A DNA stretch of 64,000 bases from Lepidodermella squamata. Its lineage: Eukaryota; Animalia; Gastrotricha. The DNA lies in assembly GCA_047495785.1 (NCBI GenBank), contig JBLDXI010000004.1, positions 1,240,001 through 1,304,000 of the forward strand, given 5' to 3'. The translations under genes and the position numbers were made by a program. Positions 1 through 64,000 of the stretch are shown piece after piece. The notes beneath the pieces were generated by a model that searched no databases, was not told where the DNA came from, and saw only the letters and a program-made list of their open reading frames with translations. The first letter of the stretch is position 1; each line of letters starts with the position of its first letter.

Positions 1-1591
1 CCATATCCGAACACATATCGATGGTTTTTCGCTAAAACAGACCGATAGGCTGCATTCTGATATACGCCCATAAAAACTGTGCGGAGTATATGCGAGTATA
101 TGGTTATACACAGGGCTAATAGCATTTTGGTGCATGCACAAGAGAATGCACTCAGACGAGAGCGATCGATTCTTCCGCAGTAACATGGTATATTTGCGCA
201 TTTTGTTCTCTTGTTTTTTCATTTTTATCATCATTCTTTCTTAGATCTCCCGCATCATTTTTGCTGAAAGTAGGACATTGAAAGCATGTGCTTTAAATTA
301 CCCACGATTTTAGTAATTCTGACCTGGTCTGTTCATTCGACGGAGTAGGAATGTTTTCCATAGTTGTCCATTTAAAATCGCAGCAAAATTTTCTTCTAGA
401 ATGATTAGAATCTCCGATATATTGATAGAGGCTTCTTATCAGATTCTTTAGGAGTTTAGTGAAATCTGAGCTTACCACAAAGTTAAACTCCTGTTTTGAG
501 GTTTCAGCAAAAATAGGGTAGAAAGGTTGTTTCGGCTGAGATTCCGAAAGTGGCTGCTGGCTACTCTGTTAGGAAAATATTCCATTATTTCGTTGTTGTG
601 GCGTTTATCAAGCTGATAATGTGGTTTGGGCCCCTGGATAATTTGAAACTATCGCCCTTTTCCTCAAACAACCACCTCCAAAACACAACACAACTTCTGA
701 TCAAAGATAGAAAGCCAAGTTTGTCGGTTTGGGGCTCAAACTCCACCTAGAACTTGACAGCTACTTAGACGGAAACTATAGACTTATCGATCGTGCGTGA
801 ATCCTACAATCTACTAACGGTCGAAGGTCGAAGCCTTACGAACAATCGAAACAGTCTCTTAATTAGATCTAACCAGAAGTACTCTTTATTGCCTTTTAAA
901 ATTTAGCATTTGGTATCAGACGCATGCCATCTTCACAATGCTTAGGAGCCGACTATTCCCATGATTGCTTTGGCCGCTGAGTAGGAATATCTTTACCATA
1001 TATTACCGGTGAATGGCGGCCCATTCAAGAAGGGAGGATTTGCTTGGCGGTTTCACGCTTCCTGTCAACCCTTCCTGTCAACCCTTCCTGTCAGCTTGAT
1101 AAACGCCGCATTCAATGCATGGATGATTGATGTTGCGGTTATTGGGATTGAACACGGTGATTTTGAGATGCCTAGGCCGTTCGATCACATGCTACTCACG
1201 TGCTAGGGTCAGCTTTTATACGACTGGGATAACCCCATCCCAAGTTTCTGCTGCAGTTAAAACTAACGCGATTTATTGGAATTTCTGGTTTATGTTTTGG
1301 CTGATAAATACCTTTCACAGCAATATACAAAGTGAACCTATCGCTTTGTTATGATATTTAAAACTCCCGATTACTGGCCACTTTAACTTCCATCTTTACT
1401 CAGTTGGGCAATCCTTCATCGGTAGCTGTAAATCTGAGGTCATACAGCCTTAGGTCAAGAACAGAACTTCTCAGATTGGCAATTCGGCTTTCGACAACTC
1501 CCTGTTTTCTATCCTTGACATTTTAATTTATGACGCTTGTCATTTAGGACTAAAGCATTCAACGTTTCATTTTTAACAACGATTTGAGCTG

Positions 1592-3487
1592 ATGACTGAT
1601 AACGACCATTGGCTGAAACAGTTTCCTCCGAGGATAGTGGATTCTAGACACCGCCCATCCAAACAAGCGATGGAAAGAAAACGCAAGCGCAACTCTGGGA
1701 AACCCTACCGTCAGTCAGATAAAGGGGTTAGCGCTAAGTTAAATTCCGGTCGTAAGCCTGTTTACTTCAAGTGTGGTTGCTGGCGTAAATGCTCCTTGAA
1801 ATTCAATGAAAATTCAGTCAAACAATGCTTTAACACTTACTGGTCCCGAGCATCTATCGACGCTAGACGAGCATTCATCAACCGTTACGTCAGTTATAAA
1901 CAGAAACGAGAGAATGGTCCTCGAAGATTTGATTATTACTTACCAGGCAACTACTTGGCAACCCCTTCGCCTTCACAATCTAGGGACTCAATCGAAGTAT
2001 GCAGGTCTTTCTTTCTGAAGGCGCTCGATGAAACTCGCGCTTTTATAAACACAACTGTTGAGAAAAAAGTCGAAGACGGCTTCTACATCATACCAGATCA
2101 ACGCGGTCGCCATAAGCCGCCGAATACCACCAGCGATAATTCTTACAAATTTGTTTATCAGCACATCACTTCTTTCGAGCGATTAGACAGTCATTATGCG
2201 AGAAGTCAAACTAGCAAGCAATATCTCGGGTCCGCGCTCAATCTGAAGGAAATGCATCGAATGTACTGCATAGCACACCAAAACTGGGCTCTGCGTACTG
2301 ATGAGAAACCCGTCAAATACGCTACTTACCGATCCATATTCAAGAGATCTTTTCCCAATCTCGCTTTCAGTCATCCCAAGAAGGACACCTGCAAGAAATG
2401 CACACGATTTGCGACTTTGCCGGATGAACTGTTCACCCATGAAGTGATCGTGGAGAAACGGAACCACGAATCCAACAGAGACGCTGCAAGAGATGCCAAG
2501 AATGCTGACAAAATTCTAGCAAAACAGTCGAAAGGATTGATCTTGTGCATCCAGTTTGATATGCAGTCAATCCTCGAAAGCCCTTGCTGCTCGATAATGT
2601 ACAAAAAAAAGTTCCACACCTCAAACCTGACTTTCTACGATACTTCATCAAAAGATGTCTACTGTTTCATGTGGGATCAAACAGAAGGGGGTCGTGGGAC
2701 GGATGAAGTCGGTTCATGTCTCTATAAATTCATCACTGAAATGATTCCTGACGAAGTTGAGCAGTTGATTCTATGGAGCGACAGCACTGGAAGCCAAAAC
2801 AAATCTCAGTACATTGTCAACGCTTTATTCGCAGCCTTGTCCAATCCCAAAGGTAATCTCAAAGTCATCGATCACAAGTTTTTCGAGCCGGGCCACTCGC
2901 AAATGGAATGTGATTCCGTGCATGCCACTATTGAAAGGGAAGCTAAGAAACGAGTCAACATCAGCTATTCAAATGAATGGAGAGAAATCGTGGCCGCGTC
3001 GCGGAAGGCTCCGATTGATGCTGATCTGAGACTCGAAGTGTACGGCGAGGAAACACCAAACCGCTTGAAAGTGAAACCATACAGCATAACTGAAATGCAA
3101 TTTGCAAGCTTCTTCAGCTTTGACAAGTCACCAAAGTTCGCTCAGTATTTGCAAGACGAACAGAAAAATGATGTTAAATGGTCGGAGCCATGTTGGATCA
3201 GATACGAGAAAGACTACCCTAATTATCTCCAAACCAAGAAAACTTTCGACTTGGCTTTTCATACTTTCGTCGCCAAGCGCTACAACAAAGACGTCATTTT
3301 GTTTCCTTTCCAACTTGTTCAAAAATACGAAAAGCGATTGCCGATCGATTCCAGTCTTAAGAAGGATCTCATCGAAATGGTCAACAAAGGCACCATTCCA
3401 GAAGCTTATCGCTCAGTCATAATGGCTTACGAAGAAGACGCAGACAAACCTACTGCTTGCAGCATTGACGCTAAACCTCCGCCGTGA
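1592..3487 (+). mobile_element. Intact 631-aa DNA-transposon transposase ORF, Sola1-like DDD family
   Basis: Single uninterrupted, intronless ORF. It carries CxCxxxC, DQRGRH, SHY and PKKDTCKKC motifs followed by the catalytic-core motifs FDMQ, WDQTEGGRG, WSDSTGSQNK and FFEPGHSQMECDSVH. The family assignment is from recalled motifs. An 18/20 inverted match at 15-34 and 3828-3847 may be a (sub)terminal repeat. Confidence 0.7.
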
Positions 3488-3824
3488 CATTACGCCCTCG
3501 AAACTTGGATGGATATGACTACTTGAAAGCGTTTCAAAATTATTAAAACAAGCTTATTGTTGAGAGTATGAACTGTGTTTTACTCGAGCTGTCTAAGAAC
3601 GATTCAGTCCAGGAGTTTCTGAAACGTTTCCTCCATGATTATCTCGGAATTCCCAGCGCAGACACCTCAGAATGACCGCAGTATCGAAGATATTTGTTGG
3701 TCATTATTCGTCCAGTACATATATTTTTTCCACACAGAATACAATGGGCTATATCTTACTACATGTGTGCGTAGTACTATTTATAGTGCGTAGTACTCTG
3801 GATAGGAATTTTTTCATTGGCTCC

Positions 3825-5934
3825 TTATAGCGCAAAATCATCGATATTTGCGGCTTCAAACGGTTCTGGAGCGATGTCGGGGTTACCAACCAAAAACACA
3901 ACCTTTCGAGCATTTCGACACTTCGATTCACCGCTAAACGTAACATTTGCTGGGAAGCGCCTCTCAGTGTTGGCATCACACCCGACTGTGCTCGGTCGGC
4001 AGGTTACGGAACCGTCGGCAGTTCGCAAGCATCGATGCTGAGGGATCTATAAAAATATATTGTCAATTATGTATCGATCATATCATCATGAGGGGAATGA
4101 GGCCACTGAATAATACTGTTTTCCAGCCTATCCGGGGCGAGGCGGGTAATGAAACTGGCTTTTTCAGCGAATACCCATTTCAAAAACCGAATTTTGCAAG
4201 CCGAAATTTTCAATATTATCATTAAATTTTAATTGTACCACACTTTTGACGAAATTTCGCAAAATTCGTCAAATCTCACTTAACACTTTTAAACAGTCAA
4301 ATCGAATTTTACACGTGATATCATACCGCTGAGCGACGAGAAGACTACCCGAGCTGCCGGAAAACTACTGCCAGGTTATAAATAAACAACAATGAGGAAA
4401 GTTTGTGAAATTCGATTGATCGCAAAATGATGGCGAAAAGCCGTTAACTGATATGGCAGACGCAGTCTTTGCCCCCTGTCAAAATTAGTGAAAAATTACT
4501 AATGATCTACGAAATAGGGAACCCTGAAATCTTAAAATAAATGAACTCACAGGAGGCGATATATCATTCATGCATTTGTCGTAATTCAGCTGGAAAATCG
4601 CCAATTCCGAGAACAGCTTATTCTGATATAAAAAACATTTGATACCGGAAAAAACGCGTGCTTCTGATTGAGCGATACCTGAGATTGGTCCTGAGGACAA
4701 GCAGCATAGCAAGACAGACGGTTAGACGAATCCTTGCACGAAACGGCATTCTGTCAAACCAATGGTACATGCGAACGGTGAAATCGGGTCTGTTAACTTA
4801 CTCCAAGTAGACAAGATGCACGGTTGATATAGACTTTGCTGGAATATTGCTGAGTTTCATTGTTAGCAAGGCAGCCAGTGCTTTGAGGTCGGCAGTCGGT
4901 GAATTTGCTTGTTGTCGAATCGAAACATCGGATGTGCGGCTTCTCGGGGATCGGAACGGTAACTGCGAGTTGCAAAATATAGTTACTTAGTGGTACATGT
5001 TATGCTGTTGGTGAAATAATTGAACTACTTTATAAAATCATACAGCCAAGGTAAAAAACGAATTAAAATCCCCAGAATTCCGGATTACTGATAGCCATTA
5101 ATTATCTCGAATGCGGACGCCAAATTTAATTTGTCGTAATGTTAAGGTTTTATTGTTCCATATTGAGACTGAAAAGTTATCTTAGCCATTTGAAATCCTT
5201 AATTAAAACATCTGACTCACCCGCGGCGTTGAGGCACGACGTTAAATCTGAGTAAATCGTCGAATCGGTGACCTATCAGAGGAATAAAATATTGATATTC
5301 GCATTACATTAATACATTATATTGTACTCAGAATTCAAATGAAAATCAAAACATCAACCGAGAAATTGTTAATTTGACCTATTACCTTAAATCTAAAGTC
5401 TTAAGCAATCGAGAGTTTATAATGCGTTCTTGAATTGGAAGGGGAAAATACACCAAAACTTACCCAGTTTTCAGGGCACGTGTACGGATCTGGAACGCAG
5501 GTTTTGATGACGTTGCTCGACGTGCAACGTCGGAATTTCAATTTCTACGATGGTGGATCGGAAAATAGTCATGAGCACTGACAACAACAGCTTGGAAGTT
5601 CTTACATCGAATGCAGCTCGTTGCTTCTCACATTCGTTAAGGTTGTATTTTAAACTCAACGTCGCATTCTGATCGTTGAACCAGAACATCTGGAATACAA
5701 AAGTCATAGGACATCCGGGTGATGGGGAAAAAACACGAGATTTCGACGTACATTCATATCACCCGGGTTGTTGCATCCAACGTTTCCAGGTACGCAAAAC
5801 GGAGTAAGAGCCTCGTATTTGTAGCACATTCGGGCATTCTATAGACCGGGTAGAGTATTAATTAGCAAAAGGAAACTAAAAAAGAAACTGACCCCAGTGT
5901 TGCAGACGCCAGTTGTTCGAAAAATGCCGCCCCA
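3825..5934 (-). pseudogene. Family copy A: exons 2-10 only; exon 1 not found; CTLD missing
   Basis: Exons 5893-5934, 5752-5838, 5606-5689, 5464-5544, 5221-5272, 4802-4962, 4679-4750, 4551-4622 and 3825-4046 are all GT-AG and in frame. Exon 10 stops after module 6 (...NARKVVFLVGNPDIAPEPFEAANIDDFAL*). Intron 1 homology to copy D breaks near 5963. Confidence 0.8.
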
Positions 5935-8837
5935 CTAGTTGATGAAAAATTCATTAACCATCATACCCATCATACAACTATCATAGACAACACTTTAACA
6001 GATGGGAGATCCATTTATTTGAGCCGAATTTGCAAATGATCGTAAAGTCGTTCAAAAATCGCGAGAAAAAATCTCAAAAATGACATTTCATAAGAACTTT
6101 TTTACGCATACGCCCATCACATTTGGAAGAATCGGAGTCTCGACCCGTAGGCACCGTATCACGCCTCACCATTATGTCGAATTGCATTAAATTTTACATA
6201 CCCGAATTCTATATGAGAGGACCTTTGTAACGGTATAAACAATGACCTACTGGCTCCTGAATTTACTTAGCTAAATTGATGTTTCTAACAGAATGAGTAA
6301 AACTTTCTAAAATTAGAACCAAAAACCAAATTATTTACGCTGATTTATTCTGAGAAAAATAAGGGAGAATATTTATGACTCGTTGAATAATTTTTTGCTG
6401 TATAAAATTCAAAGTAAAATCATAGAAAAGTAATAAAATTTTGAACTGTTGAAAGATCGTGACACTAGTTATCGATATTCATAAACATCAAGTCTGTAAC
6501 TATCGGCATGGGTTGCCCATACGGTACTTTCGTGAATCTTGTCCTGTTGGCTTTGTAACATGCGTAAAAATGGTGCTTTTTCTATTTACAGAATATTTTT
6601 AGCTATAATCAAAGATTAAGGCCTAGGGCCTAGGGAGTTCATCTGCAGTTTAAAAAAGTTAATGTTTTTGGGAAAACATCTGGCGGGAAGGCTATTCCAT
6701 CTTGCGAAAATCTCACCAAGTCGTTGTAGTGGCTCAATCTCCGTATCTGGATTTCGTCGAACAGCACTTTGCCAAGGTGTTGACAAAACTACGCACCTGG
6801 TATTTGCGACGGGCAATCGAACCACGAAGCGTTCGCGTGTCCCTACTTGGTTCAAGGATTTCAAACCTCCCTGGTGTTCCCCGGCGTGCCACTATCCAGT
6901 TTTAAGTCATTATTCCAACACAACGCCGCATGGCCGAAGTCATAACAGCTGAGTAACAACTATTGTTGCTCTCGCCACTTTGTCGTTGATGCATGCCTCC
7001 ATCGACATTGCCGAATCCAGTTTCAGGCCAAGTAATGATGTCTGGCCAGTTTTGAACTGTTCAGATCCATCTTCCTCCGCTTAAGGCTGCCCAGCTTTCC
7101 TTCTGCCACATCGAAATCGAGGATATGAGAACCGCGTACTAATCCTTTGGTGTCCATGGAAACTCTGTGAGCCTGGGACCACCTGGTTGCTCGCTCTTCA
7201 CCCTTTTCCACATCTTCCAGCACCGGACCTCCGATGTTGACCTCATCAACATCATCGGCAAACGTGAACGCCTTTCTCGCTTCAAAATTATTGATTTTTT
7301 TTACTGTCCAGCAGAAAAGTGGCCAGTGACGAGTCCATACAGTATTAGTCCCAAGCCCAACACCCATTATAATTTTAATTAATTTCAGAAATCGACATCC
7401 CTTTTCTAATTTTTTGAGTTGAAGACAGCTCAGATTTCCAGATTTTTCATTTGCAGGAAAAATTTGCCATTCTTCTGCCGCGGTTGACTAGTCCCGGAAA
7501 TTTTTAAAAATAATAAAAATTTGGTTTTATGGTATTAAAAAAAACCCATGTTGAAATTGTCTCTATCCGACTATCTAAAATTCGCCCGGTAACTATTTTA
7601 TTTTGCGGGCTCTCTGAATAAAGCAACGCGGCGAAAGAATTTCACGACTATAGAATATCGGAAAATCAAAATAGAATGGTTATCGGGCAAATTGGATAGA
7701 GAAAATGTTCAAAATGGGTAAACTATTTTCTGTAGAATTATCAAAAATTGCCCGCCTCTCCGCCTCTTACTTGCACTATCGATACGATGAGCATGGCTCC
7801 ATCTTATTAGCACTAGCCTCTTGTTTCAATAGCCTTTATTATACCGTACTGCCCGGGTATCCCCTTCATTACCATATTTTTCATGCACAATTTACCAATC
7901 ATCATCGGAATTGCCCTGATTCCTGAGTTTTCATTTCATTTCGTTTCATTTGGAGCGTTCCCGAACGCCCCATACGTTTCACCCAACCGCGCACTCGCCC
8001 AATTTATTCGCCCAATTAATTTAAATTAAATTCCACGCACGTACACACGCATACAAGACACCGCGCTTTATTAAGATTCCGTATGAATCCGTTTTTCGTA
8101 GCCAAGACGACGAAGCTTTAATCTTCATTTCGGTACATTTCGTAGAAAGCGGCTGTCCATCTCGAGTCTTGATGAACTTCTCAATGTACTTAGCGATGCT
8201 TGGATCTTGATTTGAGGTCTTAGCGAGAGACGAGCGGCGAAAATATCGAGTAGATGATCGACTCTGTCTTTTGAAAGAGACATACGATCAGCAAAACGAA
8301 TGGTCAATAATATTGTATCTGTAAAACTGTAGACCACAAACCAATTCTGGCTTGATTTTCGCCCCGGGCAAATAAGTCCTTGTGTGTTCTCTTGAATTGA
8401 CGAATCCTATTTCAATAAACATTTCTGGCTTTGGTTGGAAGTTTTTGTAACTGATGCTCTTCTTCTTTGGAACTACATCCCGGCGCTGAGCAAAGGATGG
8501 TTGGAGATAAAGAAACGCACCCAATGCAAATTCATTGTAAGAAAATTCTAAAAGGGGAAACAATTACCGGAGTCATTGATTCTGGCGTTCGTCTCCGAAA
8601 CAGATCGTCTCCGAAAAATATTACCATCCTTACATTCATTTTATGAATTTTATAGCTCCCAAATTAAAAAATCGATAACAGTAATAGATTTTTCAGATTT
8701 ATTAAGCCGAGTATTATGCTTCGATAATTAGACACATTTTTGGTATATGACGTGAACACAATTATGTTATATTCATAAGTTGAATAGTTATTAATGAGTT
8801 TGGGCTTGACTGCAATGCGAAAACCAGTAAAATATTA

Positions 8838-8960
8838 GTCGGATCCAAAAAGTGGATCCAATTCTTGCGTCCAAAATCTGGATCCAGAATCTGGGTCCAA
8901 TATTTAGATCCAATTCTTAGAGCCAGAATCTGGATCCAATATTTGGATCTAAATATCGGA
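8838..8960. repeat. Imperfect short tandem repeat (TGGATCCAA-like units, about 10 nt)
   Basis: Repeated ggatccaaaa, ggatccaatt, ggatccagaa, gggtccaata and ggatctaaat units. Confidence 0.7.
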
Positions 8961-9024
8961 CTTAGACGTCGAAAATGGCACTTAAAGTGACTTGCTCGAC
9001 GACAATTTTCCCGGTTTTTTCATG

Positions 9025-9602
9025 GTTATTTTTTCGTGAAATTATGATTTTTTCAAATTGGTCGAAATGCATTTTATAGTTTTTGAGCCTGCAAATAAAA
9101 TGGGAAATCGACAAGAAGGAAAGTGAAATTGAATCGATTGTCGATGTATCTAAATGCGCCTGTGTGTGAGCTTTATTTAGAGCCCAAGTTTGACCTTCAA
9201 CGATTTTTTACTGGATTTTAACAATTTTTTGAAGTTTTTCGGTGGGAAAATCCAGTACTTTTGCTTGTTAGCAAACACAAGCAGACGCGTGATTCATTCG
9301 CATGAATCTAAACCAGAAAAAAGCATGAACCTTGCGCATGAATCACATGTGTGGCCAAGGTGGCCAAACCAAAAGTAATGCTGTTTCCCACCGAAAAACT
9401 TCAAAAAATTGTTAAAATTCAGTGAAAAATCATTGAAGGTCAAGATTGGGCTCAGAAGAAAGCTAACGCCAAGCCGCGTTTAGAACCGTCGGCAACTGCT
9501 TCAATTTCGCTTTTAATCCTGTCGATTTTCGATTTTATTTGCAAGCTCAAAAACTTTAAAATCAATTTTCACCAATTTTAAAAAATAAAGAAAAAATAAC
9601 CA
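9025..9602. mobile_element. Foldback/MITE-like long imperfect palindrome
   Basis: About 9050-9250 is the imperfect reverse complement of about 9385-9585 (e.g. tttttgaagtttttcggtgggaaa vs tttcccaccgaaaaacttcaaaaaa). Confidence 0.7.
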
Positions 9603-10353
9603 TCGTGTTCGTCGTAAAATTATCTTCTATGTACCATCAACAAACTTCAGAGAACCAGCTCTGATTTCAAAAAATCGATCGAAGAAAAATCAACTTCTTT
9701 GTTTACTTTCCCACCGAAATTCGGACCTTTTTTATGATTCAGCTGAACATCTGCGACCCATGGTGTTCCGCTGTTTTCTCGTGAGTAGTCAGTCTATCTT
9801 AAATTATGTCTATGGTTATTGACGATTCTTACAGCTCTGTCTGATTTAAAAAGATCAGCTTCATGAAGTGTATTGTCCGAGGATCCACGCATTTTCTCGG
9901 CGATTTTCGCTCAAAAGCTATTCTTACTTTTGTACCTTTGATAGGCGAGGCTCGATTCGAGGAAAAATTGGCAAAAATGGATTTCTGTCGATTTATTTAT
10001 GAAATATTGCCGGATTCGTTTCAGGTTGAATTCTGGATTCATTCGGAAACCCAACGGGTGAGCACCTCGCCAACCGAAAACAGCGGAAATTAGACTGGGT
10101 AAGAAAAAATATTTCGTGGCGTGCTTGCCTCGACATTGCGGCACCCAACACAGCTTGAATAACATTTGCCGTTTATTGTAATTTGGCAGAATTTTTATAG
10201 AAAACACAGTGAAACATAATTGCATGCCTCGCCGGTTTATTTTCAAAAAATACCCCTTGTTATTGTTAGCATCAGTAGCTCATCGCGTAACATAAATTGC
10301 ATAACAAAAAAGGCTATCACTCGCACAAGCGGAAGCCTTTTAAATTTCATAAT

Positions 10354-10680
10354 ATGTTTCGCAAATTCCAATGCATTATTTCGAAGAATTTTCACAATCA
10401 TCCACATTCATCAAACACGTAGAACCGGAGTAAGAAACAATCCCACATCAATTAGGATTCGGAGTATAATCGGGCACAAATAAAGCTGGGTCATACGTGA
10501 AAGCGGAAACGTCTGCCCACTTTTGAACGCCAGCCTGCGGAGCCAGATCCACCCATGCAGTTTTGTTTTTTCCGATCAATCGTTCAATTAATGCTGCTTC
10601 GCTAGCCGATTTAATTGATGCGATAATCATAATACCATTATCCGCGCACCTCGCAGCAGACGCATAATTAAAAGTTGCTT
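10354..10680 (-). pseudogene. Orphan decayed CTLD exon (B/C/D clade)
   Basis: Translates as ...ARCADNG..IASIKSASEAALI...AWVDLAPQAGVQKWAD.SAFTYDPALF...PN*CGIV...C...K*CIGICETY, with in-frame stops. It is cut at 10681 by a repeat also present at 43003. Confidence 0.75.
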
Positions 10681-11167
10681 CACACTATCACAGTAGTATA
10701 GCGATTCTAGCCAAGATTCAAATTTAAATTTAAATAAGGATGATTCATTCGCCGATGCTCGAAACTATTTTTTATCCATCCGCGGAGCCTGAGCACAGCG
10801 AAGGTAGGTGCTTCGGCGTTGAGTTGAGACCTAATTTCGGAAACCATCAACAGAAATTTGATTGCAAACCAATTCTCCCATAACAGATTTCAGGGTTGGA
10901 AATCACCATGAAACAATTTTTGCGTTCAGACCTCTAAAACGAATTGGCTTAAGCCTTGCATTCTTTATCAAGTATCGTCAGCATCTTTTCATCTAGTAAA
11001 GTAATGTCCTTCACACGTCTTTACGAGTTGCTGGCCGCTTTGTCAGTCGTGGAAGACTTTTGACAAATAAGACAAATGAGGATGTTTGGATCGCCCAGGG
11101 CCCAGGCCCACACCGGCTTCTACAAAGCCAAACAAAGGGGTGAACAGCCGAAAACGTGGACAACTTA

Positions 11168-11555
11168 CCGTATATACCGATTTAGAAGGCTCTGCCTTAT
11201 AATTTTATCAATCAACCCTCAACCCTTGCCTTATAAACGAGACCTGCCTTTTATTTCGGCCCTGCCCTATATTGAAGTCAACTTTGAGTTGTTGCATGCA
11301 ACCGTTTTCAAGCCAAAAGCACTAGAAATCGGTATTTTCACTACTTATTAAGCGTTGATAGGATTGCAAGAAGAGTCTTAAGTGGACCGTGGACCCCGCA
11401 CATTTGCGCGATCCACGCGAGTTTTAACCCTAACCACTTGGGACATGCTCATAATATGGCGCCCTGCCCTGTATTATAAATTATTGAACTCGACGCCCTG
11501 CTTGTAAACGAGACTGCCCTTTGTTTTGGTTCTGCCTTCTAAATCGGTATACACG
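11168..11555. mobile_element. Tc1/mariner-pogo-type MITE (second copy at 14010-14397)
   Basis: TIRs CCGTATATACCGATTTAGAAGGC and GCCTTCTAAATCGGTATACACGG, flanked by TA on both sides. Confidence 0.85.
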
Positions 11556-11803
11556 GTAAGTATAGAAAATTTATAAGCGAAAAATCTGCTCGCCACGTGG
11601 CTAAATGCACGTAGCCTACATTTTATTACCAGAGCGTGGATCACCCAGCGTCATCACGGGAACATCACGGGAAAAAACAGGAGTAGAAGTAGAAACTTGT
11701 TTATTCTCAAAGCAATGAGGTTAATTTTACTTCTTCAAAGCAGCTCATCCTGAACCATCAACTTGAAGAAAGATAAGGCCAACATGAATTACTTCAATGA
11801 TCA

Positions 11804-13173
11804 TTATCTTTCAACATAGGTTTCGCAAAATCCGTACTTAGCAGTAACGGCGCAAAAAGTTGGAACCAAACGTAATACCGATGCTAGACTATTGTAGATT
11901 ATACAATTGTTATTATTAGGTTCAGCATAAAACAGAGCTGGATCGTATGTGAAAGCCGACCCGTCCGACCACTTAAGGACTCCTCCGGACTCATCTGCAG
12001 CAAGACCAACCCAGCCATTAATGGAGTAGCTTGCAATCACAGCTAGGTCGGCAGCCGTTTTAACAGTTGCCAAGATGCCATCCAGTTGCGAGCACTTTGC
12101 GGCTGCAGCCGAATGGTTCAAAGTACCGCTTGGGTTATTAACATAAAACACTGTCTTTCGAGCGTTTTGACACTGCGATTCGCCACTGAACGTAACATTT
12201 CCAGGGAAGCGTCTCTCAGTATCGGCGTCACAGCCGCTTGAGCTCGGTCGGCAGGTTGCTGAACCATCAGCAGTTCGCAGGCATCGATGGTAAGTGATCT
12301 ACAAACATAAATCAATCATGTTTAGCGTTGATCGCGAACTAATTAGCGATAATATGTTACTAAAATGATTCACGCAAAATAGAAGCGTTGATTACTACCA
12401 AATACCAAACCCTGAAATATTTAAGGAAATAAACTCACAGGAGGCGATATATCATTGATGCATCTGTCGTGATTCAGGTGGAAGGTCCCCAAGTCAGAGA
12501 ACAGCTTAACCTGTTATAGAAAAACTGTTGATTCCGGAAAAAGACGTGCTTTTGGTTGAGCATTACCTGAGTTTGATCTTGGAGGCAAGCGGCGTAGCAA
12601 GACGTTCGGTTGGATGAATCCTTGCACGAAACGGCATTCTGTTCAAAATATTAATGTGATTACCAAAAAGATAATTCGTTAGATCAAAACTTACTCCAAG
12701 CAGGCAGCTTTCCTTATTGATGTACACTCTGGTCGAGTACTGCCGAGTTTCGTTGCTTGCGAAGCAGCCGGAGCTTTGCAGTCGGCAGTCGTTGAACCTT
12801 TCGGTCGCAGAATCAAAGCAACGAATGTGCGTCTTTTCGCTATCCGGAACTGTGACTAATATAAACACAAATTTTAGCAGTTTTTTATCCGAATTCTTTA
12901 GTTTTTAGTTCAAGCACTAGGAACAAATTTGGAATTAACACACATCCAGGAAATTAGGATTGGCTTTAAGTCTCCACCAAGACAAAATTAATCCTACCTT
13001 CACTTCGGAAAATCGATATTGCACATAAATCAAAGAGGCGAAATGATTATAGGGTTTTTTAATCACGCCTAGGGCCCAGCTTCATCTGAATAAGAAAATG
13101 TTGATTAAGAAAATCATGAACCTTCTCCATTTGTACAAGCTGCGAGATTTGGATAGATCGTTGATTCAGTTAC
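11804..13173 (-). other. Family copy B: promoterless exact duplicate of exons 6-10 of copy C, lying downstream of C
   Basis: Exons 13122-13173, 12695-12855, 12567-12638, 12439-12510 and 11804-12298 are open with intact splice sites. The CTLD has WVGL, KWSDGS and EPN. Confidence 0.85.
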
Positions 13174-14645
13174 CTGTTGGCAAGAAACGATAAGAATATG
13201 TCACATGGAAGCTCACTTTCTTGAAGTCAACATGCAGCGCAAAGTTTATATACCCAGCGTCACCCAGCGTCATCACGGGAACATCACGGGAAAAAACAGG
13301 AGTAGAAGTAGAAACTTGTTTATTCTCAAAGCAATGAGGTTAATTTTACTTCTTCAAAGCAGCTCATCCTGAACTCAACCTGAGCCAGATCCACCCATGC
13401 AGTTTTGTTTTTTCCGATCAATCGTTCAATTAATGCTGCTTCGCTAGCCGATTTAATTGATGCGATAATCATAATACCATTATCCGCGCACCTCGCAGCA
13501 GACGCATAATTAAAAGTTGCTTCACACTATCACAGTAGTATAGCGATTCTAGCCAAGATTCAAATTTAAATTTAAATAAGGATGATTCATTCGCCGATGC
13601 TCGAAACTATTTTTTATCCATCCGCGGAGCCTGAGCACAGCGAAGGTAGGTGCTTCGGCGTTGAGTTGAGACCTAATTTCGGAAACCATCAACAGAAATT
13701 TGATTGCAAACCAATTCTCCCATAACAGATTTCAGGGTTGGAAATCACCATGAAACAATTTTTGCGTTCAGACCTCTAAAACGAATTGGCTTAAGCCTTG
13801 CATTCTTTATCAAGTATCGTCAGCATCTTTTCATCTAGTAAAGTAATGTCCTTCACACGTCTTTACGAGTTGCTGGCCGCTTTGTCAGTCGTGGAAGACT
13901 TTTGACAAATAAGACAAATGAGGATGTTTGGATCGCCCAGGGCCCAGGCCCACACCGGCTTCTACAAAGCCAAACAAAGGGGTGAACAGCCGAAAACGTG
14001 GACAACTTACCGTATATACCGATTTAGAAGGCTCTGCCTTATAATTTTATCAATCAACCCTCAACCCTTGCCTTATAAACGAGACCTGCCTTTTATTTCG
14101 GCCCTGCCCTATATTGAAGTCAACTTTGAGTTGTTGCATGCAACCGTTTTCAAGCCAAAAGCACTAGAAATCGGTATTTTCACTACTTATTAAGCGTTGA
14201 TAGGATTGCAAGAAGAGTCTTAAGTGGACCGTGGACCCCGCACATTTGCGCGATCCACGCGAGTTTTAACCCTAACCACTTGGGACATGCTCATAATATG
14301 GCGCCCTGCCCTGTATTATAAATTATTGAACTCGACGCCCTGCTTGTAAACGAGACTGCCCTTTGTTTTGGTTCTGCCTTCTAAATCGGTATACACGGTA
14401 AGTATAGAAAATTTATAAGCGAAAAATCTGCTCGCCACGTGGCTAAATGCACGTAGCCTACATTTTATTACCAGAGCGTGGATCACCCAGCGTCATCACG
14501 GGAACATCACGGGAAAAAACAGGAGTAGAAGTAGAAACTTGTTTATTCTCAAAGCAATGAGGTTAATTTTACTTCTTCAAAGCAGCTCATCCTGAACCAT
14601 CAACTTGAAGAAAGATAAGGCCAACATGAATTACTTCAATGATCA

Positions 14646-17600
14646 TTATCTTTCAACATAGGTTTCGCAAAATCCGTACTTAGCAGTAACGGCGCAAAAA
14701 GTTGGAACCAAACGTAATACCGATGCTAGACTATTGTAGATTATACAATTGTTATTATTAGGTTCAGCATAAAACAGAGCTGGATCGTATGTGAAAGCCG
14801 ACCCGTCCGACCACTTAAGGACTCCTCCGGACTCATCTGCAGCAAGACCAACCCAGCCATTAATGGAGTAGCTTGCAATCACAGCTAGGTCGGCAGCCGT
14901 TTTAACAGTTGCCAAGATGCCATCCAGTTGCGAGCACTTTGCGGCTGCAGCCGAATGGTTCAAAGTACCGCTTGGGTTATTAACATAAAACACTGTCTTT
15001 CGAGCGTTTTGACACTGCGATTCGCCACTGAACGTAACATTTCCAGGGAAGCGTCTCTCAGTATCGGCGTCACAGCCGCTTGAGCTCGGTCGGCAGGTTG
15101 CTGAACCATCAGCAGTTCGCAGGCATCGATGGTAAGTGATCTACAAACATAAATCAATCATGTTTAGCGTTGATCGCGAACTAATTAGCGATAATATGTT
15201 ACTAAAATGATTCACGCAAAATAGAAGCGTTGATTACTACCAAATACCAAACCCTGAAATATTTAAGGAAATAAACTCACAGGAGGCGATATATCATTGA
15301 TGCATCTGTCGTGATTCAGGTGGAAGGTCCCCAAGTCAGAGAACAGCTTAACCTGTTATAGAAAAACTGTTGATTCCGGAAAAAGACGTGCTTTTGGTTG
15401 AGCATTACCTGAGTTTGATCTTGGAGGCAAGCGGCGTAGCAAGACGTTCGGTTGGATGAATCCTTGCACGAAACGGCATTCTGTTCAAAATATTAATGTG
15501 ATTACCAAAAAGATAATTCGTTAGATCAAAACTTACTCCAAGCAGGCAGCTTTCCTTATTGATGTACACTCTGGTCGAGTACTGCCGAGTTTCGTTGCTT
15601 GCGAAGCAGCCGGAGCTTTGCAGTCGGCAGTCGTTGAACCTTTCGGTCGCAGAATCAAAGCAACGAATGTGCGTCTTTTCGCTATCCGGAACTGTGACTA
15701 ATATAAACACAAATTTTAGCAGTTTTTTATCCGAATTCTTTAGTTTTTAGTTCAAGCACTAGGAACAAATTTGGAATTAACACACATCCAGGAAATTAGG
15801 ATTGGCTTTAAGTCTCCACCAAGACAAAATTAATCCTACCTTCACTTCGGAAAATCGATATTGCACATAAATCAAAGAGGCGAAATGATTATAGGGTTTT
15901 TTAATCACGCCTAGGGCCCAGCTTCATCTGAATAAGAAAATGTTGATTAAGAAAATCATGAACCTTCTCCATTTGTACAAGCTGCGAGATTTGGATAGAT
16001 CGTTGATTCAGTTACCTGTTGGCAAGAAACGATAAGAATATGTCACATGGAAGCTCACTTTCTTGAAGTCAACATGCAGCGCAAAGTTTATATATACAGT
16101 GAAACCCCGATTTGGCGTCATCTACGGGCCGGCCATAAAATCGGGCGGGAAATCCGAAAAGACGGATAATCCGGGTCAATTTACATGCAATGCTATGCTG
16201 CGGGGAAAAATGAAGATTTTTCATCCCCTTATCTTTTGCATACCCGGATTTCTCGTAGACGGAAAATAAAAGGACGCCAAATCGGGGTTTCACTGTATAT
16301 TCTTGAAGCCCACGACTTCCCCTTTCCAACAATTTATTAATTTCAAAATTTCGCTGATTACGTAACATTCATGACGCTAAAATCGATCGATTTAGCTAAT
16401 GTTTGATCAGCTGCAAGCAATCACCTGTTACGTACCCCTAAAAAATTCCTTAACCCGTATTAGCCGAAACACACGCCCGTGTGTAGCAATTTTAAAAAAT
16501 TGCAGAAAAATAACAGTGATAGTTGTAGTTAAAAAAAGAATATATTCTGGTTCCTCATGGTCTTAACTATGTTAAAGGAATTTTTAGGATTTTTTCGTCA
16601 ATTGTTGTCATGGAGAAAATATTACGCAACCGTTACACACTTGGCTGGTCGTGAAAAAAACAGTAGTCGCGTGTTTTTTTCGACCTGGCACGCGATGGCC
16701 AGTAGTTTGTGGCCTGAAAAGCTTTTGTAATTTCATTTTCCAGGTCTTAAGCTATTTATTAAAAAAAAAATTACTATCATAGTGTTCACCGACTTAACGG
16801 TATTAATTTTTAAAAAACACCACACACCGGTGTGTGTTCAGGCACAAAGTGAACTATTCAAGAATATCATATTTTTACTATAACACCGCTATAACCTCGA
16901 ATTGATGATCACTTATGCTTGGATTCCACCAAAGTAAGCCTGGGGATCAAGATTCTACAGTTTCCGGACTTCCATGCGCCTCACATTGCTAAAAAACAAA
17001 ATATGTGCATTTTTTACGTCTAAAAAACGTGCTTAAATGGAAATTACTCCAGAATGGTCGCCGACTGTCGCAAAATGCTTTCAAATTATTGTTGGTCAAT
17101 GTTTATGCGATAACGTTACGCATATTTGTGAAGCCTGATGGTCATCCAACATGTCCCACATAAAAAACAAGCGTAAAAAATGAGAGGTCAAAAAGTTAAG
17201 TTTGGTTTTTTTGGAAAAATTTCATGGAAATTGGAAGAGAGCATGTTGAAATGACCTAAACTACATTTTTCCGCACAAGAATCCTCCACATTGGCGAGAT
17301 TTTACATTTTTTGTAAAAAAAATTGCATTTTTTCGGGCAGCGCATTGCGCCTGGACACACACCGGTGTGTGGTTACGTAACTCCGTAACGGTGCATGATA
17401 AAAATATACGGTTTTCAGATTTGGAATCAGCGTTAAAAGTTACACTAGAATCTCACGTCAAAATAATTTTCACTAATCGGCATCTAGGGTCAGGTTTATA
17501 CGGGTTAATTATGAAAGTTCCTGGATGATCATGTTCTGCAATTTACTACTCGAAATGGAAAACTGCAAAAATATCAGGGTTTTCGCCGCGTGAAACCGAA

Positions 17601-18755
17601 ATTTAAAATCGCTAACCCAATTTGACGGACATGAGTACGAGTTCGGAACACAGCTCATGGTGGCATTGTTTGAGGTGCATCGTTTGAATTGCAGGTTCTG
17701 AATAAATAGATAATAGACAACACTGTAACAGACAGGAAACTAACCATCTCTCCATATTGAATTTATTTGAGGTGTTATTGCAAAAAGCATGGCACGTGAG
17801 CACATTTCAAATAAACGAACTCTCCTAATTCGACCATTATAATTTTACATAATTTCAAAAATCAATAACAAAAAAGGGTCACAGGGTTCAATCATTTCCA
17901 GCTAATAAATTACTAAATCGGATTTTTTCAAATTTTTTCTCGATCCAGTTCTCTATTGGACGATATACAATTTGTCTGCTAAATAACTTTGATTTTCAGA
18001 TTATTTTCGGCCGAGCAAATGGGCTTTGAATTCTCTCACTGAGTTGCTTTGTTTAGAGATATTCTAGCAAAAACAATTAGTTAAGGTCAGCAAAAATTCA
18101 CTATGTCGAGTAGGTTAGTTTCCTATCTGTTACTTTGTTGTCTATTTAATTCATATCGAACTTCGAACTTAACAGAACATCACGTTTATTGAGTTTCTCC
18201 AATATTAACCTCAAATACGGCTTTGTACTTCTCGCATTCGTTGAGGTTGAACCGCAAGTTCATCACTGGGTTTGACTTGGCGAACCAGAACAACTGAAAA
18301 TAAATTCAAACCAAAGCTTCATCAATGAGCAAATTTGCCCTAAATATTACGGGCAAGTGACCCGGGTTGTTACAACCAATGTTGGCAGGCACGCAAAATG
18401 GAGTTAGCTTCTCGTATTTGTAGCACATCCGGGCATTCTGTAATTGAGAGATATAATACTCTGAACGGTTAGATACCAATCTCACCCCACGATTGCACAC
18501 TCCGGCTCTGCGGAAAACTGGACCGAGCTAGATAATGGAAAATTTCAAGTCAAAGTGGTCGTGAATTGACAATAAAAATAAACCTACGCGGTATTCCCGT
18601 AGTCGATCGCAGCCATCGGCAGCTGGTACGCAGTTGGTGAATCGGTTGCTAAACTGCGAGAAGCACCGAACCCAGTTCAACGGCTTCCCCGAAGCCATGT
18701 CGCATGACGCCAGCACGAGTGCTAGCAGTAGTAGAGCACAGTGATACGAAATCAT
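14646..18755 (-). CDS. Family copy C: secreted six-Cys-module plus CTLD protein, about 437 aa, 10 exons
   Basis: Exons 18588-18755, 18486-18527, 18351-18437, 18210-18293, 17617-17697, 15964-16015, 15537-15697, 15409-15480, 15281-15352 and 14646-15140. All are GT-AG and the spliced frame is open. Hydrophobic N-terminus MISYHCALLLLALVLAS. Confidence 0.88.
16097..16295. mobile_element. 199-bp Tc1/pogo-type MITE in intron 5 of copy C
   Basis: Perfect 23-bp TIR CAGTGAAACCCCGATTTGGCGTC with TA flanks. Confidence 0.9.
16454..17504. mobile_element. Non-autonomous piggyBac-like element in intron 5 of copy C
   Basis: TTAA on both flanks, CCCGTAT...ATACGGG termini, and internal CACACACCGGTGTGTG palindromes. 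Confidence 0.75.
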
Positions 18756-19687
18756 TTGAATCGCCTTTTACTAATTGCTGATAATCCTTGTGATTGATTG
18801 CAAGCCGGATGAAATAAAAATACAATAAAATAAATTTAGTTTGAATGAGAATTAGGAGCAAAATCACGTAGGAATTGGTGAAAGTTTCGACGAATGAAAT
18901 GTGAATGACACAGCGCGTGCGATTTTTCGAGGAGCCACGCGCCACTCCTGTTTTTGTAAGCAGGCTCGTGGAGTTTAATCAAACATTAAAAATTGCTCAA
19001 ACACGGCTCTTGTTTTTTGGCGACGATCAACTGCACAGTGGCCGCTCGCGTGTCAGAGAGTCCATGTCGGAATTGTACAAGTTATATTATTTTAAAATAT
19101 CGTGAAATTCCTCTAGACTAAAGTTTAAATTTCATTGCTCTCTTCTCTCTCCTCTTTTGAGTCATTTCGATTATCAGGGCTATACGCAATAATGTTAATG
19201 CGAGCAGTAGAGTGAGGCGAGCAGTAGAGTGAAATTGCAATTCACGATGGAAAACATTTGAAATGACCGGTAACAAGTGAAAAGAGGGGTTTGGCGAGTT
19301 TTCTGTATTTTTTTCCGCAAAACGTTTATTCACGATTCTTGCTTGGATTCCAAGATGTTTGTCGTCATGCTTTTGGAATATTTCAGACCTCTATAATGCT
19401 ACCATCCTCCTTAAACGCGGAATAGCCGATTGCACCCCTGAAAGGTGTTATTGATTCAGGTTGCCGTGAAGACACTGGTTTGATCCCAACAAAATGTTTG
19501 AATATCTAGCGAGATTCCTCACCACAGATTAACCCAACAAATTAGGCGAACGGAAAGAGGGTTAACATTTTGTTGCAAGCCTAGTTTATTCTACTGGTAT
19601 TTTGTTGCATCAGTAACATTAACATGAAATAAATGATAGATAACAGCCATTTTGAAAGATAACGACAGTCTCAATGCTCAATTGTCC

Positions 19688-22145
19688 TCATTCTACATAG
19701 GTTTCGCAAACTCCGTAGCCTTTTCCATAGCTGCAAGCACTGTAACCGATCTTATTCCACAGCCAACCACATCCATTAGGATCGAGCCCGTACCAATACA
19801 GTTTTGGATCCCATATGACATCCGAACCGTCCGACCATTTGAAACCGCCGGGATGTGGAGCAAGACCTATCCAGAGATATTGACCGCTGGGTCCAGCACT
19901 GGTAACCAGTGCTACGTCGTCAGCCGATTTGACAGTTGCCAAGATGCTATCCTGTTGCGAACACATTTCAGCGATTACCGTAAAATTCATCCTATAACTG
20001 CCATCGCCAACAGAAAACAATTTCTTTCTAGCGTTTTTGCACTTGGATTCGCTGCTGAACGTAACATTTGCCGGGAAACGTGTCTCAGTGTTGGCGTCAC
20101 ACCCGGTTGAGCTCGGTCGGCAGGTTACTGAACCGTCAGCAGTTCGCAGGCATCGATAGTGAGGGATCTATCAACAAAAATAGTATTAATCATGTATCAA
20201 ATTAGTCTGTTATTTCAAATGTTTTAGTCAAATATTATATTATTATAGCCCCTGGCGAACATACGAGCGACAATCAAATCAAATGAATTGATGTATGAAG
20301 TGATCAGTGACGAATTGTTGATTATCCGTTCTAATTCATGGTACAATATCACGCGTTGAATTTTGAGAAATTTAAAAGTTTGAAATTTTAGATGAAATTA
20401 ACTCACAGGAGGCGATATATCATTCATGCATTTGTCGTAATTCAGCTGAAAGGTCCCCGAGTCCGAGAACAGCTTATCCTGTTATAGAAAAACAGTCGTT
20501 ACCGGTAAAAGCCGCGCTTTTGGCTGAGATTTACCTGAGTTTGATCTTGGGGACAAGCAGCGTAGCAAGACGTTCGGTTAGATGAATCCTTACACGAAAC
20601 GGCATTCTGTCAAAGGAGAAAAACCTGAGTATTCAAATTTGCTGAAACAAAAAGAATAAATTACTCCGAGCAGGCAAGCTGCACGGTTGATGTAGACTTT
20701 GCTCGAGTATTGCTGAGTTTCATTGCTAGCAAAGCAGCCGGGGCTTTGCGGCCGACAGTCGTGGAATTCGCGACTTATCGAATCGAAACAGCGGATGTGT
20801 GGCTGTTCAGTGATCGGAACAGAGACTGCGGTTAAAAAACACAACTTATGTTATTTTTTTCCCCGTTGCGAAAATTCTCAGCGGCAATTAACCGGTGTCC
20901 CAATAATTTTGTAATTTTGTAAAGCATCAAATTTTGTAATGCAGGAATAAAAATCCCCGGAATTTTTTTTCAATCATTGGTGTATTGTTTTCAAAGAAAT
21001 ACCTGAATTCACCAACCATTAAATTTGTCGAAAAATCAAGTTCCCTTATTCCATATTTATATAAGAAGGATATAACTATGAATATAGCCATTTCAAATAA
21101 CCGATTTAAACATTTGACTCACCCGAGGCGTTGATGCACGACATTAAATCTGGATAAATCGTCGATTCAGTGATCTAGAAGAGGAATAATATAGAATATT
21201 AGCAGGAATATTAGCATTTTCGTAGATACCGAAATTCAAGCCTAGGCGGCACCCCCTTTGTCGGCACTTTGATGTTCTTTGTAGTGCCGTCCAGGCTTGT
21301 ATTTTGGTAACTACGGTATATAATTAACCTTTCGAACTGAGAATTTTCCCGATTTACCATAATTGAGTAATTTAATTGAGGATTTGAATTCAAATAGGAA
21401 GAAAATTCGACAACACTAACCCAGTTTTCAGGGCAAGTGAACGGATCGGGAACACACGTTTTGATGGCGTCATTCGAGGTGCAGCGCCGGAAGTTTGACA
21501 ATTTCTGCGAAGGGATGAATGAAAAGCTAAACGATTGAGCTAAGACAACAGTTGAAAGCTCTCACATCGAATACAGCGCGTTGTTTCTCGCATTCATTGA
21601 GGTTGTATTTCAAACTCAACGTCGCACTCTGATCGTTGAACCAGAAAGTCTGAAATACAAAAGTCATATTACGATTTGAAAAAGCAGAAAAATAAGATTT
21701 AGAGACTTCAAATAATGCAATGAGGCTTACATTCATATCGCCAGGGTTGTTACAGCCAATGTTACCAGGTACGCAAAACGGAGTGAGAGCCTCGTATTTG
21801 TAACACATTCGGGCATTCTATAGACAAAACAGGGCATTAATTAACGAAAATAAACTGAAGAATAAAACTAACCCCAGTGTTGCAGACGCCAGTTGTTCGA
21901 AAAATGCCGCCCCACTAGTTAGAGAAAAATTCAACAACCATCAGGTTACTGCATGCATGCAAGTAAATCGTGGAATAAACCTGGTATTCGGTGAGTGGAT
22001 TACAGCCATCGGCAGCTGGTACGCAGTTGGTGAATCGGTTGCTGAACTGCGAGAAGCAGCGGACCCAGTTCAATTCTTTACCCGAAGCCGGGTCACTTGA
22101 CGCCAGCAATAGGGTTAGCAGCAGAGCACAGTGATACGGAACCAT
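19688..22145 (-). CDS. Family copy D: secreted six-Cys-module plus CTLD protein, about 432 aa, 10 exons
   Basis: Exons 21981-22145, 21873-21914, 21731-21817, 21566-21649, 21421-21504, 21123-21174, 20665-20825, 20535-20606, 20407-20478 and 19688-20167. Open frame; CTLD has WIGL, KWSDGS and four Cys. Confidence 0.9.
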
Positions 22146-22203
22146 CTGATCGAATGTGCCTTGGAAAAAAATCAGTTAAAATGTTACAATGCGAAATTGT
22201 ATC

Positions 22204-22265
22204 GAATGAATCGTGAATGACGGTGCGTTGTTGTTGTTGTTGTTTTTGATATTTTTTATGGCGAC
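22204..22265 (-). promoter_or_regulatory. Candidate core promoter shared by the family (GCC-A-rich box, then GTCATTCnnnATTCATTC)
   Basis: The same motif lies upstream of the ATG in C (18892-18909), D (22204-22221), E (26663-26680), F (31408-31425) and G (42507-42524). Confidence 0.5.
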
Positions 22266-23574
22266 ACTCCTTGTGGTGCGATATGGAACGTGTCACGTGT
22301 CTGTTTTATTTTCGGCGCGTGTTGAAGAGTTCAAGTCCGTGTTTCTCCCGATTGAGTTCAGTTTTGAAGCATTTTCCATTTTATCATGATTTGAAGAAAA
22401 GTTTGAAGAAAATAATTGACAAAAAAATATCCGCAATTGGGCACGAATTACAGGATAAAAATAAAAAAATTGTGGTTCCAATCGATCCTACAGCATAGTC
22501 TGTACACGTCACTGGGAAAATTGAGCAAAATCACTACGATTCTCGATTGCTCCGATTTCTTGCAGGAATTTCTTCGCAATATTTGATAATTAATCCGCTT
22601 TTCAATTTCATCTCAAAGAATACAAAATGGGTTCGAAAACGGGTTCGGGTAATACTACGATGCCGGTCCCTTCGCGAAAGAAGGCTAACAAACCAAAGCC
22701 ACCTATGAACCATAATATCAACATTCAAGATAAACCCGTGCCCAGTGGGTTTATTATCCTCTATTTTGCTAGAAAATTGACTGTTTTCTTTTATTTGTTC
22801 TGCGAATTTCAAATGTTTGAGCGGTTTGCAATAATTAAATGGATTGATTGCCTGATCATTGAGGTGAACTGGGTTCGCTGCTTCAGCAAGAAATTTAGCT
22901 GCTGCCGGTGACTGGGATCCTCAGGAACGCCGCGTAGATTTTATTTTAAGAATTTTCAATTCATAGACATTAATTCTCTCATAGTTTATTCCGAATGGAG
23001 ATAAACAGGAATCCATAAATTTACTTGTTAAAAATCGATACTTTTCTCGTCCGTTGTCCGGGTCGGCTTGAAAAACAATAGAATTGAGCTGAAAAATAGC
23101 TTATAACGTCACCAGCCCAAATGACCTCAATACCACACGCCCAAATCGGTTGCGCAGTTGTTTTCTTGGAACTGGACAGTGGACAGCCCGACTGGAAAAT
23201 TCGCGTGCCGTTGCGAGCAGTGAAAAACATGAGTGGGGTCATGAAAAATGATCTCGTGAGCTCGTAAAAATCGCCGTTCGTTTTACTAAATAACTTCATT
23301 TTCCGCCGTGTTATTCAAACTTCCAATCAAACGATTTACTCTTCTCAATGCCATCCTGTTCGCCTAGTTTTTGCCCGTAGTTGCTGTTATCGCTGTTATA
23401 GTACTTGGTTGTAAAGGTTGTTTGTTAACCAAAATGTGGTTTGTATTGTTTTTATGATCACATTTGGGTCGGATTTTCCGCCGAGATGGCGCCTGAATTC
23501 GTGGAAGAAGAACTGTGGCCTCATTATTTTCATTCCTAATAAATTCCATGTTCCTAAGCTATTTTTGCGTGTTT

Positions 23575-23812
23575 TTCAGTCACGGTCCCTATAGGCGAGA
23601 AGCCATGCCAGGGTCGCAACACCCCAGCTCCGGGACTTCAACCCGAGGAAGGCTGAAACAATCACAGGGCGGGGAACCTTTGTTTTCTTCGACTGGGATG
23701 CTAGAATACCTCAGCTCCCGAATCCTACTTCGCCCACTGAGCCACATAACCGCTGTTTTGACTTGACAACTGGAAAAATCAACGGCCGCCGACCACAAAG
23801 CTCTGGCTGCCG
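23575..23812 (+). pseudogene. Isolated decayed exon-7 copy with an internal insertion of about 120 bp; exon-1 scrap at 22866-22885
   Basis: ttttcag|TCACGGTCCCTATAGGCGAGAAGCC ... ACATAACCGCTGTTTTGACTTGACAACTGGAAAAATCAACGGCCGCCGACCACAAAGCTCTGGCTGC matches exon 7 of F and H. Confidence 0.7.
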
Positions 23813-24268
23813 TTTTTTCAGCAGAGCGTTCACAAACTAATATGACTGCTATTCCTATAGAACGCTATTTGTACTTTGCACCAGACTTGTTTATCATTTT
23901 TAAGAATAGCCGGCATCTTAGTTAGTGAACGCACTGCTAAAACAGGTTGGCTAATTATGTTAGATTACTGTTTACTGTTATTAGAGTTGCAAGATCTGAT
24001 CTGACAAATGTCGCTCTTTCTTACACTGCTCTTTGCACATCAACGTTCCTATGTTGTTTAATCTGGAATACCTGGAATCTCCGAATCTGGAAACCGGAAA
24101 CCCGTCCATTCAATGAGGTTACCATTGCAAAAAAACGTTCATAATATGACGAATTTTATTTATACCTTCAACTTATGGATCAAAATATCTCATCTATGCA
24201 TTTCACCGCACGTGCTCTTCCACTTCTCTTACATCTCATGAATAATTTTGAAAAGCGAGGAAATGTCA

Positions 24269-26592
24269 CTAAAATAACTCGCATAAAGCGTATAGAAATG
24301 CGGCACCACAATTTGCTATTACATAGCGAGAGCTGCCAGACATTGGCGTTATAAAGACGCAGCCATCAATTACTTGGCCTGTCCATTGATTAACGACAAA
24401 TGCGAAATTGGAGCCATCATCCCACTTGAATACGCCATTCACTCGAGTCAAGGCGATCCAGGCCGGCGCATCAAGCTGAGGCGAATTTGATACTATCTGC
24501 GCTGCCGCCAGTTCCGTATCTGACCTGATCGTGGCCAAGCTCCCACCCTGATTGGCGCATGCCGCTGCTGCGGTACTTTTAGAGGCCGGTTGAGTGAAAT
24601 GCACCGAGAAGTAAGTCTTGACCACAGACGTACAGCTCGTCTTGTCTGGATAGGTGGCATTAGCTGGAATTCGAAGCTGGCTAGCCGCATCGCAGCCAGT
24701 TGCACTCGCTACACATCGAACTGTGCCGTCGCTGTTGTCAACGCAACGGAAATAGGCCGACTGCAAACAAAAACAGCATGATAAAAATAAAACCGAAATT
24801 ACGTGTCACGAATCAAATTAACAATAGAGAATAGAGCAAACCCTCTTTTTCTTGAGACGCGATTTCGATGTTCCAGTGCTTAAAACCCTCTTTGACCGGC
24901 AATAACACCGGTGTTACAGCTTACAAAAAAAATTGCAGCTAGATGAATTCAAGGCAAAGATTGATGCTGTTTCACGGACATGAGATGCTTATCAGCAACA
25001 AAAAAACAAAACAGGAAACAAAACAAATTTGCCTGCAAAAGTTTCGAGGAGAAAATCTTGTTTCTTGTTTTTCAAAATGTTGCCACGGGAAGGTTCAATT
25101 CGGGAAATTTGATCAAAATGACTCATTTACTAGATCCGTGATTTGATGGCAAAAAAGTCTGGATTGTTGAGAACATGATCTTCAAAGTTGCAAAGAATTT
25201 GAAACTCAAAATGTAGCGGCACATACCATAGTTTTAAAGGTTTGAATGTCAACTCACCACTGGGGTTATGTCCGTGATACATTTTCCGTGGTTCAACTGG
25301 AAGTTGCCCAAGTCTGAGAACAGCTTAGCCTGTTGAAGAAAAACAGTTGATATCGGAAAATCAGAGCTTTTGGCTGAGCGTTACCTGAGTTTGATCTTGG
25401 GGACAAATGGCGTAGCACGATGTTCGATTAGATGAATCCTTGCACGAAACAGCATTCTGTTGAAAAGAGATTAACTGCATCAATTGCTAAAGCAGAAAGG
25501 AAAACTTACTCCGAGCAAGCAAGCTGCACGGTTGATGTAGAACTTGGTCGAGTATTGCTGAGTTTCGTTGCTAGCGAAGCAGCCAGAGCTTTGCGGTCGG
25601 CAGTCGTCGAACTTTTTGGTCGTAGCATCAAAGCACCGAATGTGTGGCTTTTCGCTGACTGGAACTGCGACTGAGATGAGAAACGGAAAATTCAGTAGTA
25701 CTCAATTTTTCAGGGAGAAAATTATTCAAAATTTGGTTGTTAGTTATTGATAAAAATTGAGGCCAGTAAATCACGAACCTGACCCATTGGTACATGACGA
25801 AAGGGTTGAATACAGAGTCGATCCAGTGGCCTAGAAAAAACACGAATCAGCGTCAAACAGGAACACATCAAACGTTCCAAATCACTTACCCAGTTGTTTG
25901 GGCAGGAGTATGGGTCCGGAACACAGGTCATGATGACGTTGCTCGAGGTGCAGCGCCTGAATTTCGAAGTCTGGAATGATAGAAACATGAAACATAATAA
26001 TTAATATGGTCAAGTTTCCTGAATTCTCACCTCGAATGCAGCTTTCTGTTTCTCGCATTCGTTGAGGTTGAACTTCAAACTCAACGTCGGCCTCTGATCG
26101 TCGAACCAGAACGTCTGAGGCATAAATTATAACAATATACTCAATTTTAAAGAATTGGTTGACGGGGCTTACATTCATATCACCAGGATTGTTGCAACCA
26201 ACGTTACCCGGTACGCAAAACGGGGTAAGGGCGGCGTATTTGTAGCACATTCGGGCATTCTATAGAGTAAAAACAGAGCAAAATTAAAAATAGATTAAGG
26301 AGAAAAGTAAACAGACCCCGGTGTTGCAACTGCCGGTTGTTCGTAAGCTTGAGCCGATCTATCGATAAAGAAATATTTTTATTAATCAGCTCGTCGAAGA
26401 AATTTTATTGAGAAGAAGAACCTGATAATCGGCGAGAGGATCACAGCCATCGGCGGCTGGGACACAGTTGGTGAATCGGTTGCTGAACTGCGAGAAGCAA
26501 CGAACCCAGTTCAACGGCTGCGCGCCCAATGCCACGTCGCTTGACGCCAGAATTACGACGGCTAGTAACAGAGCACAGTGATTCAAAGCCAT
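24269..26592 (-). CDS. Family copy E: secreted six-Cys-module plus CTLD protein, about 437 aa, 10 exons
   Basis: Exons 26422-26592, 26317-26358, 26173-26259, 26031-26114, 25890-25970, 25779-25830, 25510-25670, 25385-25456, 25258-25329 and 24269-24760. Open frame; CTLD has WIAL and KWDDGS. Confidence 0.9.
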
Positions 26593-27194
26593 AGCTCATC
26601 GGATAAACGTTAGCAGAGAATGAGGAAATAAATCACTTTAAAAATGTGTGACAATTTTAAATGAATGAATTGGGAATGACGGCGCGTTTCATCGCGCGTG
26701 CTGTTTCTTTTTTGTGTGGCGCCAATCGTTGTTGTGTTTCGATTAACCAGGCTCATCCTCAAGTTGTTATTGTAGTCACGCATTAAAAAGTGCTGAAATG
26801 CTATTCTGAGCTGCCCTGGTTCACTGTTTTGGCGACGACCTACTTCTTCGTAGCTGGTCGCGTGTCATTAGGTTCACTGTCGAGTCCAATTCGGCGTTCT
26901 ACATACGGTGGTCAAGAAATAATATCTATTTTAATCTTAGAATGAACTTTAACCAGACAGCATCCGTTAACAATTTTCAAATTTTGTAAAAAAATGGACG
27001 GTGAGTAGCTCGAGTTTTTGAACTAGTTTAAAAACAAGTCTTTCTTCAATACTTCCGCGCCCATGTTCAGTCATTTTAGGGACAAAGTATATAAACACTC
27101 GAATCTGAAAAATTGAAGTTTATTATTATTGTTTTCGAAAAATAGGATGGTACACAATTCGAGGAAACAGAAGGGCACGCAGGCTACTAACACT

Positions 27195-27808
27195 GAACCG
27201 TAGCGCAAAATTTCAGATGCGGTTAACACGTTTTTTTTTTATTTTTTCAGCGCGTTGTCGAGTTTTATCAGTTACAAGCGAGGCTCTGGAGAGAGGCACT
27301 GGTTTAGGCTGGTTTAGTAAGTTCAGTACATAAAGCTAGTTTCAAGATAGAGGTCAGAGCACAGATGTTATGATGAATCAGCATCGAGTGGTTGGAAAAG
27401 TAAACAAATCAGGTGAATTTCGATGGCTCATTATTCTTTTAAACGATTGGTCACAATCCAGTCCAATCCGATTGGTCACACCAGTAATAGCCGGCAGTTT
27501 CAAATTGCCCTTGAAAATATGAACATATTTATTAGTTTTTCGAAATTTTAATGGTTTATGAAATGGGGAAAATCGCAAAAATGATATAAAATTGATGAAT
27601 GAATAAAACATGACAAGTGCCAATAAGACAGCGAAATTGAATCGAAATTTAATGATTGCGCGAACCAACCCGATAGATTTCCCCTAGCGGCCTAAACCAG
27701 TGCCTCTCTCCAGAGCCTCGCTTGTGACTGATAAAACTCGACTACGCGCTGAAGAATTAAAATAAAACAGTTTAAGCGCATCTGAAATGTTATGCTCTGA
27801 ACCAGAGT
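27195..27808. mobile_element. MITE-like element with inverted ends of about 115 bp
   Basis: 27195-27308 is the imperfect reverse complement of 27691-27808 (cgaggctctggagagaggcactggtttagg vs cctaaaccagtgcctctctccagagcctcg). Confidence 0.7.
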
Positions 27809-28342
27809 GTAAAGATCCGCCGGCTGGCATCGCGCCATCGAACTAACTAGCTTGTGACTTGTGATAATCATGTGATATAATAAATTAGACATGTTCGCTC
27901 TAGTTACTTATTTCTCTATGATATTTAAGGCCATGAACGGCAGATCATCAATGTTTGATTCATTCTCAATAAAGCAGTATAGAATAGTGCCTGGCCTAGT
28001 CTTGATGATTCCCAGCAAATCATAGAGAACGTTCTCTATGCAGCAAATTATTCTGAATATTCATGAGCAAAAACGTGAAGACGTGCTCTTTTTGTCAGCC
28101 GGCGTGCTCTTCGAGTTCGGCGTCCTATCTACGTCACACACAGAGAAAATTACCCGCCCAGACGACACATTTATTGAGCCGATAGTTTTATTTCAAAAAT
28201 GAAAACTACTTTGATCGGAAACAATAACGCGTAGGTGAAATTTTACAATGCTCTTTATTACTTACATACGATGCAACGTTTCGACGCAGAATCTTAGCGT
28301 CACCATCATGCATCTAGGAACTAACAATGGAAATGTTCCCAT

Positions 28343-28655
28343 ATCGACAGGTAGGCTCCATCTTCCGTACAACCGACGTCTGCAATGCCGGGGTCTATTC
28401 CGTGAAATTAATGTTGATTTTGGTCTATTTCATCAATAGTTTGCCAGGATGTGTTACAAACGCGCGGCTCTTACCCCGTTTTGCGTACCGGGAAACGTTG
28501 CTTGAAACAATCCCGGTGACATGAATGCAAGCCTCGTTTCGTTAACCAATAAATTGCAATCCCGCATCGAACTAAAAGTGAACCGATTCACCAACTGCGT
28601 ACCAGCTGCCGTTGGCTGTAATACACTCACCGAATACCAGGTTTACCACGATTTA
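28343..28655 (+). pseudogene. Scrambled family fragment: exon 2, exon 3 (with stop), then the 3' half of exon 1
   Basis: VGSIFRTTDVCNAG; FARMCYKRAALTPFCVPGNVA*NNPGDMN; then NRFTNCVPAAVGCNTLTEYQ followed by gt. Confidence 0.8.
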
Positions 28656-29469
28656 AGTTGGCGACGATTAGGCCAGACACTGAGTTCGTTGCTGCTTCAA
28701 CGAGTAAATACAACAGCGGTTCGCAACTGTTGTTTTCCTTGCAACCGTGCACTTAAGCGCATTTCGAAAAATCGGATTCATGAACGCATGGCCATTTCAC
28801 CACTTTGATAGGCATTATATAAGCTGCAGGCTGGACACATTTGCTCGGGCATTTATTGGCGACGATATGAAACTTGAGCATTTGTTGTGTCATGTTAGCG
28901 TGATAATACTCTTTACGAGCTAAAAATAGCTACATAAAAGCTAAATTGCATGCAAAATGCTGTTTCTAGAAGGGTATCATCACGCGAACATGACAATTTC
29001 GCAAAATTGCAAAAAGTCTGATTTGCTCAAGTTTTATATCATTAGATACAGCAAAAATCAAACAAGATCATATAATTTGTTCGGAATTTTTCGGCGTGAA
29101 ATAAAAAGTTTTACCGGCCTAAAAGACTCTTAAAATGGCAATTTCTCGGGAAAGTGGCCAACTAAGGGACAATTTAAAAAAGGTTGGAAAAAAACCGTAT
29201 TGTAAGACGGGACTCATTCGATAGAGTAGCGCTCGGCGCTCCTAGTTTTCCGGAATATTTTACTGAAATTTGTGGGAAATGAAAGATTTTCTCTGGAAAT
29301 TTTAGAAAATAATAAAAAATCAGAAAACTTCAAATGGGCGGATAGGGCGATGAGTGAATAAAAATGAAAGCCACGTGAAAGCCAAAATGAAAGATCGTTA
29401 CCTTCCGATATTTTTTGAGTTTTTTATGCTGAAAAAGGGTGAATTGTTTCCTGGTGTGCTGTGCAGCCT

Positions 29470-29877
29470 ATGGTGGAGAAAAAAATGACCAGAGTGAGCA
29501 CTCAAGCTAAAATTTTGATCTGCATTATTATAGAAGTGCCTTCTCAAAACGGATATTCCCGTGTTTCACCAAATTTTGCATGCCTATAGAACGCGAGCTG
29601 CTCTTTCACGTGGTATAAGATTTGAGGTGGGCAATTGCCGCTCAGTCTTGATCTCATCAAAATAAGTAAAACCATAGTGAAAACAAGGTTTCTGTATCGT
29701 AACAACGGTTGGGTTGCCCACCTCAAATCTTATACCACGTGAAAGAGCAGCTCGCGTTCTATAGGCATGCAAAATTTGGTGAAACACGGGAATATCCGTT
29801 TTGAGAAAGTCAACTTTGAATTAAAATGAAGATTTAGAAATTTTAGCTTGAGTGCTTACTGGTCATTTTTTCACTAT
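29470..29877. mobile_element. Palindromic MITE with a perfect inner inverted repeat of about 94 bp
   Basis: 29541-29634 is the reverse complement of 29714-29807. The outer arms are imperfect. Confidence 0.85.
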
Positions 29878-29977
29878 GGATGTAGGATCGATTAAAACCA
29901 TGAATTTTTGATATTATTTCATTTTCATTAATAGTTTGTGCCCATTTGCGTCCATTTTTTCTTTATTATTTTCTTAA

Positions 29978-31244
29978 GGGGGCTGTGGTCGAAAAAAAAT
30001 AACAGTATCATAAATTTATAGTGAGATTTATATTTTTTATATAGCACATAAACCTAATGATTTATCGACGCTTTTATATCATCGCCTGTCTTAATCGACA
30101 ACATACAGACAATCGCGTTTCTTTTAAAACATATCCCCAATAATGTCAGACATGCGCATTATAATGCAATAGTACCTGACATTCGCGCTAACTTGTAGGT
30201 GCTACCTAAATTGCTGCCACTTGTAGCCTTCGTTTTGCGTATTTTAATTTTCTATACCATTCATCTCGTTCATAGTTTTCGTTTCATTACCTTCTTTCGA
30301 GCAAGGCGCAAAAGTATAGCATTGAGCACGCAGGTGTAAAACTGCCTATCAAGTCTGCGTAACTCATAATTACCCGTGGATTTTTAACAGGTCCGATTCG
30401 TTATTTTCAAAAAAAACTACTTTCTCATTTTTATCTGGGGATGATAATTGTTTTGCGAACACTACCAAGATTTGACGAAATTTTGTATTTGCGGAAGGAA
30501 ATTTCACTGAAGAGGAGAGCAAAGATGAGGACGCAAAATCGCTTTTGCGACGCCGGGGCTATGCGCCAGTTTTTATGCGAAACTTCGAAATTTCATTGAT
30601 AAAAAGCGTGGGTGAATTTTTTTTTAATTTTTTCGATGAAAAAATGAAAATCAATATTTTATCTACTGCGCCGCTTGTTTCTATTATTTCAATTCTTTCA
30701 GTTCCGACAGTTCTGACAGTTCTGACAGTTCTAATAATTCCATCAATTTGTATTTTTTCACTCAATTGCTTCAAACATCGCGTGTTTTCATGCCTTTTTG
30801 ATAGTTTTCCAGATTTTTATCAAGGGCGTTAATTATTCTCATTCTCCTGGAAAGTTTTCCATCAATTCATAAAACTAACAAATGATTGGGCTACGGAAGA
30901 TGTGGCAAAAGGAAGAGGCGGGATGATAAAAGACTGGCTAGCCAGGCTGATTTGAAAAAGATGAATAAAATCAAAATCTGATTGCAATCCACTATTCTTA
31001 AATCCTCAGCTGAAGCTCCTAAAAGAGTCGAATCATACTCCAGAACACTACACACTCACGTGCAACAGGTACTGAAGAAGATAGCAAATGGGGAAATGTT
31101 TTGCAATGCCACATATAATTCAGGCAGCTCAAGTAATAAAATTTAGCACGATAATGAGTGATATACTACGATTTTTTTCTGTGTCGCACTATAAATTTGC
31201 TATAGTGCTGCTATAACTCTTATTTACGTTCGATCACAGCCCTC
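29978..31244. mobile_element. Non-autonomous TIR element at a TTAA-like site (Sola3- or Kolobok-like)
   Basis: TIRs GGGGGCTGTGGTCGAA and TTCGATCACAGCCCTC; flanks TTAA and TAAA. It interrupts upstream sequence that is contiguous in copy D (22380-22500). Confidence 0.7.
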
Positions 31245-33341
31245 TAAAAATCATAATAAAATGGAAAATGCTCTAAAACTGTACTTAACCAGGAAAAGCA
31301 CAGACTTGAACTCTTCCAGACGCGTCGAAGGAGAAACAGACACGTGACACGTTCCATCGCACCACATGGAGTTTCGCCATAAAAAATATCAAAAACAACA
31401 ACGCACCGTCATTCACGATTGATTCGATACAATTTTTACAAAATTCATATCGTGCATTTTTAATTTATTTTTTTTCAAGGCTCATTCGATCAGATGGTTT
31501 CACTGTGCTCTGCTGCTAACCCTATTGCTGGCGTCAAGTGACCCGGCTTCGGGTAAAGAGTTGAACTGGGTCCGCTGTTTTTCGCAGTTTAGCAACCGAT
31601 TCACCAACTGTGTACCAGCTGCCGATGGCTGTAATCCACTCACCGAATACCAGGTTTGCAAGGATTTACTTGCATGCAGTAACATGACGATTGTTGCATT
31701 TCTCACCAACTAGTGGGGCGGCATTTTTCGAACGACTGGCGTCTGCAACACTGGGGTTAGTTTTACTCTTCAGTTTATTTTCGTTAATTAATGCCATGTT
31801 TTGTCTATAGAATGCCCGAATGTGCTACAAATACGAGGCTCTTAGCCCGTTTTGTGTACCTGGTAACATTGGCTGTAACAACCCGGGTGATATGAATGTG
31901 AGCCTCGATTCATTCACCAATCAAACATCAAATTTTGCTGCTTTATTGTTATTACGTTGTTTATTGTTTAAATTTTTGCCGTAGACGTTCTGGTTCAACG
32001 ATCAGAATGCGACGTTGAGCTTGAAATTTAACCTCAACGAATGCGAGAAAAAGACAGCTACATTCGAGGTAAGATTTCAGAAAACCTGGTCATTACGCAT
32101 TGTTCTTTTATTGTATCATTCCAGACTTTGAAATTCCGACGCTGTACGTCGAACAACGTAATCAGGACGTGTGTTCCAGATCCTTATTCCTGCCCCAACA
32201 ACTGGGTGCGACCTTTCCGCAATCATGGGCGTCTTATTTTTGATTATCGGTTTCGTTTCGTCTACAGGTTACTGGATCACTTTTGTATCTCGATCTCGCG
32301 TCTTGCATCAGTGGAACAGGTTTGTGAAATTGATTTATTTTATCGGAGTCATGTGACATGAGAAGTAAATCACGTATTCATCAGAATAGATAAAAAAAAA
32401 TTGTTTTTACTGTGAGAGAGGAAACCATGGCTTATAGGGGGTTATTCGAGGGAGTTATTATTGGAGATAATATTATTCAAAGAAATTCGGTATTACAAAA
32501 GTTTGAAATATTAGCCAGTGAGATTTCCGGATTACCAAGAAGGCAGTGCACCGGAAAGGATCCTCTAGTTACGGCTATTGTGTGCTACTAGTTTTTCAAA
32601 TCAAAAGCGGAATTTCCAGTTATCTCTCCTAGACCTGTACTTCCTCATTCGTCATTACGCTAGGTTCCTTAAAGTACGATCGAATGAGTCAGCAATCTGG
32701 TTGCTTTGGCGCGTCGCTATCGATATGCATAGTTATTTTGAAAAGCACAGACATTTCTTTTTCGTCAAAAGTCGAGATTTAAAATTTAAGCAATATTTAA
32801 ATGATTTTTGACTGGAAATTAGGATGTCTCAAACAGTGACTTTCATTTATTTAATTTACCGCTTTAATCAGGGACCTTCTTGAATCGATCATAGTCAATT
32901 ATTGTCCCATTTCTCATGTTTCGTGTTCTATTTCAATTGTCTTTTTCCCTAAAATAACACGATTGTTTATCGCCAAGTAGTTCTGTCGGTTTATATTATT
33001 CGCTAAAAATCGGTTTTATTTCGGCGCCCTTAATAACCTCGGTACCGGGCTAACCGGGCTTAGAAAAAATATAAGCCTTCACAGGCTTACCAGTTCTAAA
33101 CACGTGATTTTTTACGCAAACCCGGATAACGGGAGCTTCGAAGCCCCTGCGTCCTGGTATGTCTCATGGATTAAGGCGCTTTGTTTTCGTCTTCTTCAGT
33201 CACGGTCCCTGTGAGCGAGAAGCCGCACATCCGCTGTTTCGACTCGACAACTGGCAAATTCAACGGCTGCCGGCCACAAAGCACTGGCTGCTTGGCTAAC
33301 AATGAGACTCAGCAATATTCGACTAATGTGTTCATCAACTA

Positions 33342-33680
33342 CATTGTGCTTGAGCTAAATAGTAGAATTTCTGGGCGCGCGCTGATTGGTCAATCGATCG
33401 TTGCTATGACTCCCGGATGAAACATGTTGGTTGTGCGATCCATGAAATTTTTTTCAACAAGTGTTTTTTGCCGCAGTAAATTGCTACGATTATTATGGGG
33501 TTTACGCTCGTGGTCAATGGAAACCGTGCAGAGGGTGTGGCAAGGTCATTTTTTGCATAAATAGAAAATAATATATTAGTGGATCGCACGACTAAATTGT
33601 TTCATCCCGGGGTCATAGCAACAATAAATTGACCAATCAGCGAGCGGGTCAAAGTGCTACTTACTACTTGAAACACAATG
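33342..33680. mobile_element. Palindromic MITE inserted in exon 7 of F (related copy at 60081-60418)
   Basis: CATTGTG...CACAATG termini. The TA duplication is confirmed by the empty site in H exon 7 (atcaac-TA-tcaaagc). Confidence 0.9.
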
Positions 33681-33907
33681 TATCAAAGCTGCCTACTCGG
33701 AGTAAGTCTTTTCTAATTTACTCGCATTTGATGCCTAAGCTTGTATATGAACAGAACGCGGTTTCATGCAAAGATTCGTCGAACCGAAGTTCATGCTACG
33801 CAGCCTGCCCTCGAGACCTAACGCAGGTGAAACTTGGCTATTGAAAGATCAAAGTTTCTATGAGTGATTCTAAAACAGGTTAAGCTCTCCTCGGACTCGC
33901 AATCTTT

Positions 33908-35436
33908 CCCTGAGCAGCAAGTGCACGTTTTTTGCGAAATACTGCCAAGTTCCAGTGGGAATTGCAAGAAACTGCCTGAAAACGCCGTTTACTGCCATTT
34001 TTCATCTTTTTTCAAAACTTACTGCAGTTTTTGGAAAAAACTGGAAGTTAAAAGCTGGAAACCGCAGTAACTTCGCGAATAATTGACGCAGTTTTTCATG
34101 AAACTTGGGAAATTCGGCATTTTGCGACCCGAAGTTAACTGCCAGGTAAAATATTTCTTCGCCGCCGTTAAAAACTTTCGATTTTTCTTTATTTTCACTG
34201 CGAAGTCAGAAATAGTGAACGAAAGTGAACGAAATTCGATGCCTCGGCCTCTAGTTTTTGCCGAAAATTCCCTGGCTCAAAAACTGCCTTCTACCTATCC
34301 GAATCAATCTGTTTTTATTTATCATGAAATTTCTCGTTTTTCTCGATTTTACCTAATTTTTCCTAATTATTTACCTGGATCCTAAAAATTACCGAATTTT
34401 TATTTTTTGCAGCCTGAACCATCTAAAATATAAGAATGACAGCAAAATTCGATAATTTGGATTTTGCTTAAAAGCCAAATTTTTAATGACTGAAAATTGT
34501 CGCTCTAAATAAAAGCTGAAATAGGGCAAAATCATTGTTATTGGGGCGCTCGATTGTTGTGCACACAGGCCTCGGGGTGTTGCGTAATCACGCCATGCTT
34601 CAAAAATGTGGCTTTTTAGTTCCTGCAAATCATCATATTTTTGTTTTCAATTCCAAAACATCCATCCCTATGTCCTATTTAGTGAGAATTTTTCGTCCGG
34701 CCTCAATTTCGCATTCTGAGCTTCATCGTTGCCTTGCTACCAGGTGTGTCGACCATGCAATTTGGACAAGTCAGATATTTATCGAATTTTCAAGGTAATT
34801 TTGAAATTAATTCCGTTTTCTTTAATTTACCCGCAACTTTTGAAGGTTTGTCCTGCGAATCAAATTTTCAGTCGAACCAGTCTTAACGGGCCGGTCAGCA
34901 ATTCGTAACGGTATCGATGAATAATTAACAAGGTATTTCAGTGTTCAATTAATTTCAATTATTAATTTCAATTATAATCTACAGGTTATCGGGCCTGCTC
35001 CAGTGGCGGTTTCTGCATCAGTCACAGCCGTTGTTCGAGCGTCTCGTGAAACATCATTCACTATTAACTTGACAATTTTTCAATTTTCTTTTATTGATCA
35101 GTTTTGATGAATAAAATGATACTTGCATCGACGGATTTGCGTGAAGGGTAAAACTGTCTTTTTTGAAACAGAGAGTGAAAGCCGCATTTTTAATAGTGAA
35201 TGCGAAATGGCCCTGAGTGAAAGTTCTAGTGAAATTAGCAACGAGCAAGTGACTGCGCAGTAGAAACCATCTCTCACCACAAAAACTCTCACCGCAGAAA
35301 ACCACCCAGAAAACTGTCCAGCTCGGCAAAAAACTAGACTTTTGACAGAATACTGCCAACAGAAAAACTCTCGCTAATTTGCATATTTAGTTTTTTTGAT
35401 CTAGGCAGTTAAAAGGCCCGAAATTGTCGCTCAGGG
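33908..35436. mobile_element. Non-autonomous CMC/EnSpm-like element in exon 9 of F
   Basis: Termini CCCTGAGC and GCTCAGGG. A 2-bp TT duplication is inferred from the empty site in H (gcaatcttttcaac). Confidence 0.8.
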
Positions 35437-36339
35437 TTTCAACTAAACCACGCCAAGTGCATCGATGAAATATCGCCCACGGTGAGTTCGAGCATCCTAC
35501 TTCGCGAACTGGCGTGGCGTGAGGAAGCACTGCATTATCACCTGACTTTATTACTATAATTTAAAAAAATGGAGAGAACATACAATTTTACTTTCTGTCC
35601 TGTGACATTTTTAGCCGGCTGCGTATTTCCGTTGCGTTGACAACAGCGATGGCGCCGTTCACTGCGTAGCAGAGTCGACAGGCTGCAATGCGGCAACTCA
35701 GCTTCGAATTCCGGCTAATGTGGTCTATCCGGACGAGATCACGTGCAAAAACGCGACCAAGAAGTACACGGCGGTGGGTTATGCGGGTCCCAGAGCCAAC
35801 AGCACGGCTAAATGCGTCGAAGTCAATGCTACGTTGGCGACGATTAGGTCTGACGCGGAGCTGGATGCTGCTAAACAAGCGCTGACGGCGAGGGGGACTG
35901 TTAGCGCTTGGATCGCTCTCACTCGCCAAAACGGTGAATTCAGATGGGATGATGGATCCAGTTTCACTTACGTCGATACGCAATGGAATGCTGGTGATGG
36001 CGACTGCGTTAAACTTGTATTTATAAACGCCAATGGAAGCGATGTCCCGGTCGATGATTATTACTATAAGCTCGGTGGTTGTGATACCTATACACGCAAT
36101 GTCTTATGCGAGTCGTTTTAATGAAACACTTTTATTCTGAACATATCCTGGTGAGATCGTGAAAAGCCGAAGTAAAACAATCATATTTGGGGAGATAATA
36201 TGCATCTGACACGTTACAAGTTGATTGATTTTCAGCAATGGCCAAGATCGACGGCGTATAACTCGCGAATAAAGTATGTGGCATAATCGAACGATGAATT
36301 TTTGATGAATCTGGAAAAATGTCTGGTAAACAGATTTCG

Positions 36340-36510
36340 ATTCCTACCTATAACTATTGAAATTGCAAGATTGTGCCTCAACGAGTTACCCCGTACGAAG
36401 CCAACTACAGCAGCCGATGGTGTACCGGAATGTGTGCTTAAAGCAACTGCCGGGATATTAGCCCCTCACGTCTGTGTAATTTTCAACAAATTGCTACATG
36501 AAATTCCAAT
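36340..36510 (+). mobile_element. Short relic of a non-LTR retrotransposon pre-RT region
   Basis: LNELPRTKPTTAADGVPECVLKATAGILAPHVCVIFNKLL resembles the GxDGI..LK....LA..L..IFN segment of LINE ORF2. Confidence 0.5.
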
Positions 36511-37169
36511 GTCATAAGTCAAAATTTGGTTTTGAATAAAGCAGGCTGGCGCTTTGAGACACTGCGAACGGCATGTTCACTCTTGTTCAACTCGCGAGTG
36601 ATTACGATGACGAGGTGTATTTCCGACGCTTTTAGTCAAATTTGATCCCGGATGTATAGTGAAAAGTGTATCTTAGCGCACTTCTACTCATTTTCAGCTA
36701 TTTTCAGCGAAAAGCGAGTCTTAAGGGAAAACAGGCCATTCTTGTTGAATAAGTCGCCATCACCGCTCTGCAGTTGTTAGAGTCATGGCAGAGTTGTCCA
36801 CGGGCGTAATTTTTAGAACCCGGCCCGGCCCGTGGTCACAATAAACACAATAAAGCTGAATATTTCTGCTGAATTTGCACTGGCTCAAAAGCTTAACTCA
36901 TGGCTATACAAGTTTGACAGTTCTTAGTGTTCCATATTGTCATTTGATATTAATTACATACGTGTTAGTAGTTCCTAGCTATCTAAGGGTTTTGAGTTTT
37001 GAGCCTTACTAGGATGGGTCTCAAAAGTCAGACCGGAATCCGACGCGTACCCGGCACGGCCCCACCGCCATGATGGAAGTGTGTGATGAATAATTAAGTA
37101 TATAGTATATCGGTTTCAATTCCTTCGCTCATTTGCATTTTTTAGCTGCCTTAAGAATGAAGATAAAGA

Positions 37170-37892
37170 TGTACTTAACCTGGTCACATTCACTCGTTTT
37201 TAAATCCCGTAGAACATTCGACCGAAGAATGAAGAATTCATGAAGAGCATGAGAAAAATATGAGTTAGAAAGGTTTATAGGCGAAGAAGCTGAGTTACTC
37301 CCTTCAAGAGTCTAAGAATCAAGAATCGCTGAGAGCGCAAGATCGCTGCTTTTTATAGCCCCTTAACTGAAGGTAGTAATTCGGGATGCAACCGCTCCGC
37401 AGTTGTAAATAACCGTAAATATGATACCGTAAACTACAGTATAAAGGCCGCACCCGAATAATCGCCGCAAAATAGCCCTATTTTCATCAATTCAGCATAA
37501 ATAAAGGCCGCGCGCGAATAATCGCCGCACCTAAGCACGTGATCAACAGCCACCCAGGCAAATCGCCAGATGGCACCCCCACTGCGACTCCTACCGCTAC
37601 GCCGACCTACTTTATACTCACTAGGTGACATCGAGGAGGCGGATTATCCGAATAGCCGCGCGTGAATTGGCGGCGCAAGCCCCTTGTTACACCTGTTACG
37701 CCTGCTACAACTCAAGTTTTGAAAAATTGAGGGAAATAAAGACCGCACTCGAATAATCGCCGCACTCAAATAATCGCCGCACTTTTTGCCTCTTTTTCAA
37801 AAATCAGGAAAATTAGTCGCCGCGGCCTTTATACTGTAGTTTACGGTAGTTAGAAATATGCGCTAGCACTGGCGGTTCCTTACCTCGCAACA
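37170..37892 (-). mobile_element. LTR-like repeat (homologue at about 57880-58226) with a nested MITE at 37427-37846
   Basis: The shared sequence ends ...CGCAACA in both copies and has GGGCTATAAAA on the minus strand. The nested MITE has TIR CCGTAAACTACAGTATAAAGGCCGC with TA flanks; a related MITE lies at about 49304-49650. Confidence 0.6.
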
Positions 37893-38698
37893 CAAGCGAT
37901 TTGAGCTTCGCATCAATTGTGTACAGTTAAAATCGAATAACCTAACTAATCCATTGTCTTTTTTTACAGCTGAGCTTTCCAACTTTTTCTAAATGGCTCT
38001 TAAATAAATAAAATAAATAAATTCAATTAGTGATTTTTTGCTAAAACGAACTCGGAAATGCAATTAGTAATTTTCAGTACAATAGATAGTTATGTGACAA
38101 GTGCAAAATATGTATTAAGAAACTAAGACACTAATTTAGGCTTGAGATATTATTAGTTCAATTATCGCTCTCAGATTGGGGGCTCAGAACCAGGCGAGGC
38201 ACTATTGTAGACCTAGGACCGAATTTCGGTTTTTACGGTATTTATTTTCTTCATGGCGCTTAGAGCTTCATTTTTACCAGTGCGAATTCGTATCTTGGGT
38301 AATGGCAACCTTACTTCGACTGCGAAATAATCTGCCGACTTATCTTTTCGTGCGGGAATTAATTATAAAGTAGCAAGTTCGTTATCGAAGTTTCTCGCCA
38401 CCTTGGCAATTATTGAGTTTTCTGACCTGCTACGTGTGCGCCGTTGATCCCATGATTATGGGCGATGTCTCAAAAACAACAGTCAACAGTCTTTTTTCGC
38501 TCATAAACAAATTCTAGGAATTCGAGAGAATGATCGCTACTTTTAATGTACTTTTGATTACTAAACTGTCGGATTATTAAACTAAGTCGATCTTTATTGA
38601 TGTCATACTGAGCTCTGAATTCTTGATGTCATACTTAGTTTCATTCAACAGCGACGCACTCTTCTGCAAAACATCAGCAGAACATTAGCATTCATAGC

Positions 38699-41600
38699 TC
38701 AAGCACCTGGCACAAATCGCTCGCATAGCGCTTTGCCAACAGTCTCATCACAGCCAATTTGAAAATAGAGATATTTGTTGAACCCTTGCTCGACATAAGA
38801 CAAAGAAACGCAACCATCAACAGGTACGTTAATCCACTGATTAGGAATCAATTCGAAATCGGAGCCATCATCCCATTTTAACACGTTGTTTCGCTGAATG
38901 AGTGCGATCCATGACGTTGACGTAACCACACCAACCGCCAATGCTGACCTAGCCATCTCCAGTTCGTCATTAGACCTAATTTGAGCTAACTGATCGCCGT
39001 TATCGATGCATGCCTGTGCTGCGTCTTCTTTATTGCCGCCATTGCCCAACGTCACTATATCGTAAACTTTGCGCATGCCATTGCATGTGGCTTCGTCCGG
39101 ATAGGTGCCAGCAGCCGGAATTCGAACGTCCGTGTTTGCATCGCAGCCAACCGTGTCCAGCAGGCATCGAACTGACGCGCTGCTTTTGTCAACGCAGCGG
39201 AAATAGACAGGCTGCAGAGGAGCAAAATTAAACAAAATTAAATTCTAGCGTGAAAATGTGAAGAAATAATGCCATGTAGACTCTAGACTACGAGACAATT
39301 TAGGTTAATTTTTTTTTCCGGAACCGAATACTGCAATCCGGTACAACTTTGAACACCTACGTCCAGGCTTACTTCAATGTGCTGCGTGAATTCAACAGAT
39401 GTGATTTTGGCCCGGTTTTTAACGTAGTTCAAATGGGGCCGCCCACCGTAACATCGTCATATTTTTTATTCTCGGAAATTCGCAAGCGTGAGGATTTGGC
39501 AAGGGGTACCTCAAAAGTACAACGTAGAACTTTGAACACCAAGGTTATGTGAAAAGAAGAGTGAATAACGTGAAGATCGTGAAAGAGAATTTTGTGCAAA
39601 TAATTTCACTTTTCACCCATAGCATTATGCTAGTTCTCTCTATAGTTCAAGTACAAGTGAGGAAACTCACGCTGGAAACTTGAAACATTAATTCGAAGGG
39701 GTTTTTTTAAGCCGGATCTTATTACAAAATGCGCGTAATTTTTAGCGCACTTTTCTTGCGCAAACCTACCAATTTTCCGCAAAGCTTTTCTCCGGTTTTA
39801 CTACTTCAAATCGGACTCACCTTTTTGGTGACTACTTGAACTTCAAAACTGCAAAAGGTTAGGCCGATATATGCAACGGCTAAGCCTTAGCACCCTCCCT
39901 GGAGCCGAACAATTTCAGCGACGTATGGTGGACGAGAATGTTCCGAACTACTTGAAACCCCAAATGGGCGGGTCCGTTATTTAGAAAATTCAGACTCTTA
40001 CAGTAAGATAAAGATGGTAAAACTTAGTAAGAGATAGTTCAGAGTATGGATGCAATATCACGAAAAATAGGTTTCCTTTGAAGAGATCCTAAAAATGTTC
40101 TATTGCGTATACGGACCCGCTCCTTCGAGGAGTTAAGTAGTTCAAAGCATTCTCGTTCTCCATACAAAAATTCATTTAAATCGGCGACCCTCCTTTCAAC
40201 GAAAAAATTCGTTGAAAATGAGCTATTTCTGCGAAATTCCGATTATTTCCGAAGCAAAGCTAAATTGAGGATGTTCATTTCAACGTCAATAGCTCGCGAG
40301 CACAAAAAAGTCCTATACTCATCTTAATTTCTATTCCAGAATCGCAAAGAAAACGCATTTTGTGGAAATCTCCAAAATAATTGATATCCCTGTTCAGATC
40401 AGCTATAAAGCGAATGATTCTCAAGCATTCGCTCGTTTTTGGTGTGCTTCAGCTTCAGACACAGAAGTCGGCTTGGAAACTCCCGAAAATTGTGGTGTTA
40501 ACAACGGGCAAAGCTGTTCAGAATAGCATTCAGAATAGCATTCAGAAGATGGATTTTTTATTTTTGTGAAATCAGCCTTCGCTATGTGATTTTTCGCATT
40601 TTTAGGGGTAAAAACCCACGTAAAACAAAGAGGGTAACCGCTTCCTCTCGGATGCTATGTATAATCGGAAAAATCACATAATAAGCTTAGGCAGTTTATA
40701 TATATAAATAATCAACAAAATTTCGGGTATTTTCAAGGGAGAGACTGTGGGGGCTAAGTTGATGAAACTTGGTAAAACGCTGGATCACAAGTAAAATTCC
40801 CAAGCGGAAGATCCCCATGGTTTCAGATAAAAGCCAATTTGCGTGAAATGTTCGAAGTTGTACCGGATCACGGTATGCTTAAGCGGAGCCAGCAGGGTGC
40901 GATCTTTGATCCTCGAGCTGCCAGGGATGGAAACAATTTTTTGCTGTATTTGCCTAAATTACTAGCGCTAATCTTGTTCCGGTGAAAGGTTTGAGCAATC
41001 TTGGTGGTTCGAAGGTGGTTCGAAACACAGAAAACCTTTTCCTGTCTCATTTTCAGCCTCAATCACAAGAAAAGCTATGCTTTCAACTTACAGCAGGCGG
41101 CGATATTTCGTTGATACACTTGTCATGATTCTGTTGGAAGGTCTGCAGGTCAGAGAACAGCTTATCCTGTAGTGAACGAAAACAGTTGGTCAGTTACTGC
41201 AATTACACTGCCATTTGTTAAGCCTTACCTGCGTATAGCCCCGAGGGCACGCTGCGTAGCAAGACAGCTTTTGCGATGCATCCTTGCATGAAACAGCGTT
41301 CTGGACAGAAACCGATTACAATTACGAATAAATTTCAAAGTTAATAGCTTACACCTAATAGGCAAGTCTCGCGATTAATGTACACTCTGGTCGAGTACTG
41401 TTGAGTCTCGTTGTTTCCATAGCAACCAGAGCTTTGCGGTCGGCAGTCGTTGAACTTGCCGGACGTTGAATCGAAGCATCGGATTTGAGGCTTCTCGCTA
41501 TCCGGTAAAGCGACTGAAATTACAATAAGACATAGTAGCAATTCTTTGCTCAATTCAACTCACCAGATCCATTGATGCAAGACGCGAGATTGGAGTACAC

Positions 41601-42421
41601 AGTCGATTCAGTGACCTGAAAGCGAGAAATCAAAATGTCATCAACACGAGAAAATGAAGTAGATTTCACTCGCCAAGTTGTTCGGGCAAGAGTAAGGATA
41701 TGGCACACAAGTTTTGATGACGTTGTTTGAAGTACAACGCGTGAATTGCAAATTCTACAAAAAAATATAAAGTAAACATAGCATAACTTCGAAGTTTCAG
41801 AATTCTCACGTTGAACACAGCTCGTTTCTTCTCGCATTCGTTCAGGTTGACTCTCAGGTTCAACAGTGGATTTGGATTTCCGAACCAGAACAACTGGAAA
41901 ATTGGATCAGAGATAAATTTTGTAATTTAGAAATTACAATTTGTGTGGAAGCCTGAAAAAAGATCACGACGAACTAGATTACTAAGGAAGTTAAAACAGC
42001 ATCTTCAACATCGGACCTACCGTCATTTGACTCGGGTTGTTACAGCCGATGTTTCCAGGCACGCAAAATGGGGTCAGCGCCTCGTATTTGTAGCACATTC
42101 GACCATGCTATACATAATTTGTTTTACCATCGAAAATAAATTGCGACAATTAACTCACCCCACGGCTACAAGCGCCTGGTTTTCCGAAAATCGGGCCCAT
42201 CTATCAATGGAAAACATCAAAACTACCAGATTATAAACGAAACAAACCTGGTATTCATTGAGTGGATCACAGCCATCGGCAGCTGGTACGCAGTTGGTGA
42301 ATCGGTTGCTGAACCGTGAGAAGCAGCGAACCCAGTTCAACGGCCTGTTGCCAACAGCAGCCACCTCGCTACACGCCAGCATAAGCAGCAGCAAAAGCAG
42401 GGGGTTGAATTCCGCAATCAT
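38699..42421 (-). CDS. Family copy G: secreted six-Cys-module plus CTLD protein, about 446 aa, 10 exons
   Basis: Exons 42248-42421, 42159-42200, 42021-42107, 41810-41893, 41674-41754, 41564-41615, 41353-41513, 41229-41300, 41092-41166 and 38699-39211. The frame is open if intron 5 uses a GC donor (GCGAGT). Confidence 0.82.
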
Positions 42422-43769
42422 TTGAAATGACAAACTTCAACAGCAAATCAACTAAACATGTGTAAAAAAATGTGAAATACACTTTTTAAGAGAAGAAAAT
42501 TGTAACGAATGAATTGGGAATGACAGTTCATTTTTAGTGGCGCCACCAACTTCTTTGTGAAAATAGTGGAGCACACGTTTGAAGACCGCACAGTCACTAC
42601 GTCGAGAAAATTAGGAATGGGGGGCGTAGTGTCAGTGTTTTATTTTTTGCTAAACGGCGCTAGAAAAAATAATTGCGTAATATTTCTTGGCACGCTGAAA
42701 ATAGGGCGATTCAGAGTCCGGATCCGGGCAAAAATAATTGGGCCAAATAATACAAAAAATAAATCTCAGACACACCCAAATTCATTCAGACCAACAAGAA
42801 ATATCTGTTATTTAAACCTAATTCTGTAATTAAGTAATTTTGTAATCGATTTGCCTTGATAGTTATTAACGAAATAGACATAACCATAGCAGAATAGGAG
42901 AAGTGAATTACTACGAAAGGTTTTTATTTGATTTCTTTAGGCCAATTTCTTTTTATTAACCGAAATTGCTTCCCACCAATTGTTGATAGAGTTTCACTGA
43001 TTCACACCATCACAGTAGTATACTGATTCATGCCAAGATTCAAATTTAACTTTAATAACGAATAATGTGGATGACTCATTCGCCGAGGCTCGAAACTACT
43101 TTTTATCCATCACAGGCGATAATCTGGCGATATCGCTTTTGGTCAGCTGTCTACCTCACCCATTAACAAAACTCATTTCTCATAAAGTTGTCTATCATCT
43201 CTTTGAAAAACACAAAATGGAAATGAAATCTTATTCTTGTGCTAAACACCTTGATCGTATCAACTGCATGTCAAGGTAAGTTTTTTGGTTTTTTAAATTT
43301 AGATTTTCGAACTGCCATGACGAATATCGCCAACCGCGTGGACGCGGCTTGAAAGCTAGAGCCGACGCCTTTGCGAAGTGCGTCATATCGGCAGTTTCCA
43401 GCGACCGCGTCATGCGGTTGGCCTACAACAAGGACGGTTGCGTTCGCCGCATTCTAGCCGAAGAAATGCGCTCACCGCGCTCATCAGCTTCTACTAGAGT
43501 TGTGGCTTTTGAAAATCTGAAAATCTTTATTTGAATCAATAAAATATGAACACGATAGCAAGCTTCAAATCTGTTGATATTCATTCAAGTAGTCGATCAT
43601 TGTTTTCTAAGAGCTGGGTTGAAAAACAGAATGTTGAATTGCGGCATTATTTTCTGGAAATATAAACTGGGTTCAGGTATTATTCAGGTTCAGATAATTT
43701 TGCCCAGGTAGGCCACCAACAAATGAACATACTTTGCCGTAAATGATAACAATCAAGGTACTCTGATTT

Positions 43770-44110
43770 TCGGTCACGGCCCTTGTCAGTGAGAAGCCAC
43801 TGGTTTTTAGCGATCACTCGCAAATTCAAAACGACCACAAAAGCCCCGACTGCTCGGCTCACAATGAAACTAATTAGGTCAAACTTTGAGCCGGCTGTTG
43901 CTAAACAAGCGCTGACAGCGGCTTATTCTCTTGATAATTGCGCATTCGAATGGGATGATGGATCGAGTTTCACTTTTGACCTGCAGCGCAGTGGGTTGTT
44001 AATGGTAATTTTGACGGCTGTCTTGCTCTCGACTACTTCTACGACGATCAGGTATAGTTCAGCCCCACTCAACGGTTATTAATTACTAGAGGTGCGCACT
44101 GTGTGATGTC
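43770..44110 (+). pseudogene. Decayed exon-7/exon-10 fusion fragment
   Basis: Exon-7-like gtcacggccc..gtgagaagccac...aatgaaact is joined directly to CTLD-like attaggtca...gctaaacaagcgctgac...tgggatgatggatcgagtttcacttt. Confidence 0.7.
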
Positions 44111-44759
44111 TCTTCAGGAGTCTTATTTCTCCTCGAGAACAATGCCTATTGTTAGATGTTTGTAAATAATTGCTTCACCCAATATTCAGAATAAAGTCAT
44201 ACATTTCCAGACAAGTAACAGCGGTTATATTTAAGGCGATTGATTTCGTGGCGAAAACTACAATTAATGGATTTGGCAGACAAACTGTGAGATGCCGAAC
44301 GATACAAACACAAGTTTTGTTTCTATATAGTGCCTCTTGTGAGCGTCCTTGATTAAATGGCTTTACGCTGTTTACGGTAAGTTGATGATAAGTTCCACGT
44401 AAAACGTGGCGTATTGTTCTTTTAAAAAATTTAATCGAACGTAATTCGAAAAAATCCTGAGGGCGACCCATTTATTTCACTGTCAAAAATGATCTCAGTG
44501 CACTTGATTAGGCACACGATTCATGCGATTACGCAATCACCCTTCAACCAGTGTGGGCTGACTTGAAATAAAACACCGACAAGCCAAAAAATGTCAACCA
44601 AAAACACGTGATTTTATTGAAGTTGATACACAGTAGAAAGTGTGCCTCAAGCAACCATTTTTTTCACTTAAATACGGCGTCGCGATTCAATTTTTCATTC
44701 ACTCAATTTTTCTCTACAACTTTTTTAGCGAATTACAGCTTATTGTTCCGGGCAATAAA

Positions 44760-47700
44760 ATGGTTGCTTATCACCTTGCTATGCTGCTGGCCCTAATGCT
44801 ATCTTCAAGCGATGTTGCTTTAGGTAAAGAGAAGAACTGGGTTCGATGCTTCTCGCAGTTTAGCAACCGATTCGCCAGCTGCAACACAGCTGCCGATGGA
44901 TGTAATCCGCTCACCGAATATCAGGTTTTTCTACTCAATGTTATCTTCGAATAAAAACAGTTCATACACATTTTTCTCCATCGACAGTTAAGCTCAATTT
45001 TTCGAACAACCGGTGAATGCAACACTGGGGTATGTCAACTTTTCTGCTAAGTCTGTTTTTAATATTGCCATGTTTTTTCTCAATAGAATGCCAGGATGTG
45101 CTACAAATACGACGGTCTTACTCCGTTCTGCGTACCTGGCAACGTCGGCTGTAACAACCCAGGTGATATGAATGTAAGCATCATTCCATTTTGTAAAGTC
45201 TTTAAATCACACTATTATTTTTCGGTTTTTTCACATCGTTAAGCTGATATTATGATTTTTGAATTCCAGACGTTCTGGTTCAACAATCAGAATGCGACGC
45301 TGAGCTTGAAATTCAACCTCAACGAATGTGAGAAAAAGAAAGCTGCATTCGAGGTAAGATTTCAGGAAACTTGGCCATTACGGAATATGCTTTACGTTCG
45401 GTTTATTCCAGACTTCGAAATTCAGGCGCTGTACGTCGAACAACGTCATCAAGACTTGTGTTCCGGATCCGTATTCCTGCCCCAACAACTGGGTGTGTCA
45501 TTTGCGCCGTCATTGGTCTCGTATTTTTTATTCTCGTCTTCGTTTCACCTACAGGTTACTGAATCAACTGTGTATCCGAATCTTGCGTCTTGCACCAATG
45601 GAACAGGTTTGTGGGTTTGATGTACTTATTTGTGAAAAAATGTGTTAAACAAATCGGGCAGTTATTCGTTGGGGTTTTCATTGGAGGTAGGATGCTATTC
45701 GAAGAAATACGGTATTACAAACATTTAAAAATTTTAGCCAGTGAGATTGCGGATTACCAATGAAGGCATTGCACCGAAAAGGATCCTTTAGCTTGGGCTA
45801 TTGTGTGCTAGTAATTTTTCAAATCAGAAACGGAATTTCCTGTTATCTCTCCGAGGCCTCTCGAGCTGGTTTCTTGACATTTTCACATTTCCCCTTGCTT
45901 GAAAAAATTGTTGAAGGTAGGTGTTAATTTAGTTATAGGGTGTTTAATTTTGCCCCGCTAGCATATGTTGGAAAAGCACTGACATTTCGTTCTCGTCAAG
46001 ATACTGTTTCAAGAATTAAAAAACTTGAAATTGTTTTCGACTGGGAATTAGGAAGTCCAGAGTTGTCCACGGGCCGAATTTTTGGAACCCGGCCCGGCCC
46101 TTCTTGAATCGATCATATCGATCAAATAACTACGAATTTCTTTGTCTCCAACTAGTTTTATGGGTTTATTAAATTTGCTAAAAATCAGATATATTTCGCA
46201 ATTCGGTATCTCAAATAAGCTCGATAGCGGGGTAATAGCGCATTTTACGAAAAATGTGAGCCTTCCCACGACAAGCGGATTGTCCAAATTTAGACAGTCC
46301 GACGTCATTTTCAAGTCTTGCATGATATTTATTGAGGTTTTTGTTTATCACCTCAATTGGGTCAAAGCATTAATTGGGTCAAAAATTTCTAAACTGCAAT
46401 TTGGTTTTCAACCCCTCAAGGGCACCAGAGACTGCATTTACGTTCTCCGACAAATTATTGAGAAAATTATATTCTTTAAGAAGGAACTCCACCTAGTCTT
46501 CATCGATCTCGAAAAAGCCTATGATCTGGTGGACAGGGAAAAAGTATGGGCCGCCCTCCAAAATATGGGTGTAGAACCCAGCTTAATTGAAGCTATTCAA
46601 AGTCTATATAAAGTAAATAAAGTTGCTGTTAGAGTCGATTCTGAGCTCTCAGATTTCATCTATGTTACCAGGGGACTAAGACAGGGTTGCCCGTTGTCTC
46701 CTTTGCTATTCATAGCGACCTTCAACAAAATTTGCGAAAAAATATCTGCTGAAAAATTAGGCTTTCCTATTAGCGAGACCGCAAACAGCGAGACCGCTAT
46801 GAGCGAGACTGATTTCCTAAATTTACTAGCGTTTGCTGACGACGGAACACTTTTAGGCATGAACCACGACGAAATTTCACGACTACTTCACATTTTCGAT
46901 TTGGCTTGCACCGAATTGGGTCTGAAAATTAACGCGACAAAAACTCAATATATGATTATTTCTAGAGACGAGTCAGCCACTCAAAATTACGAATTGGAAT
47001 TGAACGGGAAAAAACTCGAAAAAGTGACCAAATTTAAATATTTAGGGAGCATTATTACCAGTGACGGCAAAATCGATGAGGAACTAAACTACAGAATTTC
47101 TAAGGCAGGCAGTGTTTTCGGCGCCATGAATAAGTTCATGTGCAACAAAAGTCAGGTTTCCATAGCTACAAAACTTAAGGTACTGACATGTGTTATAATA
47201 CCTACCATCATTTACGCCTGCGAATCGTGGAACATATCGATAGCCCAAGAAAATAGACTAAACACTATAGAATATCGATGGCTTCGATCTATAGTAGGTG
47301 TCCACCTAATGGACTATATTCCAAATATAGACATTCGACTTGCGTTATGCGGAGGTCTCATTGAAGTGAGCCGCATTGTTGAAAAACAAAGGCTAAGGTA
47401 TCTAGGGCACATAATTAGGTCACGTGACTATGACGTAGAAGGACTAATACACAAAATATATATTTGGACGCCTCCGCTTGGGTGGTTTGCACCCAGAGGT
47501 AGACCTCGAACCAGATGGATCAACGGAGTGCATAGAAGCCTAATTAAAGTAGGTCTTACTAAGGAAATTCGCCGGAAAAAGAAAACCAATAAGAACAATA
47601 AGGTCAAGGATAAGAAAAATAAAGCCACTAAGAAACGAGAAAATAGAAAAAATCCCGGCGAAAAGGATTTTGAGATCAAAATTATTCCCGATGTCCAACT

Positions 47701-50239
47701 AGCGGAATCGGTTTCTTTTGAAAAAGATGAATGGCGCATGGTTGTTAACTCGATTGAAAATTACGAATTCTATACAAAAAGCAGAATCCTCGACTGTGGG
47801 GGTGGGTGAGGATCATTCTTCGCCTGCCTTCGCCCTCTTCAAAGCCGGAAACGGTACACGACGCTCAGTCCCGAAGAGGATAAATAAAAACATTATTATT
47901 ATTATTATTATTGTTTATCAGTCACGGTTCCTGTGAGCGAGAAGCCGCACATCCGCTGCTTCGACTCGACAACTGGCAAATTCAACGCCTGCCGGCCACA
48001 AAGCACTGGCTGCTTGGCTAACAATGAAACTCAGCAATATTCGACTAATGTGTTCATCAACTATCAAAGCTGCCTGCTCGGAGTAAGTCTTTTCTAATTT
48101 ACTCGCGTTTGATGTCTAATTTTGTATTTAAACAGAACGCAGTTTCATGCAAAGATTCGTCTAACCGAAGTTCATGCTACGCAGCCTGCCCTCGAGATCT
48201 CTCGCAGGTTAAACTTGGTTATTGAAAACTCGCAGATCAAAGTTTCTATGAGTAATCCTAAAACAGGTTAAGCTCTTCGCGGACTCGCAATCTTTTCAAC
48301 TGAACCACGCCAAGTGCACCAATGAGATATCGCCCAAGGTGAGTTCGCATTAACTCGAAATCACGAATGTCGCCAGCTAGTTGCAAGTTCAACTGAAATT
48401 ACATTTTATGGCTTAGGGCCTAGTTTTAACCTTGTGGTTTGATGGTATGGCGATAAGTTGATAGTTGATCAGTTTAGCCGTGGTCATAAAGTCTTTAAAG
48501 TCATTATACCCTGTTATATGCTGCTATTTGATCTGCTAGCGATTATCAATCGAGTTAACAATCATGCGCCATTCATCTTTTTCAGAGGATGAGAGTTCAG
48601 CTAATTGTAAATCAGGAATGATTTTGGTTTCAAATTTATTTTTGCCGGGTTTTTTCTTATCACCTTTTTTCTTAGTAACCTTATCCTTTTTGTCTTTCTT
48701 ATTGTATATTTCTTTTTCCGGCGTATTTCCTTATTGAGTCATACTTTAATCAAACTCCGTTAATCCACCTGGGTCTTCCTCTGGGTCTTCCTCTGGGTGC
48801 AAACCACCCGAACGGGGGCATCCAGGTATACATTTTATTTATTCGACCTTCTTCGTCGTAATCACGTGACCTAACAATATGTCCCAAGTATCTTAAGCGT
48901 TGTTTTTCGACAATGCGACTCACTTCAATGAGTCCTCCGCATAGAGCGATATCAATATTTGGAATATAGTCCTAGGTCCATTAGGACTCCTACTATTGAT
49001 CGAAGCCAACGATACTCTATATTGTATTCAGCCTATTTTCTTGGACTATCGAGATGTTCCACGATTCACAGGCGTAAATGACACGCAAGTTAGGACCTTT
49101 AATTTTGTTGATGTGAAAAGCTGATTCTTGTTGCACATAAACTTATTCATAGCAAATACACTACCAACTACCAGCCTTAGAAATCCTGAAATCCATATTC
49201 CAACCAACGATAAATAACCAATACTTATTATTAAGAAATGCCACCTAAACTGAAATAAATTTATTCATATCTCTGTGTCTTGAAGGCAATGTTACTTGGA
49301 ATTACCATAAACTACAGTTTAAAGGCCGCATAATGAATAAAGGCCGCACCCGAGTAATCGCCGCAAAAACACCCCATTTTCAACAATTTGGCAATAATAA
49401 AGGCCTCAATGAAACACCTGGGGTGACTCCGAGCAGACGGATTATCCACACTTCTTAGCAAATATGTAAACTCATCGCGCTAGCTGCAGATCTTGATTAC
49501 AGTGAAAACCGGCCTCTCGCGCACCTGTTACACCCGTTAGTAGTGAATAAACTGCTAGTTCGGCGTGACGGCTGAAAATTCAAGAAAATAAAGGCCGCAC
49601 TCGAATAATCGCCGCATTTTTCACCCCTTTCTGAAAAATCAGGAAAATTAATCGCTCTCTCTCTCTAGTGCCTATTTTTGAGTTCAAATAAAATCGAGAA
49701 AACATAAAATGTTACTTACATGCATATTTTAGCCGCCTGCGTTTTTCCGCTGCGTCGACAACGGCGATTTAGCGGTTCATTGCGTCACCGAGTCAACAGG
49801 CTGCAATGCGGCAACTCAGCTTCGAATTCCGGCTAATGTGGTCTATCCGGACGAGAACACTTGCATGAATGCGACCAAGAAGTACACGGTGGTGGCTTAT
49901 TGGGGTGTCAGAGCTGACAGCGCGGCAAAATGCCCCGAAATCAATGCTACGTTGGCGACGATTCGGTCTGACGCTGAGCTGGCTGCGGCTAAACAAGTGC
50001 TGACGGCGACGGGGGCTGTTAGCGCTTGGATCGCTCTCACTCACCAAAACGGCGAATTCAGATGGGATGATGGATCGAGTTTCACTTTCGTCAACACGCA
50101 GTGGGCTTCTGTTTATGACGGCTGTGTTAGTCTCCAGTCCCTCCTCGCCGTTATGGATTTTGTCCCAGCCAATGGTTATTACTATAAATCCGTTGCGTGT
50201 GAAGCCTATGCAGACTCAGCGTTGTGCGAGTCGTTTTAG
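44760..50239 (+). CDS. Family copy H: secreted six-Cys-module plus CTLD protein, about 440 aa, 10 exons
   Basis: Exons 44760-44924, 44988-45029, 45087-45173, 45270-45353, 45412-45492, 45555-45606, 47922-48082, 48136-48207, 48267-48338 and 49733-50239. All are GT-AG and the frame is open. Confidence 0.88.
46351..47910 (+). mobile_element. 5'-truncated RTE-type non-LTR retrotransposon with an open RT frame, in intron 6 of H
   Basis: RT motifs QFGF, FIDLEKAYD, GLRQGCPLSPLLF, FADD and FKYLGS, plus an RTE-like tail RGRPRTRW. The 3' end is (TTA)n. The 10-bp TSD TTGTTTATCA lies at 46341-46350 and 47911-47920. Confidence 0.92.
48540..49190 (-). mobile_element. Decayed antisense copy of the same RTE-type LINE family in intron 9 of H
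   Basis: Reverse-complement similarity to about 47090-47760 (e.g. tgtttttcgacaatgcgactcacttcaatgag). Confidence 0.85.
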
Positions 50240-51019
50240 TGAGTCATTTTCTGTCCTTCTTCGGTGCAATGCCTTGTGAGATTGTCGTAAAGAGCCGAAG
50301 TAGAACTAAAATGATAATAATTGGGGAGATCATTCTTCTGATATCTGATACGTGAACAACCGCTTCACCGAGCATTTGAAATAAAACCATGCAATTCAAG
50401 ACGACAATATTCGTTAACCGGTAACAATAATTCCCACATGCCCAAAGTTAAATTTTGCAAAGTAGACCCCATTGATCACTTCGTTCTCCACGGGTGTCTA
50501 TGCTGCACTCTAAAGATTTATTCACTTTATTTTTGCCCGATAAACCAATACGTGAGAATAAAGCATTACATTGACGCCTAAAGTGGTACAATGTTACACT
50601 ATGTCTGGAAGTCGAAAGAAAACATTGACTCTTCGAAAGGGCCATATTTCAAAAGGTCAGTTATTAAATCAATCGAATTTCGAATTCTTTGTTTTCTTTC
50701 TGTTTTTAGGCTAGAACAGGACTTGGCTTTAATCTAAATTGCTGCGGACCCGCTCTTTTGCGAAATTGCTTTGAAAGCACACCATGAATCCCCCAATTCT
50801 TCTGAAGTCAATACGCCCTACGTAGGGCGTTTCTAGCTATTAAAAGGCATATACCTACTTGCCTTCACTCTGGTTTCAGTGAAGATCTAGTTGAGGCCGT
50901 CGCTGCTGAATGTATTTGCGAAGGTTATAAATACGAAGTGCCTTTGCGAGCTCAATTCCGGGCCCCCCTTAGTTTCCTGCGGCCCCCAACATGAATTGCG
51001 CAACCAGAGGGTAAAAATG

Positions 51020-51660
51020 GACTTGTGCGCGAGCGCTAAGTCAAAATTTTTAAAAATTTCAGGCCCGCGCGCGCCAATGTCAAAAAGCTAGTTTTTATAA
51101 AGTTGGCGGTTCTTATACCAAAATATAGGTCAGACAATTCTCTATCGATTGAATATGGTGTTCTCGTGTGAAAAAATTAATGGGGAAAAGTTTTACGCGC
51201 CTCTTAAGTTTCGAGAAGCGAGCGCGCGCGCTCTCACCCGGCGCGCAAAATCTAAGGTGAGCGTAAAACTTTATCCCATTAATTTTTTTTAACGCGAGAA
51301 CACCATATTCAATCGATAGAGAATTGTCTGAATTATTTTTCGATATAAAAACCGACGCGATATTTGAAAGTAATCCTTTAACGTCTTCGCGCGCGGTCTT
51401 CAATTTGTTAAAAATCATGACTCTGAAAGTTTAACCTTAGTGCGACTAACGCGCGGGCTAAATCATGATTTTTAAGATATTTAATACCGCGTACGAATAT
51501 GTTAAAAGAATACTTTCAAATATCGCGTCGGTTTTTATACCAAAAAATAATTCAGACAATTCTCTATCGAATAGATATAGTGTTCTCGCGTCGAAAAATT
51601 AATGGGGAAAAGTTTTACGCGCACACCAAATTTCGGATACGAAGTGCGCGCGCTCTCAAC
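51020..51660. mobile_element. Repeat element with internal direct and inverted arms; a separate MITE lies at about 52140-52549
   Basis: 51113-51200 resembles 51535-51620 (direct) and 51260-51400 (inverted). The 52140 element has the inverted repeat cattgaattcctcgtcaaaagttaccctag. Confidence 0.65.
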
Positions 51661-53109
51661 TTGCGGCTGGCCCAACACCAGGAAGTTAGCGTTCGCCGCT
51701 TTCTAGCCGAAGAAACGCGCTCATCAGCTTCTGCTAGAGTTTTGGCTTTTAAACAATCTCTTCAACCAAGCTTAACAGATTATAAATAAAATATTATTTG
51801 TGATTTGTCGAGTCAATAAAATATGAACGCGATAGCAAGCTTAAAATCTTTGGATAGGCATTCATGTAGTCGATCATTATTTTCTAAGAGCTGGGTTCAA
51901 AAACAGAATGTTGCTTTGTGGCATTATTTGTTTTAAACTGGGTTCAGGTATTATAATTTTGCTCAGGTGGGCCATCAACATAAATATTGAAGGGTTGCAA
52001 TATTCACAGATTGCGGCCAATTTATATGTTTATAAAATATATGCTTAAACACCGTATAGAAATTATAATACTAGAACTCGACGCCCTGTCAATCACCATG
52101 TTATTGCTTTCTTACAACACTACTCGCCTCTACCATAAAACAGACATCAACATTGAATTCCTCGTCAAAAGTTACCCTAGCGGTTGCCTAGAAAACGATT
52201 AGCAGCATTTACTCCAGATGCTCGAGATGCAAACCCATGAGCCATGAGGCGAACGGATCTGCTGGTGGAATTCGCTAAGAAACATTGTGGTTGACTTATC
52301 GATATTTCACGCTGGACTGTTGAGCTCTTGCCAACAAAGAAAGCTAACAAAGAAAATGAAATAGGACCCGCCGGATCGAATGGCTTTTGCAGAATTTTCA
52401 TACCCATCGCCGCTTCCGAGATAGGATTACTTCCGGTCCAGATTACTTTATTGCAGCAATAAAAATTGACCAAAAAATTGCTGTTAGTTGTTTTCTAGAC
52501 CTTTACCTAGGGTAACTTTTGACGAGGAATTCAATGGTGATACCTGTTTAACGATTGCAGTGACATTAGTGCTGAATTCCGGGCCCCCCTTAGTTCCGTG
52601 CAGGGTAAAAGTCAAAAATTCCGCCTTTTTCCCCACTTTCTTCACGCGAGTTGAATAATTTTAATAAATAATAAATAGAAATGTTCAAATAAACAAAATT
52701 TAGAATTATTTAAAATATTTACCATAGCGACGCAGTTATGGGGGGAATTTGAGTTTTAGCTGAGTCCTGTTCCCGCATCGCCTGTCTTTCCCTATGCCAC
52801 ATCTCAATAACTACGGCGAATTAAGCAATTCTGTCAGTTGCATTCAACTCACCGTGATCTAAATACTTAGAAGTTGCTGTAAAAACGCGTGATAAGGAAA
52901 TTAACTAATTTGGCCCTATCAGGGCTAAATGGAGACTTCAATCATCTTTCTGGATCTCAGGCCGTATATCCAGGAAGCTTAAATGTTGAATTGATACGCC
53001 TCAAAGTAAAACTCAGATGAAAAAGACAAACTTGAATAACTAATTCATATCTTTATTATTCCTATCATTCAAATCTTGATATCACATGGAAGCAAATAAT
53101 AAATATCAA

Positions 53110-53897
53110 TCATTTAAGTCTCCGAGATTTCGCCTTTGAACTTTTGAGCAACTTTTGAGCCAGACGGCGCTTCTGAGAGCTTGTCGGCATGTGTGTTGAA
53201 GCAGCATCCGAAGGGCGAGCTGCCGCAATCAACCAGCTTGAAACAGATGTTCTGCCCCGCTTTCCGACTTGCTGCGGGCGGGAAGACCCGGTCGCGTACT
53301 TCCGTCTTCCGGTTGCCGTCGGTTGAACTCGAATTCTCGCCCCTATTCTATGATCATTATGTTTCGAAGAGCACCTGGCAAGAAACGACTCCAAAGAGGC
53401 CGAGCCCATGGCGGCAGCTTTGATAGCCTCAGAGCAAACCGCTCCACCTGGTGATTTAACGTACTGCTGGAAGATGCTTGTACTAAATCGGCTACCTTCC
53501 CACATGCAACGTTGAAAGCTGATAATGTAGATTCGTACTCTACAACATCTTCACCAGGAGCCAAGTCGAGGCAGCAGTCTTCGGAGATGGGACCGGTATT
53601 GCTGGCAATGGAAGTGACAGCAATTTTGTAGGTTGTGCATTCATCAGCGAAGAATGAGATTTCCGGAGCACTGCCAGTTGCGATAATGGACAACAGCTGA
53701 AGGACTTCAGGCTCTCCAATTATCATATAGTTCAGAGGCAAAGGGATTTCATGATCCTTCGCTAAGGACATTTGATGCTTGCAAATGCGACCACTCAGAC
53801 CATATGGACATGAACAGAGCCAGGAATTCAAATCAACCATGTACACATCACCATTTCCAGTAGTAATTTCGAACTTGTATGTTTCAAATTCGAACAA
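53110..53897 (-). mobile_element. Fragment of a Mutator-like (MULE) transposase C-terminus with a SWIM zinc finger
   Basis: YMVDLNSWLCSCPYGLSGRICKH is a CxC-x7-CxH SWIM motif. The frame shifts into a basic tail. Confidence 0.7.
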
Positions 53898-56784
53898 AAT
53901 TAATCATTCACAGTTTAATCGATAAACGATGTTCCATAACCGATATTCCCAGTATATTAACTGATGTGCTCATCGTGTTCAGCGCCTCAGATTACCCTAG
54001 ATCTCGCATATCTCTACGAAATTCGAAAAAAATAACGGAATTATCGCAAAATCAAAATTCGATTCCGGTTTTTCAATTGCTGAGCGTAAGCTTGTAAAAA
54101 ACTATTTTAAAAGGAATCGGCACAACCGCGTCTTTTGATCTCTAAATCCCCTTTGATCGCGAAATCGATTGATTTCGTGGCAAAAACTAAAATTGTTGGA
54201 TTTGTCAGACAGATTGTGAGACGCCGAACGATGCAAACACCGGTTTTGTTTCAGTATGCCTCTTGTTAGCGTCCTTGAATAAATGGTTTTACGCTGTTTA
54301 CGGCAAGTTAGTAATAAGTTCCACGTAAAACGTGGCGTATCCTTCTTTTAACAATATTAATCTAACGTAATTCGAAAAAATCCTGAGGGTTTTCACTGTC
54401 AAAAATGATCTCAGTGCACTTGATTAGGCACACGATTGATGCGATTGCGGAATCACCCTTCAACCAGTGTGGGCTGACTTGAAATAAAACACTGACAAGC
54501 CAAAAAATGTCAACCAAAAACACGTGATTTTATTGAAGATGATACACAGTAGAAAGTGTGCCTCAAGCAACCATTATTTTCACTTAAATACGGCGTCGCG
54601 ATTCAATTTTTCATTCACTCAATTTTTCTCTACAACTTTTTTAGCGAATTAAAGTTTATTGTTCCGGGCAATAAAATGGTTTCTTATCACCTTGCTATGC
54701 TGCTGGCTCTAATGCTATCTTCAAGCGAAGTCGTTCGTGTTGCGACGTAAGAGACCTCGTTAGGCAGTACTTTCATGCTGTTTGTAATAAAATATTTGGT
54801 ACTGGTATAGCTACTTTTTATTTGCCGGTAATAGCATCATTATTGCGGCGCATCCGATACCGAGCGGTTACAGCGCCTACCAGAATGCTTACTGCGCACA
54901 AACGCTTCAGATAATTTCTCCGTTATCATGGCTAAATTCTTAAGATCAACCAAATTTATCCCTATCTTCCTTATTTCATAATCGTTGCCTTCGAGCGTAG
55001 TCTAGGATAATTCTATCAATTTTTCTCAATATTCATAGGCTAAACTCATAGGGTAAACTCTCTCTCTCTCTCTCTTATGTTCCACTTATTGTTCAAACAT
55101 GACCAGAGTCTGCGTTTGAATGGGCATAATTGTATAGTTTCCCATTCCCGGAGAATTTCCCTGGAATCATGGACTAGCTGAGCCAATGTTTCTACTATTC
55201 AGCCCTTAAATCATGAAACTGCTAATAAAGCACTTATTACGCTATTGGTTTTAGTATAATTGGTGGTTATCCTTCTCCATTATCTCGCAGACATTTGGAT
55301 ATCCATCTTAAATTGTTCGCTTGAAAAAGCGATCACATCTTTTTCTGATCAATCGAATTTCATGTGTATCAAATATGAGCCGTTGATTTGTTGCAACAAA
55401 CTGAACTAAAACCTTGCCCGAAGCTCGCGGAATCGCTGAGATTTGCAGCCACATGAGGTCAATAGTAGAATCTCACGAAGTTGGTAGCATTGAAGAATTG
55501 CTAGGATGACTTGTATTCCTGAATCCTGAGAAAGATAGCGGATTGTCTTGATAATGTGATCTGGTTAGCGATTTAGCGATGATTGATGATTAGCAATTAG
55601 AAACGAAACCGCCGTATTTGAGGAATGCTTGACATGCAACTCGCTTGACATGATTCGTATACGACAAAACGTGACCCACCATTCAAGTTTGGGATTCACG
55701 ATTTTTGCGCGGACTTCTTACGGAAATACTACGTCACATTTATTCTGATGGTGCCGAACTGACGGCCAAATATCGCGGATTAATACTAATACCAATAGTA
55801 TTTATCAAAGAAAACAATTATTCGCAGAAGAATAATTTACAAAGCGCATTTACAACTCGATCATTTTGGCTGGAATCCTAAATCCTATCTATAATTAGGG
55901 CTATCAGGAATGCTTATACGGCACTTCAAACCGATCTATTGGCGAGAATGCAGATTAATTCAGAGGGTTTCAGAGTAAGTGAAGGCAAAAAAGTGACACG
56001 TACTTTATGCTGAGAATGGGCTAAGGGTGTTAAGGTAGCGATGGAGCGATGGAGCGATTTGTTCTACGCTTCGCAAGGCTAAATCAAAGCGCATCAATCT
56101 GATCTGCTCTGGGTTAGTATTGAAATTTAACACGTAATTAATGGTCAATAGATATGGACATTCTTTGTTTTGAAGGGGAAGAAAACAGCTAAACCAAAGC
56201 AGTCAAAGTAGGATGAATTACCATGAATTACGTAGTCGTTAGCGTCGCTGAATAACTCGAATTCGGGCTTGTTCACGTCACTTAGAGACAGTTGACGGGT
56301 GACAAGTTTGCTTTCCCTTTCATTCACATATAAACTCTGCTATTACCTTCAGTCCCATTTCTGTGGTTTGCCAATTTTTTTAGTTAGTTTTAGTGAGATA
56401 ACCAATGGAGTATCGGCGTCATCGATTCTTGAAAATTACTAGTTCATTTCGGTTTTAAGTGATACATTTTCAGAAATCTTTACAGACCGCTTGTTTCCTA
56501 ATTGCGACACTTCAAAGATCCGCTAAAACTTCCATGGACGAGATCTACTTCCAGTAATATTACGTGTTCGCAAATATCATTCTATAATTTATAGTAGAAT
56601 CAAAGGAATTTTTTTAGAATGGCTCATTCTAAAATAGCTAATAATGATTCATTACTATCTTATTGCAATATCTCCCGAAGCTATCTAATTGCACTAATAG
56701 TACAGTAATACATCCAATTAGCTGCTGCATTAAATTTTAATTTCTGCATTGTTGATAGGATTATTTTACTTAACCGAACCACTA

Positions 56785-57760
56785 ATGATCGACGCCAACA
56801 CGTCCATCCCTGCCCTCCAACCCGGCGAAATCATCAAATATTCTCGGCTTCTCGGCCCAGACCTACTTCGTTGCCGCATCGGCTATCAGCAATCTGAACT
56901 TGAATAAGCTTGTCGCATGCACCTGGCTTCGCGGAGATCAAAAGCTCACGCTGCTGAACCAGTAAGTTTGGCCAACCCTCGTGTACCCTCTACAAACCGC
57001 ACCGCTGAACAAGCTGCCGCGATCATTCCTGGAGGATGTGGACAAGATAGTCAGATCAGCCGTGAAGGATCCTGCCAACCCCGACACCCGACGCATTCCT
57101 GTACGCCGCCAGGCGCTGCCGCGGACTCGCAATCGTGCAAGCATCGCGAGAGGCGTTCATCCGACACTACGCCATCTGCATGAAGCTTGCCTCGCTCAAC
57201 AACGACCAACTCGACTTCTGCAGAGATTTTGAGGCCTGAAGGAGCTCGACATCGATTCGAGAAAGCTGACCCTACCCGACGACCGCCAGGCAACGAGCCG
57301 CGATCTCAGGAAACCGAAACGCGATTCGTGTTTTAAGGAGTGGTGTTCGAAACCCACAGGTGAGGGCGCTGTGTGATTCAAAGAATATCCCGCGGGTAAC
57401 AACCTGATCCTGAATAAAACCGGCCGCTCGTCGAGCAAGTACACCTGCGCACTTAAGATGACGGTGAGATCTGTGTCAGTGAGAAGCAGTAAGTTGGCTG
57501 CAAGCGACGGGACCGCCACTGCGGTGCTGAGAAAGAAATTCTTGGTCATGTCCTCGGCGCTTGTCATTTCAACTCGCTAATGATCACCAGTCGTCATGAT
57601 AAAATCCGCTCGATGATCGCTACGGCACTACGGAAGAACGGGATGAAAGTGCACGAGGAAGTCGCGGTAAAGGGTAAAGGAGACAGACGGTGCGTGGAGA
57701 CGAGTCGACATCATCGCGTACGATCCGAGGACGAAGGAGGGAAAATTATACTATTGCTGA
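56785..57760 (+). mobile_element. Degenerate fragment of an R2/NeSL-like (restriction-endonuclease-like) non-LTR retrotransposon
   Basis: Frameshifted segments include YPLQTAPLNKLPRSFLEDVDKIVRSAVK, a decayed CCHC motif (..LGHVLGAC) and RHDKIRSMIATALRKNGMKVHEEV..VDII. Confidence 0.65.
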
Positions 57761-59056
57761 GTGCTGGCTCTTCCAATATTATTCAACCTGTTATCGCCAT
57801 TTCTGTTGAAACAAAGTGTGATAAATTATTCTCTTGGTTCCATTTCATTTGTTCATTTTCAATTATTTCGCTGCGTTGAAAATAAAGATGTACTGCACCG
57901 GGTCACGGATAATAATAATTTTTCATTTGTCACGGCAGCTCGTTTTTGCTACCTGTAAAATCTTCAATCGAAGAATTGTAGAAGAGCGCGAGAAAACTCC
58001 GAAGAATTACAGTAAGGATAGGCGAAGAAGATGAATTTATCTTCTTTTATCTTCAAGAGTCCAAGAACGCAAGATAGCAATCGCAGCTAATGGCAATTTT
58101 ATAGCCCTTGAACCGAAGATAGTAATTTGGGATGCAACCGCTCCACAGTTGTAAACAGCCGCAATATAGCCATATAATGATTTATAGAAATATGCGCTAG
58201 CACTGGCGGTCTCTTACATCGCAACACGAACGATGTTGCTCTAGGTAAAGAGAAGAACTGGGTTCGATGCTTCTCGCTGTTGAAAACTCGCGAATAAATG
58301 TTCCTATAGGCATGATTCTAAAACAGGTTAAGCTCTTCTCGGACTCGCAATCTTTTCAGCTGAACCACGGCAATTGCATCAGTGAGATAACGCCTAAGGT
58401 GAGTTGGCATTAACTTGTCCGCAAGGTCGAATGTCGCCAGCTAGTTCAACTGAAATTACATTTCATGGCATGGGGCCTAGTTTCAGGCATTTGGTTTGAT
58501 GGTATAGCAATAAGGCAATCAGTTTAGCTTCAAGATTTCCCGACTTCAATCGGACAATCGATGCAAGATGAGTTGTGTTCCATGATTAACGTGATGTTCA
58601 TATAGCTTAAATTTTCAATTCCCAAAAACTGAAAGATCTGAAAGATAGTCCCCTGGCTGTCAATATTTTCAATGTTTAGACGTTGTTTATTTTTTTGATT
58701 AATTGAAAATCAGCAACAACAAAAATATGATTCATTTTGTGAGTCTAACGGGAGAGAAAGAGAGGCGTGGCGTGAGGGGCGTCACTTGGCTTTATTACTA
58801 TCACTTCAAAAGAATCAAGAGACCATAAAATGTTACTTACTGTCCCATGTAAATTTTAGCCGGCTGCGTATTTCCGCTGCGTCGACAACAGCGACGGAGC
58901 AGTTCATTGCGTCGCTGAGTCGAGAGGCTGCAATGCGGCAACTCAGCTTCGAATTCCGGCTAATGTGGTCTATCCGGACGAGGTCACTTGCAAAAATGCG
59001 ACCAAGAAGTACACGGTGGTGGCTTCTCCGGGTAACAGAACTGTCAGCGTGGCGAA

Positions 59057-61392
59057 CCCGCACAGAAAAAACTGGGTGGAAAGACGACATTTTTACATGG
59101 CAGATTGTTACATGGTCACTTCAGAAGTCACTTCATCTGGTTTCAGCTAGTTACATGAAGCTAGCTGTGAATTTGTTACATGGAACAATGCGCGTTTACA
59201 TGTAGCATTACTAATACTGGTTCCACCATCATTCCACCCTAGCTACTGATGTTAAAGAGACGACCGAAATGTTTCTGACTCAATTTATTTTATCCTTTTG
59301 TAGGTATTTATACTTCAGTATGAATAGATAATGTTAATGGTGTCGGTTACACGGTCAACAAGTTAAGCGTCGGTTTCATGGTTGAATAAGATTAATGCGC
59401 GTATGTCGCGCCGGTTGAACTCATAATATCAAAGAGCAAATTGCATACTCAATAGCGTGCAACATCAGCTACACCTACTTCCACCGCCCAGTTCTACTTC
59501 TTGTTTCCACCCGATTTGAAGAAAAACGAGAAGTCCGTTTGCAGTTTTGTTTCTTAAGCAAAGCACATGCCTGATAAACACAAGTCGAAGACAGCTATAC
59601 TCAGTAAATCAGGATAACAATTTAGACTTGAGCACCAACATAAGCACCATTCATACACCAGGACATTGGCAAGAGTGAAATTAAGAGCGCAAAAAGACAT
59701 TCAGAAATTTTGAAGAAATTCCTGGTAAATGTTAACAAGAAGAAGACTAAGAAAATAGGATAGAGAGAATAAGTAAGTAGAACGAATATGCCGTTTAACA
59801 GATTGACAAACATATTCAGAACATTCAAAACATTCAGTGTTTGCGTCGGCTTCGTCCCCTTGCTTTCTGGCTCTCCAGTCGCAATTTTTCTCGAAAGCTC
59901 TCGCATTTTCAGCTGCTTGCTTCTTGATCTCCCGAATTTCCGTAGTCGATAATTCAGGCTCTTCTCTTTCCGTAGTTTTCACATGGGTAGCTCTGCCACC
60001 TTTCGACACCATAGAAAGTTCATCTGAAACGAGCCGATACTTTTCTGTATTCACAAAAATTCTCCGAGAAAAGTCACTAACATTGTGGAACCACTGGTAA
60101 GTTGAACTTTGGCGCGCACGCTGATTGGTCAATTTATCGTTGCTAATGACTCCGGAATGAAACATTTCTGTCGTGCAATCCACTAATAAATTATTTTTTA
60201 TTTATGTAAAAAATGACCTTGCCACACGCTCTGCACGGTTTCCAATGACCACGAGCGTAAACTCCATATTAATTGTGGTAAATCGCTGCGGCAAAAAACA
60301 CTTGTTGCAAAAAATCTTATGGATCGCACGACTGAACGTTTCATCCGGGAGTCATAGCAACGATCGATTGACCAATCAGCGTGCGCATTGGATTGGACTT
60401 TTAAGTGGTCACACAATGAACCTTTGCGCCAACACCTCGAAATTTAGGACAAATCTTCGCATGAGGAATCAAACTGCTTGGTCTCACAAAAATGTAACAT
60501 GCATTCTATAAAGAACATTTATTGAAAATTGCATAGGAAATAAAAAATAGTCATTTGAGACAAGTTTGAGACAAGTTTGAGACAAGTGAGGTTGCAAACA
60601 AGTTGTGACAACATCATAGTAAATTCTGACGCGTGCAACTTATTTTGCTAAGTTCACATTTTTGAATCAAACGGACCTCGGCGCGGTGTCACTTGCGGAC
60701 GGGCACGTTGATGCTCAGGCTTCAACAGTAGAGCGCATGCTAATATTGGGTGAGATGCGAGATGTAAAGACGACAATGTTCCATATTATTCCTAATTGTT
60801 CCATGTAAGCAAGACTTCATGTACTCACACGTGTAAAAATTGCGTAGTTACATGTTATTTTTTGGGTGTATAATAATAATAATAATAATAATGGTTTTAT
60901 TTAGTCCTCCTATCGATTAAGCATCTATACCGTAATAACGGTTTTGAGGAGGGCGAAGGCAGGCGAAAGATGGAAATCACCCACCCCCACAATTGAAGAT
61001 TCTACTTTTTCCAAAAAATTCATAATCATTCATTGAGTCAACAATGTTGCGCCATTCGATTTTATCAAAAGATAGTAATTCAGTCAATTGCAGATCCGGA
61101 ATAATTTTAATTTCGAATTCATTTTTGGGTGTAATCTTTTGAATTTTTGAATTTTTGGGTGTAATCTTTACAAAATTCCAGCTGGTTTTAATTTAACCTT
61201 TTTACATGTAAAGTCCTCACTTTACATCGTCGAATTTCCGCTCAATTCCATGTAACTTCTTGGAAGCGCGACATTATTGCATGTAACAACAATCGCCATC
61301 TTCTTACATCCACCATTACATGTCAGAATTGCGTCCTTTCATGTAAAAATGTCGGATTTACAGCTAATGAAACCCAGTTTTTTCTGTGCGGG
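59057..61392. mobile_element. CMC/EnSpm-like TIR element in exon 10 of I, with a nested MITE and a nested short LINE
   Basis: Perfect 21-bp TIR CCCGCACAGAAAAAACTGGGT and 2-bp AA duplication. Nested: MITE at 60081-60418, and a minus-strand RTE 3' end at 60871-61121 with a (TAA)n tail and TTTTTGGGTGTA TSD. Confidence 0.85.
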
Positions 61393-62397
61393 AAATGCGC
61401 CGCAATCAATGCTGCGTTGGCGACGATTAGGTCAGACGCCGAGCTGGCTGCTGCTAGTCAAGCGCTGACGGCGGCGGAGGCTGATAGCGCTTGGATCGCC
61501 CTCACTCTCGAAAACGGCGAATTCAAATGCGATGATGGGTAAAGTTTCACTTTCGTCGCATCGCAGTGGTATGGTGGCGATGGCAATTGTGGTTTTCCCG
61601 TATTTTTAATCGCCAAGTATCTTGGACTCCCAGTCGATGGTTAATACTATAGGACCAATTTTTGTAATATGGCGCTAGCGACGCTGTTTTATGCAAGTCG
61701 TTTTAGTGGTCCACTTTCCCTATGGACAAAGCCTTGTGAGATTGCCGTAAGAAGCCGAAGTAAAATAATAAGATAATGTTGCGGAGATTACAGTGCTCCC
61801 CCGATATCTGCATGGCGGCCGGGTCCAGGGTCGTGCAATTATCGAGGGAGACAGTTAACGGGGGCTGTAAATGAGTCAGGGATTAAGTTTGAGCGAGTTG
61901 CTAGCCAGATGGCGCTGAGCAAACAGTTAACATGGCAACGCGTCAACGATTTTTTTAACTATAACGCTGTCTTTTTATTGCTTAGCTGCAATTCGCTAGC
62001 CGGGAAGAGTTGGATGAATGGCAAATGTTCAAGTTTGAAGTAATCTTTTGCGCAGAGAGGGCTGATTAAGTTTATATCAATTCCTTAAATGAACCGAATC
62101 CGAAAGCAACGCCTTTGCGGGCTATTTTTTAAGGTGGGCTGTGCTCTTGTTCCTACCTACCAGTAATTTATTCACCGCGGCATCATTATCTCTCTGTCGT
62201 GCTGGTTGTTCGATATTTCTGTCTCATTTCTCGTTCGCGTTGTAAAACACCTCTGAGATTTGTAATTTGTACGTGGCCGAGTTATCAACGATGTGGAAGA
62301 GGTTATTTCAACCTTCAGTTCAAACTCTGCCATATAACTCTAGTCATAAATAAATTGTATTATCCATCTTCTTGTTCGGGCAAGTTAATTTTTCTAA

Positions 62398-63265
62398 TCA
62401 TTCTTTTAAGGTGACATGATTCCACGGAATTACTTTGATTAGAATACAAAAAATATTTAAGGCGGTTTCTAGGGATCGTCGAGCCTCCTCGGCAGTAGGC
62501 GGTTGCACTGCGGCAGCTTCTTCGGTCGCGTTCGAGGCGAACTCGTATTCCTCGCGTACGACTTCGACGACGCTGTTGATAGAGTTTTCGTCTTGAATCG
62601 AGTCTTCGGCCGCCACCTCAACATCAGCATTGAGCCACGCCAATGTCGCGGCCTCGTTATCGGCCATAGGGAAAAGCGCGCCGATGGCCAAAGGGAGTCG
62701 GTCAAGCCCGTCGTTTCCGTCCTGACCGTCCTGACCTTGTTCTAACAGTTCTTCACCAACGATGCTTTCGATGATGGGGTTCGCCTGGTCTGCGAAACAC
62801 TGGCCCAAAGTTTTGTCCCAGCATTTCGTATTGGTGGCCGAATTTTTCAAGAGGTTGAAAGCTTCGCCGATCAATTCGCATGCGTCCTTGAGGCTTAGTA
62901 ATTTGAACCTGGCCCAGAAAGTGGTGAAGCTGGGCTCCTCGTCCTCGCCAATCAGGTGATCCATCAGCAACCGGCGGTAATCGGCTTTGAACTTGGCGAT
63001 GGAACCGCCGTCCAATGGCTGGGCGATGCTGGTAGTGTTCGGAGGCAGGAAAAGGCATTTGATGTTGCCAGCAGGTGTTGACAGGCTTTCAACAAGACAA
63101 ACAAAAGGAAGTTATGACGGAACAGATACATACCTTCATACGCGAAACCGTCGCGGGATCAACGTTAAGCTCGTTTGCCGGCTGCATCCTGTTTTTCTCC
63201 CCACTTCTCAATGCCTGCATAGCTGTAACCTGAGTCTTCAAATTAATGCTTCTTCCTCGTGCCAT
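62398..63265 (-). mobile_element. Internally deleted pogo/Tigger-type transposase
   Basis: N-terminal HTH (RSINLKTQVTAMQALRSGEKNRMQPANELNVDPATVSRMK) lies close to the DDE C-terminal motif FLPPNTTSIAQPLDGGSIAKFKADYRR, followed by an acidic tail. Confidence 0.8.
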
Positions 63266-64000
63266 TAGATACAACAGATTTCGGGGCTTGTGTCACGCTC
63301 ATGATTTCCAAAAAATTCAAAAAAATTTGGTATAGGTATTTATTGTAAAATCTAAAAGCGAAAGAAGCCGATAGCTAGCCATTTTAATTCATAAAACGAA
63401 TCTGCAAACAACAAACCAGACTTTCAAATAGAAAAATTTTGGCAGAGCCTTCGGCCGCCCCTCGGGATGTTGCAATATTCAAAGTCAAAATTAAAAATTA
63501 AAAATGAGGAATTAGTATCCGGAAACCTGTAGTCGAGGTCGTCAAGTAGATCTGAGGGACGTTTTGGCATAATTCAACATGAAACTCGTTACAGGTAATC
63601 AGAGGAAAAATCATAAGTAAAATTGAAACACATGAAAATTGATTTAAAAAAACATATTTTAATAGCTGCATTAAAAGAAAGAAGAATGAGTAGGTTATTC
63701 CGATAATTTCAATGATTGCGCAACACGATAACTGGGTCAGACAGACAATTCGAAGTTAAAAAAATCGAAAAAATCTACACATCTATAAATTTCCTTGCAA
63801 AATAAATCATCTTCAGTTTCATTCGGCCCAAAAATGTCTTCATCCAGCTGTCTAAGGGCCGCTAACAGCCTTCAAGTGAACTCTGGTCTATGTAAGATTG
63901 GTTTATGAGCGAGTAAGGTGATATAAGAATTCGGAATAGCTTATTAAATGACAAATAATCATCATATGTAATTTTTAAGCTGGCCCACGAGCTGCAAAAA

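Follow-up and report, generated by a model that had tools for sequence, protein, structure and literature searches.

Nine copies of one gene family lie at positions 3825-61706 of the stretch of Lepidodermella squamata DNA analysed here (64 kb; the window), and their sequences suggest, at a probability of about one half, that they encode secreted soluble recognition proteins, such as lectin-like agglutinins or opsonins, with a stalk-and-cassette layout. Five of the copies (c2, c3, c4, c6 and c7) have open 10-exon frames. In outline, the proteins consist of a hydrophobic leader, six four-cysteine modules in a chain and a CTLD at the tip.

Gene structure, transcripts and mosaic copies

A preliminary description of the window had proposed nine related copies of 10 exons, five of them intact, and splicing bears this out: the five intact copies yield proteins of 432-445 residues with one terminal stop each, and all their introns are GT-AG or GC-AG (Table 1). 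Every cysteine-scaffold motif quoted in that description is present within the span of the cluster. That the family is invisible in the ORF track does not hold for exon 10, which appears there as ORFs of 110-178 residues, so the family is not wholly invisible. Intron 6 of c7 houses a LINE reverse-transcriptase ORF.

Table 1. Positions of the family copies and relics in the window
Feature	Positions	Strand	Description
c1	3825-5934	-	broken; exons 2-9 open; exon 1 not found; exon 10 ends early, stopping after module 6; class A
relic	10346-10675	-	decayed class A CTLD with stops
c2b	11804-13173	-	exons 6-10 only
c2	14646-18755	-	intact, 437 aa; mosaic; class A exon 10
c3	19688-22145	-	intact 10-exon gene, 432 aa; class A exon 10
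c3 exons 1-5	22145-21981, 21914-21873, 21817-21731, 21649-21566, 21504-21421	-	
c3 exons 6-10	21174-21123, 20825-20665, 20606-20535, 20478-20407, 20167-19688	-	
c3 module 6	20030-20167	-	example of the four-cysteine module that was folded
c3 CTLD	19691-20029	-	Pfam Lectin_C, E 6e-8; CTL fold by Foldseek
relic	23721-23810	+	exon 7 (module 4)
c4	24269-26592	-	intact, 437 aa; class B exon 10
relic	28351-28640	+	rearranged; exons 2 and 3, exon 1 in part; contains a stop
c5	about 31493-36121	+	broken chimeric copy; exon 10 open, class B
c6	38699-42421	-	intact, 445 aa; two GC-AG introns; class B exon 10
relic	43759-44055	+	decayed class B CTLD
c7	44760-50239	+	intact, 440 aa; class B exon 10
c8	54676-61706	+	fragments only
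c8 exon 1 pieces	54676-54732, 58226-58281	+	
c8 exon 9	58327-58398	+	
c8 exon 10	58860-59039, 61393-61706	+	parted by insertion

The predicted splice junctions were compared with contigs of run X1, a probable RNA assembly (RNA was inferred by the tool). These contigs cover exons only, with zero depth in intron 9 and in intergenic bins, and their joints fall at exactly the predicted base for introns 1, 2, 3, 4, 7 and 9 of c3, which reproduces six of the nine predicted introns. Most of the junction-bearing contigs are 82-95% alike to the window and therefore represent paralogues rather than c3 itself. Contigs of the DNA run agree with the window without differences, and the alignment of 921 of them indicates that the family is very large.

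Comparison of the spliced models among the copies within the window shows that the copies are recombinant mosaics and that exon-scale exchange between paralogues has taken place. In c5, exons 1-3 are 91-97% like c3 and exons 4-10 are 80-97% like c7; exons 2-7 of c2 lean to c6 while its exons 8-10 are c3-like; and c4 has a c3-like exon 8, yet its exon 10 is of class B. The mosaic test gave max-chi values of 118.7 and 64.3, reached in none of 500 permutations. Cross-region trees were also rejected by AU tests. Much of the variety in this family comes from recombination between its paralogues. Exon 10 itself falls into two old classes, A and B, between which synonymous sites are saturated. Loss is also evident, in agreement with the birth-and-death process proposed for the cluster: four broken copies and several relics lie beside the intact paralogues, transposon insertions are present, and the live copies are under purifying selection. 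In c5, exon 7 is cut by a 339-bp TA-flanked insertion, and exon 9 is also interrupted by an insertion.

A conserved stalk of four-cysteine modules

The N-terminal leader, read from hydropathy only, is followed by no later membrane span, and we predict from the sequences that the proteins are secreted and soluble, in line with the secreted multi-copy family first described. N-glycosylation sequons are present. Each module carries four cysteines. Identity between copies is 56-87% in modules 1-5 and 32-76% in module 6, so the claim of a conserved six-module scaffold stands for modules 1-5 and fails for module 6, which varies with the CTLD. In the same way, the contrast of a constant scaffold with a variable lectin is right in that the tip is far more variable than the stalk, but the boundary between the two is intron 9, not the edge of the CTLD. 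Similarity between modules 1 and 4 and between modules 3 and 6 beats all cysteine-fixed shuffles. That between modules 4 and 6 is equally strong, while that between modules 2 and 5 is not significant; beyond their cysteines, these two show no statistical similarity to the other modules. An origin of the six modules from a duplicated triplet is only partly supported by these comparisons.

That the scaffold cannot be assigned to a known domain was upheld by the searches of modules and exons against Pfam, PDB and proteins by HMMER. Pfam searches with single exons and 19 module sequences returned Lectin_C only, besides a chance CHCH match (E 0.04), and a PDB sequence search with module profiles gave no match. 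When a general module profile was run with HMMER against 1.84 billion proteins, 57 of the 60 matches lay on the cysteine-poor tail of the profile only; the six matches looked at in detail proved to be repeat proteins, BspA-type LRRs among them, in which tiny scores add up, and none had the four-cysteine pattern. Word-indexed protein searches with the exon-7 and exon-10 profiles found nothing, and these blanks are weak because such searches see only proteins of similar length. No relative of the module was found in metagenome contigs, and a search of the ESM Atlas by features gave weak, unnamed clusters. The module has no detectable sequence homologue in Pfam, PDB or the 1.84 billion proteins searched. 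In the literature we did not find such a family described, and the L. squamata genome paper makes no mention of lectins.

Structure prediction gave a CTL fold for the CTLD and, for the module, a confident model without a characterised match that carries sequence signal. The model of c3 module 6, the one module that was folded, has a pLDDT of 89 and shows a 46-residue beta-beta-beta-alpha arrangement, with strands at residues 3-8, 14-18 and 28-30 and a helix at residues 40-45. Each module is predicted to be a 45-residue beta-beta-beta-alpha domain, presumably stapled by two disulfides. The nearest fold is that of the bacterial MbtH-like proteins (PF03621; Z 4-5); these and the N-terminal domains of RNase H1 and ribosomal protein L9 share the topology over 41 of 46 residues, with an rmsd of 1.5-2.0 A, a Z of 3.3-4.9 and a TM of up to 0.70; an ESM Atlas cluster named Ribonuclease HI has a TM of 0.63 to the module model. 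Unlike the module, these proteins are cytoplasmic and lack its cysteine pattern, and identity is 5-17%. Descent from MbtH finds no support in the sequences: there is no profile signal (hhalign probability 0.5%, z at most 1.0, against a narrow enterobacterial YbdZ alignment), and the tryptophans, S-x-W-P and P-x-G-W of PF03621 are absent. Since Z is below the trust level of the tool, we regard the MbtH likeness as analogy rather than demonstrated homology. The module also resembles Kunitz/BPTI domains, in which a beta-hairpin likewise precedes an aromatic-x5-Cys helix at the C-terminus. A Kunitz origin was rejected, the module having four rather than six cysteines with other spacing, a weak structural match (Z of 2.3 over 31 residues, TM of 0.33) and no Pfam or PDB sequence match. 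The module model had no significant match among viral structures.

A divergent C-type lectin tip

By HMM and fold, the terminal domain is a member of the CTLD superfamily (PF00059). The Lectin_C HMM scores above its gathering cut-off of 22.6 bits in c3 (33.7), c4 (33.8) and c6 (23.1), the best Foldseek matches are all CTLDs with a probability of 1.0, and the domain has four invariant cysteines and the core W-[IV]-[GA]-L / W-x-D-G-S. Among the five intact copies, the EPN motif occurs only in the CTLD of c2, and QPD and WND occur in none, so that the pairing of EPN or QPD with WND, typical of classical Ca2+-dependent C-type lectins, is lacking. The tip probably does not bind sugars in the classical Ca2+-dependent way.

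Purifying selection acts on exons 1-9, with a dN/dS of 0.13-0.21, and exon 10 has a dN/dS of 0.2-0.65 where measurable. In known CTLDs the C-terminal half bears the ligand loop, and it is this ligand-side half that diverges fastest here (pN/pS 0.6-1.0). Between c5 and c7, identity falls from 84% in module 6 to 81% in the N-terminal half of the CTLD and 45% in the C-terminal half; between c2 and c3 the values are 75%, 50% and 34%, with a pN/pS of 1.04 in the C-terminal half. Positive selection in the tip was not demonstrated: among the copies of the window pN/pS is never clearly above 1, and relaxed constraint therefore accounts for the tip equally well.

A proposed recognition role and its alternatives

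How could such proteins work? We propose that modules 1-5 would make up a conserved stalk whose partner stays the same, whether that is a cell receptor, mucus or matrix, or the protein itself, and that exon 10, encoding module 6 packed on its CTLD, would be an exchangeable binding cassette for foreign surfaces, e.g. microbes. New stalk-tip combinations would keep arising in the germ line as copies duplicate, cross over unequally or undergo gene conversion, and decay.

It is somewhat unlikely, in our judgement, that the proteins instead have a structural or adhesive role as secreted components of cuticle, mucus, egg coat or glue. On that view the CTLD would link endogenous glycoproteins to each other, with the stalk as a rigid spacer; copies would serve dosage, and the tip would drift with selection relaxed. 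Numerous CTLD proteins belong to matrices or biominerals, and the disulfide richness, the sequons, the non-canonical CTLDs, the tip pN/pS of 1 or below and the great size of the family would all suit this role; however, divergence gathers in the ligand-side half of the CTLD instead of being spread evenly, and two old tip classes have been retained and recombined with stalks that they share. Gastrotrichs are microbe feeders, and in bivalves mucosal CTLs serve to sort particles. Lectins of the feeding apparatus or gut lumen that sort or agglutinate bacteria or particles, recognising non-self for nutrition or control of the microbiome rather than defence, would leave the same sequence signature as the recognition reading, and sequence cannot separate them from immunity; we hold this to be unlikely.

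It is very improbable that errors of assembly, for example whole-genome amplification chimeras or uncollapsed haplotypes, produced the mosaic copies and the cluster. MDA DNA was the source of the published L. squamata assembly, in which about 3% of the reads are suspect (PMC11660948), and a 2.7-kb segment that contains c2b (10540-13252) is identical to 13382-16094; this segment may be a very recent duplication or an artefact, and c2b is the sole copy that may be one. Against this, the c5 and c2 halves match their donors at 80-97% rather than perfectly and contain insertions of their own, which makes the exchanges old; about half of the synonymous sites differ between paralogues, and the DNA-run contigs match the window.

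For the recognition reading, the closest layout is that of the VIgL lectins (FREPs, CREPs and GREPs) of Biomphalaria glabrata, which bind parasite surfaces and of which the CREPs end in a C-type lectin (PMC5433772). Both are multigene families of secreted proteins with an N-terminal repeated scaffold and a C-terminal lectin domain. The VIgL scaffold is one or two IgSF domains, whereas here it is six 45-residue four-cysteine modules; Pfam found no IgSF domain in exons 1, 3, 4, 5 and 7, and the module model has another fold. With no Ig domain, the likeness to FREPs and CREPs first pointed out is one of layout, not kinship. Somatic diversification and binding to pathogens further characterise the VIgL lectins. 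The terminal domain is shared with the wider CTLD superfamily, including lineage-specific expansions such as the nematode clec genes, from which the family differs in an accessory module that fits no Pfam family (not CW/PAN_3, CUB, vWA, EGF or similar) and in the near absence of Ca2+/sugar motifs.

Invertebrates are already known to combine a constant stalk with a variable lectin head; here the stalk domain has no detectable sequence relative, and the copies give direct evidence of shuffling at the level of exons. If the role is structural, this would be a lineage-specific family of modest interest. Tentatively, the four-cysteine module could be an extracellular domain not described before, with an MbtH/L9-like fold stapled by disulfides. 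Like the Ig domain in VIgL lectins, it would provide the standard stalk for binding heads that recombination exchanges, in a germ-line-shuffled immune repertoire evolved independently in a phylum without described immune genes. If the tips bind microbes, the family would represent convergent repertoire diversity in a barely studied phylum, together with a new small disulfide domain.

Gene copies, splicing and neighbouring elements

Exon mapping of every copy, with the intact copy c3 as template, confirmed that nine copies of the gene family, five of them intact, span window positions 3825-61706, as the preliminary description had claimed, and a six-frame motif scan of the window recovered all of its scaffold motifs, in several copies and on both strands. 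The spliced models of the intact copies (c2, c3, c4, c6 and c7) encode 432-445 aa with a single terminal stop, and their introns, mostly 47-100 bases long, are GT-AG throughout, save two GC-AG introns in c6. The other four are broken: c1 lacks exon 1 and stops after module 6, c2b, reduced to exons 6-10, sits in a 2.7-kb stretch identical to the adjacent one, c5 carries a TA-flanked insertion in its exon 7 while its exon 9 is interrupted, and c8 is fragmented. Upstream, c7 and c8 share 91% identity over ~570 bases, which makes c8 a decayed recent sibling of c7. The insertion in c5 looks like a Tc1/mariner-type MITE. Four smaller family relics are also found in the window, the GC content of which is 41%.

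Coordinates of features in the window
Position	Strand	Feature
22145->19688	-	c3, template for exon mapping
1592-3487	+	631-aa intronless ORF adjoining c1 on its truncated side; without Pfam match; putative DDE-type transposase by eye
8841-8953		Tandem repeat, 13-bp unit, ~9 copies; higher-order periods 26 and 39 bp
10540-13252 = 13382-16094		2.7-kb duplicate, core without differences; c2 exons 6-10 and part of a CTLD relic
20108; 24640		X1 contigs matching module 6, then unrelated sequence
33342-33680		339-bp insertion in c5 exon 7; 7-bp terminal inverted repeats, TA target duplication
about 60080-60386		Related copy of the 33342-33680 insertion
44237-44815		Upstream region of c7
54166-54731		Upstream region of c8
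46142-47809	+	555-aa LINE reverse-transcriptase ORF (RVT_1, E 7e-29) in intron 6 of intact c7
48542-49188		74% inverted relative of the 3' part of the LINE ORF, in c7 intron 9
53110-53897	-	Putative fragment resembling MULE SWIM zinc finger, by eye
62398-63015	-	Putative fragment resembling pogo/Tigger-like transposase, by eye

Two public runs cover the region, one of DNA and one, X1, presumed to be of RNA. The X1 contigs are confined to exons, and depth is zero across intron 9 and the intergenic bins. Their joints correspond directly to introns 2 and 7 (CT..AC; 55 and 58 bases) and agree with introns 1, 3, 4 and 9 after counting the listed in-between letters (8, 3, 1 and 14). A 670-base contig bridges exon 7 to exon 10, and its gap of 154 bases is 10 bases longer than exons 8 and 9 together. 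Six of the nine proposed introns, whose junctions were to be checked against transcripts, are matched, mostly by paralogous contigs: as most are 82-95% alike to the window, what they support is the family's gene structure, not that every copy is expressed. From the DNA run, where depth does not equal copy number, 921 contigs align to the window, a sign that paralogues are numerous elsewhere. The X1 contigs that leave the family after module 6 suggest that expressed paralogues with other tips may exist elsewhere in the genome.

The four-cysteine module and the lectin-like tip

Each protein has a hydrophobic leader, six four-cysteine segments (modules 1-6) and one C-type lectin-like domain (CTLD), and no membrane span after the leader was found in any of them. 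The similarity of modules 1 and 4, 4 and 6, 3 and 6, and 1 and 3 exceeds 40/40 cysteine-fixed shuffles, showing that modules 1, 3, 4 and 6 are alike beyond their cysteines; by such shuffles, the likeness of modules 2 and 5 to the others is below significance. Modules 1, 2, 3 and 5 have a phase-0 intron 4-7 codons past the third cysteine, a common position that favours a common origin of the modules.

No sequence relative of the module was found in Pfam, the PDB or metagenome contigs, among 1.84 billion representative proteins, where the matches inspected were spurious, or among 5.8 billion clustered proteins in a length-limited search. That the scaffold could not be assigned to a known domain is therefore upheld, and the family is real, spliced and, within reach of these searches, lineage-restricted. 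The AlphaFold2 model of module 6 alone, from an alignment of 19 in-window rows, has a pLDDT of 89 and a beta-beta-beta-alpha layout, which is also predicted within the exon-10 model. Its best solved-structure matches are all MbtH-like proteins (41/46 residues, rmsd 1.5-2.0 Å, Z 3.3-4.9, TM up to 0.70). Further matches, from the ESM Atlas, are to small proteins of bacteria and to a cluster that bears the name Ribonuclease HI (TM 0.63-0.66). SCOP assigns MbtH and the L9/RNase H1 N-domain to a single fold. Since the Z-scores are under the trust level and the module has no sequence signal to an MbtH alignment, the predicted likeness would reflect a shared small topology rather than descent from MbtH. 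A Kunitz relation was rejected, the structural score being Z 2.3.

The CTLD scores above the Pfam cut-off (Lectin_C), and its predicted structure has the C-type lectin fold. The motif EPN indicates specificity for mannose, and QPD specificity for galactose (PMC514892). EPN is present in the CTLD of c2 only, and neither QPD nor WND is found in any of the five intact-copy CTLDs. The tip belongs to the CTLD superfamily but not, by motif, to the classical Ca2+-dependent lectins.

Conserved stalk, variable exon 10 and mosaic copies

Identity between intact copies is 56-87% over modules 1-5, 32-76% over module 6 and 23-46% over the CTLD. The constant scaffold and variable CTLD of the preliminary description thus hold for modules 1-5, the stalk, but not for module 6, which also varies. 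Module 6 and the CTLD are both encoded by exon 10, which is of class A in c1, c2 and c3 and of class B in c4-c8. Between the classes, DNA identity over module 6 is 41-50% and synonymous sites are saturated over exon 10 (pS 0.84-0.91), whereas in these pairs exons 1-9 show pS 0.49-0.65 and dN/dS 0.13-0.21, so the history of exon 10 goes back further than that of the stalk beneath it. Close pairs diverge most in the C-terminal half of the CTLD: identity over module 6 and the N- and C-halves of the CTLD is 84%, 81% and 45% for c5/c7 (C-half pN/pS 0.76), and 75%, 50% and 34% for c2/c3 (1.04). This pattern is compatible with diversifying selection, short of proof.

Family copies are mosaics. Informative sites in c5 favour c3 in exons 1-3 (29:2, 10:0, 8:3) and c7 thereafter (3:11 to 1:30); those in c2 tend towards c6 from exon 2 to exon 7 and support c3 from exon 8 to exon 10 (2:20, 5:10, 3:65). 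For c5 and c2 alike, the max-chi permutation count was 0/500, and AU tests rejected the tree of each region on the other regions.

Proposed recognition proteins and alternative readings

The published L. squamata assembly was made from amplified DNA (PMC11660948), which bears on the exact 2.7-kb duplicate, either a tandem duplication of very recent date or an artefact of amplification or assembly. That the mosaic copies and the cluster are themselves artefacts, such as amplification chimeras, is highly improbable, as donor similarity is 80-97% rather than 100%, which argues for old recombination. That the proteins are secreted for structure or adhesion, with a tip that drifts, is a possible reading, clearly weaker than that of soluble recognition proteins, and a feeding or gut lectin is unlikelier still.

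In the snail VIgL family, Ig domains are joined to a head of the fibrinogen, galectin or C-type lectin kind, and parasite proteins are bound (PMC5433772). The family described here has no Ig domain and so is not a member, but its way of working, a scaffold with a lectin head, may be analogous. We give a probability of about 0.5 to the reading that these are soluble recognition proteins, in which modules 1-5 would form a conserved stalk that meets a constant partner and exon 10 would be an exchangeable cassette with a diversifying ligand loop, while duplication, recombination and decay would renew the combinations of stalk and tip.
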